From an uncultured delta proteobacterium (GTDB taxonomy: Bacteria; Desulfobacterota; WTBG01; CAIYCZ01; CAIRTM01): a DNA stretch of 64,000 nucleotides. Positions 1-64,000 of this stretch are shown here, piece after piece; within the stretch, counting starts at the first letter, position 1; each line of letters opens with the position of its first letter. The notes below the pieces were generated by a model. It searched no databases. It saw only the letters and a program-made list of their open reading frames with translations, and was not told the DNA's origin. The stretch spans positions 384,001 through 448,000 of the forward strand of contig CAWDSQ010000007.1 in NCBI GenBank assembly GCA_963804955.1, in the 5' to 3' direction. The translations under genes were made by a program, and so were the position numbers.

Positions 1-2
1 GG

Positions 3-152
3 ATCATCGAGAACTGGAAAGTAGCCCTGCAACTTAAAACGTGTAAAGAATGCGGAGAAGCTTTTGCACCGGAAAACCAACTGGCGTATTTCTCTAAAAA
101 AGCCGGGCTGCCTGAGAATTATTATGATGTATGCCGGCATTGCCGTACATGA
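3..152 (+). CDS. 3' end of an Fe-S protein (possibly NuoG/hydrogenase-like subunit), partial
   Basis: Manual translation IIENWKVALQLKTCKECGEAFAPENQLAYFSKKAGLPENYYDVCRHCRT*; two CxxC motifs. Confidence 0.55.
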   Translation: MIENWKVALQLKTCKECGEAFAPENQLAYFSKKAGLPENYYDVCRHCRT

Positions 153-192
153 CCGGTAAGCACTATTAACTTAAAAAAACATTGGGTAGGTT

Positions 193-426
193 ATGAAAGT
201 AGATCGTGAAATATGCGTAGGCTGCGGAGCCTGTGTAAATCTCTGTCCGCGGTTGGCCATTCGTCTTATCGATGACAAGTCTTTTATTGATCAGGTTTCC
301 TGTATCGAGTGTGGCACCTGCAGGGCTGGCTGCGGTGTGGATGCAATTTTCTGTGACTGCCGCTTTCCTGAAATACTCTTGCTTAATCTCACAAGCGATA
401 CCTACGAACAAGGGGAGCGCTCATGA
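193..426 (+). CDS. 2x[4Fe-4S] ferredoxin
   Basis: CVGCGACVNLCP and CIECGTCRAGC motifs; overlaps next gene (ATGA). Confidence 0.9.
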   Translation: MKVDREICVGCGACVNLCPRLAIRLIDDKSFIDQVSCIECGTCRAGCGVDAIFCDCRFPEILLLNLTSDTYEQGERS

Positions 427-1736
427 AAAAAATCTATGATTTTATTGTAGTTGGAGCAGGACCCGCAGGGTTGATGATCGCAAAAGAGCTGTCAGCAGCA
501 AGGCAGGATGTGCTTCTGATTGATATAAAGAAGGAAATATCGAAAGTTCACCGTTCCTGCTGTACCATGCTGATCAATGAACCCAATACACACGGGGAAA
601 CCGTTCGCTTTGTTGATAATGATCTTTATTTTGAAAAAACCGGCATTACGGTCAAATACGGGCATCCCTATGTTAAGCTGGTTAAAAGCTCCAGAATGTC
701 CACCGGCGGAAATAAGCTGACCATGGTCAACCGTGAAAACGGTGTGGCGCTGCCATATACCAAAGAGATCATCCTGCGTAATCTCCTGGAAGAATCCCTG
801 GCGAACGGTGTTGATATCTTAACCGAAACAGCCGGTATTCGGGCGGAAAATATTGACGGTAAAGTAAAAGTTACTATTCGCGACAACCATACACGAACAC
901 TCAAAGAAGTCTGGTGCAGGGTTTGTTTCGCGGCGGACGGTTGCAACTCACAGATTGTTACGGGCCTGGAGCTGTTCAGGACCCGGAAATATTTTGGTTC
1001 ATATCGGGTGGCCTCCTATTTCCTGGATGAAGTGGATTATCCGAACTGGGACTCATGGATTACCTGTGTGGGAAAAGGGCATACCCCCTGGGGCAAAGGT
1101 CAGATCTATATGGTCCCCAAATATCTAGCGGATGCAAAAAAAGGAGATAAACCTATTCTTGATGTGTTCTGCGGGACCCCCTGCGGTTTACCGGCCAAAA
1201 TGGGCCTGGACTGGTTCTTAACAGAAGGCCCGTTTAAAGAATGGTTCCATAATGCTAAAATTGTACATAAGGCAGCATGTGTGCTAAACTTTTACACCTG
1301 TATTATGAATCCGGTAGAGGGAAATATTGTGGTGGTGGGTGATGCCGCCGCCTTTATTGAAACCTACTGTCAGTCGGCATTAATGTACGGATATCTGGCA
1401 GCACAGGCCGCGCTGAAAGTCCTGAGTACCGGAAAAGGGTATGATGATTATACCAATTTTTGGCGGGAAAGCTTTGAGTACTGCCATCCCGGTGAAATTG
1501 AAAAGGCACTGCAGGCTTTTGGTCTCGGGCGACTTGAGGATGAACAGCTGAATTATATTTTCAGCCTGACCAATAATGAGGAATATGCCGGATACGTCAG
1601 CGAAAACACGGCCGGCTATGTGATGCAAAAGGCCATCATGGGTCATATTGCCCAGATCAAAAAAGAACGTCCCGATATTGCGGCTGTAATTGAACAACAC
1701 TGGAAAGCGTCGGCGGAAGACATCGTGGATCAATAA
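423..1736 (+). CDS. FAD-dependent oxidoreductase, geranylgeranyl reductase/FixC-like
   Basis: VVGAGPAG, ADG and VGDAA motifs; 437 aa. Confidence 0.85.
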   Translation: MKKIYDFIVVGAGPAGLMIAKELSAARQDVLLIDIKKEISKVHRSCCTMLINEPNTHGETVRFVDNDLYFEKTGITVKYGHPYVKLVKSSRMSTGGNKLTMVNRENGVALPYTKEIILRNLLEESLANGVDILTETAGIRAENIDGKVKVTIRDNHTRTLKEVWCRVCFAADGCNSQIVTGLELFRTRKYFGSYRVASYFLDEVDYPNWDSWITCVGKGHTPWGKGQIYMVPKYLADAKKGDKPILDVFCGTPCGLPAKMGLDWFLTEGPFKEWFHNAKIVHKAACVLNFYTCIMNPVEGNIVVVGDAAAFIETYCQSALMYGYLAAQAALKVLSTGKGYDDYTNFWRESFEYCHPGEIEKALQAFGLGRLEDEQLNYIFSLTNNEEYAGYVSENTAGYVMQKAIMGHIAQIKKERPDIAAVIEQHWKASAEDIVDQ

Positions 1737-1750
1737 CAAAAGAGGTTTGT

Positions 1751-2296
1751 GTGCCGAACATACTGCTGCCAACAATGAGCCAGGCGAGGAAGGAGTCTTT
1801 TGCACATCGCGGCATACATCTCGTTGAATCCATTACCGCCCCGGAGTTCGAGCAGGTTATTACGGACTACCTCGCCGGCCATAATGTTCTGCACCTTGCA
1901 ACCTGCAAGAGCAATGAGGTGCGCAGCACAACCTTAGAATATTTCAACAACAAGCTGACGGTGTATATCTTGTCTGAAGGCGGCGGAAAACTGGCAAACC
2001 TGAAAGCAAATGCAAATGTCAGCTATACCATTGCAGACCCCTATAGCCCGGAAAAGGATTTCTTCGGTGCTTCCGGCCTCCAGGTTTGGGGCAGGGGCAC
2101 TGTATTTAGAAAAAATGATGCTCCGGAAATGTTTGCCTCAATTAACCGCTATGCCCGAACTGCAGACAGCCTTGAGCAGCAGGACCTGAAGGCAAAGGCT
2201 GCCGCTGTAAATTTTTATGTTATCACCATTGAGCCTGACAAAATTATTTATCTTAACTACCGGCAGGGATATCGCAAAGCTACGTGGGAGCGTTAG
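1751..2296 (+). CDS. Pyridoxamine 5'-phosphate oxidase-like split-barrel protein
   Basis: LHLAT...RST...KLANLKANANVS...GLQVWGRG pattern. Confidence 0.8.
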   Translation: MPNILLPTMSQARKESFAHRGIHLVESITAPEFEQVITDYLAGHNVLHLATCKSNEVRSTTLEYFNNKLTVYILSEGGGKLANLKANANVSYTIADPYSPEKDFFGASGLQVWGRGTVFRKNDAPEMFASINRYARTADSLEQQDLKAKAAAVNFYVITIEPDKIIYLNYRQGYRKATWER

Positions 2297-2433
2297 CGCA
2301 GGATGCCTCAATGCAGGCGGCTTATGGAGCTGACCCGTTTGCCTGCTCTGTTATGGGGGACCGGGGAGCTTTCAACATACATAGTGGGATGAACTAACAA
2401 CCACTGAAACTGTTTTTTACAAAGGCGGTGCTT

Positions 2434-3117
2434 ATGCAAAACGTGACGAGAAGACAATTCACGCAAAAAACAGTGCTTTTTTCATTTGCTGCCGCACTGG
2501 TTCCGGCTATTGCGTCCGCTGCCGGCCCTCCGGCAGGCATGACCGCAGAAAAGGCTTCCGCGATGCTGGACAAGCTCAAAAACAATGCTTTCGCGAACAG
2601 GAATGATCTCTCCGACGCCATCAAATCCCTGTACATGACCTATGATACAACCAGCCCCTATCCCCATAAGTTCAATGAAGTCCTGACCAAGCAGCAACTG
2701 AGAAGCCTGCAATTCTACATTAATAACGGTGCTGAAAAGGAGTATGTGAACCACTGTATCACAACAGCCGAGCCCCTTCTCAAAAAAATAAAATCCATTG
2801 TTGAGAAGGAAGGCGGCGAGCAGGGCCTGCACAACATGTTTGAAGGCACTTCAACGTCATATCAGCTCTTTGAACATATTAATGTAATGCCCGGGAGCAG
2901 ATCATTCCCCTGCCCGTATAAAGAACTGCTCGCAAACTGCAAAAAATACCTGCTCACGTTTTCAATGGAGTGGAGTGATGTCTGTACAAAATTATGCACT
3001 CCCCTATGGACAGGAATAGGTGAAACGCTAGGCATCAGCCTTTCCGTTCAGCCAGGGGATACGTGTACCGTTGCCCTCAAGACAAACGGCAAGAAGCCTG
3101 AAGGAGGTGCTGCATGA
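2434..3117 (+). CDS. Tat-signal Cys-containing protein (ATC hydrolase/V4R-like), paralog A
   Basis: TRRQF twin-arginine motif, hydrophobic stretch and ASA; FPCPYK...VCTKLC...GDTC. Confidence 0.65.
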   Translation: MQNVTRRQFTQKTVLFSFAAALVPAIASAAGPPAGMTAEKASAMLDKLKNNAFANRNDLSDAIKSLYMTYDTTSPYPHKFNEVLTKQQLRSLQFYINNGAEKEYVNHCITTAEPLLKKIKSIVEKEGGEQGLHNMFEGTSTSYQLFEHINVMPGSRSFPCPYKELLANCKKYLLTFSMEWSDVCTKLCTPLWTGIGETLGISLSVQPGDTCTVALKTNGKKPEGGAA

Positions 3118-3776
3118 ATACGCATAAAAATCAAAACCCGGGCTCGGAACAATTGCCAATGGTTGAAGATACACAGCGCAGAAACTTCTTTAAAAAATTC
3201 TCTCTTGCCGGCCTGCTTTCAGCAGGATTGCTCCTGGGCCTGCCCCGCAGAGCAGCGGCCTGGCTGGATGGTAAATTCCAAGAGCGGCAGGATCTTGCCG
3301 ATGCCTTTAAAGTTCTACAAAAAACCTACAGCGATGTCAGCCCCTATCCCCATAAGTTCAATGATGCTTTGGTAAAGCTCCAGCTTCGGGATCTCGATTT
3401 TGCTGTTAAAAAAGGCTTTGACAAAGAATTTGCCGATCATTATGTCCTCACCCTTGGTGTGCCGATTGAGCGGCATATCAAACCCGCTATTGGAATGCTT
3501 GGCAAAGATTGTTTCCTGTGGGGGATTTTTGAACGCACAAGCTGTTCCTATCAGCTGTATGAACACATTAATATAGCTACAAAAAACGAGCGTTCATTCC
3601 CCTGCCCGTACAAGTCTATTCTCGGGCATATTCAGGGCACTGATGTGAACTATGTGATCAAGTGGAAAGATGTATGCGAAAAATGGTGTTCAAGGACCTG
3701 GAACGGTTTTGCTGATACTGCTGGTGTAAAAATTAAAATTATGCCGGGGGAAACCTGTAAGGTCAAAGTAATCTAG
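3114..3776 (+). CDS. Tat-signal Cys-containing protein (ATC hydrolase/V4R-like), paralog B
   Basis: QRRNFF motif and AAA cleavage site; shares SPYPHKFN, SYQLxEHIN and RSFPCPYK with the upstream gene. Confidence 0.65.
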   Translation: MNTHKNQNPGSEQLPMVEDTQRRNFFKKFSLAGLLSAGLLLGLPRRAAAWLDGKFQERQDLADAFKVLQKTYSDVSPYPHKFNDALVKLQLRDLDFAVKKGFDKEFADHYVLTLGVPIERHIKPAIGMLGKDCFLWGIFERTSCSYQLYEHINIATKNERSFPCPYKSILGHIQGTDVNYVIKWKDVCEKWCSRTWNGFADTAGVKIKIMPGETCKVKVI

Positions 3777-3832
3777 GGTTATAATTTTTTTAATCGGAGG
3801 CGGAAGATTCAGCCGGTGAAAGGAGTTGCCAT

Positions 3833-4570
3833 ATGAGCAGGAAATCCCTGCCGGAAGCGTGTTTTGAAATACTGACGCAGAAAATAGAGCTGAGCAGAAT
3901 CCCGGGATTTGAAGATCTGGAGCAGGTTAAGCTGCTAAACGGCGATGCCGGGGGCGGATTAAAAATATATACAGGTGATAAAATCAACCGCGTTGTTATG
4001 GTTGATTTCAAGCTCGGGGAGGGCGTGCCGATTCCGCACCATGAAAACCGGCCGTCAGTAGGCGCGGAAATATTTCAAATTGCCCCGGATTTCAATTACA
4101 AGCTGCCGATATTTGGAATTAATTCCGTTATCATGAAGGATGGCACCTATTATTTTGATACTGACTTTTCATTCGGCTTTGATCTCGTCAGGGACTATGA
4201 TTTTGTGGCAAAATACATTGAGCCCATCCAGGATATGTATACTAAATTTTCACTGCATCCCGATTTTAAGATCATCCCCCTTTCGGAAATGACGACATGG
4301 GTGAGAACGTATATTTCGCCTTTGTTCATTACCGCAATTACCACGGTTGATAAAGTCCAGACGGTATTTGATCTTGCATCGGAATATATAAACCTTTGGG
4401 CGAAAATGCACACAGAAGCAGCGCCTGTCACCGGAGATTTCAAAGAGCTTCAGCAGTCACGAATACAGGCGCAGTATGCCGGCATGAAAAATACCGACAG
4501 GATGGGCAAAGTGCTGCTGAATGCTTTCGGCAAAGAAACGTTCAGCAAATTTTTCAAAGCCATGTCATAA
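3833..4570 (+). CDS. Ferredoxin-dependent bilin reductase (FDBR)/RCCR-like protein
   Basis: PDFNYKLPIFGIN, WVRTYISP, EYINLW and C-terminal DRMGKVLLNAFGKE match the FDBR pattern; 245 aa; AGGAG RBS. Confidence 0.7.
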   Translation: MSRKSLPEACFEILTQKIELSRIPGFEDLEQVKLLNGDAGGGLKIYTGDKINRVVMVDFKLGEGVPIPHHENRPSVGAEIFQIAPDFNYKLPIFGINSVIMKDGTYYFDTDFSFGFDLVRDYDFVAKYIEPIQDMYTKFSLHPDFKIIPLSEMTTWVRTYISPLFITAITTVDKVQTVFDLASEYINLWAKMHTEAAPVTGDFKELQQSRIQAQYAGMKNTDRMGKVLLNAFGKETFSKFFKAMS

Positions 4571-4612
4571 AAACCGCGAATCTGGCCCTCGGTATCACCA
4601 CCCTTTCTGTGC

Positions 4613-4645
4613 CAGCCGCCCGCTTGACCGGGCGGCTGTTTTTTT
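4613..4645 (+). terminator. Rho-independent terminator
   Basis: CAGCCGCCCG-cttgac-CGGGCGGCTG followed by T7. Confidence 0.85.
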
Positions 4646-4836
4646 CTGGCGTTAAAGTGTTAAGCATCCATGGGTATCTAAGTATGGACAATCAGACAAC
4701 GCTTCCAAATGCTACCGCTCCATGCCTGCAGAAACAGCCGACCTTGCTCAGGTTCGGCTGTTTCTGTTAAAAAGGAAAGAATGGATACAAACGACGTGTT
4801 GCTCATACAACAGGTTCGCGCAGGGAAACGGTTGCT

Positions 4837-5064
4837 CTACGATGCTTGTTGCGTTACCTTGATAAGACTGACATCAAATGCGCCAAGAGCCCGCGCGCAT
4901 GTCTGTCTGTAGCCATTCATACGCATTACATATGAAATAAAACCATCCTTTTTCGGCTGCGCGAGCAGGTTCGCTGCAAGCCGTGTTTCAGCAATGTGAA
5001 TAGTACCTGCATTGTTTAGAATTGCACTAACCAGCTCCTGTCTTGTTCTAACTTCAGTGCTCAT
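4837..5064 (-). CDS. Small hypothetical protein
   Basis: 75 aa ORF with AAGGAG RBS. Confidence 0.5.
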   Translation of the reverse strand: MSTEVRTRQELVSAILNNAGTIHIAETRLAANLLAQPKKDGFISYVMRMNGYRQTCARALGAFDVSLIKVTQQAS

Positions 5065-5169
5065 ATCTGCTCTCCTTGTTTGCTCGATAGTACAGAAAAA
5101 TCAGTTCTGGGATGCAAGGGAAATCCTCCCCGGTTTATCTCAAGATCAAACCTAAAGCTAAATTCCTGA

Positions 5170-5850
5170 TTACGGTCCGCCAGGAGCAGCATATTTATTG
5201 ACCGCTACTGAATTCAAAATTTTGCTAATCGCAGCCGCCTCAATTTGCTCAGTTGACAGCCCCTCTGTAGCAATATGGAAATGCTGTATGATGTCGGCAT
5301 TTGAACTTTTCGCAAGATTCAGCATTCCTTTTCTATTGTCTCTCAAATAATCCCTTAAAAATTTTTTTATAAATGGTGCATCATCGCCAAAACCTTCATA
5401 TTTCTTAATATCAATATTGGCCGTCGTCACTATCGTCATTTTTTTTCCCTGAAGATTTGAATTATGAAGCAAAGTACGCATGGGAACACTAAGCTTCCAA
5501 TTCCAAATAGGAGTGACAAGATAAACATTTTTATATTGTGAAAAATTAATCGTTTCCGGTTCGATTTGCGTGTACTTCCCCATCTGCGAATCGTATGCAG
5601 CGCCGATAAATCCGAACCAGCCGGACCTTTCTTTGGCATCCTTGATTTCTAAAATTTCTGCGCCGCTGGCAGATGCCATTGCTTTTGCCACTACCTCGCT
5701 TTTTCCCGTTCTGGAATAATAAACGACCACTGTATCAGTGGCGGCATTACTCTGCACAAACGAAAACAGTAAAATCATCAAGAAAAAGATACCTGATAAA
5801 AAAAATGCCCTGAAACCGCTTCGATAATGTAGTCTGGTATGCATACTCAT
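5170..5850 (-). CDS. Flavodoxin-like protein with signal peptide
   Basis: VVVYYSRTGKS and TPIWNW FMN-binding motifs; hydrophobic N-terminus ending SNA-A. Confidence 0.8.
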   Translation of the reverse strand: MSMHTRLHYRSGFRAFFLSGIFFLMILLFSFVQSNAATDTVVVYYSRTGKSEVVAKAMASASGAEILEIKDAKERSGWFGFIGAAYDSQMGKYTQIEPETINFSQYKNVYLVTPIWNWKLSVPMRTLLHNSNLQGKKMTIVTTANIDIKKYEGFGDDAPFIKKFLRDYLRDNRKGMLNLAKSSNADIIQHFHIATEGLSTEQIEAAAISKILNSVAVNKYAAPGGP

Positions 5851-5926
5851 TGACCTCCTTTAAAAATTCTACGCTTTATGAAGCGCTATTTTGATCCTGT
5901 ATTGCTGCGCATGAATGACGATGCAT

Positions 5927-6064
5927 TTAATGCCATAGCAGCTGCGATATCCACGCGTGAGTTGAAAGTCTCAACAATAAAACAATCAGAAAAACCATTA
6001 CTAGACCGGCGATACCGTAAGCGATTTTATTAAAAAAACAATTGTTGTTTGTTTTCATATTCAT
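5927..6064 (-). CDS. Small single-TM protein (45 aa)
   Basis: AGGAGG RBS before ATG at 6064; hydrophobic core IAYGIAGLVMVFLIVLLL. Confidence 0.5.
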   Translation of the reverse strand: MNMKTNNNCFFNKIAYGIAGLVMVFLIVLLLRLSTHAWISQLLWH

Positions 6065-6338
6065 TTTTGCGGCCTCCTGTAAAATTTCTTTTCTGCTGTG
6101 CTCGCACCTGCGTGTACTGAGCTTCCCCACCCGTTGAAAACCATTGAGTCTGCGTCACGCAACCGGCAAAGCGGTTCCTGTGAAACCGGGAGCCTTCATG
6201 GGCACACGAGATCAGCAAAATATCTGGTGCCATCCCCGTGAATTGCACACGCTTGCACATGCGAACCGGCACTTTAACGCAAGCGTCTGATTGTATGGGA
6301 TAGTGAGTTAAAAGGCGCCCAGGCAACTCATTAGAGGA

Positions 6339-6650
6339 TCATAGATTGAGTCGCATCGAGACTTGGAATGGTGAAGGGCTGTTGACTAGAGGAAGTAGCT
6401 CACTGATACAAAGGCGGTTTGAGGCAGGTGTTGAAAATAAATTTTGGGCTGAATTTAAAACAGGTGAAGGGCTGATGTCTTGCTTAAAATGCGCCTGACA
6501 GTATTTCTTTTTCAGTTCAGCACGTGAGAATACGCTGCAGCTAAGCTGCAGCGTATTCTCAGTAAAAGCGCTTGCTCTCGGGCAACCGAATAATAAATTA
6601 ATTGCCACTATGAAAAGCACGATATGAAATATTTTATGCTTTGGCATCAT
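6339..6650 (-). CDS. Hypothetical exported protein
   Basis: 103 aa ORF with signal-like N-terminus; no family recognised. Confidence 0.35.
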   Translation of the reverse strand: MMPKHKIFHIVLFIVAINLLFGCPRASAFTENTLQLSCSVFSRAELKKKYCQAHFKQDISPSPVLNSAQNLFSTPASNRLCISELLPLVNSPSPFQVSMRLNL

Positions 6651-6711
6651 AACCTGGTCGTGTAATTAGATTTTGATTGCTACATTATTTTAGAATATGC
6701 CCGGCGTGACC

Positions 6712-8155
6712 TCAACGCTTTTTTGAGAGAACAGAATCAATGGACAGATAGAATGCCTCTGTCACATTTTTCTGATATTTGCCGACGGGAACGCCATTAT
6801 AAATGACCCGCGTTTTGCCCTGCTGAAATTCCCGCGTGTACGGAATTGACCAGTCGGGGTAATCGATCTGTTCATAGACGTCATAGCCTTCAAATCCATG
6901 ATAATTTTTCAGTGCGTGATGAAACAGTGTATCTGAATTTTCTGCAAAAAACTCTATGGGCAAACCGATGACATAGTCATAGCCTTCCTTGATAGCCTGC
7001 AAATATGCCCGGTTTGTCGAAAGATATTTTTCTTTCGGGTCCCACACCGGGTCGGCGAATTCATCCTGACAGATAACAACATTGGTCCTGCCGAAGGCAT
7101 ATGATTTCAAGAGCCCTTTCACATCCTCAACAAGCTTATCGCGGTATTGCGGAGCCAGCTCAAGCCAGGCTTCCCAGCTGAAGTGATCCCACGGCATGCC
7201 ATGCACGGTCACCGCAACGGTAACACTGGAACTCTTCGGGAGGGTATCAAGCCTGTCTTTAAGCATATCTACAAAGGCCTGGCGCATCGGCTGAAATTGG
7301 CCCATGGGGGGGGCCATGATGACTTTGACTTTTTTACCCGGATGCTCGGCTTTCCACTCATTGATATATTCCATGCTGTGCCGGAAGCTTGAGTTAAACT
7401 CTTCAAAATGCGAATAGATCGGCATCGGGGCGGCAAGTACTATTGTTTCGCATCCTTCATCGAGCAATTCGAAAAGCTTTTTTTTCATATTATAGTAGTC
7501 AAGGCTGCTTTCCGCACGAAAGGCGATAGTGCTGTATTTCGAGCGGATTTTATCCAGCGCGCCGTTTATTACTTCAAATGATCCCTGCCAGTGAGGCAGT
7601 TTCTGCTGTTTTATGCCGCGGTTGTAGTACCAGATATTGGCTTTATTCATTGTTTTACCACTCAGGGAGGGCAAGCCGGCCTTATGGCCGGTAAAAAGAA
7701 AATAGCCATGATCGAGATAAATTCTCTTGGACGGCGGCTGCCAGACAACCTCCCCTTTTTTGTATTTTTCAATAAAAGGCTCACCATCTATGTCGTTGTC
7801 ATTGCCATATTGATCAACCAGGCGCGTAGGCTTAAATTCTTCGTGCTCATGATATTTAACGGCATCCAGCAGGGCTACTCCTTTATCGATCTTGGAAAAA
7901 AGCCGAAATGGCCACGGAATAATAGCATTAAAAATTTTCAAAGTTATATTATAGAAAAACGGATATTCCATTTTCTCAGGCATTATCAGGCCGGTTACAA
8001 ATATTCCGACCTTCCCTTCCGGCACACGAATCCTGTATTTTATAATATTCTTCATAATAGTCCGGCTTCTGACGCCGGTTTTTGTATTTTGCAAGGACAG
8101 TATAAAAAACCGATACGGCAATAATGAATACTACAAAGCCCAGTAGAATTTTCAT
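6712..8155 (-). CDS. Membrane-anchored ferrochelatase-like (class II chelatase fold) protein; frameshift near 8030
   Basis: N-terminus MKILLGFVVFIIAVSVFY (ATG 8155) lies in another frame; KVGIFVTG, PMPIYSHF, TVHGMP and PIEFFAENSDTL resemble HemH motifs. Confidence 0.7.
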
Positions 8156-8179
8156 ATATGCATCCTTTCAATGTATAAT

Positions 8180-8936
8180 TCAAAGACTCCCAAGAAAATC
8201 TGTAGCAGCTTTCAGTATCGCCTGCTGCTGCTGAGCGTACGGAATTGACGCCGGTTTGTCTCCGCGATATAAGCTGTCTTTATTTGACAATGCACAAAAC
8301 TGCGAGTGATTGCCTCCCGGAATCTCAACAAACTGCGTTTCTGCCGGGAGGTGCTGTTTTGATGCTTCAATATCACTTAATTTTGTCAGCCCGTCACTGG
8401 TCCCGAAAATTGATAAAGCCTTCAATGTCATATGTTCAACCCTGAATCTGTGTGACGGATATGATGCCAGCAAAATCAAGCCGGAGATTTTCTCAGCGCT
8501 TGATCTGACATACCGGCATGCCATAACACCGCCCAGAGAGTGCCCGCCAAGAGCCCATTTCTCAATTTCAGGATATCTGCTCATAAGTATGCCTGCTCTC
8601 GTATAGCCAAGCACGGCAAGGTCAAGGGGCATGGATACTATAATGGCCAGATAGCCTTCCGCGGCAATGGCCTGCATTAATGGGGCATATGCCCTTGGAT
8701 CTACCAGCCCTCCGGGATACAGAATAAATCCCTTTTTTTTGATCCGTGCTTCGATCGGGAAGAAACACATAATGGGTCCCGGCCCACCCCAAATCGATTG
8801 TCTGTGCGCTTTTGCTCGTGCCTATAATATCCAGCGCCTCTTGAGCCGGTTTATAAGAAAATGGCTTTGCCCATAGCATATAGCCGGTCAGCAGCAGTAA
8901 AAAAACCCCTGACGCAAGCAGCATTCTGTATTTCAT
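8180..8936 (-). CDS. Alpha/beta hydrolase (esterase) with N-terminal anchor; frameshift in a homopolymer at ~8735
   Basis: ILYPGG, GGHSLGG nucleophile motif, GTSDG and GGNHSQF; two ORFs join at a 9-base run. Confidence 0.85.
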
Positions 8937-9153
8937 CGGCGCTTAATACATTCTGTAATTGCTCATCTGTCTGTATCCAAGCAGAACAAATGACTAAAAC
9001 CAGTGTCATGCATTAGGCAACACAGACCTTGTCCCGGATTCGGAATATTTTTCGGCACCCAGCGTCTAGCATGCTGCGTCTGCGCTACACTCTCCTGTCA
9101 ATGTCGGATACATCATTTAGTCCAGTCTTTAGCCGTGCCTTTTGGCACATGGT

Positions 9154-10437
9154 TTAATACGCCTGCTGGAGATACGAAATAGTAAACATGCTTTTATCAA
9201 CCTTTTCCGTCCCGACCTCATAAATTTCCTGCAGCGGAAGCGATGCATGGGTGCGCTGAAAATCCAGGAGCATAACCCCGACAATCATGTTTTTCATTTC
9301 ACCCTTCTTGGTCTTGAAGTCCGCATGGAGATATTCAAAGCACTTCCAGGGCCGTTTCAGCTCGTCATACAGTTCGGTATACAGCACTAAATAGGTCTCG
9401 GGATCAACATACCAAACCCGCTTTGAATAAATGTAATTCGGGTCTTTGCTCTTTACTTCAACCACATAGGTCGAAATCCGCTCGCGGGTTACGTTGTTCG
9501 GGATCGCCTGGCCCGGTGCACGCTGAAACATTTTAATGTCCGTATGCCGGGAGCAGAGCATTTCTTTTTTTCCGATCAGCTGATAGGTATTGCGCTGGAT
9601 ATGGCCGTCCCAGCCGTATTCATCGTCATAAATCATATCAGTGCCGTCAATGGTATCGGTGCGCTGGCCGACATTAATGCGCCTGATTCTGCGAAAGGGC
9701 GCATACCACATGTAGCCGTCATCTTCTTTATTCTTGTCAATGTAGCGCAGGTTAAAAAACCGCGAATTCTGGCTTTCCGGCGGATCGTACAGATGCAGAA
9801 ACAAGCCCCCGGTGAATGCCCTTTTCGTTTTTCGTCATATGCCGGAATCGGCTCAACATCGGTACGGTGAATCCAGTACAGCTCCCACTGGTCCTGATGC
9901 GTGGTCCGCTCTATTGCGACGCCGGGCGAAATAACCGGGCCTTTCCGCGCATAGTGGTTGGCATCGCCATGGGTGTTGAAGTCATAGTTCCAGGCGATCT
10001 CAAGCCCGTTTTTTGGATTGGGGAACGGCACGCCTGCAATTTCGGCATAGTTTACGATGTCGCCATCGGCATTCACCTTGACGATCGGGGCATACTTCTT
10101 TGTTGCCGCGATCACTCCTGTTCGTCTCAATCACCTGCGTGATAGGGGGTGATGGAAAAAAACAGGCCGTCCTTCTCGGGGCGCCCCATTTTTTCGGATC
10201 CTTGTACAGCTGAACAATCTGCTCGGGAAGAAATTGCGCGACCTGATCAATATTGCTTTTATCAATCTTCTTGCCGGCCCATGTCTTTTCCCACTCCTGA
10301 ACTTTAGCAAGCTCATCAGCCTTGTATGCTGCAACAGGATACTGCACATCCTGGGCCTGAGCTGCGCCGCAAAACAGAAACATCATGCCGGCTGCCGCTA
10401 TGGATGCTAATGATTTTTTTAATTGTTGTGCTGACAT
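9154..10437 (-). CDS. DUF1329 (LolA-like) periplasmic protein; frameshifted
   Basis: KIDKSNIDQ, GVPFPNPKNGLEIAWN, YAPFRRIRR and YSKRVWYVDPET spread over three overlapping ORFs. Confidence 0.85.
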
Positions 10438-10469
10438 ACAGCCTCCTTATTTTTTATGATTAATACAGA

Positions 10470-12017
10470 TTAAAATTCATAGCGAATTCTGAACAGTATG
10501 CTGTCCTTGTCATGCAGCCCCATATTGGTGCTTGTGGTAGAGCCGTATATGGGAAGAGCCAGCTCCCAGCGCCAGTGGCGCCCGGGGGCATAGGACAAAA
10601 TGGGGCAGAGAAAATATTTTCCTATGGGGTTGTAGCTGCCGGTGAACATGGCCATCACCTGGGAATTGAACAGCTGCTGCGAAACGCTCCAGACAAACTC
10701 GGTGGCGTGGCTGTCACCGGCGCGATGTCCTCTGCCGCTTTCATAAATGATAATATCGTGGAAGTCACCCAGCACTTTTTCATAAAACATGCTCAGGCTT
10801 ATGCTCATTTTTTTGTCATCGGCAAGATTATGGGTGAACCAGGGAATCGTAAACCGGTCGGAATACACAAGGCCCCCGCCGACCGTGTCGCGCTCACACT
10901 CAGCATATATCTCGCTGGACTCATGATTGGTGCCCTTATTGAAATGATTGCCCATTTCATAGAACCATTCAAAGCGCCATTCAGAACCGTGCAGGCTCTC
11001 GATAATCGTCTGTGCGGTTCCGCCGAGCACTTCATAGCGCTTGTAATTAAAAACCTTATAGCCCGGGAACTTGGGGTCTATTTCGGATCCGGTCAGTATC
11101 GATTTAATGCCTGAAAATACATAGGTATTGGCAAATTTACTGAAGTTATCGTTGGCGGTCGGTGAATCGCTGCGGGTATTGAAATAGAATGCGGACCAGT
11201 CTATATCCCAGGCATAGCCCCTGATTTTAAAGCCGACCTCGGTATTTCTCAAAGCCCATCCCGGCGCATCCCGGCGCGCCTTTTCCTGCACCCACTCATA
11301 AATCCCGAACCCCTTGCCCGGATTAAATGAAGTTGCGGCAGGGCTGGGGCCATAATGCGTTCCTTCAATCGGCACCCGGGCATACTTGAAATCGCCGGGA
11401 ATGACAAGCATCTCGAACATGAGATTCCCCGGAAGGTCTGTCTGATAAAATCCCCGCAGCATCCAGAGGCCAAGCTTAATGCTTTCCCAGTCCTCCGTGC
11501 CGGGAGAGCCCTGCCGGACGTCGACCGGATTAATGACATCGGCGGTCCGCTTGATATCGGTTTCCCCCCACACGACTATCTGCTTGCCCGCCCTGAGCTC
11601 GAAGGGGCCCTTGATAAAATGAACATATGCTTCAGTTATAAAATCCTCATCACGGGGGCGCGTATAGTCCTTGTAGGCAAAATCAGGGATTGCCCGCTTC
11701 AGCTGGCTGTCAATCTTCGGCGTATGCTCCCACCAGTACCGCACGCCGGCGAAGAGGTTAATGGTCATGTCCTCCGCCTCATGCAGCTTGTAGAGCGATT
11801 CCAGCATGGCGCTGGTGCGGACAAAATCAAAATTTGACTTGTGAAACCGGTCCTCTTCTTTCGGTATATCCAGGCGCAGAAAAGCCTGCTCCTTGACATA
11901 CCCGTTCATCTGAAGCTTCCCGTCCATGAGAAAAACAGTTGCCTGTGAGGCAGGCGCGGCCAGAAACAGATACACACATCCGAAAATCATACAGGCTGTT
12001 GCTAGTGTTTTTTTCAT
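10470..12017 (-). CDS. DUF1302 family outer-membrane beta-barrel protein
   Basis: Signal peptide, LRAGKQIVVWGETD, DVINPVD, C-terminal RIRYEF. Confidence 0.85.
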   Translation of the reverse strand: MKKTLATACMIFGCVYLFLAAPASQATVFLMDGKLQMNGYVKEQAFLRLDIPKEEDRFHKSNFDFVRTSAMLESLYKLHEAEDMTINLFAGVRYWWEHTPKIDSQLKRAIPDFAYKDYTRPRDEDFITEAYVHFIKGPFELRAGKQIVVWGETDIKRTADVINPVDVRQGSPGTEDWESIKLGLWMLRGFYQTDLPGNLMFEMLVIPGDFKYARVPIEGTHYGPSPAATSFNPGKGFGIYEWVQEKARRDAPGWALRNTEVGFKIRGYAWDIDWSAFYFNTRSDSPTANDNFSKFANTYVFSGIKSILTGSEIDPKFPGYKVFNYKRYEVLGGTAQTIIESLHGSEWRFEWFYEMGNHFNKGTNHESSEIYAECERDTVGGGLVYSDRFTIPWFTHNLADDKKMSISLSMFYEKVLGDFHDIIIYESGRGHRAGDSHATEFVWSVSQQLFNSQVMAMFTGSYNPIGKYFLCPILSYAPGRHWRWELALPIYGSTTSTNMGLHDKDSILFRIRYEF

Positions 12018-12048
12018 ACTGCCCCCTTTAGTTAATGGTGTATGATTT

Positions 12049-14388
12049 TTATTTTCTGCCGACGATAAATGACGGCTTAATAAGGAGGATCAGGCTCGGA
12101 ACAACCAGAAGTGCGCCTATCATGTTCAGCGTCAGCATTACCGCAAGAAGAAGGCCCATGAGGGCCTGAAACATCATTTTTGACAGAAACCAGAAAACGA
12201 TCCCGACAATAAGCGTTGTCGCTACATAAATAACCGCCTTGCCGGTGGTGCCCATGGCTATGGTAACCGCCTCGGACAGGCTTTTTCCGGCCTTGCACTC
12301 CTCGATCATCCGGCTCGCGAGATATATCCCGTAATCAACGCCAAGGCCTATGCCGACTGCCGAAACCGGCAGTATTGCCGTGGTCAGGGGAAGCGGCGGA
12401 TTATTGAGCACCATGAAGGCGCCGGTGAGGAAATTGGAAAGTATAAGAGGTGCGATCATGATGAAGCCTGCAACAAATGACCTGAAAGCCCCTACGCAAA
12501 ATAAAAAAACTATGAACAGCGAGAGAAACAGCGTCAGCAGCTGATATTCCGTAAGCGTTTCATTAATGCCTGCCTGCACCCCGACAGCGCCTCCGGCAAG
12601 CCGGTATTTCATACCTGTACCGGCGATGGTTGATTTGTCTTTTATATATTCATGAATCCTGCCCATAACTTCGCTGATGGTCTGGGCTGTCTTGTCCCTG
12701 CATAAAATAACGATATTCGTATTTTGATCTCCCATGTCGACAAATTTATCAAAGCTTCCCGGGCCGCCCATCTGCATGGCGGAGCGGTAGAGAAACTCGG
12801 TCTGGCTGTCATCTGTCGGGAGAAATTTCCAGCGCGGATCCTGCTCGCGCATCCCGCTGTGTATTCCCGGTATGCGCCCCTGCAGGGTTTGGACCATAAC
12901 GACTTTTTTATTGGGGGTCTGCTTCATATAGCGGGAAAAATTTGCCACTTCGCGGGTTACCGCCGCCCGGGCAACGCCCTGAGCCTTGCCGGTATCCAGC
13001 ACGATATAGAGCGGATTCAGCAGCGGCATTGAAAATGTTATCCTGAAGCTGTCGACATTGTAGCGGTGAAATGGCCAGAGCACCTCTGAGCCGGGGACTG
13101 CGCTGCCGATGGTGATTTTATCCATATAGGTGGCTCCCCAGATGCACAGTGCAACGGCTGCAGCAGTGACTACGTATTTTCCGCTCCGGTTCAGCCACCC
13201 GCCAGTAAGCATAAGAGTCTTATCAAGAAGGCTGCGCTTCTGCGTCTCTGCCTTGAGCGGCATGTATGCAAGCAGCACCGGTATAAACATCAGGGCGACT
13301 ATGATGGTAATAAATGACCAGAATGCGCAGGAAAGGGTGATTTTCTGCAAAATTGCTATGGGCGTGATGGCAATAATAACAATCCCTGAAGCATCGGTGA
13401 GAATGCCGGCCAGGCCGGGTACAAAAAGGCTTTGAATAACCTTTTTGCACGCTACCAGATTATCCCCTGTCTTGCCGGCCTCTTCCTGATAGCGCTTGAT
13501 CACCTGGGTTGAGTGGGATGCCGCCATGGCCGCAATCAGAAACGGGAAGACCAGCACAAGGGGATCAAGGTTGAAATTCAGCAGGCTCAGAAACCCCAGC
13601 CCCCAGATTGCGCTGATGGCCGCTGCCGCTACCGGCAGCAGCATGCCCCGCTTTGAACGAAAGAAAAAATAAAAAACAGCCAGCATGGCAAGGATGGTAT
13701 AGGATACAATTTTTACCACATCGCCCACATAGCTGTCGATATAGCCAAGGTGCATGGGCTCGCCGGCGATAGCTATTATATGGTTGCCATCCTCTGCTTT
13801 TTTGCGCAGCTCCTGCAGCTCTTTAAAGCAGGTTGCATAGTTAATCTGCTCTTCAAAAAAATCCACCATGACAAGAGCGCTCTTGCTGTCAAGGGAGACA
13901 AGCCCGGGATAGCAGGCCGGATTTCCGTAGATATCAAGCTTGAGCTTGTGCAGCTGCTCTTCGGTTTTTGGAACATCGGGCCACATGACCGGCTCTGAAA
14001 CATAGCCCTTACTGGTGAGCTGCATGTTCCTTATTTTTTTCTCTGCTATGGACAGAATTTTATACCGGTCGACGCCTTGAAATTTTTTGAGCTCATCGTT
14101 AATGAATTTAACTTTACCCAGCGTGTCCGGGTTGAAGATATCCTTGTACTTTCCTCCCTTTGCAGGATCCTTCACCTGCACCATGATCAGGACCTGGTTG
14201 GATCCCCCGAAAACATTTCGTATTTCATTGTGAACGTTGATATAGGGATGATTTTGCGGCAGCAGGTCGGTATAGATGGTTTTAACGCTTATTTTGCTTG
14301 CAAAATAGCCGAAAAACAGGGTTGCAATTATAACAAAGCTGAGTACATAATGCCGCCTGTCTATAATGAAATTTGCAATGCGTTCCAT
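12049..14388 (-). CDS. RND/MMPL family transporter
   Basis: 779 aa with two TM bundles; LLPQNHP and GIGLGVDYGIY. Confidence 0.9.
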   Translation of the reverse strand: MERIANFIIDRRHYVLSFVIIATLFFGYFASKISVKTIYTDLLPQNHPYINVHNEIRNVFGGSNQVLIMVQVKDPAKGGKYKDIFNPDTLGKVKFINDELKKFQGVDRYKILSIAEKKIRNMQLTSKGYVSEPVMWPDVPKTEEQLHKLKLDIYGNPACYPGLVSLDSKSALVMVDFFEEQINYATCFKELQELRKKAEDGNHIIAIAGEPMHLGYIDSYVGDVVKIVSYTILAMLAVFYFFFRSKRGMLLPVAAAAISAIWGLGFLSLLNFNLDPLVLVFPFLIAAMAASHSTQVIKRYQEEAGKTGDNLVACKKVIQSLFVPGLAGILTDASGIVIIAITPIAILQKITLSCAFWSFITIIVALMFIPVLLAYMPLKAETQKRSLLDKTLMLTGGWLNRSGKYVVTAAAVALCIWGATYMDKITIGSAVPGSEVLWPFHRYNVDSFRITFSMPLLNPLYIVLDTGKAQGVARAAVTREVANFSRYMKQTPNKKVVMVQTLQGRIPGIHSGMREQDPRWKFLPTDDSQTEFLYRSAMQMGGPGSFDKFVDMGDQNTNIVILCRDKTAQTISEVMGRIHEYIKDKSTIAGTGMKYRLAGGAVGVQAGINETLTEYQLLTLFLSLFIVFLFCVGAFRSFVAGFIMIAPLILSNFLTGAFMVLNNPPLPLTTAILPVSAVGIGLGVDYGIYLASRMIEECKAGKSLSEAVTIAMGTTGKAVIYVATTLIVGIVFWFLSKMMFQALMGLLLAVMLTLNMIGALLVVPSLILLIKPSFIVGRK

Positions 14389-14397
14389 CCCGACCCT

Positions 14398-15477
14398 TTA
14401 TTCTATGATGTTTTTTTCAAGGCCTTCCGGCATTTTGAAACCCTCAAAGATATAGGACATCCCGGAGCAGAAACTCCATGTTTCACCTGCATCGACAGTT
14501 TTAAGAACAGTTCCTGCTGCGCCCACTATCCAGCCCTTCTCCTGGCTGCTGAAAAAAATATCCGCAAGAAGCAGCTTCGACTTAATGGTCTCATCCTGCT
14601 TCTCCCAGGTCAAACCGCCGTCGCGAGACAGCAGGTACGTGCCCTTATTGCCCACAGCCACCCCGCGGTTTCCCTTGATAAATATATTGTAAATCGGCTC
14701 GCCCTTTTTGGTTTTCAATATTTCCCAGGTAGCGCCGCCATCGGCTGTTCGCATGATTGTGGAGTCCATGCCGCATATCCAGCCATGCTGCGCATCGCTG
14801 AAATGCAGGCCGAACAGCGTCGGCCGGGGATTATCGTATTCATCCTCAAGAGTTTCCCGTTTGAAAAACTCCGGAACCACAGGCTCCCAGGTCGCCCCGC
14901 TGTTTGCGGTGCGCAGCAGAATGCCGCCCTCACCGACAATCCAGCCGTTTTCCCGGTCTACAAAACAAACTTTATTGTATATTTTATCCTTTTCACTGCT
15001 TTGCTTTATCCAGGTGTTCCCGCCGTCTTTCGTGTGCAGAATGGTTGAATATTCACCCACCGCCCAGCCCAGGTCCTTGTCTGCAAACCAGACCGCCATC
15101 AGGTGCCGGTTTGTTCCCGTATCCTGGCGCTTCCAGGTGGCGCCGCCGTCAGCAGTGTGCAGCATCACTCCTTTTATGCCGGCGACCCAGCCGTTTTTAT
15201 CGTCTATGAACATGCTGTCGCACAGAAGGCTGTCAACCCCGGATTTTTGCTCCACCCAGGTCTCCCCGCTGTCTGCGGAGTGGTATATGACGCCGAAATC
15301 ACCTGCAATCCATACATTTTTATCATCGGGAGCTGAAACAGAGATCACATCATCGGAGGTGACCATTTTTATATTGGGCATTTTCATTTTTTCCTTGGCC
15401 TTGCCGCACCCCTGCATGACAATACATGCAGTGCTTATGGCGATAATTGCCGCCAAGTGTACATATCGTTTACACAT
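14398..15477 (-). CDS. YCF48-like BNR-repeat beta-propeller lipoprotein
   Basis: Repeated TxDGGxTW and GWxVG motifs; lipobox-like MQGC. Confidence 0.9.
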   Translation of the reverse strand: MCKRYVHLAAIIAISTACIVMQGCGKAKEKMKMPNIKMVTSDDVISVSAPDDKNVWIAGDFGVIYHSADSGETWVEQKSGVDSLLCDSMFIDDKNGWVAGIKGVMLHTADGGATWKRQDTGTNRHLMAVWFADKDLGWAVGEYSTILHTKDGGNTWIKQSSEKDKIYNKVCFVDRENGWIVGEGGILLRTANSGATWEPVVPEFFKRETLEDEYDNPRPTLFGLHFSDAQHGWICGMDSTIMRTADGGATWEILKTKKGEPIYNIFIKGNRGVAVGNKGTYLLSRDGGLTWEKQDETIKSKLLLADIFFSSQEKGWIVGAAGTVLKTVDAGETWSFCSGMSYIFEGFKMPEGLEKNIIE

Positions 15478-15546
15478 ACCCCGGTCCCCTTAGCATTGGT
15501 TGCCCACCTTTTCCCGTTCCTTCAACGACCAGATGCGCACCCGCCA

Positions 15547-15753
15547 TTATTCTTCAGTAATGGTTATCGCCTCTTCCGGGCAGGCATCACGGCATGCCAG
15601 GCACATGTGGCACATATCCTTTGCTTCCTCAATCACCTGCGCCCGCTTTTTGCCGTTATCGGTATCGACTAATGTCCAAAGCTCAAGGCCGCACATTTCA
15701 ACACATTTGCCGCAGCCGCGGCATTTAACGGGATCAACAGTATGCCTGACCAT
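15547..15753 (-). CDS. 4Fe-4S ferredoxin
   Basis: CRGCGKCVEMC and CHMCLACRDACP. Confidence 0.9.
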   Translation of the reverse strand: MVRHTVDPVKCRGCGKCVEMCGLELWTLVDTDNGKKRAQVIEEAKDMCHMCLACRDACPEEAITITEE

Positions 15754-15768
15754 AACAAAACTCCCTGT

Positions 15769-16176
15769 TCATAGTGCTGCCTTAACGGCATCAACTGCGT
15801 TTTTAAATTCCTGATCCTGCTCGTACAGCCGGACCATGGCATCAAAAAAAGGAAAAAGCGCCATGAAATGAACTGCCGTATTGGGATCGGTCTTGTCGCC
15901 TTTGATAATTTCTCCCTTTTCCCGGATCTCCATGAGGTCGTAGCTGTTGTCGATCGCGCCACACAGGTCGATATCGGTCATCGCATGGCCGCATGGCAGT
16001 CCTCGCGCATGCCGACTTTCAAGCATAACGGTGCCGTCTTTTATGACGATCGTTGTCTCATCTTTATCCAGCTTCATCCCGACTTTATGGTCCTTGAAAT
16101 CAGCCAGCATCTCCTGAGCGGCGGGGTCGGAATTCGCAAAGCGTACGCCCTGCTGAAGCACATCGATCATTGTCAT
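15769..16176 (-). CDS. SCP2 sterol/lipid-carrier-like protein
   Basis: RBS GGGAG before ATG 16176; TTIVIKDGTV...IIKGD pattern. Confidence 0.5.
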   Translation of the reverse strand: MTMIDVLQQGVRFANSDPAAQEMLADFKDHKVGMKLDKDETTIVIKDGTVMLESRHARGLPCGHAMTDIDLCGAIDNSYDLMEIREKGEIIKGDKTDPNTAVHFMALFPFFDAMVRLYEQDQEFKNAVDAVKAAL

Positions 16177-16193
16177 GGCGGAAATTCTCCCTT

Positions 16194-16907
16194 TCAAAAG
16201 AAAATTTCGGGTAGCTGTTCGGAGCCAGGGCAGCGCCACATGCCTTGCCTGCGGGGCGGCAGCTGGATTTTCGAAATACTCCTTCAGCATTGTTTTGACG
16301 CACTGAATTTTCCGCTGCATCTCCTTCCGTTTTGCCGCGATCCTCCGCGGCTGCAGCGGATGCGCAATACTCAATATAGCTTTTCAGGTACTCCGTGTGG
16401 GGCGCAAGCGCGGCAAGCCGCATGCCTTCCCGCTCGATCGGGATGACGGCTGCCGTATACACTATGGAGCGCAGGCCCGCAGGTCGTCGTCCTCTTCCGG
16501 CGTTATGCCGGGCAGGCTTGCAATTTTTCCCACAGGGGGCCGAGCGGCTCGCAAATATTTCTTTCTGTACGGCTCATCAACCAGGCATGTCAACCGTCGG
16601 GATCAGGTCGACGAAAATGCCGACGCTGCTCTTGTCTTCTGTCCCAGCGGGAAAAGAATATCGGCAGTTCATAGCCCTCTGCGGGAATAATCGAGCAGAG
16701 GCCCAGGTTTGCAGACTCGTCGGGAATATTTTGCCCAAGAACAATTTTTTCAATCTTCTCGGCGGTAAAAGCCTGAATGGTTCGCGCTGCCGGGCAGTTC
16801 CGCAGCGCAATATCCCTGCCTTGTAGCTTTTTCGTCCCGGCCAGGGCAAGCGCTTCGAGAACCTCTTTCATTTTTTCAACATACGGCGTCCATGTGATCT
16901 CAGCCAT
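16194..16907 (-). CDS. FDBR/RCCR-like protein with multiple frameshifts
   Basis: Reconstructed across frames: EKIEKIV...IPAEGYELPIF...IFVDLIPTVDMLVDEPYRKKYLEPLGPLWEK...EYLKSYIE...PEIFF*. Confidence 0.65.
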
Positions 16908-16922
16908 TATCCTGCCCTCCCT

Positions 16923-17695
16923 CTAGAAAATAAGACTGACGAATAGTTTCATTTTTTCCTCGCCGAAAAGCTTTTTGATCACCTCTCCGCCCGGATCAAG
17001 GTCGCGGTAGTATTTCTGCAAGGCCCGCTTTCTCGTGAGCATTTCCTGCTTATAGGCGGGATCACGGATGGGCTCGGCTTTTTTCATCATCTCAAGCCAG
17101 ACACGGGCATAGTCGACGACGGCATCAAGCACGGCGAGGCGGTCCTCGGGCTCCTCAACGCGGCCGTCAATCGGGTAGGGGAGAGGGTCGCGCGGGCCCA
17201 TGGCCACGGGGCATACCGGCTTTGCACCAGGCAGCGGCCGTCTTTGGTAAAGCCCGGGAATGGCTGCGGTATTTGCGCCACAGCATCTCGCTACGGGGTT
17301 CGAGATATTTTTTACGGTATTCCGGATGAACGGCGATATCCACGACCGGCATGAGGTCAAGGGTAATGCTGAGCCGCGGCGCGCTCTCGTCGAATTCGCA
17401 GGCCATGATCGGCAAATCATAGTCATCGCTGCAGGTAAAGTTGAGGGCGCAATACTTGGCCCTGCCCATGTAGTGGAGTTCGCCATAGGTTATTTTTTCT
17501 ATTTTGTCCGACCCTTTCAGCACAAAGGGTTTGTAAAACCCGCTGGCAAGGGGCGTCTTGAACTCCCAGGCAGGCCGCGTGTCCACGCCGCATATATGTT
17601 TCCAGCGGCTCCAGCTCCAGTCCCTCGAACATTTTTCGATTCACTACCAGTTCATCTGTAAAGCGAATCATGTCTTTGAAATCAACCCGCGCCAT
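16923..17695 (-). CDS. FDBR/RCCR-like protein with multiple frameshifts
   Basis: YDLPIMACEF, LDLMPVVDIAVHPEYRKKY, DYARVWLE and DLDPGGEVIKKLFGEE; GGAGG RBS before ATG 17695. Confidence 0.8.
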
Positions 17696-17719
17696 AGGCA
17701 CTCCTCCCGCGTGAAATTG

Positions 17720-18027
17720 TTTGCTGCAACACTGCTCCCGGCTATACGATCGACCGCGCCACAAGCTCTGCGAGCATCAATAAGCTTCAGCGGTACGGCA
17801 TATTCCTGCTTCGCGTCGCTGAAATTTTCAATGCACAGCGGACATGCCGCTATCAGCACCTCAGCGCCGGTTTGAACGTCCTTGTCACGCCGTTCACGAT
17901 GCCGCTGTCAACGGGCATACTCTTTTGCCCAGACGCCCGGCCACCGGCCCCGCAGCACCAAGCGTCCCGGCAGCTGCGCTTCATCTGTATAAACCCCGCT
18001 ATGTCTTCCCGGCAGGCAGGGCGCATG
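17720..18027 (-). pseudogene. C-terminal fragment of a CCG-domain Fe-S oxidoreductase
   Basis: MKRSCRDAWCCGAGG and LIAACPLCIENF; N-terminal part absent. Confidence 0.7.
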
Positions 18028-18045
18028 GTAAGTAACCTTTCAAAT

Positions 18046-18101
18046 GTATTCCTTAAGACTACTACGTTGAGGATGATAGTCTTTGAAATACAACTTGTCA
18101 A
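18046..18101 (-). promoter_or_regulatory. sigma70 promoter plus operator-like palindrome
   Basis: TTGACA-17-TATCAT on the minus strand; GTATTCCTTAAGACTAC at 18046-18062. Confidence 0.6.
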
Positions 18102-18420
18102 GAAAAAAGTTTTGTTTTTTAGCAGCCGAATTGACTCAAATTAAATGTAACCCGGGGGATGTTCTGAACGAGCAAAAAAGGTATCGTTGCGTCATATAAC
18201 CGGCAGCCAAAAGGAGTCCATGCATTATGCCCTTACGGTCCAGAAAAGAATATCGCCAGATCACCACACAGCGCTATCAAACAACAGATTGTTGTTTTTA
18301 GATTTCAGGCGCACTAAACATATATAGGGCGATATTTTATATTTATGGGGATAATTGATCGGCTGGAAGAAACAACATGCTTAAAAAAATGATGCGGGAA
18401 AAGCTGCTGCACAAAACATT

Positions 18421-18830
18421 CTACCGGCGGCGGGAGTTGGCAGGGGCGGTGGCCTGTTCCTCTTTGCGTTCCACAGGCCGATGTGCTTCAGGATTTTTTT
18501 GATCAGCTCCGGCAGCTCGATGAACGCAATAACTTTCATTGCACCCCGGCACGTGAGACAGCACAGCGGATCGACTTCCTATATTTTCTGTCTCAGGCGC
18601 GCCCATGTTTTGCGCTGTGCAGGAGACAGTCTGCCGCCTTCGATGATGTGCAAGATACCATCATCTGAGTTTTCTTTTTTTCGTTTACCCCGTGATACGC
18701 AGCGGTACTACCCGTACCAGAGGACCATCTGCTTCCCGCGGTTGGGAACAGGGGAGCACATGGCTCCAATCCATTCCCGGGCATCAAAGGTCTTGAGCTT
18801 TTTGCCCTTTTTTGCTTGATAAACACCCTC
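18421..18830 (-). mobile_element. IS91-family transposase remnant (C-terminal, with stop codons)
   Basis: KTFDAREWIGAMCSPVPNRGKQMVLWYG* and WARLRQKI*EVDPLCCLTCRGAMKVIAFIE...KILKHIGLW. Confidence 0.8.
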
Positions 18831-18902
18831 AGACCGCTTCCTGATGTATGTCCTGCGCTCCGGTAAAAAGGAGGCCCGAATAATGTAACGGGCACTGTTT
18901 TT

Positions 18903-19901
18903 TTAACCGGGCAGAAGCTCCTTGAGCTTATCTTTAAACGCAGGCAGCACCTTTTTCCAGTCGCCGACAACACCAAAATCGGCATAGTTGAAAATAGGCG
19001 CCTCGGGGTCTTTATTTATGGCGATGATACTCTTGGACTGGGCGCAGCCGCTCAAATGCTGTATGGAGCCGGAAAGTGCTATGGCAATATAAATATCGGG
19101 GTTGACAATTTTTCCGGTAATCCCAACCTGCCGGTTGGGGGCCAGCCAGCGATTATCGCAGGCGGGCCTTGAAGCGCCAACCGCGCCGTTCAACAGTGTT
19201 GCCAGCTCCTGCAGTTGATTAAATCCCTCGGCACTGCCGATGCCTCTGCCGCCGCTGACTATTATAGAAGCCTCTTCAAGCCGTACCCCTCCTTCATTTT
19301 CCGTTACCCGTTTCAACAATCTGGCTCGTATGGCTGAAGGGTCCAGGCCGGCATCAATAATAATGACCTCTCCCTGCTTTGAGGCATCGGGCTCCGGGGG
19401 CGGCATGAGCTTGTCCCGCACTGTAGCTATCTGCGGACAGGAGTCGGAGGTGAAGGTAGCCTGGGCATTTCCGCCAAAGACATTTTTAATTTGCAGCAGC
19501 AGCTTTGTGTCAGGGTCAATAGCAAGGCCGACACAATCCAGAGTGGCCGTTGTGTCAAGCCGAAAGGCCAGCATGGGAGCCAGGTCGCGACCGACAGATG
19601 TCTGCCCTAAGATGAGGATCCGGGGCATTACCTGCCTGACTACTTTTTCCATCACTGACAGGTATGCATCTGTCTGGTACTCTTTCAGCAGCGGATCATC
19701 AACAACATATACTGTATCGGCGCCTGAGGCGATAGCCTCTTGAGCCAAACTTCCCACATCACTTCCGACCAGCACCGTGCATAATTCCTGCCCCAGGTCA
19801 TCGGCCAGCTTTCTGCCGAAGCCCAATACCTCCCGGGAAATCGAAGGCAGTGTGCCTTCGGCGATCTCGCAATACGTCATAATGCCGTTATATTCAGCCA
19901 T
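18903..19901 (-). CDS. etfA: Electron transfer flavoprotein alpha subunit
   Basis: IVSGGRG, GASRPA, QVGITGK, SGSIQH and AINKDPEAPIF. Confidence 0.95.
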   Translation of the reverse strand: MAEYNGIMTYCEIAEGTLPSISREVLGFGRKLADDLGQELCTVLVGSDVGSLAQEAIASGADTVYVVDDPLLKEYQTDAYLSVMEKVVRQVMPRILILGQTSVGRDLAPMLAFRLDTTATLDCVGLAIDPDTKLLLQIKNVFGGNAQATFTSDSCPQIATVRDKLMPPPEPDASKQGEVIIIDAGLDPSAIRARLLKRVTENEGGVRLEEASIIVSGGRGIGSAEGFNQLQELATLLNGAVGASRPACDNRWLAPNRQVGITGKIVNPDIYIAIALSGSIQHLSGCAQSKSIIAINKDPEAPIFNYADFGVVGDWKKVLPAFKDKLKELLPG

Positions 19902-20004
19902 GAGATTTACCTTTTTCAGATTAGCTCGCTTCGCTTTTTTCTGCACATACAGTTTGTTTCACAACCTCTAGTCGATCAAGGCTGATGCACTGCCTGATTC
20001 CGGA

Positions 20005-20796
20005 TTACAGGAGCTTGGCTTCCTTCACTTTCTGGGCCAGATTAGCTCCTGCCTCCTCCGGCGTTTCACCTCCTATGATCTGGCACTCGGTTTTCCGGCG
20101 CGGGGGCTCAGCCAGCCTGACGAGGTTCAATCTCTTCAGTCCGGCTGCGTCAATTCCCAGCGCTTGCGCACTGCGCACCGTGATGGGCATCTTCTGAGCT
20201 GCCTGAAGGTCCTTCAACTTGGGGTATCGCAAATCGCCGATCTCGCTGCTCGCGGTAACCAGGGCCGGCAGGGGAGCCTCAACTACTTCATAGCCGTCCG
20301 ACACCACCCGCTCAACCAGCACCTTCCCATCGCTGAGTTCCACTTTGCAGGCAGCAGTAATGCAGGGAATCTTCAAAATCTCGGCAATACCGGAACCCAC
20401 CTGGCCGGCATCCGTATCCGCCGCCTGCCTTCCGCAGAGGATAAGATCGTATTCGCCAATCTCCCGTATGGCGGCGACTAACAGGTGAGCTGTTGCATAG
20501 CTGTCGAGCTTTTCAAAGGCATTGTCTTCCAGCAGGATCAGCTCATCAGCACCCGAAGCTAAAGATTTCCTCAGTACCGGCTTCGCGAGGTTTCGCCCGG
20601 CGCTTATCACCGTTATCCTGGCGCCGTGAGCATCCTTTATCTTGATGGCAGCTTCCAGTGCATTCTCATCGTAGGGACTCATCACCGGCGGGGTGCCTTG
20701 CGGCACTATCACCCGCATTGCTTCAGAGTCGACTTTAGTGCCCGAGGAGGAAGCCTGCGGATCAGGCACCTGTTTAATACAGACGATTATTCTCAT
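20005..20796 (-). CDS. etfB: Electron transfer flavoprotein beta subunit
   Basis: IVCIKQVPD, DENALEAA and GRQAADTDAGQVG. Confidence 0.95.
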   Translation of the reverse strand: MRIIVCIKQVPDPQASSSGTKVDSEAMRVIVPQGTPPVMSPYDENALEAAIKIKDAHGARITVISAGRNLAKPVLRKSLASGADELILLEDNAFEKLDSYATAHLLVAAIREIGEYDLILCGRQAADTDAGQVGSGIAEILKIPCITAACKVELSDGKVLVERVVSDGYEVVEAPLPALVTASSEIGDLRYPKLKDLQAAQKMPITVRSAQALGIDAAGLKRLNLVRLAEPPRRKTECQIIGGETPEEAGANLAQKVKEAKLL

Positions 20797-22445
20797 GTTC
20801 CTTCTCCCTCTTGTGACGGCTCCGCTCCCCAGAAGTAGTTACCACTCCCAACTCCGTTAGGGTCAAGCGCTGCCTTGAGCTTGCGCTGCCAATTGTATTC
20901 CGGCGACCGTGAAAGCTTCTTGGCGCGAGCATCTGCGTCGGCATGCGTAGCCCGTGCCAGCCCGAACAGCATCCCTCCGGGAGGGCGGCCCTGTGCAGCT
21001 TTTAATCTGTCCCCTTCGTCTGAACACTCCGCTGCAGCCTTTGATGAATCAGGGTCCTGTGGATCATAGAAAACAAAATCCTCCCATCCGGTGACACCTC
21101 CGCCGCCTTGTCCACCGACGGGTCCCATCGCCTGGTCACCGGCATCAGCGATTCTGCCGGCATATTTCTTCAATAGCGCCTTGCCGGCTTCGATTTCCCC
21201 GGATGCCCACACATCCGGTGTTGCTACCGAGTTATAGGTATCAATAAAACCGCCGGTGGCCGTGAAATTGACGCTTTTGAAGCAGAGCTTCAGCATGAAC
21301 AAGAGCACGTACTGCTGCATAGCCGGCTCATCTACTACTGCTATGTTCCATCCACCGGTCTCACTCAGTATCTGGTCCAGAACTTTCTTCTGGTACTCAA
21401 GGTCCCGTGGCGTCATACCGACCATAATAAGCTGGAAATTGCGCTGCATCTCTTCAGTCAGCTTTTGTATTTCCGGCGTGTCCAGCAGTTCCGGAATATC
21501 GCAGAGCTGCTTCGTAGGATCGGTTACTATTCTCAGAAAAGCGGCCTGCAGCTCATCGCCCCACATGACGAACTGCCGGTGAGCGATATAGCCTATTTCC
21601 GAGTCGTAGATTCTGTAGATCGCATCAGCAAAGGCCTGCAGGCTGGGGAAGGCCGGGAACGCAGCTTTGAAAAGGTCCTCCGGAAGCTGCGACTTATAGG
21701 ACGGCACGGTACCTTCAATGGCAATCTGCGCCGGGCCGGGCCAATGAACGAGCCGTATGGCAATCTTGGTCACAACGCCCCACCCCCCGGCGCCTCCCAG
21801 GGAGCCCCTGATGATTCCCTGCGTGCTCGGGCCCGGCCCCTCGGCGCAGAACCAGCCGAGGCCTGAACCCTGAGAGCCTGTCCTGAGGATGTCACCCGTA
21901 GGCATGACCCACTCTATGGAAAGAATACTGTCCTGAGGAGAAGCAAAATAGATGACATCCGGCCCCCCGCCCTGAAAACAGCAGGCATTGGCAAGGACCG
22001 AAGTTCCTGCGCCGGCGCCACTGATATGATTGTTCAAACCAACCTTCATGGCTTCGGCCTGAAGCTGCGCAGCAACCACATACGGCTCAACCACGGCAAA
22101 CATATTTTGCTCGTCTATTTCCAGTATTTTATCCATCCGCCTCAGGTCCATGAGGATCTGCCCCTTGGCCGGCACGGCAGCCCATGGTCCCCACCCCGTA
22201 CTGAAGCAATGATACTGTATCTTATAGCGGTTGCAGGCTTTAACAATAGCCTGAACATCCTCCGTACTTCCCGGCATAAGCACGGCCTCGGGCCTGTCAA
22301 AGAACTTGCTGCCGCCGGTTACGTCGGTTACGAGCTCAGCCATCCATTGATAAGCATATGAATCCAGCGTCGCCGGCTCCTCCGTGATATTATCCGGCCC
22401 CACAATACCTTCCAGGGTTTCATATACTTCTCTGGGTAATGCCAT
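20793..22445 (-). CDS. FAD-binding oxidoreductase (GlcD/VAO family)
   Basis: PEAVLMP, DLRRMDKILEID, AVVEP and KAALDPNG. Confidence 0.85.
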   Translation of the reverse strand: MALPREVYETLEGIVGPDNITEEPATLDSYAYQWMAELVTDVTGGSKFFDRPEAVLMPGSTEDVQAIVKACNRYKIQYHCFSTGWGPWAAVPAKGQILMDLRRMDKILEIDEQNMFAVVEPYVVAAQLQAEAMKVGLNNHISGAGAGTSVLANACCFQGGGPDVIYFASPQDSILSIEWVMPTGDILRTGSQGSGLGWFCAEGPGPSTQGIIRGSLGGAGGWGVVTKIAIRLVHWPGPAQIAIEGTVPSYKSQLPEDLFKAAFPAFPSLQAFADAIYRIYDSEIGYIAHRQFVMWGDELQAAFLRIVTDPTKQLCDIPELLDTPEIQKLTEEMQRNFQLIMVGMTPRDLEYQKKVLDQILSETGGWNIAVVDEPAMQQYVLLFMLKLCFKSVNFTATGGFIDTYNSVATPDVWASGEIEAGKALLKKYAGRIADAGDQAMGPVGGQGGGGVTGWEDFVFYDPQDPDSSKAAAECSDEGDRLKAAQGRPPGGMLFGLARATHADADARAKKLSRSPEYNWQRKLKAALDPNGVGSGNYFWGAEPSQEGEGT

Positions 22446-22461
22446 AGGTAATTCCTTCCTG

Positions 22462-23743
22462 TTAGAGTGCTTCGCGCACAAGATCTAAAATGTCATACAC
22501 TTTCATCGTTTCATTACGATCCGTAACGGCATCAAGAAAATTTCGCTCACAATGGGGACAGGCGCTCACGATCGCCTCGGCGCCCGTGGCCTGTGCCTCT
22601 GCAATCCTCTCTCCGGCAGTCCATGAGGAGAATTCCGGGTACCGTTCCCGCACCCCTGCGCCGGCGCCGCAACACCACGCATATTCCCTGTTTCTTTCCA
22701 TCTCGACGAGCTTGATACCCGGAATGCTTCTCAGTACATTCCGCGGCGTGTCATACACTACCCTGTGCTCCGTTATACCGGGGCTTGCGTGGCTCCCATA
22801 CCAGGATCTGCCCGCGAATTTTCTTCTGCTCGCCCTTCCAGGGCACATGGGGTTCTCCGCGTCTTCCCAGATGGCAGGGATCATGATAGGTGACCGTCAG
22901 GGGAACTTCTTTTGTAAATTTCAGCTTGCCTTCATTAATAAGCCGTTCAAGAAATTCCGTGATGTGAATGACCTCGAACTTATAATTTTTCAACTCATCA
23001 GGATACAGGCGCTTGAATGCATGGTAGCAATCGGAGCAGCCGGTAACCACTGTTTTTACCCCTGCAGTAGTCCAGGCTTCTTGATTATTCTCAGCATATT
23101 TGAGAAATTCCCCCCGATAGCCCATATCACAAACCCTGCCGCCGCAGCAGTTCTCATCTCGCCCCATGATGCCGAAATCAATGCCGGCATTTTTAAGCAG
23201 GCCCACCACCGTTCTGGGTATCCTCCAGAGCTCCTTATCAAAACTGTATCGACAGCCGACGTGGAACACAACTTCAGCCTTCTCCCGGGTGAGATCTTTT
23301 ACCTCCAGACCCTCGGCCCAGTTGGCGCGATCAGCCTTGGGCTCCATCATCATGTTGTCCTCCTTGCGGAGGTGCTCTATGAGGGGAATATCCTGAAACG
23401 GGAAGCAGCCTTTGTCTATCATTTCAAATCGTAATTGACGCATCACCTCTACGGGTTCCAGATCATACCGGTTAACCTTGCAGGCAACGTCACAGCACCC
23501 GTCCAGCATGCATTTGAAAACGATGTCCACCAGCCCTTCATCAAAGTAACTGCTCCTCTCCTCGAGAAGGGACAGGGACGTGCTTAATCGTCCACTGGCC
23601 GAATAGCTCTGAAACTTGTTATACTCTATGCTGGGACAGCCTTTTGCAAAGCGCCAACTCTTCACATGGGCAAGCGGGATCCATTTGCAGTATGAGCACT
23701 TGGCGCATCGTGCTGCGGTTGCCCTATAATCTTCCAGTGCCAC
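22462..23743 (-). CDS. Fe-S/CCG-domain oxidoreductase (GlcF/HdrD-like); frameshift at ~22800
   Basis: CAKCSYC, CCGG, TYHDPCHLGR, WCCGAG and SACPHC. Confidence 0.9.
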
Positions 23744-23773
23744 TTTATACCTCCTGTTTGGTTTAGCCCCGGC

Positions 23774-25289
23774 CTAAAAACAAAGCTTGCCGGGGTTCAA
23801 TACATTATTGGGATCGAATAGTGCCTTCAGCTGCTTTGACAGAGCCGTATGCTCGGGATTTCTACCATAGGCCATGTCTGACCAAATTCCGTATGGGCGG
23901 GTATAGAAGGCTCCCTGGTTTGACAGTTTTTCACTGGCCTTGGCGAACAGCCCCTGAACCATGGCTACCTCCTTCTCGTCGCCCGGATCATAGGGCAGAC
24001 TAAATTCCACATGGCAGCTTGTTCCCATGTGCGTCGGCTGAATATACATGCCCAGATCCGGTAGCGGATAGCTGGAGGCTTCCGCCAATTCGCTCATCGT
24101 CGCTGTGAACTCGGGCGCTCTGTTCAGTGTGGTGAGAAAAAAGATGTCCTGGCAGCCGCCCTTGTTGCGAAGTTTCCAGTACGGTTCTTTTGAGGGATTA
24201 AGCACTGCTTCCGCCACCTGTCCGCCTGTTGCCCCGGGAATTGCCGACTCCGGACGCACGTTACATTGCTGAGCTATATCGGTAATATCCTTTTCGAGAA
24301 ATTCAACCCGTTCCTGCGCAAGTGATGTCACGCCCGGTCACACCCAAAACGAGCGTCCACGGGGGCAACTCTTTGCGCAAGGACATAACCTGCTCAGTTT
24401 CTTCTCCCAGGAGAGACGCTAAAGCGGATCTGTTTATCAGCATTAATTCATCATGAAACCGTATCCGCAAGAGCTTATAAGCAAAGCCGATAAGAGTTTC
24501 AAGCCCATCAGCAGGCACCAGGAAAAACTTTTGAGCCTTGGGCAGCACTTCGCATCTCAGCGATGCCCAGGTGACAATACCCATGGTTCCCTGGGCTGCC
24601 GACACCAGTTTATGATAATTAAACTGCCCGGGGCCATATTGGTAGAGCGCCGTACCCTGTATTTTTTTTTGTTTTTCAAGCAGTTCTTCTATCGGGACGA
24701 GTTTCTCCTCCTCCCTGGTGGAGGTGCTGACACCGGCGCCGGCAAGCTCACCGGTCCGAAACATCTCTCCGTTGCCCATGACCGTTTCAATACACCGCAG
24801 CGGCTCATTCAGCGACCAGGCATACCGGGGGTTCGTTATCGGCTCTCGTTCCAAAACACTGCCCAGCACGGATTTAGTGGCACGCGGTTTCAATGGCATG
24901 GAAAGTCTCAGGCCTTGCTTGGCCAGTTCCGGCTGAAGCTGGCTAAAGGTCACCCCTGGCTCAATAAGAGCCACCCGGTTCCTCCGGTCCATCATGATAA
25001 TCCGCTTCATTCCGCTCAGGTCCACAATAACCGCCCCCTCTGAGGCGGGAACACTGTCGCCACGGAAGTGCGGCGGCCCTGAGCTTACCGGAACCAGCGG
25101 CGTTTTTGTCTGGTTGGCCCACTTTACTATACCCTGCACTTCATCGGCATTCTTAGGCCTTACCACCATCAGGGGCTTCCTTGACGGGACAAAGCTGTGG
25201 TCCCTGGAGTACTCATCCAATGTAGCCGGATCATCGATTACATTCTCCGCACCAACAATCTTTATGAGCTCATCTTTTTTTTCGGCCAT
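23774..25289 (-). CDS. FAD-binding oxidoreductase (GlcD-like); frameshift at ~24320
   Basis: VVRPKNADEV, VDLSGM, QGTMGIVT and LFDPNNVLNPGK. Confidence 0.9.
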
Positions 25290-25475
25290 GTATACCTCAC
25301 TGTATCCTCTGAAATTTTCTTATTCTTATCTGCGGCAGGGATCTAAAAAGCTATCGACAGTGCTTCAGTCCAGGCCAATGCAACCTGCAATGGATGCATT
25401 CGACATATTTAAACTTGAGAAATACACTTCGCCGAAAATATCCAGTTCGGGTCTGATACATAATTAATTTTTTAT

Positions 25476-25533
25476 ATGTAGTCTCTAAGACTACATCTAA
25501 AGGGATTATAAGTTGATTTTTAAAACTTGTCAA
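25476..25533 (-). promoter_or_regulatory. Consensus sigma70 promoter plus perfect palindromic operator
   Basis: TTGACA-17-TATAAT on the minus strand; ATGTAGTCT-cta-AGACTACAT at 25476-25496. Confidence 0.75.
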
Positions 25534-25744
25534 GATAAAAATCCGGCAGGAACGCGTGCAGCGTTCTATAGTTTGTCTAAAACAACCCTGCATGACGGTC
25601 CTTCGAGTTACCCACAGAGACGGCTGCATGAAAAATCCGGATATACGCGGAGATTAATTCCGGGTTATTCCGGTCAACGCACGTTTTATTCCGGCTCAAC
25701 TTTGGGCCCCGGAGCATCATGGCCGGCTGGGGCAATTTTGTTTT

Positions 25745-25951
25745 CTACACCGGTGTTTGCATAAAAAGTTTCTGTACAAGTGCTTTTTCCCACAATCCCA
25801 TAAGCGTGCACCTTTCGGGCTTTGTATTTTCATAGCCGGCAAGAGCTGGTTTCATTTTCACAAGCGGTTTTAGCAAAACAACTTTTTGAACGAGGGCATT
25901 TTCCCACAATTTCATGAGCACAATGAGACTTTGCATGTTTATTTCCGCCAT
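25745..25951 (-). CDS. Small protein with internal repeat
   Basis: AGGAGG RBS; LMKLWENALVQK and LMGLWEKALVQK. Confidence 0.5.
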   Translation of the reverse strand: MAEINMQSLIVLMKLWENALVQKVVLLKPLVKMKPALAGYENTKPERCTLMGLWEKALVQKLFMQTPV

Positions 25952-26799
25952 ACGGCCTCCTGTAAAAGTTACGGTGTACACAGATAATCTAAAAGCAGTG
26001 CAAAGCAAATGCTGCTGGCAAAGTATGCTTAAAGAATAATACCATTAACCTTATAGCATGTCAAGAAAAACATGGGTGTTTTAGAGCCCCCGGATACCAT
26101 GACCAATAAGCGGCAGGGCGGTGGTTCACATTTCAAAAACAAACGCGCTCGTTTAATAATTCTTTATAAAAGCTGTGTTTTTTGAGGTTGTCATTTTAGC
26201 CGGCTGTTTTTACAGAGGTCCGGTCGAGAAGCACTGGTTAAAGCCATATAATATTTTGAAATTCAAACCATTTAAATATCGTAATAATACGAAGCCGGTT
26301 CCCTGTCAAGCTTTTTTTAAAATATTTTAATATATTCAGGGCCAGTGTCTGGAAGCGCCAGCCGGACGAGGCAGGCAGGTCAGGCGGGCTTTTTATCGCT
26401 GGTGATTAATCCCGGTTAAAAAATGGACCTTAGTAGAAACCGGAAAGAAACAGTACCATAATCAGAGGAATGGCTTTCGGCGGAGCTTTTTCCTGCTTGC
26501 TGTGCTTTCAGATCCTTCATCGGGCGTAAGTCTTGCGCGCACAGGCAGTTCCTGGCAGCCGTTTATAGCTACCATGGGAACAGGTTGCTTGATTCCGGGC
26601 GATGGGAAGGGGCATACAGTAAGCAAACGCTGCAATTGCATGCTTCAGACACAATCCAATCACAGCATGTCTCAAAGGAGCCGTCGGCGGCTCCGGGGCA
26701 AAGAGACTGTTCTTGCTTTACGCGTTAAAATAAACCACGGAATACTTGACTCCACCGGCATTTTTCTTATCCGTTATCTGCGCATACCCATGTGGCTTT

Positions 26800-27279
26800 T
26801 TATCGTGATCGTGTTATCCTGAAGCAGCACTCATTGTCGCCTGCGGGCTTATGTTTCATTCTTTCCCATTTTGCAACTTTGTATTTTCCCCCCAAAACAC
26901 AGTCCATATCACAGATAATCGGGCAGGGATCGGGCAGGTTGCGCTTCCTTGTTGCCTCAAGATGCGGACAGTGCTCAAGATGTTCATACCAGACCGGCTC
27001 GCCGTTTTCTTCACCCTTTTCTATCCATATTTTCCATCCGTTGGCGGGAAACATATCGATTTCGTACATCATGATATCGCCGATATCTTTGCCCTCAAAT
27101 ATCTTTATTCTTTTCTTAAAATTGGATTCAAACAAATCATGATAAATTGCTGAGCCTTTTTCTTGCCCGTAACAATCCAGAAGGTTTTGATACAGCAGGG
27201 GAAGCTTGAGGGCATTCTGCGCAACGAGCAAATCGCGCTGCTTTTCAATAGGCATTTCTTTCCCTATAACTTTTTCCAT
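26800..27279 (-). CDS. L-2-amino-thiazoline-4-carboxylic acid hydrolase-like (V4R/H-NOX-related fold) protein
   Basis: HCPH...PCPIICDMD...GDNECCF; AGGAGG RBS. Confidence 0.7.
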   Translation of the reverse strand: MEKVIGKEMPIEKQRDLLVAQNALKLPLLYQNLLDCYGQEKGSAIYHDLFESNFKKRIKIFEGKDIGDIMMYEIDMFPANGWKIWIEKGEENGEPVWYEHLEHCPHLEATRKRNLPDPCPIICDMDCVLGGKYKVAKWERMKHKPAGDNECCFRITRSR

Positions 27280-27334
27280 ACACAATCCTCCTTGTGTGTA
27301 ATTATTTTTTATTTGGATAAGCGTGACGCCGCTT

Positions 27335-27610
27335 TTACAGATACTTCTCTCTGTTGACAGGGGCACATGTACGTGAGGCATGCAAAACATTACCGCACAG
27401 AGCTCGCCAGCCCTCGGTCAATCGAGGGAAAACGCCCCCAAAACACTCGCTTGTTTTTAAGGGCTCCACGACGTCAAGCACTTTGTCGATTTTATCTTCC
27501 GGTGTTATCGCCCTGAGCGCAGCAATTATATTTTCTTCCCGTATCGAACGGCCATCGCCAGCAGTATATTCTACGGCACGGGCTCCGCCGCTGCTGGCGG
27601 AGCCGCTCAA
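27335..27610 (-). CDS. Short hypothetical protein or gene fragment
   Basis: Protein-like 91 aa ORF downstream of a TTGACA-17-TATAGT promoter (27632-27660). Confidence 0.3.
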   Translation of the reverse strand: MSGSASSGGARAVEYTAGDGRSIREENIIAALRAITPEDKIDKVLDVVEPLKTSECFGGVFPRLTEGWRALCGNVLHASRTCAPVNREKYL

Positions 27611-27788
27611 GGCTTGTCTAAAGTCGTACAGACTATAAATAATGCAATGTACTTTGTCAACATAATACCTTATAAACAGTTCTGTGTGAATAATTCCACT
27701 TAAATATTTTTTGGACGCAGGCGGTGATTTCTTGTATGTGTATTTTAGCGCAGCTCAAGGGGCTCTGCTCAGCTTGCATGTATCGGGC

Positions 27789-28592
27789 TCATAATCCGAA
27801 CTCCCCGAGAAGATTCCGGGAGGCATATTCATCGGAATTAAATCTCTCTGCTGCCTTTTCATCGGTCAGCCAGTCGATTTTTGAGCCTGTTGTGGTATTA
27901 GACAATATATTCTCCACCAGAAACGGCGTTACGGTTTCAACCTTGTCTGCAAGTATATTGTAGATCATTCGAACCTTCTCATACTCTTCCTTAGGCATTT
28001 TCTTCATGTTTTCAATCAAAAAATCCGTTATCACGATACCGGGGCCAAGGGTGCCGACCTGAACAGGGGTTTCCGCAGTTTCCCTGACAAGGGATTCAGT
28101 AAAATATCTCAGGGCGCGTTTCGTAGTTCCGTAAACAGTAAATCCCGCCCGCATATTGTCATTGCTTCCCATGCCCTCCATATTATAAATCTGGCCCCCG
28201 CCCTGCCCCAGCATCCCTTGTAATGCGACATGGGTGCCGTACATAAGGCCAAGAATATTGGTATTGACGACTGCTGCAATCTCAGCAGGGTCAAGCTCCC
28301 AGTAGCGCACTGCCGTATTCATTATGCCGGCATTGTTGATCCATATGTCAACACGGCCGAATGAACGGGTCGCCTCATCCCATAAAAAGCGTGCCTGGTT
28401 GAGGTCGGTAATATCGCAGGGCACAGCTATAACGAACCCATCACCGAATTCATCAGCAAGCTTTTTTCGTTCTGCTTCCAGCCTTTCAGTGCCGCGGGCA
28501 CTGAGCGCCACCCGGCAGTTCCGTTTGAGAAATTCTCGTGCCAGCCCTAAGCCAATGCCCTGGCTGCTTCCGGTAATAACTACTGACTGCAT
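27789..28592 (-). CDS. SDR oxidoreductase resembling chlorophyll(ide) b reductase NOL/NYC1
   Basis: ITGSSQGIG, AREFLK, DIWINNAG, GQIYNMEGMGS, YGTTKRA, PGIVITD and NILAD. Confidence 0.8.
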   Translation of the reverse strand: MQSVVITGSSQGIGLGLAREFLKRNCRVALSARGTERLEAERKKLADEFGDGFVIAVPCDITDLNQARFLWDEATRSFGRVDIWINNAGIMNTAVRYWELDPAEIAAVVNTNILGLMYGTHVALQGMLGQGGGQIYNMEGMGSNDNMRAGFTVYGTTKRALRYFTESLVRETAETPVQVGTLGPGIVITDFLIENMKKMPKEEYEKVRMIYNILADKVETVTPFLVENILSNTTTGSKIDWLTDEKAAERFNSDEYASRNLLGEFGL

Positions 28593-28731
28593 AATAAGCC
28601 CCCTGGTGATTTTTTAATCCTGTTACTACAGCGATCAAGAAAGCCTTAATACGCGAAAGTATGCGGCTGCAACAATGAATGCCCGGTCTTATACTTGTGC
28701 AAGCGTTTCCCGGTTCACATTGTATGGCTGG

Positions 28732-28781
28732 CATAATGCGAGAGGGAGCCCAGGGATCTCCTGGCTCCCTCTCGCATTATG
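28732..28781. terminator. Long hairpin, probable terminator
   Basis: Perfect 19-bp stem CATAATGCGAGAGGGAGCC/GGCTCCCTCTCGCATTATG. Confidence 0.6.
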
Positions 28782-28891
28782 TATGGCAACTTGAGCGGCG
28801 CAACAGCCAGACAGTTAACCAGTGATAAAAGTTTTATATTTCTCCTGTTGCAAACCCATAGCGCACACTGCTTTGAGCTTTAATTAAAACA

Positions 28892-31125
28892 TTACTGCTG
28901 AAGTTGATTTTTAGCCGCCCGGAGAACATATTTCGCCAGCAGCGGGCCAACCCCGGGATCATTATTGGGCGGTTTCCACAAGGCCCATGTCCCGGTATAT
29001 TGATTTTGTATCGGCTGATTTACATCAGGGGCTGACACGCTTTGATCATACCCCAGATGCCCCGTATTCGCAGACGTCATAGGCAAGAGAAGGATCCATG
29101 GCGCTGATCTTGGAAGTAAGTGCTGTTTGGCGCGGCGGCGGATACGGGCGCCCGTCGCTGCAGCCGCCCATTTCAAAACAGCACGGCTGTCCGCCGCAAG
29201 TCAGCATTGGCCCAGTTGCCCCAGTAATCAGCAAAGGGATGGCCTATGCCCGGATACGTTCCGGTATCTCCCGCAGCCCAATACAGCCAGTTTTTGAAGC
29301 CGATTTCTTTCGCAATCTGATTGGGTACTTCGACAAGATTCAGAACGGAATCGGTTGCAATCTGCGGAAATGCAACAACGACATGCTTTACGCCCCTGTT
29401 TTTCAAATATTCAAGGGCATCCCAGTACAAGTACCCCCATTCTCCCGAGGGTAATTGCTTAGTGCTCTGGTAGAGCCACGCATCGCCAAGATTCTCTCCG
29501 CGCATCTGCCGGGTTCTCTCAATAAGGCCATTTGCAGGGTTTAATGCTGGACGCCCCATCCAGGCGCCGATAATATTTCCCGGATTTATGCCCGGATGCT
29601 TCGCGAGCAGCTGAGATTTAATGTTCTGATTAACGATGAGCGTGTCATTGGTCTTTGGATCAAAAAATTCTTTATAATCATTAATTGGATGATTTAAAAG
29701 GATGACCCCCACATCAGCATCCGGCACATTCTGGTTTAAAACAGCTTCAATGCCCGTTACATGCATTGCGGCGAGCGCCGGATCAATGGCAACGGGATTC
29801 CCGGTGCCGTTGTCATAGGCGACGTTTGCATCTGTTGTCGGAAGGCCCAGCGTAGCGGTCCATCCGGCGGGTGCGGTGGGGAATGACCTTTCCATCAGAT
29901 TCGTGTAGTCATTTACCCAGATAAGAGGAATAGAGGTTGCATGTTCAGCATTCCACTTAGTAAGGGCCCTTTTTGACATCTGGATCACATCGTAGGTCTT
30001 TGAAAAGCGAACCCCGCCGACAACCAGATCAATGGCAATTATTTTCGTCACCCCTTGTTTCAGAAGCCGTTCCACCGGGCCATCAACATTATATCTTTGG
30101 GGATTACAGTCGGGCCAGGGCCCGCCGGGTTCCAGCTCGCCGCAATAGGTGCAGTTGTCTCCTGTGCCGGAGGGCGGCAGGTACATATACCGGGGATAGG
30201 GGTAGTGCTCGGTATCATCACCGATCATCCAGGCGGCCCAGTCATACACAAATGAAAGACCATATTCCTGGTTGAGCACTTGTTGCATGGCGTTCATTTG
30301 CTGCCTGGTGATTTCCATAAACGGGTCGGTGCCGCCAATCCGCTGATACTCGAATGCATATTTCAACATATACTGTACTGAGGTTTCCACCGTCAGAACA
30401 GCTCCCCACAATGAAGCATTATGTAAAAATAATTTATTAACCGGGTGATTCGGATCATAGGAAAATTGCTGCATGGAGGCATCCCAGACACCTTGCTGTG
30501 ACATCTCATCAAACCCGCCATGGACAACAAATAAAACACCCACCTTTTCATTACAAGCCCAATCACAGGCAGGCTGTCCGCTGCCGCCACAACCGGGCGC
30601 CGGGTCACACACATCGCCTATGCCATCACCATCGGCATCAAGCTGAGCGTAATTACAGGTGGCCGGACAATTGTCAACGTTATCAGCATAATAATCATTG
30701 TCTGTATCAACCTGCCCTTCACAGCTTGTCTGGCCGCACCCGCCGCCGCAACCGGGCGTGCTGTCGCACGCATCACCTATGCCGTCACTATCGGCATCAC
30801 GCTGAAGGGGATTGGCAATGGCCGGACAGTTATCATAATAATCAGAAATTCCGTCGGTATCTATATCAAAAGACTCGCAGACAGGCTGGCCGCAGCCGCT
30901 GACGAGGCCACAGCCGGGGGTTAGATCGCACACATCACCTGTGCCGTCCAAATCAGCATCCAGCTGAAGGGGATTGGCAATGGCCGGGCAGTTATCGATG
31001 GCATCATCAATGCCGTCACCATCACTATCGGCAGCCCATGAAACCCCCTGCCCGATAAAAATAAATAAAAATGAAGCTGCTACGGCCAGGGACTTGAGTG
31101 TTTTTCTTAGCCCGGTTTCTCTCAT
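28892..31125 (-). CDS. Secreted chelatase-fold protein with N-terminal thrombospondin type-3 repeats; frameshifts at ~29200 and ~29075
   Basis: Signal peptide, three DNCP..N..Q.D.D.DG.GD.CD units, then [16 protein letters not shown] and [12 protein letters not shown]-terminus colinear with its paralog. Confidence 0.65.
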
Positions 31126-31190
31126 AACTGGTTTCCTCCTTTTGAAAATTTATTGTTTTCGCCAAGGGGCGTTGAGCTTGAATTAAGGCC

Positions 31191-32959
31191 TTACTGCTGC
31201 AGTTTATTCTGCGCAGCCAGCAGCACATATTTAGCCAGCAGCTTGCCAACCCGGCGATTATCATTGGGCGGCGCCCACATGGCCCAGGTCCCGGTGTACT
31301 GATTTTGCACGGGCTGATTCACATCGGGAGCGGAAACGCTTTGATCATAGCCCAGGTGCCCGTACTCGCACACGTCATAGGCAAGAGAAGGATCCATGTC
31401 ACCGCGCTTGGAGCCAAGTGGCGTTTGGCGAACCGGCGGATACGGGCGTCCGTCGCTGCACCCGCCCATTTCAAAGCAGCATGCCTGTCCGCCGCAATCC
31501 GTATCGACCCAGTTGCCCCAGTACTCAGCAAAGGGATGGCCTATGCCCGGATACGCTTTGTCATCACCGGCAGCCCAATACAGCCAGTTTTTGGCGCCGA
31601 TTTCTTTGGCAATCTGATTGTGTACTTCGACAAGGTTTAAAACGGAATCGGTTATAATCTGCGGGAAGGCAACAACGATATGCTTTACCCCCCTGTTTTT
31701 CAAATATTCAAGGGCATCCCAGTATACGTACCCCCATTCTCCCGAGGGCTTTTGCTTATTGCTCTGATAGAGCCATGCATAGCCGAGGTCCTCTCCGCGC
31801 ATTGCCCGCGTTCTCTCCACCAGGCCGTTTTCGGAATTTGTTTCTTTGACCCCCATGAAAGCGCCGATAATATTTCCCGGATCCAGGTCAGGGTGCTGCT
31901 GAATCAATCGGGATTTAATGTTCTGGTTGAGAATAATTGTATCGTCAATCTTGGGATCAAAAAACTCATTATAATCATTGATCGCATGATTAAGAAGCAG
32001 CACGCCTGTCTCAGAATCCAAAACGGCGCCGGACATAACCGCTTCAATACCCTCAGCATGCACTGCAGCAAGCTCTGCATCAGAGGCTACGGGGTTGGTG
32101 CTGTTGTCGATCGGGACCTGGGCATCCTGCGCGGGCGCCCCCAGCGTTGCCGTCCATCCCGCCGGTTCGGTGGGATATGACCTTTCCATAAGATTTGTAT
32201 AATCATTGACCCATACAAGCGGGATAGCAGTGTTATGCTCCTCATTCCACTGATTGATCACCTGTTTGGCCAGCTGGATAACATCATAGGTTTTGGAAAA
32301 TCGAACTCCGCCAACGGTCAAATCAATGGCAATTATTTTAGACACCTTTTTTTTCAGCAGCCGTTCCACCGGGCCGTCAACATTATACCGCTCAGGATCG
32401 CAGTTTTCCCAGGGCCCGTCGGTTTCATCTTCGCCACAATAGGTGCAGGCGTCTCCTGTGCCGGAGGGCGGATTGTACATGTGCCGGGGGTAGGGGTAGT
32501 GCTGCACATCATCACCAACCATCCAGCCGGCCCAGTCAAACACAAAGGTAAAGCCATTCCTCCATCCCTGCCGCCAGCAGCTCCTTTTGCATATCCTTCA
32601 TTTGCCGCATGCTGATTTCCGGTAAAGGGATCAACCCCCCCGATCCTCGGATATTCAAATTCATATTTCAAAAGATATTTTTTTGCGATTTCCTGCTGCA
32701 AAACAATTCCCCACATTGAAGCACTATAGATTATGCCATTAGCCGGGTGATTCGGGTTGTAGGAAAACTGCTGCATGGCGCTGTCCCACACATATTGCGG
32801 CTGAACAGTATCCATCCCGCCATGGATAACAAACAGCACCCCCACTTTTTCTGTATTCAGGCAGGAACTCCCCACAGATAACAGCAGAAAGGAAAAAAAC
32901 AGCAGGAAAAAAACCCTGAATTTAGCAGGTAAGCCCTTATGGATTTTTTTATTGTTCAT
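31191..32959 (-). CDS. Lipoprotein with chelatase fold (paralog of the 28892-31125 gene); frameshifts at ~32550-32620
   Basis: Lipobox-like VGSSC, KVGVLFVIHGG, LLNHA and VAFPQIITDSV; near-identical to its neighbour. Confidence 0.65.
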
Positions 32960-33276
32960 CCGTTTAAATACTCGCGGTAACCCTGACAATGCATTTCATG
33001 CCGCCTCCATTCTTTAATTTCTGGTTGCCTGAATTAAGCATTAGAATTGAGATATTTCCATACTCACGAGAGGGCGCTCCAAAAAACTTAAAAAAATGAA
33101 TTATTAGCTTATGATTACCATTTTAACATGCAAAGTCAAGGGTGCGCTTCTTCAAGCAGATTGAGCCTGCAAAAGCTTCCATTGTATTGAACGGAGGCCA
33201 ACGGACTGATTTTTTTTGACCCGATTGCCTGTCGAGCCGCAGGCCGGCAAACATGCGTTTTCAGCAAACACGCAGG

Positions 33277-34669
33277 CTAGAGCGCTTTTGCTTTGTGCTC
33301 CGCTAAATCATTATTTATACTTCCTCTCGCCATGAAGAGCCAAATGGCCAGCACAAGGTTGGCTGCGCCTTTCAGACCGAATGCCCAGCCCGGTCCGAGA
33401 ACGTCAAACAGATATCCTCCAAGCTGGAGAAAAAAGAGCATGCCAATGGGCTGCATGGTGTTAAGCCCACCCAGAATAGACCCTACCAGCGCCTTGGGAG
33501 AAACATCGGTTGCCATGGTGTTGGCGCCTGCAATGGAGCCCGCAATCCCGACTCCCACCAGCACAACGGCAAAATAGGTCAGTCCTGCAAAGGGCCCCGG
33601 GCCGCTTGCAATAATGACAAGACCGATGCCCCCTGATAAAAGCGTGAGCATGATTGTTGAAAGCCGGCCCCATTTGTCAAGCATAATGCCGACAAAGGGA
33701 AATGCGATAAATGTGACAACGCTCATAATAATCATCGGGATAGCGCCTTTTTGGGTTGCCGCCTCGGAGGTGAGTTGAAGTTTGTCACCCAGTTGCACCG
33801 CCCATGAAATAATAAATGTCGCCATAACAGTAATGTCGGCGCGGCTGATAAGCGAGCATAAGTAGCTTGATTTGAGCGCGGGGCTTTGCATAACCAGGCG
33901 CGCAACCTCCTTGAAGCCTTTTTTGTCTTCCTTTTTTAGTTTCGGGAAGCCGCTCCTTGAGAAATACCAGGGTGCAAACAAGACCGAAAAGCGCCATGCA
34001 TGATGCAAGAAAAAACAGTCCCTGCACGCCGCTCTTGCGTCCGATTGGAGCAATGGCGGCAAAAATGATTATGCTTGCCAGCCCCATCATGATGCCGTTG
34101 AGCGCCATGCCCTTGCCGCGATCCTTTTCGCGGGTATAATCGGCTACCATGGTTATAAATTGGGGGTATACAAGGATCAGGCTAATGCCAAGGAACAGGC
34201 GCAGTACGTAAGCAGTGAAAAGCCCGGGGCCAAAGGCCAGAAACTCTTCGGACCGGGAAGGCGCGAAGCTCAGGAAAGCGCAGATCTTTGAAGAAAAGCC
34301 GGCGGGGATATTCAAAGCGGCGGCAATATCATTTGATAAGCCAAACAGGTAATAAAATACTATTGCAGCAGCAAACCCCAGTAGTGCAAGGATTTTTCTA
34401 CCCGTTTTATCGGACATATATCCGATGATTCCGACAAATACAAGAGTGGCGATCTGACTCATGTTCTGTAAAAAGCCGTTGGTTAATCCGAAAAAATCCG
34501 GGGGGATTTTGATTACATCCTTAAGAAAAGCCGGCTGAATGATTGCCGGCATTACCATCAGCATGCCGATAATAAGCGTATTCACGTACAGAAAAAAGAA
34601 GTTGGTTTTGGTAAGATCGGACGGCACTTCGATTCCGGCAAATTTGTTCGGCTTATTCTTTTCTTGCAT
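33277..34669 (-). CDS. MFS transporter; frameshift at ~33935
   Basis: GYMSDKTGRK and GIMLDKWGR motif A; many TM segments. Confidence 0.9.
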
Positions 34670-35161
34670 TGCCTCTCCTTCCATAGCTTGTTTTTAATAT
34701 CGCTCGCATGTCTGATTGTTTTCACCTTTTAATCCTGTCGACGGATGAAGTCAACAAAAAACATTCAGTATGAATTATTCTATTGACACACTAATCTGCC
34801 GTGTTAGATTAAATTGCTCTGCCGGAATACGTTAAGATTTTTCCATGCTGATTACTTTGCCGGTCTCCAGCCGGGCTTGCTTTTAAATGTTTAATGGTTT
34901 AATTTTTTAAAAATTGAAATAAAAATAAACAATTTAATTGCCGCCTAAAACCATTCAAAAATCATATGGCCGTGCATTGCCGTGCCGCACAGCACCTTGA
35001 TAAAAGCCGGTCTCATGCGGAATTTAGAACATTATTCTTTTTTACTTTAGACTTGCTTTTTTCTGTCATATCAACCGAAGGGAGCGATTTTAAAATTTCC
35101 AGCCGCCCTCGAAATGGAACGATGCGGCTACACCATAAAGAAAATGCTCCACAATAATCAT

Positions 35162-37117
35162 ATGGATCATCATAAACAAAAACTCTGCGGCTGGGTTGGC
35201 AAGATACTGAAGGTTGATCTGACGCATGAGCAGATCGAAATACTTGACACCATGGCCTATGCCGAAAAATTTCTGGGCGGCCTGGGGATCGGGCAGAAGC
35301 TGTACTGGGACCACGCTGCCTGGGGGGCTGATGCCTTTGACGAGCAGCAGCCCCTTATCTTCATGACCGGCCCGCTTGCGGCAACGCCTGCGCCCAGCGC
35401 GCCGCGGCTGTCCATCTGCGGCAAGTCGCCCTGCATCTATCCCGAAACATTCGTGAGCGCAAGCCTGGGCGGTTTTTTTGCCCCTGAGCTGAAGAAAGCA
35501 GGTTTTGACGGCATCATCGTTGTGGGCCGTGCAGACGGGGCCGTGCATATTCATATCGAGGACGGCGCTGTCGAGATACGGGAGGCGTCGCAGCTCTGGG
35601 GCCTGGGGAATCTCACAACCCATGAGCTTTTGAAAAATCAGTTCGGCAAAAATGTGCGCATTCTTTCCATCGGCCCGGGCGGGGAAAACCGCACACGCTA
35701 TGGCATTATCTATACGGATGTTGCGGGCGCGGCCTCCATGGGGTTTGGCTCGGTCATGGGCGCGAAAAACCTCAAGGCCATCACGGTGAAAGGCACGGGC
35801 TCCGTGGCTGTTGCCGATGCCGGGGCGGTCAAGCAGATACGCAAGCGTTTTTCCGAGATGACCGGCACGGGATTTTACAACCTGTTCGGCAACCCCATTA
35901 TACTGCCGGGCATGACGGTGGTGAAGAAGGCGCACTGCCACGGCTGCCCGCAGGGCTGCTGGCGCACCGTGCAGCAGAGCGCCTCGGGAGCGCAGGACAT
36001 TCGCAAGTGCCAGACCAATCTTTTTTATGCCCTGTGGGACAGAAAGCTGCACGGCCAGATCACCGAGGCGAGCTTTCAAGCCGCCACGCTTGCAAACGAT
36101 TACGGCCTGTGCGTGCTTGACTTGGGGCGCCTCATGTCCTGGCTCGATAAATGCATCACCGCGGGCGTGCTGACAGAAAAAAATACCGAGCTGCCCATGG
36201 CGCAGATGGGCAGCTCGGAGTTTTTAGAGGACCTGCTGAAAAAAATCTGCTCCCGCCGGGGATTCGGCAGCGTGCTTGCCGAGGGCGCTATCCGGGCGTC
36301 GGAAAATGTGGGCGGGGAAGCCCGCGAGATCACGCTCAATATGTTTACGCAAACGGGCCGTGCTATTGCCTATGGGCCCAAGGTGTTTGTGCTCTCAGCG
36401 CTCATCTACGCCCTTGAACCGCGGCCCTTCATTACCGAATTGCATGAGGTGTGCGAGCCCCTCACCAAGTGGGGCCGGTGGCACACGAAAACCGATGAGA
36501 AGTCCTATATGTCAACCGATGTTATCCGCCGGATCGGCAAAGCGTTCTGGGGAGGGGAAAAGGCGGCTGATTTTTCAACCTATGAAGGCAAAGCAAAGGC
36601 CTCGGCCCTCATTCAGAACCGGCAGTATATAAAAGAGTCTCTTGTCCTGTGCGATTTTGCCTGGCCGGTGTATGATGATGCTTCCACTGAAGATCATGTG
36701 GGAGATCCCGGGCTTGAAGGCAAGCTTCTGTCAGCGGTGACCGGCTGGGAAATTGATGAGGCGGGGCTGAACCGGTTTGCCGAGCGCATCATTGCCCTGA
36801 ACCGGGCAATACTTCTGCGTGAGGGCCGCCGGGGCAGGCAGGATGATATTTTGCCTGAATTCTTTTTTATCGAGAGAGATGAATTCATCGCCGATGTGTT
36901 CGGTATGCACAACCCGCAGCTGCTGCTGCCTGGCGCGGGCGACGAGGTCATTTCTCGGCGCGGCAAGGCCGTTGACCGGCAGGGGTTTGAAAAGCTTCTG
37001 GACGACTATTACGGCCTGCGGGGCTGGGATGAAAAGACCGGCTATATAAAAAAAGAAACGCTTATAGACCTTGACCTTGCCGACTGCGTGGAGCCCCTGG
37101 GGGAGAAGGCGGTATAG
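35162..37117 (+). CDS. Aldehyde:ferredoxin oxidoreductase (W/Mo AOR family)
   Basis: GWVGKILKVDLT, KSP, ELKKAGFDG, IGPGGEN, VMGAKNLKAI, CHGCPQGC and YYGLRGWD. Confidence 0.92.
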   Translation: MDHHKQKLCGWVGKILKVDLTHEQIEILDTMAYAEKFLGGLGIGQKLYWDHAAWGADAFDEQQPLIFMTGPLAATPAPSAPRLSICGKSPCIYPETFVSASLGGFFAPELKKAGFDGIIVVGRADGAVHIHIEDGAVEIREASQLWGLGNLTTHELLKNQFGKNVRILSIGPGGENRTRYGIIYTDVAGAASMGFGSVMGAKNLKAITVKGTGSVAVADAGAVKQIRKRFSEMTGTGFYNLFGNPIILPGMTVVKKAHCHGCPQGCWRTVQQSASGAQDIRKCQTNLFYALWDRKLHGQITEASFQAATLANDYGLCVLDLGRLMSWLDKCITAGVLTEKNTELPMAQMGSSEFLEDLLKKICSRRGFGSVLAEGAIRASENVGGEAREITLNMFTQTGRAIAYGPKVFVLSALIYALEPRPFITELHEVCEPLTKWGRWHTKTDEKSYMSTDVIRRIGKAFWGGEKAADFSTYEGKAKASALIQNRQYIKESLVLCDFAWPVYDDASTEDHVGDPGLEGKLLSAVTGWEIDEAGLNRFAERIIALNRAILLREGRRGRQDDILPEFFFIERDEFIADVFGMHNPQLLLPGAGDEVISRRGKAVDRQGFEKLLDDYYGLRGWDEKTGYIKKETLIDLDLADCVEPLGEKAV

Positions 37118-37215
37118 CTCAGTGTCTCTCATCAAAGACTTTGGGTTATTAGCACCGGAGCTAGTGAAGTCCCGGAAGGATGCACCCCGGCAGCAACCGC
37201 ATTCAAAGAATGCAA

Positions 37216-37470
37216 TCAAAAATACATATCCCAGCCGCAGGCAACATATTTATGGTAAAGCTCCTGTACGTAAAATTTTCCGTACCCGAGCACCCCGACA
37301 AATCCTATGGGCAATACATACAGGCCGCATTCGTTCTGGCTGTGCAGCAGGGCAGAGCTTCCGACCCCCCCGCACAAAGCCACCGCTGCGCACAGCAAAA
37401 TAACGTGCTTGTTATCATCGGCCCAGACGGGATAAATATGTTTATTCCAAAGGTGGCGTTGTTCCCTCAT
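37216..37470 (-). CDS. Small membrane hypothetical protein
   Basis: 84 aa with two hydrophobic stretches, directly downstream of the cupredoxin-like gene. Confidence 0.4.
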   Translation of the reverse strand: MREQRHLWNKHIYPVWADDNKHVILLCAAVALCGGVGSSALLHSQNECGLYVLPIGFVGVLGYGKFYVQELYHKYVACGWDMYF

Positions 37471-37494
37471 GGCTCAACCCTGCTGTTTAAAAAC

Positions 37495-37965
37495 TCAGTC
37501 GCCTTTGACAATAACTTTTCCCTTAAATTCCTGAATCCTCTGCCTCTCGCTCAACATCTGTGTATATGCTCTGGGCACTTTGCGTGCCACAAAATTGAAT
37601 TCGCCGGGCTCTATAAAGCACATGCTGGCGACGGCCCCGGTCGGTATGCGGTCGGATATAAAGAAGCCCTCTTCAGTGAGCACAAAATGCACCGGATTTT
37701 TGCACGCCAGGCTCACCTGCTTACCCTCAAATTGCAGCTCAACAGGTTCCTTGGATTCGTTGACCCAGACAACAGTGGAGCCGGGCTTAACCGTTAAGCT
37801 TTCAGGCATAACCGCCCCGGAATAATGGATGCGAATTATCTGGTGAATGTTAATATTTTTTTCCGGCACAATTTTCTCTTGAATTTTCTCCTTCTGGGCA
37901 GCTGCGATAGTAGCAGATGCCAAAACTGCAAGGCAGGTTAAAAGCACTAGATATTTTTTTTTCAT
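37495..37965 (-). CDS. Secreted cupredoxin-like protein
   Basis: Signal peptide; PESLTVKPGSTVVWVN and FIEPGEF. Confidence 0.65.
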   Translation of the reverse strand: MKKKYLVLLTCLAVLASATIAAAQKEKIQEKIVPEKNINIHQIIRIHYSGAVMPESLTVKPGSTVVWVNESKEPVELQFEGKQVSLACKNPVHFVLTEEGFFISDRIPTGAVASMCFIEPGEFNFVARKVPRAYTQMLSERQRIQEFKGKVIVKGD

Positions 37966-38040
37966 GGCTCCCTCCTTCATAAAGTTAATCTGTTTTGAAC
38001 TCTCTGTACTGCAGGCAATTCCCACGAAGCCCGACAGCTG

Positions 38041-39390
38041 TCATCGGCTGGACATCGTAGTCGGGAATCCTGAGCGGATGCAGCCGTTAAAAATTGTTTC
38101 AAGGGGCTCGGTGCGCATTTTTTTAAGTTTCTTAAAAACATCCGGGCGCTCGCTGGAAACCGCCGGCATGATTTCCGCCATGGCTGCCGCTACAATTTTC
38201 GGAGTTTCATAAGGATCAAGAATGCTTCGCAGCGTTTTGGTTATTTTGCTGAGCAGGTAGTCGATGTCGTCGATGCTCAGGCAGTAGGGCATAACCGCAT
38301 TGCGGATCATATCACGGTGATCGAGCTTGTTGATGATCTCATCACGCCACCAGTCAAGATAGACGAATACGCCTTCGCGGGATATGTTGCCTTCGGTCAG
38401 CGCATATTTGACGGCGTTGGCAGCCTTCCAGCCACTGATAATTGCGCCGGTCATTTCGGCTTCCTGGCACCACACCGCATCCGATACCAGCAGTACCTGA
38501 TCCTTATACGGATCAACGATGTGGGAATACATGTTTCCCATAATCGACAAGGGCCGGACCTTTTCGGCATTTTTGAACCAGGGGGCAAAGTGACTCTTTT
38601 TGATAAAACGCTCAAAGGCTCCCTGGACATCCGAGCCCGGATGCGTGCAGCTGATGAACGGGAAATAGGTCTCTCCGTCGGCCCGGGGGGTCATCCAGAT
38701 GCGCATCGGGGTTTTTTCTTCGAGGAAAATTTGAAAAAGAGCATATTTTTCAGAGGGTTCAACACCCACCATTTCATAACCGTAACTGGTGCTCGTACCG
38801 TAATATTTGCGCTCCCGGTTTTTTTCGAGGGTTTTGGCAAGCCGGGAAGCCCGCCCGTCAGCACCGATAACGAAGGTGCCGATAAATTTAGTCCCTTCCC
38901 GTGTATACACGGTAACGGAACCGTTTTTGGTTTCCGAACCAATAACATTATGGGAAGGAAACACGTCGACATGATACTGCTCGCATTCCCTAAGCAGACT
39001 TTTCAGCAAAGCGCTTTTGTCATAGGTGGCGCTGATCCGGCCCCGGTCGCCCATGCTTTCGTTTTTTTGATAATCCCCAAGCTGAATTTTGTTTCCTTTG
39101 TAGGAATAAATCGACCAGGAATAAAAATTCTGATGCCTGCCGTCATAGGGAATCGAAAACCCGTACCCCGGAAAGCAGAGCCGGTTGTCCCGAGTATTGA
39201 TCGAAACGCGTTCGCCCAGATAGCGCCCGGTCAGCGTGACGACCATCATGCTGCAGGCCCGGTTGATATCCGTAATGTTTTTCTTTCTTTCGATAAGTGC
39301 TGTTTTCAGGCCCATTTCACCTGCAGTTTTTGCTGCCATCAGGCCTGCCGGGCCGGCGCCGACAATAATGACGTCGTATCCTTTTGCCAT
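38041..39390 (-). CDS. FAD-dependent oxidoreductase, geranylgeranyl reductase-like (paralog of 423-1736)
   Basis: IVGAGPAG, GADG and VSDA. Confidence 0.85.
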   Translation of the reverse strand: MAKGYDVIIVGAGPAGLMAAKTAGEMGLKTALIERKKNITDINRACSMMVVTLTGRYLGERVSINTRDNRLCFPGYGFSIPYDGRHQNFYSWSIYSYKGNKIQLGDYQKNESMGDRGRISATYDKSALLKSLLRECEQYHVDVFPSHNVIGSETKNGSVTVYTREGTKFIGTFVIGADGRASRLAKTLEKNRERKYYGTSTSYGYEMVGVEPSEKYALFQIFLEEKTPMRIWMTPRADGETYFPFISCTHPGSDVQGAFERFIKKSHFAPWFKNAEKVRPLSIMGNMYSHIVDPYKDQVLLVSDAVWCQEAEMTGAIISGWKAANAVKYALTEGNISREGVFVYLDWWRDEIINKLDHRDMIRNAVMPYCLSIDDIDYLLSKITKTLRSILDPYETPKIVAAAMAEIMPAVSSERPDVFKKLKKMRTEPLETIFNGCIRSGFPTTMSSR

Positions 39391-39567
39391 ATCAGTTCCT
39401 TTACATAAAAGCGCGAAAGTTCAGTGGCCCATCAAAGTAGTTCTTTAGAATACTTCTTTATACCAACTAAATCGAACTGTCAATAGTTTATCGACTTTTT
39501 AGCTGTTCCCCCAGTACTCTGTCATAATTTATTTTGTATCCACCCCACCCAGCCTCCCCTGTCCAGG

Positions 39568-39715
39568 AGGCTGGGTCGCAATTAAATAGTGCTGTCATCC
39601 TGAGTGAAACGAAGGATCTCTGACGTAATAAAAGTACATGGTTTTAATGAAAGAACGAGATTCTTCGTCGCTGCGGCTCCTCAGAATGACATTTATTTGT
39701 ATTGCGACACAGTCT
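39568..39715. mobile_element. MITE-like element with internal REP-like hairpin
   Basis: TIRs AGGCTGGGTCGCAAT/ATTGCGACACAGTCT (13/15 match), flanked by CCAGG direct repeats. Confidence 0.75.
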
Positions 39716-40123
39716 CCAGGGGAGGTGGATGAACTCCTAAAGAATAAATTGACAAGGTACTAGTTCCTTTTTTTTGGGCTGTCATGCCGGAGCCAAAGAC
39801 TCCTGTTATTTGACAGAGCTCCCCGAAACACCGAAATTTTCCGAACGGCCCTTCGCGAAAGGCTGATGTTTAAACATGAGCAACTCAGAAAAAAACCCCG
39901 AAACTGCGCCTGAAAAAAAGCTGCTCATTGCACTATCGGGCTTTTAAAAATAGTGGGTCCCCAGTGCGAATTCATGTAAGCCCTATCCGGGCTGGAGCGG
40001 GTGTTGCATTGATTGTAGTGTATTTAGACCCCCGTTTTTTGTCCCGCTATCCCCATCTTGACATCAAAGCAGAGTGTGCTAATATTCAAAAAATTATTGT
40101 GCCTGCGGCATTCTGCAACATAT

Positions 40124-40210
40124 GCCGGTGTGGTGGAATTGGTAGACGCAGAGGACTCAAAATCCTCCGTCCGCAAGGATGTGTCGGTTCGAGTCCGACC
40201 ACCGGCACCA
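40124..40210 (+). tRNA. tRNA-Leu(CAA)
   Basis: GCCGGTG acceptor stem, GAGGA-CTCAAAA-TCCTC anticodon arm, long variable arm, GTTCGAG, CCA. Confidence 0.97.
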
Positions 40211-40212
40211 GT

Positions 40213-40256
40213 AAAAAAAGGGGTTTAAGCTTTATCGGCTTAAACCCCTTTTTTGT
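40213..40256 (+). terminator. Rho-independent terminator (bidirectional form)
   Basis: A7-GGGGTTTAAGC...GCTTAAACCCC-T tract. Confidence 0.85.
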
Positions 40257-40379
40257 TGTTCCGGCAGAGGGCGATACACGCTCCCCTGCATTATTTCTAA
40301 TAAATACCGGCGGCTTTAATAACCGACTGAACATGGAGCCCCTGTCGTTCACGGGAGTTGAAAAAAATCGATGTATGAC

Positions 40380-40509
40380 AGGGCTGTTCAAAAATGCTCA
40401 GATGCAAGGCGCGCGAAATCATGCGCCACATGAAGGCGTCCTTTTTGTACGCCGCAGTGAAGACATAATAGAGCTGCAACGCAGCAGATGGGCGTTTTTC
40501 AACAGCCTG
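40380..40509. mobile_element. MITE-like inverted-repeat element
   Basis: Ends GGCTGTTCAAAAA and TTTTTCAACAGCC; abuts the uvrB stop codon. Confidence 0.65.
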
Positions 40510-42501
40510 CTAGCGCAGCTCCAGATCCTGCCGTTCAAGCTCATAAAGCTGATCGCGCAGCTCGGCTGCCTTTTCAAACTCAAGGCTCCGTGCCGCCTCC
40601 ATCATTTCCTTCTTCAATTTTTTTATCAGCTTCGGGATATCTTTCGGCGCTTTGTACAGGGCCTTCCGCTCAGCGGCCACGGGCACCGTCACATAATCCA
40701 TTTCATAGACCGTGCCGAGTATGTTCCTGATGTCCTTTTTGATCGACTCGGGCGTGATGCCGTGCTCGGCATTATAGGCAGCCTGAATGATGCGCCGGCG
40801 GGCTGTTTCCCGCAGGGTGGTCTGTATGCTGCGGGTCATGATATCGGCATACAGAATAACGCGGCCGTCAACATTGCGGGCCGTGCGGCCGCAGGTCTGT
40901 ATCAGCGCCCGCTCCGAGCGCAGAAAGCCCTCCTTGTCTGCATCGAGTATGGCGACAAGCGACACCTCGGGCAGGTCAAGGCCCTCGCGCAGCAGGTTGA
41001 TGCCGATGAGCACGTCGAATTTCCCGAGGCGCAGGTTCCTCAGAATCTCGATCCTCTCGAGCGTGTCCACCTCCGAGTGCAGATACTCAACCCGCACGCC
41101 CAGCTCACGGTAGTAGTCTGTCAAATCCTCCGACATGCGCTTGGTGAGCGTGGTGACAAGGGTTCTGTCGCCCTTTGCGGTCTGGCTGCGAATTTCGGCA
41201 AGCAGATCGTCGATCTGGCCCGTGACGGGCCGCACCTCGATCTGCGGGTCCATAAGGCCCGTTGGCCGGATCACCTGCTCCGCCACAATGCCGCCTGCCT
41301 GTGTAAGCTCGTACTCGGCCGGCGTTGCCGAGACATAGACTATCTGCTTCATTTTTTTTTCAAATTCCTCGAACATGAGGGGCCGGTTGTCCAGGGCCGA
41401 CGGCAGGCGAAAGCCGAAATCAACCAGCGTCTGCTTGCGGGACCGGTCACCGAAATACATGCCCCTGATCTGGGGCACCGAAATATGGCTCTCGTCGATG
41501 ATCAGCAGAAAATCCTCGGGGAAATAGTCAAACAGCACCCATGGCGGCTCGCCGGGCATGCGGCCGTCCATGTGGCGCGAATAATTTTCGATGCCGTTGC
41601 AGTAGCCCATGTTCTCGATCATTTCAAGGTCATAGAGCGTCCGCTCTTTGATACGCTGGGCCTCGATAAGCTTGCCGTTTGCCTTGAAGGACTCCATGCA
41701 TCCGGCAAGCTCCCGGCGTATGAGCCCGGCCGCCCGCTTGAGATTGTCCTGCGAGGTAACATAGTGGCTGTTGGGGTAGATATGCATATGTCCCGCAGCG
41801 CGCAGCACTCTGCCCGTGAGAGGGTCGATCTCGGATATGGCATCGATCGTGTCGCCGAAAAACTCGACGCGCACTGCCGTATCCTGCTGGTAGGAAGGAA
41901 ATATCTCGACGCAGTCGCCGCGCACGCGAAATGTGCCGCGGTGAAAGTCGAAATCGTTGCGCTCATACTGTATGGCCACCAGCCCCGCCAGAAACTCGTC
42001 GCGCGGCATATCAGCCCGGTCGCGCACCAGCAGCAGCTGGTTGCGGTACTCCTGCGGCGACCCGAGGGCATAAATGCAGGATACGCTTGCCACCACGATC
42101 ACGTCCCGGCGCTGAAGCAGGGAGGCCGTGGCAGAGTGGCGCATGCGGTCAATCTCCTCGTTGATGGAGGAATCCTTTGCAATATAGGTGTCGGAAACCG
42201 GAAGATAGGCTTCGGGCTGATAGTAATCATAGTAGCTGACGAAATACTCCACGGCATTGCGCGGAAACAGCTCCTTGAACTCGCCGTACAGCTGGGCCGC
42301 AAGGGTTTTGTTGGGCGCCAGCACCAGCGTCGGCTTCTGCGTGCGCTGTATGACATGCGCCATGGTAAAAGTCTTGCCCGAGCCCGTGACACCCAGCAGC
42401 ACCTGATGCGGCGCCCCGCTGAGAACGCCCCGGGAAAGCTGCTCTATAGCCTGCGGCTGGTCGCCCCGCGGCTGGTAATCGGATACAAGCTGAAAATCCA
42501 T
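40510..42501 (-). CDS. uvrB: Excinuclease ABC subunit B
   Basis: [25 protein letters not shown] and [12 protein letters not shown]. Confidence 0.99.
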
Positions 42502-42686
42502 ACGATGCCGTTGTTCTGCTAATTCTTTAACTCGCGGTTTAATTTTTTACCGGCTTCCTGCCTTGTAGAAGTTGTGTCGGAATTACTTATTTTTTTCATC
42601 TTTCATCCCCCTTTGAAAAAGGGGGAATTTTTCAGCCCCCTCTTTTGTGCGGCTTTGCACTGTAGGGTTTCCGTTCAACAACTAAT

Positions 42687-42831
42687 TAGTTCCTGAACGA
42701 AAACTCTTTTTTTACGTCCGTGTCATCTCGACCGAAGGGAGAGCTCTTTGTTTTTGCAGTAGATTTCTCAGCCGCTCTGCTCCTTCGAAATGACAATCAT
42801 TGCGAACAAGGAGGTTTCCGTTCAACAACTA
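42687..42831. mobile_element. MITE-like element with REP-like hairpin
   Basis: TAGTTCCTGAACGAAAAC...GTTTCCGTTCAACAACTA; an extra copy of the right end at 42666-42684. Confidence 0.6.
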
Positions 42832-42986
42832 ACTATAGGGCAAGGCTGTGGTGGTGTCAAACAGAAGCCGTCATGCCAGTGCGTTCAGGCTGTTCAAGCA
42901 ATGTCTGCTCCGTATGCATCGGCTTTAAAAAGCGGGTTGCTTATCGAAAAAACAACCCCTCCGTCCTCATAGCCTAAAATTTTATC

Positions 42987-43228
42987 TGGTTATCTCCAAA
43001 GCTGAACTAACCCCTTATTCTGGACACCAGCGTATGTACCCTTTGTCGTAATTGCTCTTGCTGTCATTTCGAATCCCGCTGAAAGCGGGATGAGAAATCC
43101 TAACGCCATAATTTCACTTCAGTCTAAGATTGATGCGAGTACGCAACCTGCGGACTCCTGCGGTCGAAATGGCAAAATTGTGCGATGAAATTAACGACCA
43201 TACACAGGTTCAGCTTTGGAGATAACCA
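42987..43228. mobile_element. MITE-like element
   Basis: Perfect 21-bp inverted repeats TGGTTATCTCCAAAGCTGAAC enclosing a TGTCATTTCGA...TCGAAATGGCA hairpin. Confidence 0.7.
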
Positions 43229-43338
43229 TAAAATTTTAAATGCTTTGTTTTTCACACAAGCGATACTTTTCTTGACATCCCATCAATGTCATATTAGTAT
43301 AAATTTTAAACAAAAGAATTAATTTTCGGTAAAAATTT

Positions 43339-45099
43339 ATGAAAAAAGATATTCTGCTCAAAGGTATCGGCGCTTCCCCCGGCATAGTAATCGGCAAGGC
43401 GCTGATTGTGGAACATGGCAAACCCGATTTCACCCATTACCGCCTTGCAAATGACAAAGAAATCCGGGAAGAAATAGCCTCCCTGCACAAGGCCCTGGAA
43501 GATTCAAAAGCACAGCTGATCAAAACAAAAAAAGAGATCGGCAAGAAAAAAATCAAAGAGGCCCAGTACATTATTGACACGCATATACTTATCCTGCAGG
43601 ACAAAATTCTCTACAATGATGTGATCAAGCGCATACGGAGCGAAAAAGTTGATGCTGCCTGGGCGCTGAAAGCCACCATGGAGGAGCTGAAAAAAAGCGT
43701 TTTGAGCCTGGACGATGACTACATGCGCGAGCGCACCTCTGACCTTGAATATATCGAACGGCGCATTCTGCAGAACCTGGCGGGCAAAAAGGTTGATGTT
43801 GTGCCAAAGGTCTCGGACAAAAGCATCATCATCGCAAACGATCTGTCGCCTGCCGATACCGCCATTTTGAACGTAGCCGAAGTGCTCGGTTTCGTCATCG
43901 AATGCGGCGGAAAAACATCCCATACGGCCATTATGGCCCGGGCGCTCAGAATCCCGTCTGTTGTGGGCCTTAAGGACGCTCTGGCAAAAATTAAAAACGG
44001 CGATATGGTGATTGTCGACGGCACGCATGGCGTCATCATAGTCAATCCTGACGGCGAAACGCTGCTGAAATACAAGCAGAAAAAAGTGCAGCATGAGGAG
44101 TTTGAAAAGCGGCTCCTGCAGTACCGCGATCTTGCGGCGGAATCCGTCGATGGATTCAAAATCAGCCTGCTGGCAAACATAGAAATCGTCGAAGAGGTTG
44201 ACTCGGTCATGGACTATGGCGCCGACGGCATCGGGCTTTTCAGAACGGAGTTTCTCTACCTGAACAAAAAAGAGCTGCCGGCAGAGGAGGAGCTGTTTGA
44301 AATTTTTAAAAAAACAGTGCAGACCGTAGCGCCGCGGCCGGTTACCATACGCACCCTTGACATCGGCGGCGACAAATTCATGTCGCATGTTGATGTGGCA
44401 GAGGAGATGAACCCGGTCATGGGCCTGCGCGCCATACGGTTCTGCCTCAAGGAAATGACGATATTCAAGACGCAGCTGCGGGCCATTTTGCGTGCAAGCG
44501 CCTTCGGCAATGTGAGGATCATGTTTCCCATGATCTCCTGCGTCGACGAGGTGCTGCAGATCAAAAAAATCATGCGGGAAGTGAAAGCGCAGCTGAAAAA
44601 AGAAAAAAAGCCCTTCAATCCGGACATTCCCATCGGCATCATGGTCGAGGTGCCCTCATCGGCCACCATCGCCGACCTGCTTGCAAAAGAGGTGAGCTTT
44701 TTCAGCATCGGCACCAATGATCTTATCCAGTACCTGCTGGCCATAGACCGGGTCAATGAACAGGTGTCCTATCTGTATGAGCCTCTCCATCCGGCCGTGC
44801 TGCGCCTCTTGCGGCGCATCATCCAGGCGGCTCACGACAATGGCATACCGGTGGCCATGTGCGGCGAAATGGCGGGAGAATCCATGTATATTCCCATACT
44901 TCTGGGTCTGGGCATTGACGAGCTGAGCATGAACCCCATCGCCATCCTTGAGGCCAAAAAAGTGCTCAGGTCCATGCACTACCAGCGATGCCGGGAAGTG
45001 GTCGATCAGCTGTTTGCGTTCACGACAGCCGAAGACATAAAAAAATTCCTTAACCGGCAGACAAAAAAATATTTCCAAAAGAATGACCTTGACAATTAA
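43339..45099 (+). CDS. ptsI: PEP-protein phosphotransferase (PTS enzyme I)
   Basis: GGKTSHTAIMAR, GIGLFRTEF, FFSIGTNDLIQY and MCGEMAG. Confidence 0.97.
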   Translation: MKKDILLKGIGASPGIVIGKALIVEHGKPDFTHYRLANDKEIREEIASLHKALEDSKAQLIKTKKEIGKKKIKEAQYIIDTHILILQDKILYNDVIKRIRSEKVDAAWALKATMEELKKSVLSLDDDYMRERTSDLEYIERRILQNLAGKKVDVVPKVSDKSIIIANDLSPADTAILNVAEVLGFVIECGGKTSHTAIMARALRIPSVVGLKDALAKIKNGDMVIVDGTHGVIIVNPDGETLLKYKQKKVQHEEFEKRLLQYRDLAAESVDGFKISLLANIEIVEEVDSVMDYGADGIGLFRTEFLYLNKKELPAEEELFEIFKKTVQTVAPRPVTIRTLDIGGDKFMSHVDVAEEMNPVMGLRAIRFCLKEMTIFKTQLRAILRASAFGNVRIMFPMISCVDEVLQIKKIMREVKAQLKKEKKPFNPDIPIGIMVEVPSSATIADLLAKEVSFFSIGTNDLIQYLLAIDRVNEQVSYLYEPLHPAVLRLLRRIIQAAHDNGIPVAMCGEMAGESMYIPILLGLGIDELSMNPIAILEAKKVLRSMHYQRCREVVDQLFAFTTAEDIKKFLNRQTKKYFQKNDLDN

Positions 45100-45277
45100 C
45101 CCAAAATAGCCAATATTATTGGATTATGCTTGACGAATACAGTTCTCAGGCAGGCTGTTCCAGGCAAAACCCGGCAGCATACCAGGCAGGCACGGAGACG
45201 GGCATCCCACGTGCCGCTTTTTCTTGTCGTGGCCGGCCATCAAAGCTGTCTTATCTTTTGCCGAAATAGTGCTTCCT

Positions 45278-47092
45278 ATGCAGGAAACCACATCCCAGTT
45301 CATCCCTGACGAAAAGATACGCGAGATTAGGGAAACAAGCAGCATCGTGGATGTCATTTCAGACTATATCGGTCTGAAAAAGGTGGGCATTAATCACAAG
45401 GGGCTGTGCCCCTTTCACAGTGAAAAGACCCCTTCGTTTTATGTTAATGAAAGCAAGCGGTTTTTTCACTGTTTCGGTTGCGGCACCAGCGGCGATATCT
45501 TCGCCTTTCTCATGAAGCATGATAATTTGAGCTTCGCCGAAGCCGCCCGCCTTCTGGCCAAACGCTATGGGATACACCTGCCTGAAAAGCCGCTGAACAG
45601 CCTCGAACGTCAGCGCCTGAGCGAACGGGAGTCTTTCTTCAGCATCAATGAAGCCGTTGCGCAGCTGTATCACCGGCTGCTGCTCAATGACCCGCGCGCC
45701 GGCAGGGCTCGCGCCTATCTTGCGCAGCGCGGCTTAGAGGCAGCGGTTATAGAGGATTTCTGTATAGGCTTCGCGCCGGACAGCTGGGACACGGTTGTGC
45801 AGCACCTGAAAAGCACGTCCCATTCAGCGCCGCTGGCAGCCAAGCTTGGCCTGATTGTCAGCAAGAGCGGCGGGCAGTACTATGACCGGTTCCGCAACCG
45901 GATACTGTTCCCGATCTGGAACGCATCGCGCAATATTATCGGTTTTGGCGGGCGGATAATCGATCAGGGAGAACCAAAATACCTGAATTCTCCCGAATCT
46001 GTGGTATATAATAAGAGACAGAATCTCTATGGCCTGCAGAGCGCAGGGCAGCATATTCAAAAGGAAGGCGCCGCCATTATAGTCGAAGGGTATCTCGACG
46101 TTCTGACGCTGCATCAGGCCGGCATAAAAAATACGGTCGCCGCTCTGGGCACGGCCCTGACGGAATACCAGATACAGCTGCTCAAGCGCTACACCGGGGA
46201 CATTATAACCGTTTTTGACGCGGACCCGGCCGGCGAAAAGGCCATGGCGCGCAGCATGGAGCCGTTTCTCAACAACGGCATTTCACCCCGGGTTATTGTG
46301 CTGCCCAGGGGCGAAGACCCTGACAGCTTTGTGCGCACACAGGGCGGGGCGGCGTTTCGGGAGAAAATAGCCGGAGCGGGGTTCCTGCTGGATTTTGTCA
46401 TTGAACGGATCATTGCCCGGCATGATATCGCCTCACCGCGCGGCAAAGTTTCCGTTTGCGATGAAGCCGCCCTGCTGCTGAAGCAGCTTGCGGACCCGAT
46501 GGAGCGCGACCTGTATGAGCAGAAAATAGCGCGGCGCATCGGTGTAAGCCACAACCAGATACGCTCCCGCGGCGCCGGCGCCACGGCACACAAAGCAGCT
46601 GCTCAGGCAGCGCCGCAGCGCCAAGAAAGTGCTACAGGTTCGGCTGAAAATGCCGAGATATTAATACTAAAGATACTGATTGCGCACCCTGATTTTATCG
46701 GGCGCATCGAAGAAAATATTTTCGCTGACTTTACGCAGCCGGGTTTGAAACAGCTCGGGCTTTTTATACTATCGTCATTCCGGCAGGCAGGCGCGCTTGA
46801 CATTCCGCAGCTTGTCGAAAGCATCGAGGGCCAGCCGATGCAGCGGCTCCTTGCACAGGCGGCATTTTTTGAAAATCCGCCGGGCGACCCGGCCAAGGCC
46901 CTGGATGACTGCATGCGGACGGTTCGCCTGCAAAGGCTGGCCGGAGAAAAAAAGCGGGTCGGCATGCTGCTGAAGCAGGCTGAGGCGGCCCGCGACGAAG
47001 CTGCATCCGTTGACTACCAGCATCAATACGTACAGCTTGTTGAAGAACAGAAACAGATAACCAGGGGCGCCGTGCATTTTCTTCAGGGCTGA
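45278..47092 (+). CDS. dnaG: DNA primase
   Basis: CPFHSEKTPSF, CFGC, KYLNSPE, VEGYLD and FDADPAG. Confidence 0.98.
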   Translation: MQETTSQFIPDEKIREIRETSSIVDVISDYIGLKKVGINHKGLCPFHSEKTPSFYVNESKRFFHCFGCGTSGDIFAFLMKHDNLSFAEAARLLAKRYGIHLPEKPLNSLERQRLSERESFFSINEAVAQLYHRLLLNDPRAGRARAYLAQRGLEAAVIEDFCIGFAPDSWDTVVQHLKSTSHSAPLAAKLGLIVSKSGGQYYDRFRNRILFPIWNASRNIIGFGGRIIDQGEPKYLNSPESVVYNKRQNLYGLQSAGQHIQKEGAAIIVEGYLDVLTLHQAGIKNTVAALGTALTEYQIQLLKRYTGDIITVFDADPAGEKAMARSMEPFLNNGISPRVIVLPRGEDPDSFVRTQGGAAFREKIAGAGFLLDFVIERIIARHDIASPRGKVSVCDEAALLLKQLADPMERDLYEQKIARRIGVSHNQIRSRGAGATAHKAAAQAAPQRQESATGSAENAEILILKILIAHPDFIGRIEENIFADFTQPGLKQLGLFILSSFRQAGALDIPQLVESIEGQPMQRLLAQAAFFENPPGDPAKALDDCMRTVRLQRLAGEKKRVGMLLKQAEAARDEAASVDYQHQYVQLVEEQKQITRGAVHFLQG

Positions 47093-47107
47093 TAAGGAGA
47101 CGACTTA

Positions 47108-48859
47108 ATGGGAAGAAAACCAAAAATTGAGCAGGTCAAGCAGCTCATCGACATAGGCAAGGAAAAAGGCTTCCTGACCTATGATGAAGTCAATGACGTG
47201 CTGCCCCCCGAGATGGTGTCTCCCGACCAGATCGATGAGCTGATGCTCATGTTCGGTGAATTGGATATCGAAATCGTTGACTCGACCCAGAACGTGCGCC
47301 TGCAGCAGCGCAAGGTCGGGAAAATCGTTCAGGGGGAAGACGAGCCCGTCGAAGAAAAAGACCTGTACGGAAAAATCAACGACCCCGTGCGCATGTATCT
47401 CAAGGAAATGGGCTCGGTATCGCTTCTGTCGCGTGAAGAAGAAGTCGAAATCGCCAAGCGTATTGAAGACGGCGAAAACGAAGTGCTGAGCGTTGTTTTC
47501 AATTCGCCCATCATCATTCAAGGCGTTCTGGGCCTTGGCGATCTGCTGAAAAAAGGCACCCGCTCCATCTGTGACATCATCGCCGACCTTGACGATGAGG
47601 ACAATGAGATCGACGAGGAAAGCTACGGCTCCGTCTTCCTTGAGCAGGTCGAGCGCATCAGAAAAATCTACAATGAGAACCTGCGGCATGAAAACGCCCT
47701 TGCTACGAAAAAAGACCTGACGGAAACGCGGAAAAAAAATATCCGGCAAAAAATTGAGGGCAACAAGGAAGACATCTATGCTGTGCTGCAGGAAATGAAT
47801 CTCAAGAGAAAATATCTTGAGAAGACGGTCGCGCGGCTCCGGGAATTTCTCCAGCAGGTCGACAAGCTGGAGCGCCAGATCATACACTGCTGCAAAAAGG
47901 TCGGCCTTGACACCAAGGATATACGCCGCTTCATCCGCCTGGGCAAGGACAGCAAGGATGAGCAGCGCAAGATCAAGCGTAAGACGGGCGTCAGCGTAGC
48001 CGAACTGCAGGAGCTTGACAAGGAAATACGAGGCCTCTCCCGGCAGATACGCGAAATTGAAAAACAGGCGGACCTTTCCATCGACGGGCTCAAGGACGCC
48101 ATCGACCAGATCGACCGCGGCGAGCTCAAGGCAAAGACGGCAAAAGACGAGCTTGTGCGCTCGAACCTGCGGCTGGTGGTCAGCCTGGCAAAAAAGTATA
48201 CCAACCGGGGACTCCAGTTTCTGGACCTTATTCAGGAAGGCAATATCGGCCTGATTAAAGCCGTGGAAAAATTCGAATATCAGCGGGGCTATAAGTTCAG
48301 CACGTATGCCACCTGGTGGATACGGCAGGCCATAACCCGCGCCATTGCCGATCAGGCCCGGACGATCCGCATCCCGGTTCACATGATTGAGACCATCAAC
48401 AAGCTGATCAGGACATCGCGCTACCTCGTTCAGGAGAACGGCCGCGAGCCCCTGCCCGAAGAGATCGCCGAAAAAATGGAGCTGCCGCTTGAAAAAGTGC
48501 GCAAGGTTCTGAAAATCGCCAAGGAGCCCATTTCTCTTGAGACGCCCATCGGCGAAGAGGAAGACAGCCATCTCGGAGACTTCATCGAAGATAAAAAAAT
48601 ACTCAACCCACTGGACAGCGTAACCTACCAGAACCTCTCCGAGCAGACGCAGTCGGTGCTTTCGACACTGACGCCGCGCGAAGAGAAGGTGCTGCGGCTG
48701 CGGTTCGGCATTGGGGAAAAAGCCGACCATACTCTTGAGGAGGTCGGCAAGGATTTTGATGTGACCCGCGAGCGCATTCGCCAGATCGAAGCCAAGGCCC
48801 TGCGCAAACTGCGACATCCGATCCGGAACAAGAAGCTTAAAAGTTTTGTTGAATATTAA
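47108..48859 (+). CDS. rpoD: RNA polymerase primary sigma factor
   Basis: [29 protein letters not shown] and TRERIRQIE. Confidence 0.99.
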
Positions 48860-48870
48860 TTGTGTGGTGC

Positions 48871-48946
48871 GGGCTCATAGCTCAGCTGGTAGAGCCTCCG
48901 GCTCATAACCGGGTGGTCCCAGGTTCGAATCCTGGTGAGCCCACCA
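48871..48946 (+). tRNA. tRNA with CAT anticodon, probably tRNA-Ile2 (lysidine); Met not excluded
   Basis: Cloverleaf with CT-CAT-AA loop, paired first base pair, CCA end; located after rpoD. Confidence 0.9.
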
Positions 48947-49021
48947 CTTTTTTCATTGCGCGACACATGCATAAAAAAAGACTTTTGACAATTATACCTG
49001 TGCAGTGCGCGTGCGCTTGAC

Positions 49022-49052
49022 AAAAATGCACCCCGGTAAGGGGTGCATTTTT
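49022..49052 (+). terminator. Rho-independent terminator
   Basis: AAAAATGCACCCC-ggtaa-GGGGTGCATTTTT. Confidence 0.75.
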
Positions 49053-49093
49053 TTATGCCCGACTATGAAAGCTATTCGTCAAAGGAGGCCTCA

Positions 49094-49831
49094 GTGAAAG
49101 AGCAGATCGCTATTCTGTACAAAATTCAGAAAATAGATGCCGTCATCAAAAGCTCGGAAGAGCTCAAAAAACGCTCCGCTGAAGAGATGCAGGCAGCTGA
49201 ATCATCCTACCGTAAAGCCGAGGCTCAGCATCAAACGGTTCAGGACCATGTTGCATCTTTTGAAAAGCAGCGCCGCGACCGGGAGCGGGACCTCGGTGAA
49301 GCCCAGGGCCAGAAAAAAAAGGTTGAAGAGCGGCTCATGTCGATCAAGACCAACAAGGAATATCAGGCCGCCCTGCACGAAATAGACACCATCAAGGCCC
49401 TTATCAAGGAAAAAGAGGATTTGATTCTTGAGAGCATGGACGGCATGGAGGCGGCAAAGGCCGAGCTGAAAAAATCCGAGGCCGAGCTGGCAAGGGCCAG
49501 GGGCGTCTTCGAGGAGAAAAAGCGGCAGATTGAAGTTGAGCTCAAAGCCTATCTGGACGATGTTGACCGGCAGCGCCGGGAGCGGGATGATCTCACCCGG
49601 CAGATGGCGCCCGACATCTTTACCGACTACCAGCGGCTTATGAAGTCTAAAAACGGCAGGGCCGTGGCGGTTGTGACATTCGAGCAGTGCATGGGCTGCA
49701 GCATGAAAATCCCGGCACAGATATACAATGAGGTCATGCTCGGGGAAACAATCAAGTTCTGCCCTCACTGCGCCCGCATCCTGCTCGTGGACCTCGGAGA
49801 AGGAGCTGCCGCGGACCAGTTCTCCTGCTGA
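49094..49831 (+). CDS. Coiled-coil protein with C4 zinc ribbon (DUF164/CT398-like)
   Basis: KTNKEYQA, CMGC and CPHCARIL; AGGAGG before GTG. Confidence 0.9.
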   Translation: MKEQIAILYKIQKIDAVIKSSEELKKRSAEEMQAAESSYRKAEAQHQTVQDHVASFEKQRRDRERDLGEAQGQKKKVEERLMSIKTNKEYQAALHEIDTIKALIKEKEDLILESMDGMEAAKAELKKSEAELARARGVFEEKKRQIEVELKAYLDDVDRQRRERDDLTRQMAPDIFTDYQRLMKSKNGRAVAVVTFEQCMGCSMKIPAQIYNEVMLGETIKFCPHCARILLVDLGEGAAADQFSC

Positions 49832-49905
49832 CAGGACCGCCGCGTATCCTGCTTGAACACCAGTATCTCTGCAGGCACAGAGCCGCCGCGGAGAGCATCA
49901 CTGTC

Positions 49906-52581
49906 ATGGAGCCAGCTATGTCTCTCACCCCCATGCTGCAGCAGTACCAGACCATCCGCAAGACCCTCGCGCGGGACACCATACTGTTCTTCCGCCTCGG
50001 TGATTTTTATGAAATGTTTTTCGAAGATGCAAAAACCGCATCGGCCATTCTCGATATAACGCTTACGGGGCGCGACGGCGGGCAGGACAGCCGCATCCCC
50101 ATGTGCGGCGTGCCCTACCATGCGGCCCAGGGGTACATTAACCGCCTCACCCGCGCGGGCCTGAAAGTAGCCGTCTGCGACCAGGTGGAAGACCCCAAGC
50201 TCGCCAAAGGAATCGTCAAACGTGAAATAGTTCGCATGGTAACCCCTGCCACCAACCTTGAGGACGACACCGCCGAGGCCGGGCAGTTCAACTATATAGC
50301 CGCGGTCTGCCAGAATAAAAAAAGCTTCGGCCTTTCCTATCTTGACCTCGGAACGGGCGAGTTTCGCGTGGGCGAGTTCGCAGGAGCCCATGAGCTGGAA
50401 GATGAGCTCCTTCGGCTCAGCCCGAAAGAATGCGTCATGCCTGCGAAATTCGACAAAGCCCTGCTGAGGCTTTTTCTCAAGTCGCACAATCCGGTGCTCA
50501 ACGAATACGAGGACTGGATATTTGACCTCGCGGAGGCGCAGAAGCGCATCCGTGACCAGTTCCGCGTTGCAGCCCTTGCAAGCTTCGGCATTGAAGGGCT
50601 TCCTGCCGGCATCGCAGCAGCCGGCGCCCTGCTCTATTATCTGAAGGATAATCTGCACAAGTCCCTGGAGCATCTGCGCATTCCCATTTCGCTGCAGCAG
50701 ACACGCTTCATGGTTCTTGACAAACAGACGGTGCGCAATCTTGAGCTTGTCAGCTCATCCTCGGGAGACCGGAACGCCACCCTGTACAGCATCCTTGACC
50801 GCACGATAACGCCCATGGGCGGCAGGCTTCTCACGCAGTGGATTTCACGTCCCCTGCTTGACCCGCACCGCATCAATGAGCGGCTCCAGGCGGTTGAGGA
50901 GCTGACCGCTGCAAAAGACGAACTTCACCGGTTGCGGCAGCACCTGCAGCCGGTGCGGGATCTTGAGCGGCTGCTGGCGAGGCTGAACTGCGGCACGCCC
51001 TCGGCCCGCGACATCACTGCTTTAGGCAGCTCTCTGAGGGCAGTGCCGCTGCTGAAAGAGAGCCTCGCGGCCCTGCATGCCGGTTTAGCCAAAGTCCAGC
51101 AGGAAAATCTCTGCGAGCTGACCGGCCTTGTCGAAACCATCGAGCGGGCCTTTGTCGACATGCCGCCCTTTGGCGTGCGCGATGGCGGCTTCGTGCGCGA
51201 CGGCTACAGCCCGGAGCTTGACCAGCTGCGCGGCATTTCCACACATGCAAAGGACTTTATCGCCGATCTGCAGCGCCGCGAGATCGAGGCAACCGGCATC
51301 AAGTCCCTCAAAATAAAATACAACAGGGTTTTCGGCTATTACATTGACATCACCAATGCCAATCTCTCCCAGGTGCCCATCACCTATGTGCGCAAGCAGA
51401 CGCTGGTGAATTCCGAACGCTTCATCATACCGGAGCTGAAGGAGTACGAGGAAAAAATACTGGGCGCCGAAGAAAAAGCCCATGAGCTTGAGTACGCATT
51501 ATTCGAAGAGGTGCGGCAGCTCGTGCTGGCCCATATCGCCGACATACAGCGCACGGCCTCTGCCGTGGCAGTGATCGATGTGCTTGCATCGCTGGCCGCG
51601 GCGGCGCTTACCAATCATTTCTCAAAGCCGGAGGTCTCCGGCAGCGATACGGTCTATATTGCCGGCGGCCGGCACCCCGTGGTCGAGCAGATGCTCGAGG
51701 GTGAAGCCTTTGTGGACAATGACGTGCTGCTCAATGGCGGCGACAGCCAGCTGCTCATCATCACCGGCCCCAACATGGCGGGAAAATCAACCTATATCCG
51801 CCAGGTGGGCATCATCGTGCTCATGGCGCAGATGGGCTCTTTTGTTCCTGCGCGCGTTGCGCGCATCGGCGTTGTGGACAGGGTTTTCTCCCGCATCGGC
51901 GCATCAGACAACCTTGCCCGCGGCGAGAGCACCTTCATGGTTGAGATGATCGAAACGGCAAACATTCTGCACAATGCCACATCCCGCAGCCTGCTCGTAT
52001 TCGACGAAATCGGCCGCGGGACCTCCACCTTCGACGGGCTGAGCATTGCCTGGTCGGTCTGCGAATATCTCACCCGGAAAAACTTCAGGCCGAAGTGCCT
52101 GTTTGCCACCCACTATCATGAGCTGACCGAGCTTGCCGATCACCGTGCCGGCATCCAAAACTTCAATGTGACGGTCAAGGAAATCAAGGACAGCATCCTG
52201 TTCCTGCGCAAAGTCGTGCCGGGAGGGGCCGACCGCAGCTACGGCATCCATGTCGGCAAACTTGCCGGGCTTCCGTCCGAGATTATCGAGCGCGCCGAAG
52301 AGGTTCTTTTATGCCTTGAGGAAGAAAAAATATCCGAGGACTCAATCACCCTGATTCTAAAAAAGAAAAAAGGCGGCGCCTCCCTCTATGACCTGCCCCT
52401 TTTCAAGCCCCTGAAAGCAGATGCCCCCAACCCCGCTTCGGCCGTGCAGACGGTCTATGAAAAGCACCCGCTGCTTGAGGAGCTGCGCAGCCTCGACACC
52501 AACAGCATCACCCCCCTTGACGCCCTCACACAACTTGCCCGGTGGAAAAAAAAGCTTGATGAGAGCCCGGATGCCAACTGA
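49906..52581 (+). CDS. mutS: DNA mismatch repair protein MutS
   Basis: GDFYEMF, TGPNMAGKST, DEIGRGTST and FATHYHEL. Confidence 0.99.
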   Translation: MEPAMSLTPMLQQYQTIRKTLARDTILFFRLGDFYEMFFEDAKTASAILDITLTGRDGGQDSRIPMCGVPYHAAQGYINRLTRAGLKVAVCDQVEDPKLAKGIVKREIVRMVTPATNLEDDTAEAGQFNYIAAVCQNKKSFGLSYLDLGTGEFRVGEFAGAHELEDELLRLSPKECVMPAKFDKALLRLFLKSHNPVLNEYEDWIFDLAEAQKRIRDQFRVAALASFGIEGLPAGIAAAGALLYYLKDNLHKSLEHLRIPISLQQTRFMVLDKQTVRNLELVSSSSGDRNATLYSILDRTITPMGGRLLTQWISRPLLDPHRINERLQAVEELTAAKDELHRLRQHLQPVRDLERLLARLNCGTPSARDITALGSSLRAVPLLKESLAALHAGLAKVQQENLCELTGLVETIERAFVDMPPFGVRDGGFVRDGYSPELDQLRGISTHAKDFIADLQRREIEATGIKSLKIKYNRVFGYYIDITNANLSQVPITYVRKQTLVNSERFIIPELKEYEEKILGAEEKAHELEYALFEEVRQLVLAHIADIQRTASAVAVIDVLASLAAAALTNHFSKPEVSGSDTVYIAGGRHPVVEQMLEGEAFVDNDVLLNGGDSQLLIITGPNMAGKSTYIRQVGIIVLMAQMGSFVPARVARIGVVDRVFSRIGASDNLARGESTFMVEMIETANILHNATSRSLLVFDEIGRGTSTFDGLSIAWSVCEYLTRKNFRPKCLFATHYHELTELADHRAGIQNFNVTVKEIKDSILFLRKVVPGGADRSYGIHVGKLAGLPSEIIERAEEVLLCLEEEKISEDSITLILKKKKGGASLYDLPLFKPLKADAPNPASAVQTVYEKHPLLEELRSLDTNSITPLDALTQLARWKKKLDESPDAN

Positions 52582-52966
52582 TCATCGCATTGTGCAAGAT
52601 CATGCCGGTCTTTTCAGGCGGCTGGCGCAGTCATCATTCAGATCAAAATTCAAACTCTCACAAGCCGATAGTGCCTACATTGCCGCCAAAGGCATCGAAA
52701 CCATCAAAAATCACGCTGCCGATTTCATCGCCAGCCGCATAGCCCCTGCCGGGCCGCGCAATGACGGGAAGCAGACCCCGATGCGCGGCCACCCCGTCTT
52801 CAAAGCCCAGCATGCCACCGCCACCTGCTGCCGTGGCTGCATTGCAAAATGGCATGGCATTACAGAGGGCCGGGAATTGTCAGCGGCAGAGCAGCTCTAT
52901 CTTGTTGCCATCATTATTGCGTGGATAGAGCTGCAGATATACAGCAGCTCTTCAGGCATGACATGA
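52571..52966 (+). CDS. DUF4186 family protein
   Basis: NDGKQTPMRGHPVFKAQHATATCCRGC. Confidence 0.9.
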   Translation: MPTDHRIVQDHAGLFRRLAQSSFRSKFKLSQADSAYIAAKGIETIKNHAADFIASRIAPAGPRNDGKQTPMRGHPVFKAQHATATCCRGCIAKWHGITEGRELSAAEQLYLVAIIIAWIELQIYSSSSGMT

Positions 52967-53040
52967 GGTCAGGGATCCTGCTGGGAACGTTTTCCTCAAT
53001 ACCGTAGCCTGCATAAAAAACCGTCTGCCGAAAACCCTCT

Positions 53041-53161
53041 CCGTTCGCCCTGCATCCTGAGCCTGTCAAAGTGCCCTGCATCCTGAGCCTGTCGAAGGAG
53101 CGAAGGGCGGCTTTCCGTTCATGGTTCGACACTTCGTCAAGCCGGGATTCACCACGAACGG
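53041..53161. repeat. REP-like palindromic element with internal tandem duplication
   Basis: CCGTTCG...CGAACGG ends; GCCCTGCATCCTGAGCCTGTC occurs twice. Confidence 0.65.
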
Positions 53162-53697
53162 GCTTGCCATGCAGAAAGAATGCGCCTGCAATTAATTGGA
53201 GCATTCTCTTATCAGTCAGGCGCACTCTATAATGAGGCACAGAGCATATAAAGCCCGCTCTCACGCCTCAGCTCGTCCCCGCGTCGCCTTATCCGCTTTT
53301 CACATCCGCCCGCGGAGCTTCATATGGTTATTGCAAAATATTCCTATTTGTAAAAAAGCCGTGAAATAATTTTTTTTCGTGCTACATGAAATGTATCAAC
53401 ACCAATTATCAGCGAAAAGGGAAAATACGTGCTGCTTATTCAGAAGCTTGAAAAACTGCCGGCTTGACTCTCCTGCAGTTCCCGAATAAGGACATTCAGC
53501 AACAGTACCGTAGCATCTCCTGTAACGCAGGCGCTTTTGCGCTTTCTTTTGGGGCAGTCTGCGGAAACAGCAAAGGACCGCAGATGTGCGAGGCTGTTTG
53601 CACACGTTCACTGCAACACCTGTACCTTTTGCAAACGCAAACAAGTCGAGCCGGGATAGCTGGTTAATCCGGTAAGGCATAAAGAGGACCTCCACCC

Positions 53698-54108
53698 ATG
53701 CAAACATACATGTGCAACAAACGGCAAACCAACAGGCATGCCATAGAAATCCCTGCCTTAGCAGACACGGTTTGGGAGGAAAGAGTACCCGTCCAGCTGA
53801 AAAATCTCAGCACGAGCGGTGCTTATTTTACGGCAAAAGCACCTTTTAAACGAGGTACGAAGGTGGCGGTGACCTGCATTATATGCTTTCTGCCCCTCAT
53901 GCCAGGCCTGTGTTTGCCGCGTTTGCAGGGCATGGTTGTCCGGGAAGACCGCGACGGTTTTGCTATTCTGCTGCAAAAAAACCATATTATTTCTTTTGCT
54001 GACTTCGGACATTTTGGCGCTCTTTTCCTAAAAAACCCGCTGCCGTGTCCGCTTTACACATCCGGTCCCTGGGGTCCTGATGTTTTTAAAAATAGTCCTA
54101 TGACGTAG
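53698..54108 (+). CDS. PilZ-domain protein
   Basis: RQTNR and NLSTSG motifs; VVR...GFA. Confidence 0.7.
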   Translation: MQTYMCNKRQTNRHAIEIPALADTVWEERVPVQLKNLSTSGAYFTAKAPFKRGTKVAVTCIICFLPLMPGLCLPRLQGMVVREDRDGFAILLQKNHIISFADFGHFGALFLKNPLPCPLYTSGPWGPDVFKNSPMT

Positions 54109-54303
54109 ACAAACCATGAAACACTTTTTTTCTGTGCTGCAGGTAGCCTATCAACGGCCAGTATAGGTCAGCAGCCACCCGCATAGCGGATGGCTTGCTT
54201 GCGTCCTGAAAGAGCTTAAGCATAAACACGCGGTGTTTGCGGTGCATTCTTCAGGAACCATAGGCGATGGTTTTGTGCAGACAATAAAAAGGATGGAAAC
54301 CGA

Positions 54304-54666
54304 ATGGCGGCCAGCACACTGCGCACGGGGGAACGTTTCAGCGTCAACTTCAATGCCACATATGGCATCAAGGGCCAGGGCCTGCAGCAGCAGAAATGCC
54401 GGATCGCCAACCTGAGCTCAAGCGGCGCGACAGTCTGCTGCCCGAACACTGAAAGCCTGAAAAACGGGGATGTTATTGTGATTGATATAACCATGCCGGA
54501 CACGATCTTGCGTATTTCTACTGAGGCCGAAATCATGTGGACCGGGCAGCGCTTCAATGAGTTACTCAGCGGCATCAAGTTTAAGTGTGCGCTCAATGAA
54601 ATCATACTCCAGCAGTTTGTCAGCAGGAGACCGCAGTTGTGCGATTATACTGAGCTGATTTGGTAA
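54304..54666 (+). CDS. PilZ-domain protein
   Basis: RTGER, NLSSSG and GIKF. Confidence 0.75.
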   Translation: MAASTLRTGERFSVNFNATYGIKGQGLQQQKCRIANLSSSGATVCCPNTESLKNGDVIVIDITMPDTILRISTEAEIMWTGQRFNELLSGIKFKCALNEIILQQFVSRRPQLCDYTELIW

Positions 54667-54913
54667 CCAGGCTTCCATGACGTCCTCCCCGAAAACGCAC
54701 CCCTTACAAAGCATGTGATTGTGGTAAAAAACTGCGGGACCATGATGGCCCCGCAGTTTTACGCCTGCCTGTCGCTGCCGCCGTGAAAGGAATACAACAG
54801 CCCCCTTTTCAACAAACCATATCATTCCGGTCGCAAACCGTACAATGCATCGCCGCTTTTTAAAGACTGAGGGACAAAGGGACAGGTTTTGAAAGGCCTT
54901 CTCTACCCGGTGG

Positions 54914-55654
54914 CTATCGAGCCGGCCCGGATGCCTTCAAGGCGCATCGGTTCCGGTACGCCTCATTGAGGCGATTTTGATCGACTTTTTCTATGGCCTG
55001 CACCACTGCCTCGCCGAAGCATTCCAGCGTAAAAAGGCGGCCGGAATAATATTTGCTCTGCAACGGATGCATCCCGCAGGCGCGACGGTCTGCCGGAGCG
55101 GGCACGGGGATGAGCGCCAGAGGCGAGGGGAAAGACACCCACGTAACCAGCCGGTTGCGAAAGACCGTTGACTGTTCCATGGGAAGATCGGGGAAATGTA
55201 TCTGTATGGCGCAGTCATACTGCATGACGATGGGCAGCGGTAAGATAATGCCGAATATGCCCCAGCTGACGGCAGCCAGAAACGATGATCCCGTGCTCGT
55301 TTCATGGAACTCCGAAATGGTGAAGCGCACATCAATTGGCAGGGCATCCGGCGTGTCGGCAAAAAGGTTGGGATATTTCCCGGCGGTTACCTCCCGGAGC
55401 TGCTGCGGAAAGTCGCCGGTCTTTGCGGCATCTGTTACCTTTTTTGCCCAGTACTCATTGTCGGTGAAACCGCTCATATAGAAGATGAGCTGCGGGAGGG
55501 CATCGACATGGTCGATATGGAATTTTGCCTGCACGCCGTCAAAGGAATGCGGAGAGGGCCTGAGGGTGGTTGAATAGTTTTTCGAGGCGCAGCCCGCGCC
55601 GGCAAGAGATGCGAGGATGCTGATAATCAGCGGCAGCATGAAGGGTCCCGGCAT
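54914..55654 (-). CDS. Hypothetical lipoprotein
   Basis: Lipobox-like GAGC; GGAGG RBS. Confidence 0.65.
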   Translation of the reverse strand: MPGPFMLPLIISILASLAGAGCASKNYSTTLRPSPHSFDGVQAKFHIDHVDALPQLIFYMSGFTDNEYWAKKVTDAAKTGDFPQQLREVTAGKYPNLFADTPDALPIDVRFTISEFHETSTGSSFLAAVSWGIFGIILPLPIVMQYDCAIQIHFPDLPMEQSTVFRNRLVTWVSFPSPLALIPVPAPADRRACGMHPLQSKYYSGRLFTLECFGEAVVQAIEKVDQNRLNEAYRNRCALKASGPAR

Positions 55655-55666
55655 GGCCTGCCTCCC

Positions 55667-56572
55667 TTAAAAAATTTTTGTGAATGATAAATTCGTGATG
55701 ACGCCTTCGGTCCGGTCTCTGGCGCCGAACTCGATTTGATTGCGGAACTGGAACTTCAAATTCAAAAACGGCACATAAATGCCGATCTCAGGGCCCACGC
55801 CAAAAACCCGGTCATGGATGTTTTTATTATAGTAAATATCTTTGCCGCGATCATCGGTTATCTGCCATTGCCCGTAGCCGCACAGGCCGATCTCCCAGAG
55901 CCTGCCGAGCGATTTGCTGAGGCAGGCATCAAAGGAAATATTCTGCCCCGGCCTGATGTCTTCATAATGTTTTTTGCTGTGCAGCTCGTAGCGCAGCAGC
56001 GTCGATATGGCCCAGGTTTTTTCATCGTCGAGGTACAGCGTCGGGCCTGTGGTGAGCAGAAAGGTCCAAAACCCCTTGCCCGGCAGGCCTATCTTGCGGG
56101 TGCTGTGCCTGCCCGTAGGGATATACCCGGCAAGGCTGAACATGGCGTCCCAGCGTTCCTTGTGCCAGTCAAGGCAGAATGGTTCAACAGCAATGTCACC
56201 AAGGGCCCAGCTTTTATCATGCAGCTTCGCCTCCCGTATCGAGACATCTGCATAGGTGAGAGGCAGGAGGATCGTGACAATATAATCAGCGCCGAGAATC
56301 TTCTGATTGGTGACCCAGATGGGCCGGTGCACCATGACAAAATTCTGGATATCGGGCCTTACCCGCTGCGAATTGTGATAGGACCGGTAGTTGTCGGAGT
56401 AGTAGAAGACATTGTACACCTTGTAATAAAATCCGGGCGGCGGGGCTGTGGCGAGCTTGATGCCTTCGATACCGCCTGTATAATGGCCGGTTTCTCCGGC
56501 GATGACGGTTGACGCGAAAAAAAGAGGCAGAAAATACAAAAGGACGATAACAAAGATACTACGCAGCTTCAT
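55667..56572 (-). CDS. SphA/phenol-MetA-type outer-membrane channel
   Basis: PPPGFY, GDI, PTG and GVGPE; terminal Phe. Confidence 0.8.
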   Translation of the reverse strand: MKLRSIFVIVLLYFLPLFFASTVIAGETGHYTGGIEGIKLATAPPPGFYYKVYNVFYYSDNYRSYHNSQRVRPDIQNFVMVHRPIWVTNQKILGADYIVTILLPLTYADVSIREAKLHDKSWALGDIAVEPFCLDWHKERWDAMFSLAGYIPTGRHSTRKIGLPGKGFWTFLLTTGPTLYLDDEKTWAISTLLRYELHSKKHYEDIRPGQNISFDACLSKSLGRLWEIGLCGYGQWQITDDRGKDIYYNKNIHDRVFGVGPEIGIYVPFLNLKFQFRNQIEFGARDRTEGVITNLSFTKIF

Positions 56573-56986
56573 ATCTGGATATTCCTCACCGGCGGCAAAT
56601 GATCAATTAACTTTTTGCCGGGGACTGAACCGAGCGTGATTGCCTGGCGGGCTTGTGATACAGCGGGACACGTGACAAGTAGAACATATTGGATAGCAAA
56701 AAACCGTAGATTGAATTGATAAATGTATAGGGGCTCACCCTAAAAATGACTGTGGTCATATTAATATAAAGACGGCCGTGTGTCAATATAAAGTTAGCCG
56801 CAAGATAAAGAAAGTAATAGTGTCACCCATTAAATATTTAATATTTAATGGGTGTATCTGTATTTTTATTTCCATACAAACGGCGGATATCCGTCGCGAT
56901 CGCCACGCAAATACCTCGCCATTAGAAGGGCCTGCACATGCGGCAACATCCAAAAAATTAGAAAAAATAATTCGTTCAACATTTTC

Positions 56987-57754
56987 TTACATCAGCTCCC
57001 CGCTGCGGATGGTCCAGAAGTCATCGGATAAATCACGGCTGGCAAGATACTCATAGGGGATGGTGAAATAGCCCTTCATGCCCCAATCGGCCCCCCAGGA
57101 ATTGCGCACGATAAATCTTTTCTGTGCATCATTGTACCCGACGGCTAAAACCGCATGCCCGCCCAGCATCCGCTCGGTTGGCCTGGGCATCGGCGCCTTG
57201 CCGGTGTTTGCGACTGCCTGTGTTTCAAAGCTTTCATACACCGCAAACCCGAATACAAACGGAAATCCGTCTGCAAGGCATGCCCGCATCTGGTCGACCG
57301 TATCAATGCGCTGATAGTCGGTTACTTGATGTTTGAGGCCGTCCTTATAGCAGGCGGCTGGCGGCTTCTTTTTAAACCTGCTGATGATATAGGGCCATTT
57401 TTCTTCTATGCAGGCGCCCTCCTTCACAAGGGTTTTAATGCCATCGCGCAGCATGGCGCCGTCATCAGAATCAACGCTGCCTTCCATCACCCGCTCATTG
57501 TAGTAGACAAAAAGCCTGCTCATCTCAATAACCGGCAAACCGTTTTTTCTTTCCAGCACTTCAAGCGCACCGGTCAGCGCATGGGCCGTGCAACTCCCCA
57601 AATTACCCTGATCTTCTACCTCAGGGCATAATGGCCGCAGATCAGCTTTCGGCGGCAGCTTTTTTGGAATTCTATACACTGCGGAATACTTAATGTCGCG
57701 CTGATCAGGGATATCGGGTTTCCAGCCATAGACGCGCTTTGAATCTTTTGCCAT
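56987..57754 (-). CDS. Papain-family (C1) cysteine peptidase
   Basis: [13 protein letters not shown] and RNSWG. Confidence 0.95.
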
Positions 57755-58009
57755 TACAGTGCCCCTTCCAATTGAAGAAAGTTAAAAAAAACAGTGCCTG
57801 AGCAGAAGTAGGGGCCAGGATTATTGGCCCTTACCAGTAGCTGATTTTCCTGATTTCCTATTGTGGTATGCTTACGTGCAATCCGCACAAGCCCTGCGCG
57901 GATTAAAACAGAAGCCCCTCTGCATGCGATACAAAAAAACTACGGCCTGCTCTGGAATACGCCATTGCCGAACTGTATTTTCAATAGCAAGAATCAAGGG
58001 CAAGCGCAA

Positions 58010-58048
58010 TGAGTACAAATACTCAATTCAATTGAGTATAAATACTCA
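58010..58048. promoter_or_regulatory. Tandem palindromic operator
   Basis: TGAGTA-N4-TACTCA twice, 23 bp apart. Confidence 0.6.
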
Positions 58049-58240
58049 TCAGGGGACTTCTAGTTTTATTTATAAAAATAAAAATAGAAGTAGATATGCA
58101 TAATTATTCACAATTGCCTTGAAAAATTGAGCAAATAATTATTTTACAAAACCACTAATGTCGAATATCCTTTTTAAGCGCATTATCAGAATACCTGTTC
58201 GGAAAACAGGCTCAAAAACCTTGTCGATTAAGGAAAGATT

Positions 58241-58497
58241 ATGAGTTGGAAGGCGGAAATTCTTAATCTCGGCGAGGGTGAAAAAAAGGGTCATTCTTTC
58301 TCACTCTCATGGGGCAGATACGATATGGCTTTAAAGTCATCTACACGGAAACACGCATATTCGAAATTGACCTTAAGGTTTTCAAACAGGCCTACGGCGA
58401 GAAAGATTCTTTTATTGAACATTCAAGTGACATTTTGAAAAAATATTTGGAGCTTCTGATCGAACAAAAATTTAAAGCTCTTGAAAACGCACTATAA
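58241..58497 (+). CDS. Small hypothetical protein (probable frameshift at ~58312)
   Basis: Two overlapping short ORFs joined at a G-run; AAGGA RBS. Confidence 0.4.
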
Positions 58498-58587
58498 ACT
58501 CTTTTTTTTCCTGCCCCGGCCAGCAAACTGCTGCAGTTCAAGCAAGTCAACTCATTCAACAAAGGCCCCTGTTTGTCCCCTGACTGC

Positions 58588-60876
58588 TCAACTCCCCACA
58601 AGCTCTTTGGGCTTTGCTTCCTGGAATACCTTGCACTCCGTGCACCGGTAAAACCACTGCCCTCTGCGCGTTGACGGGACAACCTGCATGGGTTTCCCGC
58701 AGGTTGCGCAGGCGATGGGGTCAGGCATGCGGGGATCTGCTTCTTTTTCTGTCTGCCACTTATCGCACTGAGCGCAGATCTTTCCACCGTTCCGGGTGGT
58801 TCGGACCGGGCCCTGGCAGAACCGACAAAGATCAAGCGGTTTCCCTTCGGCATCCGAATCAAAGGATATCTTGCAGTCAGGATCTGCTGAGGCGGCGCAC
58901 TTCACGTAGTGACGACCTTCCCAGTCCCGAAGATGCAGGTTCGATCCGCACTTCGGGCAGGTTCCCACCACCGGGCCGAACACGCGCCGGGTGCCTTGCG
59001 GGGCCTGCTGTTTGATCTGATCCACCAGTTCCGTCACGAAGGTCCGTATGCCGCTCATGAACTCATCGCGTCTGGCCTCGCCCCGGCGGATTCGCTCCAG
59101 GCGTGCTTCCCATTCGCCGGTCATCTGCGGGCTTTTCAGGGTCTCGGCCCGGATGGATTGGACCAGTTCGATCCCCTTGGCTGTCGGCTGCAGGATGTTG
59201 CGCGTGCGCTCGACGAAACCGCGTTTCAGCAGCGTTTCGATTATATTGGCCCTGGTGGCGGGTGTGCCCAGGCCGCAGTCCTTCATGGCGCCCTTTCAGT
59301 TCTTCATCGTCGAGTTCCTTGCCCGCGCTCTGCATGGCGCCCAGCAGATCCCCTTCGGTCATGCGCTTGGGAGGCGAGGTCTTGCCTGCCTTGGGAAAGA
59401 GGTCCTTGGTCTCGACGGCTTCTTCCTTGACGACGGGCGGCAGCAGGCCCGTATCCTCGTCATCTTCAGGCTCCTGCCCTCCGGCGCCCTCTGCCTTTAT
59501 GGCTTCTTTTTTCAGGTCGGCCATGGGGCGGGTCAACTGCAGACCATCCCAATTCCTTCACAACTGTGCCCGTGGTCTTGAATGTCTCCTTGTCGATCTT
59601 TGTGATGATGGTTGTCTTGCCTTCGATGCGCTCGGGAAAGTACGCTGCCAGGAATCGTCGCGCGATCAGCTCGTAGATCTTCAGCCGGTCACCCTGGAGC
59701 TTCTCTGGCCGGGTTCTCCGTAGGCATCAGGGCCGAGTGATCTTCCACCTCTTTGTCGTTCACGAAACGCTTGTCGAGCTTCACGGGCCAGCGCTTCCGA
59801 AGCTCCTGCAACAAAGGGTTGCAGCTCCGTAAGCTGACCCTGCGCAATGGCCTTGATCCAGCCCGCGGTCTTCTGCGCGTCGCTTTCCGTCAGGTACCGG
59901 GAATTCGTACGCGGGTAGCTGATGAGCTTGGCTTCATAGAGCTCCTGCGCCACTGCCAGGGTGTGCTCGGCCGTGAACCCGAAGCGCTTGTTGGACTCTT
60001 TCTGGAGGTTGGTAAGGTCGTAGAGCAGCTCGGGCTTTTTCTTTTCCGTCCTGGCGGTGACCGATGCAACCTTGCCGGGCAGGCCGGACAGCTTGTTTGC
60101 AAGGGCCTTGCGCGTCTTCTTCCTGTTCGAAACGGTCCTGATCCTTGCCCTCCGGCCTTGTGAAACCATTTGCCCCTGTAGGTGCCAGCCTCGGCTTGAA
60201 ACGTAGCCCATAGGGTCCAGAAGTCCTTCGGGATGAAGTCCGTGATTTCCAGCTCGCGATTTACCAGGAGCGCCAAGAGTCGGCGTTTGTACGCGGCCGA
60301 TGGAGTACACCCCTTCTCGCTCCCGCGCGCTGCATGACCAGCGTCTGGGCCCGTGTGCAGTTGATGCCGACCAGCCAGTCCGACTCCTGCCGGCTAGCGC
60401 GCCGCATCCCGCAGGCCGCTGTAAGCCTCGCCCGGCTTCATCCGGCCATAGGCCTCCCGGATGGCGTTATCCGTGAGGCTCGACGTCCAGAACCTCAATA
60501 CCGGTTTGGTGCATCCCGATAGGCGATAAACCAGATCAAAGATGAGCTCGCCTTCGCGACCGGCATCCGTCGCATTCACGACATCCGTCACATCGTCACG
60601 GGTCAAAAGCTGCGCCACCACCTCGTATTGATCGTTGGTGGCCTCGATGGGAAAGTAACGAAAGGGATCGGGGAAAAACGGCAGCGTGTCCATGTCGCCA
60701 CGATTTGAGCCCGGGATCGTATACTTCCGGTCCCATAGCCTGCACCAGGTGGCCCACACACCAGGTGACGATGACATCGCTGCCCTGGATGAAGTTGCGC
60801 CCCGCTCCCCTGAATGCCCAAAGCCGCTGCAATGGCAGCGGCCCATGCTGGGTTTTTCACTGATGATAAGACGCAT
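58588..60876 (-). CDS. topB: DNA topoisomerase III (type IA), heavily frameshifted
   Basis: ISEKPS, TWCVGHL, ATDAGREGELI, GRVQTPTL, ISYPRT and GLGTPATRA; C-terminal zinc ribbons. Confidence 0.9.
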
Positions 60877-61024
60877 TGAACGATTATCCTTAAAAGGGGA
60901 CATCTCTGTCCTCTTTTAATACCAATAATCCTCAGGGAAGTGGAGTAAAAAAGTATTGCGGAGGTGCTGAATTGAGTAACGTATGTATGGATGTTCCCCA
61001 GCCTGCTTTTGGCAGGCACATCAC

Positions 61025-62257
61025 CTAATGCAACACGGAAGTATCCCGTACAGGGCTCTGTTCCTGTTCCTTCAAATGAACTGAGCGCTTGTGCGCGGGC
61101 TGCATGCCCACCTGGGGCCTGGGGGCTGGTGAGGCAACTGCTGTATGGATTCGGGCGGCGGATAAAGGCGTGACTGCGCCTGGGGGGGGGGCAACCGTAG
61201 CGCGATTCTTGCCTTCTTTCTTGCTTGTGTGGAGCGCCTCATCGGCCCGGGTGATAAGTTCTCCGACACTCACGCCATGATCGGGAAAGCAGGCAATACC
61301 GATGCTGATTGTTATCGACCTGACTCCTTCAGGCACGGAAAGGGGAGTTCTCTCGACCGCCAGACGGAGACGCTCAGCGGCACGCACAGCAGTGGCCGGG
61401 TCGGTTTCCTCCAGCAGTACAACAAACTCATCTCCGCCGTACCGGGCGGCAATATCCGAAGGACGGATACCGTCGGCAATCACCCCGCCAATGCGTCTGA
61501 TCATTTCACTTCCGCAATCATGGCCATAGCTCTCATTGACCGGCTTAAGATGGTCGACATCAATCATAAGAATAGAGAACGGATGGCCGCAGCGGATAGA
61601 GCGTTCATATTCAATGCGTGCAAGGGGGAAAAAGGTTCTCATATTATGCAGGCCCGTTAAAAAATCCTTTCCCGAGAGCTGCTGAATTTTACGCCGCGCC
61701 TCCAGCATGGAGATCGACAGCAGCGCCGCAAGGCAGGAAACCAGCCAGAGTGAAATGATCAGCACTACCGGGGCGATAAATTCCCGGTGAGTAAAGCCGC
61801 TAAACTCACCATTGGGAAAAGCAAGAGAAAAACAGAAAACAGTGACAATCAAAAGCTTCCTCCAGATGCGCCGGGGCAAAAAAAAGGCTGAAGCGATAAT
61901 GGATAAAAAATAAAGGCTGAGCAGCGGGCTTGAAATGCCTCCGGTCTGCTGCAGTATCAGGGAAACAAACAAAATCATCCCCCAGATTTCTGCAGACATT
62001 ATTGCCCGAATGTTTTTATCCGACCAGCGGACAAGCTGCATGACACCTATGAAGATGGCATAAAGGCCAATGCTGATCTGCAAAATAAAATTATCCGCAA
62101 TAAAGATATCCGCCACAAAAAGATACAGCACCACCATCAGCGGCAGCAGCCATTCGATGAGCCTCAGCGTTTGCCTGAAGCTCAAAAGCTCCTGCCGCTC
62201 TATCTGCTGAGCATTTTCAGCGGCCCTGCCTTCAACCTGGTTGATATGCTCTGTCAT
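61025..62257 (-). CDS. Membrane-bound diguanylate cyclase
   Basis: TM N-terminus, DFLTGLHN, RPSD I-site and RYGGDEF. Confidence 0.95.
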   Translation of the reverse strand: MTEHINQVEGRAAENAQQIERQELLSFRQTLRLIEWLLPLMVVLYLFVADIFIADNFILQISIGLYAIFIGVMQLVRWSDKNIRAIMSAEIWGMILFVSLILQQTGGISSPLLSLYFLSIIASAFFLPRRIWRKLLIVTVFCFSLAFPNGEFSGFTHREFIAPVVLIISLWLVSCLAALLSISMLEARRKIQQLSGKDFLTGLHNMRTFFPLARIEYERSIRCGHPFSILMIDVDHLKPVNESYGHDCGSEMIRRIGGVIADGIRPSDIAARYGGDEFVVLLEETDPATAVRAAERLRLAVERTPLSVPEGVRSITISIGIACFPDHGVSVGELITRADEALHTSKKEGKNRATVAPPPGAVTPLSAARIHTAVASPAPRPQVGMQPAHKRSVHLKEQEQSPVRDTSVLH

Positions 62258-62356
62258 TTATAGAAACTCTCATAAAAATATGCGGCCTATATGATGGCGG
62301 CGATTTGATCTTTGAAAAAGGCGCTACTGTGCACATTTTCCGTCAGCATGACATCA

Positions 62357-63469
62357 TCAGAGCTGCAATTCATGAATGCCTCTCTCTGCACGAGCTGGAG
62401 CGTGATGTGTTTTCAGCCCATGGCCGTTGCCGTTGCGACTGGTCACTATTTTCACCGTCGCGCCGTCGCTGCGCAGCGACTTGAGCGAGGCCTCCAGTAT
62501 CTGCACCACGTTCAGGCCTTCCCTGCCGCTGGACATGCAGGCCGTCTTGCCGTCGATACAGTCAAGAAAATGCTGGCACTCTACCTTCAGCGGCTCGGAC
62601 TGGGCAACATAGGGGCTGTACATATCGCCGTAATGATATGAGTAATGGAATTCGGCGAATGTGTCATAATGCGGCGGCACCTTGACGCTTTTGTCATACA
62701 CCTTGATCTTCTCATTGGTCTCGTTGTCATCATAGCAGATCATCTTTTTGGAGCCGACGAACTTCATCTCCCGAACTTTCTGGGGGTCGAGCCAGCTGCT
62801 CTGAATGGTAACGAATTTGCCATTGGCATAATTGAGAATGAGCGTGGTGACATCCTCGATGCCGGGGTTGATATGCGCCTTGCCATGGCAGCTCACGGAA
62901 ACGGGCGCCTCGCCGAACATATACAGCACGATGGATATGTCGTGCGGGGCAAGGTCCCAGGTCACGTTAATATCTTTTTGAAAAAGGCCGAGGTTCAGGC
63001 GCCTCGCCGACACGTACAGCAGGTCGCCGATTTCGCCGGACTCTATGATCTCCCGGATTTTGCGCACGGGCGATGAATAAATGAAGGTGTGCCCGACCAT
63101 GAGCTGCAGGCCCTGCTTCCGGGCCAGCTCCACAAGCTCATCGCACTGCGCAGTGGATGATGCCATGGGCTTTTCGATGAATGTATGCTTGCCCGCAAGC
63201 AGGCTCTTTTTTGCCAGGTCGTAGTGCGAGTTGACATGTGTTGCTACGGCTATGGCGTTTATATCGTCGTCGGCCAGCATGTCGTCAAAGCTCTGCGTCG
63301 TGGTGACGCTCCGGTAGAGGCTGCTCATGTGATCCAGCCTTGCCTGGCTCATATCGCACACGGTTTTTACCCTGCACGTGTTCAAGGCGCTGAAATTCCG
63401 TATCAGGTTGGGGCCCCAGTACCCGCACCCGACGATGCCTACATTATGAATAGATTGCGCACGTACCAT
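62357..63469 (-). CDS. Gfo/Idh/MocA oxidoreductase
   Basis: GCGYWG, IEKP, VGHTF and DLAPHD. Confidence 0.93.
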   Translation of the reverse strand: MVRAQSIHNVGIVGCGYWGPNLIRNFSALNTCRVKTVCDMSQARLDHMSSLYRSVTTTQSFDDMLADDDINAIAVATHVNSHYDLAKKSLLAGKHTFIEKPMASSTAQCDELVELARKQGLQLMVGHTFIYSSPVRKIREIIESGEIGDLLYVSARRLNLGLFQKDINVTWDLAPHDISIVLYMFGEAPVSVSCHGKAHINPGIEDVTTLILNYANGKFVTIQSSWLDPQKVREMKFVGSKKMICYDDNETNEKIKVYDKSVKVPPHYDTFAEFHYSYHYGDMYSPYVAQSEPLKVECQHFLDCIDGKTACMSSGREGLNVVQILEASLKSLRSDGATVKIVTSRNGNGHGLKTHHAPARAERGIHELQL

Positions 63470-63547
63470 TTGACAACTCCTCCTTCTTAGGTTTTATTGT
63501 CTGCCGTAACAAACGTATGAGTAAAAATTAATCTGTAGCGTAAGAAT

Positions 63548-63563
63548 TGCAAACTATGTGCCA
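63548..63563 (-). promoter_or_regulatory. sigma54 -24/-12 promoter
   Basis: TGGCAC-ATAGT-TTGCA on the minus strand, upstream of the Gfo gene, with an AT-rich upstream region. Confidence 0.8.
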
Positions 63564-64000
63564 ATAAAAACCCCGCTGGAATTTAATCAAAAAGTCAATA
63601 AAAAATAATATTAATTTAATAAAATATATTAAAAATAGGCTTATTAATGCTATCTATTATTTTGCTTGCATGCAAATATCGATAGCAATGTACTATTAAT
63701 AAAAAACTAAAAGGCTTGAAATTGTTCAAAATGATCAAGTTGCAATGAGTGCAATTTACTCATTTTGAACACAACGGAGCCTTGACGGCAGTCTTTTGTG
63801 AAAAGGCATTTCAGGAAAGTTTGCTTGTATTGTATATATATGAGGCTGAATGCGGCGCTTCCGCCTGTTTGAGAAAAAATTCACTGCCAACTGCTGCATG
63901 GAGCAGTTGGCTATTTTTAAAAAAGCCGGCAGTATGTATCATAAGCTGGATGAGTTGTTAGATCATTTAACTAAATATTATAGCCTCTATAAACATCTAA

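Follow-up and report, generated by a model that had tools for sequence, protein, structure and literature searches.

An uncultured sediment bacterium that apparently avoids O2 carries an island of genes resembling bilin reductases and metal chelatases, adjoining a transporter for hydrophobic molecules. We suspect that a modular system specific to this lineage acts reductively on imported hydrophobic tetrapyrrole pigments, and that the island represents one copy of it. We give this reading, which is based on homology and gene neighbourhood, somewhat less than even odds (about 0.45). Candidate substrates are chlorophyll- or pheophytin-type molecules, porphyrins, already-opened bilins and phyllobilins. 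The genes listed in an earlier sequence-only reading are real, and they form a stronger and wider pattern than it described; its underlying observation is confirmed and its interpretation partly supported.

Gene content of the island

Within the window (the whole stretch of DNA analysed, 64,000 nucleotides), gene families were assigned with Pfam and NCBIfam. The set comprises three ferredoxin-dependent-bilin-reductase-like (FDBR-like) genes, three chelatase-like genes with export signals, a tandem pair of Tat-exported V4R/Bet3-like genes, two ferredoxins, GGR-like flavoproteins, a PNPOx-like protein and a complete AmeABCD-type HAE3 RND cassette. The gene families and export signals are accompanied by paralogue expansions and by conserved neighbourhoods. 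To the left of the window, the island continues for about 7.7 kb with a NuoEFG-like module, a third GGR-like gene, a ferredoxin and two PadR regulators. Many of the frameshifts look like assembly errors; in the DUF1329 gene, the contigs of four runs disagree at 9804-9834 and 10120-10177, where single bases are inserted or deleted.

FDBR-like reductases

3833..4570, + strand: FDBR1, 245 aa (Fe_bilin_red PF05996, 42.3 bits; gathering score, GA, 31)
16923..17695, - strand: FDBR2, paralogue across three frames (Fe_bilin_red 30.5 bits, C-terminal piece)
about 16180..16907, - strand: FDBR3, divergent, frameshifted FDBR-like paralogue (N-terminal ORF 16590-16907)

All 119 homologues of FDBR1 are unnamed or "hypothetical", and the only PDB match to its family profile was PEBB (6qwq, E 0.001). 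FDBR2 lies in frames -2/-1/-3 relative to an intact homologue (L013:1376-2143), which scores 46.5 bits for Fe_bilin_red. The intact FDBR3 homologue (L013:2103-2801) had no match in a Pfam search, and the only links between FDBR3 and the family are a tblastn match to FDBR2 (E 8.6e-8) and an hhalign match to the FDBR1 profile (probability 43%, E 2.4e-4). The three genes had been called FDBR/RCCR-like. The first half of this label is apt, with FDBR1 and the FDBR2 homologue above GA, and the second is not, because RCC_reductase reaches only 13-16 bits (GA 24.9).

In alignments, the active-site acidic residues are kept in most paralogues: the column of GtPEBB Asp-99 holds Asp or Glu in 7 of 12, and 9 of 12 have a "DPG" motif at the Asp-219 site. 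However, FDBR1 has an invariant Asn at the position of an Asp that is essential in all characterised FDBRs, which counts against a tetrapyrrole substrate.

Chelatase-like proteins

6712..8155, - strand: chel1, class II chelatase fold with N-terminal hydrophobic anchor (predicted structure and profile)
28892..31125, - strand: chel2, Sec signal peptide, thrombospondin-type-3 repeats and chelatase-like domain (Pfam)
31191..32989, - strand: chel3, lipoprotein-like chel2 paralogue with one frameshift (homology to L006)

The proposed chelatase fold is borne out by the AF2 model of chel1 (pLDDT 92.4, pTM 0.91), a protein whose N-terminus is in a different frame in this assembly. Its 142 Foldseek matches at E<=1e-3 are headed by human ferrochelatase (E 1.7e-10), HemH/CpfC, SirB and the heme-binding FetB of P. 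gingivalis. The profile also matches LmCpfC (E 1.9e-7), and in that alignment H307 falls on the His of the SAHSLP motif; model and alignment show a class II chelatase fold that retains the catalytic His. In chel2, TSP_3 scores 72 bits and Ferrochelatase 21 bits, below GA; a VLFVVHGG stretch accompanies the signal peptide, and the C-terminus is frameshifted in this assembly. The L006 homologue of chel2 aligns with the chel1 profile, which includes a chel3 row, at 95% probability (hhalign). chel3 is 67% identical across 335 aa to L006:6684-8504, and was matched by the A3 model in a six-frame search (C7:415194-416546).

V4R/Bet3-like proteins

2428..3117, + strand: Tat-signal V4R/Bet3-like protein A (twin-arginine motif)
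3114..3776, + strand: Tat-signal V4R/Bet3-like protein B (RRNFFKK motif)
26800..27390, - strand: ATC_hydrolase-like Cys-rich cytoplasmic protein (PF14196, 37.8 bits)

Proteins A and B are paralogues (41% identity) whose tandem arrangement is kept in relatives, and C164, C192 and C215 of B are invariant. The AF2 core of B has a pLDDT of about 85-93, and its best Foldseek match is Bet3/TRAPP (E 2.8e-3). In VIA, Bet3 (Z 7.1-6.4) is followed by the V4R domains of PoxR/DmpR (Z 5.8/5.4) and by H-NOX (Z 5.5). These matches are middling, with Z below 8, and the V4R-like fold proposed earlier probably holds at moderate strength. Among named Atlas clusters, the one closest to B is ATC_hydrolase (0.91), and the ATC_hydrolase-like protein shares a broad family with the Tat pair; such genes adjoin FDBR-like genes at L018 and L039.

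Electron transfer and flavoproteins

3..152, + strand: 3' end of a NuoG-N-terminal-like Fe-S subunit gene, the last of a NuoE/F/G-like module begun upstream of the window
193..426, + strand: ferredoxin fdx1, 2x[4Fe-4S] type (Cys motifs; ferredoxin-type NCBIfam matches)
15547..15753, - strand: ferredoxin fdx2 (two CxxCxxC-type motifs)
423..1736, + strand: GGR-like FAD flavoprotein 1 (FAD_binding_3 and Rossmann-type matches; TIGR02032 66.9 bits, below the cut-off of 158.8)
38041..39390, - strand: GGR-like FAD flavoprotein 2 (FAD_binding_3 49 bits; TIGR02032 71.8 bits, below the cut-off of 158.8)
1751..2296, + strand: PNPOx-like split-barrel protein (PF01243 34.8 bits, GA 28.1)
5170..5850, - strand: Flavodoxin_5/4-like protein with N-terminal signal peptide (PF12724 28.8 bits, GA 27; hydrophobic N-terminus)

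The two ferredoxins, two GGR-like flavoproteins and split-barrel protein are present as first described. The NuoG-like gene (L057:13325-14152) has Fer2_4 and Fer4 domains and is preceded by NuoE-like and NuoF-like genes; its L006 homologue aligns to window positions 3-146, and a NuoEFG-like module also adjoins FDBR1-GGR at L012. fdx1 precedes GGR1 in L002 and L006 as well, and fdx2 adjoins the cassette in L006, L013 and L016. Given the ferredoxin genes beside the reductases, a Fer4::FDBR fusion (L039:7599-8588) and the nearby NuoEFG-like module, it is plausible that the FDBR-like reductases depend on ferredoxin.

GGR2 orthologues (74-82%) adjoin FDBR genes at L004 and L013, and PNPOx-like genes do so at L005, L037 and L038. 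The Flavodoxin_5/4-like protein has orthologues in L001, L002 and L016 (49-88%) and a distant one in L005 (27%). Flavodoxin_5 and CPOX are further tetrapyrrole-associated folds that cluster with FDBR- and chelatase-like genes: at three other loci a Flavodoxin_5 gene adjoins a gene of one or the other kind, and CPOX-like genes are present here and in L017.

Transporter and lipid-related genes

9154..15477, - strand: AmeABCD-type cassette, four component genes
9154..10437, - strand: DUF1329/LolA-like periplasmic protein, AmeB-like, frameshifted (PF07044, two ORF pieces)
10470..12017, - strand: DUF1302 outer-membrane protein, AmeA-like (PF06980, 62 bits)
12049..14388, - strand: HAE3-family RND inner-membrane transporter, AmeD-like (MMPL PF03176)
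14398..15477, - strand: BNR/Ycf48-like beta-propeller lipoprotein, AmeC-like (PSII_BNR 147 bits; lipoprotein-type N-terminus)
8180..8770, - strand: small alpha/beta hydrolase, serine esterase type (Abhydrolase_5)
15769..16176, - strand: SCP2-like small protein, 135 aa (homologue L013:2811-3218)

In L006 and L013 the DUF1329 protein (422 aa) is encoded by one uninterrupted gene, DUF1302 orthologues in L006, L013 and L016 are 52-67% identical, and the transporter scores 131.5 bits for TIGR00921 (HAE3), below the cut-off. What had been described as a hydrophobic-substrate uptake module is a complete AmeABCD-type cassette. Because the closest relative described so far works in efflux, uptake can only be assumed. 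Among the known relatives are exporters of terpenes, and also of hopanoids and sterols, which speaks against pigment import. The esterase proposed earlier is corroborated by an Abhydrolase_5 score of 166.7 bits and a GHSLG nucleophile elbow. The L013 homologue of the SCP2-like protein matches SCP2 at E 0.005 (17.6 bits, below GA), and its position is kept in L006, L013 and L016.

Spread and conservation of gene neighbourhoods

Across the genome, 11 matches belong to the FDBR family and 10 are chelatase-like. Of 41 related genomes, 31 contain FDBR-like matches (6-22 per genome), and the 146 other genomes sampled from the phylum contain none. Island genes occur together both in further genomes and elsewhere in this one: Ame-cassette, chelatase-like and V4R-like genes adjoin FDBR-like genes at several loci and in several genera, and FDBR-chelatase adjacency is found on at least 8 contigs from 7 genomes (G011, G018 twice, G020, G017, G000, G014 and G026). 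L006, with an FDBR1 64% identical, has the order fdx1-GGR1-chel-V4R-V4R-FDBR1, plus chel1 and the entire cassette; L013 and L016 (57%) have FDBR2-FDBR3-SCP2-like-fdx2-cassette-FDBR1. Two more cassettes in this genome (L037, L038) accompany FDBR-like and PNPOx-like genes. Seven of 25 FDBR1 loci in other genomes, many on short contigs, had no other island gene by tblastn.

A permutation test considered partner genes within 10 kb of the eight other FDBR-like sites outside the island in the same genome. DUF1329 was near four (random mean 0.32, P about 1e-4), BNR near three (P 0.0013), V4R-like genes near two (P 0.006) and chelatase-like genes near two (P 0.011). Proximity was not significant in this genome for GGR (P 0.08), PNPOx (P 0.06) or AOR (P 0.14).

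Other genes of the window are as follows.

18903..25289, - strand: EtfA, EtfB, FAD_binding_4 protein, CCG/Fer4 Fe-S protein (split), GlcD-like FAD oxidase (split) (Pfam)
27789..28592, - strand: classical short-chain dehydrogenase, SDR (adh_short 135.7 bits)
33277..34684, - strand: MFS transporter, frameshift-split (MFS_1, both pieces)
35114..37117, + strand: AOR-family tungsten/molybdopterin oxidoreductase (AFOR_N 203 bits, AFOR_C 182 bits)
37180..37797, + strand: unknown 205-aa protein (no family match)

ETF-linked dehydrogenases and AOR had been counted as members of the system. At the other FDBR-like sites of the genome, neither they nor FAD oxidases, SDR and MFS show significant linkage (ETF near 0, FAD oxidase near 1 and MFS near 1 of the 8 other sites). 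The first block contains two FAD_binding_4 proteins; FAD oxidases adjoin FDBR1 at L005 and L022, and AOR genes are near it at L017, L018 and L025. The AOR-family protein is equidistant from FOR (1b25, 167 bits), BamB-type (4z3w, 163) and AOR (1aor, 161), and no clade was assigned. The SDR, with a 58% orthologue immediately following FDBR1 in L016, is generic; NCBIfam gave no specific subfamily, and the label "NOL-like" is not supported. The 205-aa protein has a 40% homologue at L004, adjoining GGR2 and FDBR1.

Substrates and proposed function

Known members of the FDBR and class II chelatase families act on tetrapyrroles, and that two structurally unrelated families of this type are multicopy and physically linked argues for tetrapyrroles here. 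At Dehalococcoidia locus L021, FDBR-like genes occur with a TRAP transporter, a family that imports carboxylates; tetrapyrroles bear carboxylate groups. CPOX-like and FDBR-like genes also adjoin squalene/phytoene synthase at L056 and a carotenoid-biosynthesis-type membrane protein at L023, neighbours that point to isoprenoids and against the tetrapyrrole reading, and a non-tetrapyrrole hydrophobic polyene is a possible substrate. The natural union of the tetrapyrrole theme with the hydrophobic-lipid theme (Ame cassette, SCP2-like protein, GGR-like proteins, esterase) would be esterified chlorophyll-type pigments.

Already-linear bilins are possible substrates too. No candidate was found for an O2-independent macrocycle-opening enzyme, and HutW-type enzymes were not found in the genome (best 153 bits, cut-off 400). 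FDBR variants that can bind cyclic tetrapyrroles are described in PMC13446030. In the whole genome, which is 87% complete, we found no heme oxygenase and no reaction centre (Photo_RC), in agreement with the first reading of the window, nor dsrA or COX1. With a generic SDR, sub-threshold RCCR scores and no ring-opening candidate, a stepwise analogy with plant chlorophyll breakdown is not supported.

If the substrates are imported tetrapyrrole pigments, the AmeABCD-type assembly (DUF1302 outer-membrane protein, LolA-like DUF1329 carrier, BNR lipoprotein and HAE3 RND pump) would carry a hydrophobic substrate or product through the envelope, where the exported chelatase-like proteins and the Tat-exported V4R-like pair may bind the macrocycle or strip its metal. 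In the cytoplasm, electrons of low potential would pass from the NuoEFG-like module and small ferredoxins to the three FDBR-like reductases, which would be cofactor-free, and to the GGR-like flavoproteins. These enzymes could saturate conjugated C=C bonds in the macrocycle or bilin, and perhaps also in an isoprenoid tail, with help from the esterase and the SCP2-like carrier. The cell may in this way obtain carbon and nitrogen by catabolism, harvest metal or dispose of electrons. The island thus hints at an undescribed, O2-free handling of chlorophyll- or heme-like pigments.

Organization of the island

The island between window positions 193 and 39390 may serve to process exogenous tetrapyrrole pigments, a reading to which we give a probability of roughly 0.45 and of which a plant-like chlorophyll pathway would be one sub-case. 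Characterized members of both fold families, ferredoxin-dependent bilin reductases (FDBRs) and class II chelatases, act on tetrapyrroles. Here, FDBR-like and chelatase-like families are expanded, co-distributed and adjacent, and they are accompanied by ferredoxins, by an NADH-linked module of Fe-S flavoprotein type and by a transporter of a type typical of very hydrophobic molecules.

From position 193 to 17.7 kb, an ORF listing combined with Pfam and NCBIfam scans resolves two divergent blocks, which form the core of the island.

Genes of the island, in window coordinates
193-426, + strand: ferredoxin fdx1, first gene of the + block
423-1736, + strand: GGR-like flavoprotein 1
1751-2296, + strand: PNPOx-like split-barrel protein
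2428-3117 and 3114-3776, + strand: paralogous twin-arginine-signal (Tat) proteins, the V4R-like pair
3833-4570, + strand: FDBR1 (Fe_bilin_red 42.3 bits, gathering score (GA) 31), end of the + block
16923-17695, - strand: FDBR2, first in transcription order of the - block
about 16180-16907, - strand: FDBR3, second in the - block
15769-16176, - strand: SCP2-like protein
15547-15753, - strand: ferredoxin fdx2
14398-15477, - strand: BNR/Ycf48-like lipoprotein
12049-14388, - strand: HAE3 RND pump
10470-12017, - strand: DUF1302 outer-membrane protein
9154-10437, - strand: DUF1329 LolA-like protein
8180-8770, - strand: alpha/beta hydrolase
6712-8155, - strand: chel1, chelatase-like
between chel1 and the flavodoxin-like gene in transcription order, - strand: small lipoprotein-like ORF
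5170-5850, - strand: exported flavodoxin-like protein, last in the - block
18903-25289: EtfAB, two FAD_binding_4 proteins and a CCG Fe-S protein, right of the two-block core
26800-27390: ATC_hydrolase-like protein
27789-28592: SDR
28892-32989: chel2 and chel3, chelatase-like
between chel2/chel3 and the AOR-family gene: MFS transporter
35114-37117: AOR-family gene
between the AOR-family gene and GGR-like 2: gene without a family match
38041-39390: GGR-like 2

Right of 39.4 kb lie housekeeping genes (uvrB, ptsI, dnaG, rpoD, mutS and a topoisomerase). Outside the island, at 55667-57754, a gene for a Phenol_MetA_deg-type outer-membrane channel adjoins one for a papain-family (C1) peptidase.

The genes for DUF1329, FDBR2, FDBR3, chel1-3, the CCG protein, a FAD oxidase and the MFS transporter are split between frames; single-frame, intact homologues are present at three loci of other genomes (L006, L013 and L016). 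The housekeeping topoisomerase (58392-60310) likewise runs in at least two frames. Window positions 9000-18000 were compared with contigs of three DNA runs, from three studies, and of one RNA run. In the frameshifted part of DUF1329, the contigs differ from the window by 1-base indels at 10120 (4/4 runs), at 10139 and 10177 (3/4) and at 9804, 9810 and 9834 (one or two runs); further differences lie at 15980, 16016, 16179, 16340 and 17590. Because the single-base indels fall exactly at the DUF1329 frameshifts, we read the frameshifts of the island as assembly errors rather than as decay into pseudogenes, with 16224-18000 (FDBR2 and FDBR3) barely covered by the comparison. Contigs of the metatranscriptome run (X17) overlap parts of the DUF1329, DUF1302, RND and BNR genes, which is not taken as expression given that DNA carry-over is possible.

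Bilin reductase-like proteins

The sequence-only reading had proposed three genes related to FDBRs or to the red chlorophyll catabolite reductases (RCCR). The first part of that assignment holds: FDBR1 and the intact homologue of FDBR2 (46.5 bits) exceed the gathering score of PF05996, and FDBR3 is without a match in the Pfam scan. The RCCR label falls away, as RCC_reductase (PF06405, GA 24.9) reaches only 16.2 bits (E 0.006) on the FDBR2 fragment and 13.5 on its intact homologue. Among the window ORFs, the NCBIfam equivalogs PebA, PebB and PcyA stay far below their cut-offs (20-32 bits against 206-327). A genome-wide profile search of the source genome (G000) gave 11 Fe_bilin_red matches, 8 of them above the cut-off.

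FDBR1 belongs to a well-conserved family of 245-aa proteins, with 119 members at E<=0.001 among 266 candidates, all unnamed or 'hypothetical'. They come from Deltaproteobacteria/Thermodesulfobacteriota metagenome-assembled genomes (MAGs), plus one Ca. Schekmanbacteria sequence (P0116) that is 52% identical. In the accessible portion of Rockwell et al. (2023, PMC10151467), Schekmanbacteria sequences group with the RCCR outgroup and are not studied further. Searched against the PDB, the family profile has a PEBB structure (6qwq, E 0.001) as its sole match, and the fold assignment of FDBR1 rests on the Pfam and profile matches.

In GtPEBB, Asp-99 in the central beta-sheet and Asp-219 in the loop between the distal helices form an essential pair, and Asp-99 is described as critical in all FDBRs (PMC6755814). 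Alignment to GtPEBB places an invariant Asn (N97) in the Asp-99 column of the FDBR1 family (26/26 members); another Asp, D111, is nearly invariant, and the FDBR1 Asp D222 sits one position off the Asp-219 site. An alignment of the paralogues has Asp or Glu in the Asp-99 column in 7 of 12, FDBR2 included, and a 'DPG' motif at the Asp-219 site in 9 of 12, FDBR3 and one more being without it. On these residues, FDBR1 departs from the usual FDBR pattern, and the majority of the paralogues seem conventional as catalysts.

Ferredoxin is a plausible electron donor, given the adjacent ferredoxin genes, a NuoEFG-like module at the left edge of the window and a gene fusion elsewhere in the genome. The fusion, a single 329-aa ORF (L039:7599-8588; contig C20, about 76.6-77.6 kb), starts with a ferredoxin domain of the 2x[4Fe-4S] type and continues into an FDBR domain; such a 'Rosetta-stone' arrangement hints that ferredoxin supplies these reductases with electrons.

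On contig C30 (L040:4970-8736), an FDBR-like gene, a V4R-like gene, a 98-aa ORF and a GAF-HisKA-HATPase sensor kinase gene follow one another on one strand. The V4R-like protein (C30:325231-325710) has no signal sequence, and the row could be a signalling unit that senses pigments, in an organism that is not phototrophic. On contig C14, a 286-aa protein encoded two genes past an FDBR-like gene (L037:9800-10660) matches the protochlorophyllide reductase B C-terminal domain at 24.7 bits, below the GA of 32.5.

HemF (coproporphyrinogen oxidase, CPOX)-like genes above the Pfam cut-off occur at three loci of the source genome (L053, L054/L055 and L056, on contigs C5 and C15) and in two other genomes (L017:2020-3789 and L023:8094-8864). 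Their characterized relatives need O2. The gene in L056, in an apparently strictly anaerobic host, adjoins a squalene/phytoene synthase gene. The one in L017 stands directly before an AOR gene and forms a single ORF with the AOR N-terminal domain, which may be an assembly artefact.

Exported chelatase-like proteins and the V4R-like pair

Searches of PDB sequences with chel1, chel3, the PNPOx-like protein and GGR-like 1 gave nothing useful, so the chelatase assignment had to be made through a predicted fold and a profile of the family. The family of chel1 is a small one, with 118 of 1.84 billion cluster representatives at E<=0.001. An AlphaFold2 model of chel1 (24-row alignment; pLDDT 92.4, pTM 0.91) matches human ferrochelatase (1hrk) in Foldseek at E 1.7e-10, with target-normalized TM-scores of 0.64-0.72, and 142 matches at E<=1e-3 include coproporphyrin ferrochelatases, SirB (4e-6) and FetB, a P. 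gingivalis protein that binds heme. A search with the family profile gives LmCpfC at E 1.9e-7 and aligns the nearly invariant H307-G308 with the active-site His of its SAHSLP motif; an LmCpfC H182A variant is among the PDB entries. By model and profile, chel1 has the two-domain class II chelatase fold with the conserved active-site His, and metal insertion or removal is a predicted activity. Its real N-terminus is a hydrophobic anchor encoded in another frame.

Of the trio of exported chelatase-fold proteins originally proposed, chel1 is thus well founded, and the profile evidence for chel2 and chel3 is weaker: 21 bits in Pfam, matches to the A3 model, and an hhalign probability of 95%, but against a profile in which chel3 is itself one of the rows. 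A Sec signal peptide is combined with three thrombospondin-type-3 repeats in chel2, and chel3 has a lipoprotein-like signal. In chel2/chel3 (28892-32989), the segment matching residues 110-242 of L006:6684-8504 lies N-terminal of the one matching residues 28-103, which may reflect either a rearrangement or an internal repeat. The genome has 10 matches to the chelatase-like model.

These proteins also bear on an alternative in which the system salvages metals or cofactors from environmental metallotetrapyrroles (heme, corrinoids, Ni or Mg macrocycles): the exported chelatase-like proteins would strip or hand over the metal or cofactor, and the reductases would only dispose of or remodel the remainder. 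The match to FetB fits such a role, as do the flavodoxin-like genes that accompany the system and a corrinoid adenosyltransferase gene about 4 kb from one FDBR paralogue (in L040). Anaerobic heme de-chelation by HmuS and a flavodoxin-family anaerobilin reductase are published, as far as the accessible portions of PMC12583661 and PMC10404700 go. However, ten chelatase-like and eleven FDBR-like matches, several RND cassettes and a dedicated NADH/ferredoxin module seem excessive if the purpose is to obtain metal, the island shows neither a TonB-type receptor nor a known gene of heme uptake, and heme and corrinoids are not especially hydrophobic. We consider salvage improbable.

The Tat-signal pair matches no Pfam family, V4R (PF02830) included at E<=1. 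Its 201 homologues are all unnamed; three Cys are invariant. The model has a confident core (residues 81-220), for which Foldseek ranks Bet3/TRAPP first (E 2.8e-3); VIA also places Bet3/TRAPP on top (Z 7.1-6.4), followed by PoxR (5fru, Z 5.8), H-NOX (Z 5.5) and DmpR (6iy8, Z 5.4), all Z scores lying under the caution line of the tool at Z 8. Both searches, which are independent, list the PoxR/DmpR V4R sensory domains and H-NOX besides Bet3/TRAPP, at middling scores. The V4R-like assignment, which derives from the model, is of moderate strength. The nearest clusters in the ESM Atlas are ATC_hydrolase, the family to which the protein at 26800-27390 belongs.

Transport, electron supply and neighboring enzymes

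All four components of an AmeABCD-type cassette (DUF1302, DUF1329, COG4447/BNR and a HAE3 RND pump) lie together at 9154-15477. In Castellaniella defragrans, AmeABCD is an efflux and tolerance system within a monoterpene island, according to the available part of PMC6394551, and DUF1302 and DUF1329 genes matter for growth of Pseudomonas on fatty esters (preprint 10.1101/2020.07.04.188060). Upstream of the window, on the strand of fdx1, the locus L057 holds two PadR regulator genes, a third GGR-like gene, a ferredoxin gene, one further gene and NuoE-, NuoF- and NuoG-N-terminal-like genes, the last of which stops at window 152. A NuoEFG-like set also adjoins FDBR1 and a GGR-like gene in L012, a locus of another genome. 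The two PadR-family genes (L057:6822-8047; contig C7, about 376.8-378.0 kb) are divergent, form the left end of the extended island and encode candidate substrate sensors.

The two flavoproteins first described as GGR-like are FAD Rossmann proteins, distant relatives of GGR, with scores below the TIGR02032 cut-off (66.9 and 71.8 bits against 158.8) and far from BchP/ChlP (19-27 against 343). The AOR-family gene matches AFOR_N at 203 bits and AFOR_C at 182 bits. A BamB-type ring reductase was considered for it and set aside, as FOR, BamB-type and AOR structures score alike (161-167 bits). The SDR, first labelled NOL-like, has generic adh_short and FabG-like matches, none above an equivalog cut-off. 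By tblastn with island proteins, the genome has 18 loci each of the AOR-family and GGR-like types, 17 for FAD oxidases, 11 for PNPOx-like proteins and 9 for DUF1329. For a genome of 4.3 Mb, this repertoire for redox reactions and hydrophobic substrates is unusually large.

The main rival to tetrapyrrole processing draws on this repertoire. The substrate could be a hydrophobic non-tetrapyrrole such as a carotenoid or other isoprenoid polyene, a terpenoid or a sterol-like lipid; FDBR-fold and GGR-like proteins would then saturate conjugated double bonds, and the chelatase-like and V4R-like proteins would be periplasmic ligand binders only. Isoprenoid lipids suit the GGR-like and SCP2-like genes, and the numbers of GGR-like and AOR-family loci are as for a generalist degrader of hydrophobic compounds. 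The synthase gene beside the CPOX-like gene in L056, the monoterpene setting of AmeABCD and a carotenoid-biosynthesis-type (Caroten_synth) membrane protein encoded directly upstream of FDBR1 in L023, with a CPOX-like gene near, point the same way. However, the ferrochelatase catalytic His is kept in chel1, and the chelatase-like and FDBR-like families expand jointly, side by side. Moreover, neither the FDBR/RCCR/CPOX superfamily nor the class II chelatases are known to include a protein that acts on a non-tetrapyrrole. We regard this rival as unlikely.

Conservation and linkage of the neighborhood

We probed 25 loci with FDBR1 relatives by tblastn with the island proteins; many of their contigs span only 2.6-6 kb, and three (L001-L003) are closely related to the window. 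Ame-cassette genes occur at 8/25 (L001, L004, L006, L009, L011, L013, L016 and L024), GGR-like genes at 8/25, the V4R-like pair at 4/25, AOR at 3/25, and chelatase-like genes and FAD oxidases at 2/25 each; FDBR1 stands without another island gene at 7/25. The sequence-only reading had looked to related MAGs for synteny, and the core order is indeed kept at 57-64% identity. L006 (FDBR1 64% identical) has both blocks, with a chel2/3-type gene moved beside GGR1, and L013 and L016 (57%) have the order GGR2-FDBR2-FDBR3-SCP2-like-fdx2-cassette-FDBR1, followed in L016 by SDR and flavodoxin-like genes.

A Pfam scan of 119 ORFs neighboring FDBR1 relatives added second FDBR-like, CPOX-like, AOR and GGR-like genes and 2-oxoacid:ferredoxin oxidoreductases (L017 and L025), and a TRAP transporter in a Dehalococcoidia genome (L021). 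In another MAG, a pyruvate-formate-lyase-like glycyl radical enzyme is encoded directly upstream of the FDBR1 orthologue (L015:407-2893).

The core set is repeated elsewhere in the source genome.

Paralogous modules in the source genome
L036: GGR-like-flavodoxin_5-FDBR
L037: RND-DUF1302-DUF1329-BNR-chel2/3-type-FDBR-PNPOx-MFS
L038: DUF1329-BNR-RND-PNPOx-FDBR ... AOR-chelatase-like-flavodoxin-like
L039: GGR-like, SDR, ATC_hydrolase-like, Fer4::FDBR
L040: FDBR-V4R-like ... GAF histidine kinase

Linkage was assessed in the source genome by a permutation test with the island excluded.

Gene families near the 8 other FDBR sites (10 kb radius)
DUF1329: 4/8 sites, P about 1e-4
BNR: 3/8 sites, P 0.0013
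V4R-like: 2/8 sites, P 0.006
DUF1302: 2/8 sites, P 0.007
chelatase-like: 2/8 sites, P 0.011
RND: 2/8 sites, P 0.011

At the same sites, PNPOx (P 0.06), GGR (0.08), AOR (0.14), SDR and MFS are not significantly enriched. The earlier inclusion of the ETF-linked dehydrogenases and AOR in the system is therefore not borne out by linkage: AOR lies near 2/8 of these sites with 17 AOR loci outside the island, ETF near 0/8 and FAD oxidases near 1/8, and both AOR and the ETF block were rejected as core parts in this genome.

This pattern speaks to the possibility that there is no single system and that unrelated redox and transporter operons are juxtaposed by chance. The right-hand block (ETF, FAD oxidases, SDR, MFS, AOR), being without significant FDBR linkage elsewhere, and the unrelated neighbors at 7/25 loci would be expected under it. 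Against it stand the conserved core order, the repeated modules, the linkage of Ame-cassette, chelatase-like and V4R-like genes to FDBR sites above random (P 1e-4 to 0.011) and the co-distribution of the FDBR-like, chelatase-like and V4R-like families across 41 relatives. Chance juxtaposition is highly improbable.

Distribution across the lineage

Fe_bilin_red matches occur in 31 of the 41 related genomes, at 6-22 each: in all genomes but one of families f1, f2, f4 and f5, and in 0/8 of f3 and 0/1 of f6. Of 151 genomes sampled evenly across the phylum, 5 have such matches, all five from f1 or f2, and the 146 genomes of 71 other families have none. The chelatase-like family is present in 32/41 relatives, at 2-13 matches per genome, and absent from f3 and f6 only; the V4R-like family is present in 27/41, every one FDBR-positive. 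These figures describe co-distribution and are not a statistical test, as related genomes are not independent. Adjacent FDBR-chelatase and V4R-chelatase pairs are found in many of the related genomes.

Such numbers weigh on a further alternative, the biosynthesis and outer-membrane export of an endogenous reduced pigment or lipid, in the manner of HAE3 export of hopanoids and sterols. The neighbors are reductases rather than hydrolases or lyases, two paralogues have a squalene/phytoene synthase (L056) and a polyprenyl synthase (L034) gene in their vicinity, NCBIfam gives weak matches to HpnN and BstA, and characterized HAE3 transporters carry lipids outward (PMC6394551, accessible part). Yet 6-22 FDBR-like and 2-13 chelatase-like matches per genome resemble substrate diversity and not a single product, there are several separate cassettes and PadR, TetR and MarR regulators, and the chelatase-like proteins are extracytoplasmic, away from tetrapyrrole precursor synthesis. 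We find biosynthesis quite improbable.

Searches of the source genome (87% complete) found no heme oxygenase and no photosynthetic reaction centre (Photo_RC), in line with the sequence-only reading, and no dsrA or heme-copper oxidase (COX1); the best match to HutW-type radical SAM (TIGR04107) reached 152.8 bits against a cut-off of 400, with none in the window. Together these results fit a non-phototrophic, non-sulfate-reducing anaerobe.

Comparison with known systems

Plant chlorophyll breakdown employs NYC1/NOL, SGR, pheophytinase, PAO and RCCR. The island is alike in bringing together an esterase, an SDR, possible dechelating proteins and reductases of the FDBR/RCCR superfamily. It differs in that it has no PAO-type oxygenase, its reductases score as FDBR and not RCCR, its chelatase-fold proteins are unrelated to SGR and its SDR has only generic matches. 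Three or more reductases with a dedicated ferredoxin supply suggest a chemistry different from the plant route.

HmuS is a CobN-like class I chelatase homologue, whereas the chelatase-like proteins of the island are class II (ferrochelatase/SirB-like) and exported. D. vulgaris CbiK(P) is an exported or periplasmic class II chelatase homologue that binds heme, and P. gingivalis FetB (PDB 9b86) likewise has a chelatase fold outside the cytoplasm in an anaerobe. Compared with these two, the chel1 family is separate, larger (about 480 aa), present in about 10 copies per genome and FDBR-linked. The anaerobic heme systems (ChuW/HutW-ChuY, HmuF and HmuS) share with the island O2 independence, a chelatase homologue, flavodoxin-family proteins and reduction of a linear product, as far as the accessible parts of the sources describe them (ChuW/ChuY are named in that of PMC10151467). 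FDBR-fold reductases are absent from those systems, and the genome of the island has no HutW above the cut-off.

The pre-PcyA-type clusters consist of an FDBR with an Fe-S protein, a pair of V4R proteins and a globin (BBAG), as a rule together with a heme oxygenase (PMC10151467, accessible part). These and cyanobacterial FDBR clusters resemble the island in combining an FDBR, a small Fe-S protein and a V4R-type pair, in non-photosynthetic bacteria. Unlike them, the island has no globin match among its 47 window ORFs and no heme oxygenase found in its genome, and its V4R-like proteins have Tat signals and no match to Pfam V4R. In addition, the FDBR1 family goes with Ca. Schekmanbacteria-type sequences, placed in the RCCR outgroup of that paper; chelatase-like, RND, GGR-like and NuoEFG-like genes are added, and the hosts appear to be strict anaerobes. 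The available text on AmeABCD of C. defragrans (PMC6394551) describes the same four components in a hydrophobic-substrate island with anaerobic metabolism; here the order is C-D-A-B, with FDBR-like, chelatase-like and ferredoxin genes in place of terpene enzymes as partners.

Possible function and significance

If exogenous tetrapyrroles are processed, chlorophyll-type pigments in esterified form, with their derivatives, would be the one class of substrate that most simply accounts for a tetrapyrrole theme alongside a lipid theme (Ame cassette, SCP2-like, GGR-like and esterase genes). Bilins or phyllobilins arriving in the sediment already opened would not need a ring-opening enzyme.

A bolder form of the proposal, possible though doubtful, is that a class-level lineage of uncultured, strictly anaerobic, non-sulfate-reducing Thermodesulfobacteriota is specialized in the O2-independent transformation of chlorophyll-type and other tetrapyrroles in anoxic sediments. 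In this scenario, removal of the metal would fall to the exported chelatase-fold proteins and transport of the pigment to an Ame-type machine that spans the envelope. Ferredoxin-driven FDBR-fold batteries, with 6-22 enzymes in each genome, would carry out a stepwise reduction of vinyl groups, of pyrrole rings and of meso bridges. The macrocycle could be dearomatized reductively, following the logic of the benzoyl-CoA paradigm, or the reductases could be a set for pre-opened phyllobilins and phycobilins.

Each year, about a billion tonnes of chlorophyll are formed and broken down. To our knowledge, no enzymology has been described for what becomes of chlorophylls and the linear catabolites of these, of phycobilins and of other tetrapyrroles under microbial action in O2-free sediments and soils. 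Our literature searches found no description of this system: those for anaerobic degradation of chlorophyll, tetrapyrroles or phyllobilins returned heme work only, no paper was found that joins a bilin reductase with Desulfobacterota, and the PF05996/Fe_bilin_red papers found were unrelated. All known enzymes of the FDBR/RCCR/CPOX fold are ultimately O2-dependent, according to the accessible part of Rockwell et al. (2023, PMC10151467), and here an expansion of this fold, to 6-22 matches in each genome, is seen in anaerobes for which searches gave no heme oxygenase.

Should the substrate be something other than a tetrapyrrole, the island would represent the first non-tetrapyrrole chemistry for two enzyme folds. 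If it is a tetrapyrrole, the island would offer a testable path to anaerobic pigment turnover, with new cofactor-free reductases and possible de-chelatases, and would identify organisms that carry out these steps in sediments. Should the specialization of the whole lineage prove true, it would supply enzymes for the early-diagenetic chlorin transformations seen in sediment geochemistry, and the FDBR/RCCR/CPOX superfamily would not be bound to O2-dependent pathways.

Follow-up and report, generated by a model that had tools for sequence, protein, structure and literature searches.

A cassette of anaerobic Desulfobacterota encoding a bilin-reductase/RCCR-fold protein, a probable non-catalytic paralogue, an SCP2-fold protein and a 2[4Fe-4S] ferredoxin, with a possible role in tetrapyrrole scavenging

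The characterised ferredoxin-dependent bilin reductases (FDBRs) act after heme oxygenase and RCCR acts after an oxygenase, from which an origin with oxygen has been proposed in the available text of one study (PMC10151467). FDBRs are described as monomers in the accessible part of a second source (PMC13446030), while the available text on GtPEBB identifies a pair of acidic residues as catalytic (PMC6755814). Both PebA and PebB keep this acid pair in the alignment used here. The corresponding residues of RCCR are presumably E154/D291. An uncharacterised outgroup on the RCCR side, which includes Ca. Schekmanbacteria, has been published (Rockwell et al. 2023; PMC10151467); as far as its accessible text goes, this outgroup is given without function, gene context, heterodimer or expansion, and it may already hold sequences of the lineage considered below. 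In the available portion of a preprint on chlorophyll degradation (10.64898/2026.03.19.712979), RCCR homologues are reported only together with PAO, and the string 'anaerob' does not occur. The host of the present locus resembles, by gene content alone, Ca. 'Anaeropigmentia' (10.1101/2021.03.22.436540), which according to the accessible text is likewise an anaerobic member of the Desulfobacterota with a Wood-Ljungdahl pathway, and carries bchE/chlLNB/bchXYZ/bchF/chlP-like genes with neither chlG nor a reaction centre. The same part of that preprint reads these genes as synthesis, contains neither 'bilin' nor 'red chlorophyll catabolite', and reports a cbb3 oxidase, unlike the host's family, where a heme-copper oxidase (COX1) was found in 0/17 genomes.

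The window, the whole 64,000-nucleotide stretch of an uncultured delta proteobacterium that was analysed here, contains two tandem genes on the minus strand, A (17695-16923) and B (16907-16194), which are paralogues with the bilin-reductase/RCCR fold, as an earlier note made from the sequence alone had proposed. Intact orthologues of A and B encode 255 and 240 amino acids, respectively. Both genes are frameshifted here and, when compared with intact same-genus copies, A is split between frames into four pieces (aa 1-35, 36-143, 145-171 and 171-255) and B into at least four. The motifs quoted in the earlier note were all recovered where it had placed them, on the minus strand and spread over several frames, with LPIMACEF and LDLMPVVDIAVHPEYRKKY of A in one frame (E100, codon 17397-17395), VWLE and DLDPGG...LFGEE of A together in another (D232, codon 16997-16995), and SRW in B (R codon 16649-16647). 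The nearby ferredoxin (15547..15753, minus strand; 68 aa), a probable electron donor, is of the 4Fe-4S type that had been read from the sequence, with a 2[4Fe-4S] dicluster. Between it and B lies a fourth conserved gene absent from that note, C (15769..16176, minus strand; 135 aa, with one compensating indel pair). A strong sigma-70-like promoter (TTGACA-17-TATCAT, 11/12) is predicted on the minus strand at 18073..18101, approximately 380 bases upstream of A and inside the remnant of a CCG-domain gene, with a near-identical site in same-genus loci. An envelope transport set (9154..15477, minus strand) lies downstream and co-oriented, and comprises genes for a YCF48/BNR protein (14398-15477), an MMPL/RND protein (12049-14388), a DUF1302 protein (10470-12017) and a frameshifted DUF1329 protein (9154-10437), all on the minus strand. 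Upstream and co-oriented are ETF alpha/beta and GlcD/GlcF-like FAD and Fe-S oxidoreductase genes (18903..25289, minus strand), which often adjoin the cassette in relatives. Elsewhere in the window are a third FDBR-fold gene (3833..4570, plus strand), adjoined by GGR-like (423-1736) and PNPOx-barrel (1751-2296) genes, a ferrochelatase-like gene (6712..8121, minus strand) and further divergent chelatase-like genes (29173-32989). The best explanation, given about an even chance of being correct, is a module of A, B, C and the ferredoxin that acts as a heterodimeric reductase of scavenged, greasy tetrapyrroles.

The C-terminal piece of the window's A matches PF05996 (E 3.6e-7) and its middle piece PF06405 (E 0.006). 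An intact A of the same genus (P0001) scores 48.1 bits on PF05996, above the cut-off of 31, and 18.1 bits on PF06405, below the cut-off of 24.9, with the best PF06405 match in the source genome reaching 17.6 bits. Intact B (P0002) remains below the PF05996 cut-off (20.5 bits) and is linked to A by profile comparison (hhalign probability 99.9, 24% identity). The AlphaFold model of A (pLDDT 90.8) is closest to GtPEBB (6qx6; Z 25.5, rmsd 2.1, 226 aligned) and tomato HY2 (6kme; Z 24.0, rmsd 2.4, 228 aligned), followed by PcyA (Z 22.7), PebA (Z 22.0), RCCR (Z 21.4, rmsd 2.8, 230 aligned) and CPOX (Z 17.5); all FDBR/RCCR entries lie at Z 20-25 and the next unrelated fold at Z 4.5. The alpha/beta/alpha sandwich of PcyA, PebB, HY2 and RCCR could be assigned to A by this model and to B by its profile match to A. 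Against the PDB, the A profile matched the PebB/HY2 branch best (E 3e-12 and 1e-8), and RCCR was not among its 16 matches at E up to 10, while the 35 bits of A on the PebB equivalog model fall well short of its cut-off of 327 bits. The HMM or structure match on which the earlier note had made FDBR membership depend was found in both forms, as A passes PF05996 and its model has the FDBR fold. The term 'RCCR-like' used in that note holds for the FDBR/RCCR fold, but is too narrow, with A nearer to PebB/HY2 by both sequence and structure and a joint A and RCCR clade rejected in the tree analysis below.

The first acid site of A is Glu (E100) in 47/47 sequences, and the second is Asp (D232) in 38/47 and Ser in 9/47; A was correctly read in the earlier note as having both acidic residues. 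These align with the Asp residues of PebA/PebB/PebS and the Glu of RCCR, and are equivalent to Asp99/Asp219 of GtPEBB. Glu at the first site also occurs in cyanobacterial RCCRs and in 3agb, and the placement of the second-site Asp in a D-P-G-type motif is a further RCCR-type likeness. The partner gene, for which SRW at the first site and a diverged C-terminus had been noticed, has Arg at the first site in 41/55 sequences, no conserved acid at the second, and a poorly conserved C-terminal lid (conservation 0.43 in B, 0.77 in A). However, HY2 is an active enzyme despite Asn at the first site, so that the missing acids are no proof that B is dead.

A search of the A profile against 1.84 billion representatives returned 130 matches at E <=0.001, and P0243, among the nearest of these, shares a cluster with OGL44139.1 of Ca. 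Schekmanbacteria. An unrooted tree of 60 rows (LG+G4, 243 columns) was calculated after 56 near-duplicate or long-branched rows had been left out; on the RCCR side it held cyanobacterial and bacterial RCCR-like rows, with plant RCCR and known pre-PcyA and PcyX outside the sample, and its branches are long. The deepest split (100/98) separates the characterised FDBRs from the RCCR side, on which A and B both fall. Here A, B, P0243 and three other paralogues of the source genome form a clade (99/96) apart from the RCCR clade (99/94), with A and B as sisters at only 73/72. Seven other source-genome paralogues are present in the tree, three beside the characterised FDBRs, one, the third FDBR-fold gene of the window (3833-4570), in the RCCR clade, and three in the A/B clade. 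The main splits were the same in a quick tree of 116 rows. Trees in which A was forced together with RCCR (p-AU 0.0225) or with PebB/HY2 (p-AU 2e-5) were both rejected. A was considered as an orthologue of RCCR and of PebB/HY2, and neither assignment was retained, the former given the PF06405 score, the separate clade and the rejected union, and the latter given its rejected union. A is like FDBRs and RCCR in fold and catalytic residues, yet fails membership of either family. The new FDBR lineage proposed in the earlier note stands in so far as A and B occupy their own clade on the RCCR side, but its novelty is reduced by a near relative from Ca. Schekmanbacteria, a taxon already in the published outgroup; P0243, which clusters with the protein of this taxon, falls in the same 99/96 clade as A and B. 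Searches with a PebA-like paralogue gave no phage matches, and the plasmid matches were only to cyanobacterial PebA/PebB.

Of 40 relatives, 24 from four families carry a close orthologue of A, with 63-90% identity across the searched piece, and 117 proteins, mostly of 255 aa, match P0001. Gene order was counted at 42 loci, 24 from the genome set and 18 from named records, some of which come from the same genomes. Wherever the locus was not cut, B follows A (39/39), C follows (38/38) and the ferredoxin follows (17/17). The named records with the cassette are mostly delta-proteobacterial or Thermodesulfobacteriota MAGs. The modelled complex of A with B scored 0.92, with the best of three controls at 0.00; this mark was reached by 116/157 solved complexes and 2/215 mismatched pairs, rates that apply only approximately here because the A-B model was built on alignments made for this analysis. 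At least 77% of contacts are common to the runs, with a pLDDT of at least 89 for the partner B. The predicted interface is pseudo-symmetric (A 119-135, 151-171 and 219-227; B 106-126, 130-152 and 202-210), and B is better conserved at it than in the rest of its sequence (0.74 vs 0.61, p 0.003), with no such excess in A (0.74 vs 0.73). An interface that stands out by its conservation in B but not in A, combined with the poorly conserved B lid, is what would be expected of a scaffold subunit. The modelling supports binding of A and B in a predicted pseudo-twofold heterodimer, although, A and B being paralogues, the complex score may reflect a family-wide interface or memory of solved RCCR dimers.

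The earlier note had offered two possibilities for the pair, a catalytic and non-catalytic heterodimer or sequential enzymes, and the complex score and B interface conservation favour the former. It is highly improbable that A and B are consecutive enzymes like PebA/PebB, which would touch only to hand over an intermediate. Tandem paralogues such as pebA-pebB, invariant polar residues of its own in B (K58, C75, S90, E94, D104, R147, S151, T155 and R167) and the high complex score that a channelling pair could also give are all compatible with this arrangement; however, both PebA and PebB keep their acids, whereas B is Arg or variable at the first site with no second acid, conservation is low in its lid helices, and the block that is conserved coincides with the interface. 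The two tandem genes are therefore not a pair in which both members keep the catalytic acids. A and B resemble PebB/HY2 and the PebA-PebB pair in their best sequence and structure matches, the PF05996 score of A and their tandem genes, and differ in the rejected clade union, the absence of a detected heme oxygenase and a second gene that lacks both acids. Similarly, plant RCCR (2zxl/3aga) and cyanobacterial RCCR-like proteins (PF06405) share with A the fold, the first-site Glu and the side of the deepest split, but A differs in the unmatched PF06405 cut-off, the separate clade and genomes in which no PaO was found, and the present system further differs from RCCR in its predicted heterodimer with a dead-looking paralogue, its SCP2 partner and its 2[4Fe-4S] ferredoxin.

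The frameshifts in A and B are very probably assembly errors, because the dN/dS of the window's A is 0.11, as calculated codon by codon with indel codons skipped, and rpoB of the source genome is also broken, in two frames. Intact orthologues of A lie at 0.10-0.11, the window's B and C at 0.155 and 0.06, respectively, and codon comparison revealed no in-frame stop in any of the three. Well-conserved residues are kept at 75/76 and 58/58 positions in the window's copies, with R157S the single change at an invariant residue. On the basis of dN/dS, kept residues and absence of in-frame stops, A and B are probably not the true pseudogenes that the earlier note had named as a possible outcome. That they are recent pseudogenes in this strain, a question separate from that of function, is very unlikely. 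The density of indels is nonetheless far higher in A-B-C than in flanking genes, as A shows a net three frame switches and B three or more, against intact ETF, YCF48, MMPL and DUF1302 genes nearby, an intact rpoC and a background of approximately 31 switches per 31,022 aa compared. The R157S change also fits decay, and the source reads were not found, the best of 22 sequencing runs containing a 0.13 share of the window's words. Decay is contradicted, however, by frame switches in 21/80 gene comparisons with same-genus ORFs (three of the 80 being A itself), by different indels in the same genes of another long-contig genome, by contigs of relatives, the only ones recovered from four sequencing runs, that lack the window's indels, and by the intact promoter; even if true here, the family is intact elsewhere. 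One RNA run covered the locus in part, which is no demonstration of transcription.

The source genome (87% complete) encodes acetyl-CoA synthase and, as far as searched, no oxidase and no reaction centre, in line with the non-phototrophic anaerobe suspected from the sequence. Neither dsrA nor a type II reaction centre was found in this genome, a type I reaction centre was found in 0/41 genomes, and a heme-copper oxidase in 4/41 overall. Phototrophy of the host was accordingly set aside. Heme oxygenase (PF01126; 3/14 controls matched) and PaO (PF08417; 2/14 controls matched) were found in 0/41 genomes, as was chlorophyll synthase above cut-off, while the Staygreen dechelatase was matched in 0/41 genomes and in no control either. 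Biliverdin or RCC, the compounds with which the earlier note would have assayed the enzymes, are thus doubtful as native substrates. As the host has no detected oxygenase to produce them, the substrate would be imported (bilins, phyllobilins or chlorophyll derivatives) or would have a closed ring. No oxygen-free ring-opening enzyme was found among the heme-opening families searched (PF01126 and HutW); HutW/ChuW gave weak matches in 39/41 genomes, read as HemN/HemW-type, and 0/41 above cut-off.

The source genome contains 11 PF05996, 17 GGR-family and five ferrochelatase-like matches, eight BchE matches all far below cut-off, a BchF-like gene (as in 11/41 genomes) and a cluster comprising two NifH-like genes together with BchN/Y-like and BchB/Z-like ones (DPOR/COR-like; such genes in 23/41 genomes). 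The DPOR-, BchF-, BchE-, GGR- and chelatase-like genes score far below equivalog cut-offs, and their own role in tetrapyrrole metabolism is therefore putative. Among 301 genomes of the phylum, a sample without families f4 and f5, which carry A, only the ten of the window's order match PF05996, with six to at least nine copies each, compared to 0/291 of the others. In family f3, A, BchF, nitrogenase-like and chelatase-H genes were each found in 0/8 genomes, a single contrast among kin. Genes that recur around the cassette encode GGR-like, chelatase-like and GlcD/GlcF-like proteins, the last together with ETF, as well as PNPOx barrels, flavodoxins of the HemG type, additional FDBRs and the YCF48/MMPL/DUF1302/DUF1329 set. 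Two loci of relatives (L085 and L086) carry a second FDBR-SCP2-ferredoxin cassette adjacent to B12 radical SAM and BchN/BchB-like genes, and at another (L087) an FDBR gene closes a nifH-nifH-bchN-bchB-like operon. Chelatase, DPOR, HemG-type flavodoxin and PNPOx-barrel folds handle tetrapyrroles elsewhere.

The model of C (pLDDT 92.6) has an SCP2 fold (Z 10.3, rmsd 2.5, 98 aligned); its ten best structural matches are all SCP2-type, with UbiJ first in Foldseek, and no Pfam SCP2 match was found at E 0.01. This fold points to a greasy substrate, and C is a probable carrier of hydrophobic substrate, sterol-carrier/UbiJ-like in type. UbiJ/UbiT-type accessory proteins share with C the SCP2 fold and are encoded with Fe-S-dependent enzymes, but have only 10-20% identity to C, which partners FDBR-fold proteins rather than ubiquinone enzymes. 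It is distinctly unlikely that the fold now serves a greasy compound other than a tetrapyrrole (an isoprenoid, quinone, terpenoid or steroid), in which case C would work in the manner of UbiJ/UbiT. Beyond the affinity of C to UbiJ, the 17 GGR-family genes, the link of an Ame-like transporter to monoterpenes in the available text (PMC6394551) and the presence of the fold in one chain of the chloroplast Ycf2-FtsHi motor (8xks, 8xqw), by which it can evidently be repurposed, are in keeping with such a role. Against it, A keeps the FDBR acid pair and the lineage's FDBR genes recurrently adjoin chelatase-like, DPOR-like, HemG-type flavodoxin and PNPOx-barrel genes.

In the favoured reading as a tetrapyrrole reductase, A would be the catalytic subunit of a ferredoxin-dependent enzyme, and B a non-catalytic paralogue that would bind and stabilise A or shape the entrance. 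C may hold and deliver a lipophilic substrate, presumably received from the envelope transporter. The 2[4Fe-4S] ferredoxin would give low-potential single electrons to the substrate on A, and ferredoxin-FDBR fusions, which exist, tie the fold to 4Fe-4S donors. Protons would come from E100 and D232, by homology to known FDBRs. The substrate would most likely be an external tetrapyrrole derived from chlorophyll, bacteriochlorophyll or heme, possibly with a phytyl or prenyl tail, or alternatively an imported open-chain bilin made by other organisms. The reduction would constitute one step of oxygen-free pigment scavenging in an anaerobic Desulfobacterota-type lineage, a direction suggested by genome content. 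Scavenging is preferred over synthesis because no heme oxygenase, PaO, chlorophyll synthase or reaction centre was found, nor any class I chelatase in the source genome, and because the operon continues into the DUF1302/DUF1329/RND/BNR set. The accessible text of one source links such a set to Pseudomonas growing on fatty esters (10.1101/2020.07.04.188060), and that of another describes the similar AmeABCD set as a monoterpene exporter (PMC6394551), so that the direction of transport is ambiguous; this ambiguity and the lack of a detected oxygen-free ring opener speak against scavenging.

The same module could instead be biosynthetic, contributing with BchH/I-, BchE-, DPOR- and BchF-like genes to a home-made reduced tetrapyrrole pigment or cofactor that the RND set would export. 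This is unlikely overall, but the class I chelatase H subunit (PF02514), found in 19/41 genomes, fits synthesis rather than scavenging, and in one relative (G007) it scores above the BchH cut-off (1038 vs 829 bits) and adjoins a BchI-like gene. The linkage of FDBR cassettes to B12 radical SAM and BchN/B-like genes, the biosynthetic role of known FDBRs, and the reading of a similar Desulfobacterota-class gene set as bacteriochlorophyll synthesis in the available part of the 'Anaeropigmentia' preprint (10.1101/2021.03.22.436540) point the same way. However, besides the missing chelatase of the source genome at its 87% completeness and the lack of a detected chlorophyll synthase or reaction centre, A orthologues occur in genomes without PF02514 (G002, G009, G018 and G030) and in others without nitrogenase-like genes (G005, G007, G011 and G012), and with 11 or more divergent paralogues in each genome, a spectrum of substrates is a better fit than a single product.

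In the literature searched, which left subscription papers mostly outside, no publication was found that describes the cassette, reports a heterodimeric FDBR or records an expansion of FDBRs among anaerobes. The features that appear to be new are the apparent heterodimer of a catalytic and a non-catalytic subunit, its SCP2 partner, an electron donor of the 4Fe-4S type and an expansion across a whole lineage of anaerobes. Under the scavenging interpretation, the cassette may tentatively be seen as one enzyme of an undescribed oxygen-free route of chlorophyll or tetrapyrrole uptake and reduction, serving as carbon source or electron sink in a specialist lineage of sediments, within a superfamily that perhaps began oxygen-free and was recruited twice into oxygen-linked pathways; this wider proposal is itself somewhat doubtful. 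A single anaerobe has some paralogues near RCCR, others near the characterised FDBRs and still others in a separate clade, and on this account oxygen-free tetrapyrrole chemistry may be where the superfamily originated. If true, this would run against FDBRs, RCCR and CPOX having arisen with oxygen. With such an uptake route, the 'orphan bacteriochlorophyll genes' that these non-phototrophs carry would be catabolic. The predicted heterodimeric, SCP2-assisted and 4Fe-4S-ferredoxin-linked form is conserved in anaerobes in which neither oxygenase was found. The four small soluble proteins have intact orthologues and are ready for expression and assay. They bring two questions within reach of experiment, namely which organisms act on chlorophyll and other tetrapyrroles where sediments are anoxic, and what maintains bacteriochlorophyll-type genes in some non-phototrophic Desulfobacterota that have no reaction centre.

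Upstream of the cassette encoding the FDBR-fold paralogues A and B, a remnant of a CCG-domain (GlcF-like) gene and its adjoining short ORFs are found at positions 17776-18101 and 18381-18985. The conserved cassette promoter sits inside this gene remnant, an arrangement that occurs in same-genus loci too. The short ORFs may be what is left of a transposase gene. The cassette, or the island in the window, is often directly preceded by genes for PorB-like, NuoE/NuoF/NuoG-like and GGR-like proteins (loci L084:8308-14000, L052, L055 and L057), which are a possible source of reduced ferredoxin. The third FDBR gene is immediately preceded by a tandem pair of genes at 2428-3776, whose products have Tat-like N-termini and contain conserved Cys motifs. 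These two proteins have no Pfam matches, and their homologues adjoin A in L031 and L057.

The P0083-P0106 group of A homologues is a subgroup of A with Ser at the second acid site (9/47 aligned proteins). PF06405 marks are present in this subgroup, and its activity may differ. P0274, a protein of 415 aa with the FDBR fold whose record is assigned to Chloroflexota (Dehalococcoidia), forms a long branch within the A/B clade in a quick tree. A second cassette type (L085:8482-16324; L086:14234-18998) has the order FDBR, SCP2-like, two ferredoxins, FDBR and B12 radical SAM, with heavy-metal ATPase and BchN/B-like genes close by; the first acid site is Ala in its first FDBR and Asp in its second. 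The window's own genome (G000) also encodes a ferredoxin-FDBR fusion (L079:6599-8368, contig C20); the proteins P0250, P0259 and P0302 are fusions of a similar kind. Another, frameshifted FDBR follows the fusion in L079.

Large, strongly divergent ferrochelatase-like proteins are encoded at 29173-32989 and 6712-8121; in some of them the N-terminus is signal-like and there are repeats rich in Cys and Asp. This family recurs adjoining FDBR genes in relatives, and its members are candidate exported (de)chelatases. In the genome of a non-phototrophic relative (G007), a chelatase H subunit scoring above the BchH cut-off has a BchI-like neighbour (L116:1003-6152). FDBR, GGR and chelatase-like genes are furthermore linked to nitrogenase-like clusters, found in G000 (contig C7, 49-54 kb; L082:8863-13893) and in L085-L089, with no more than three sets per genome. 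These clusters comprise two NifH-like genes together with BchN/Y-like and BchB/Z-like genes, the latter with a PCP_red domain. Their genes score well under every DPOR, COR and Cfb cut-off, and the clusters probably encode nitrogenase-like tetrapyrrole reductases that form a new group.
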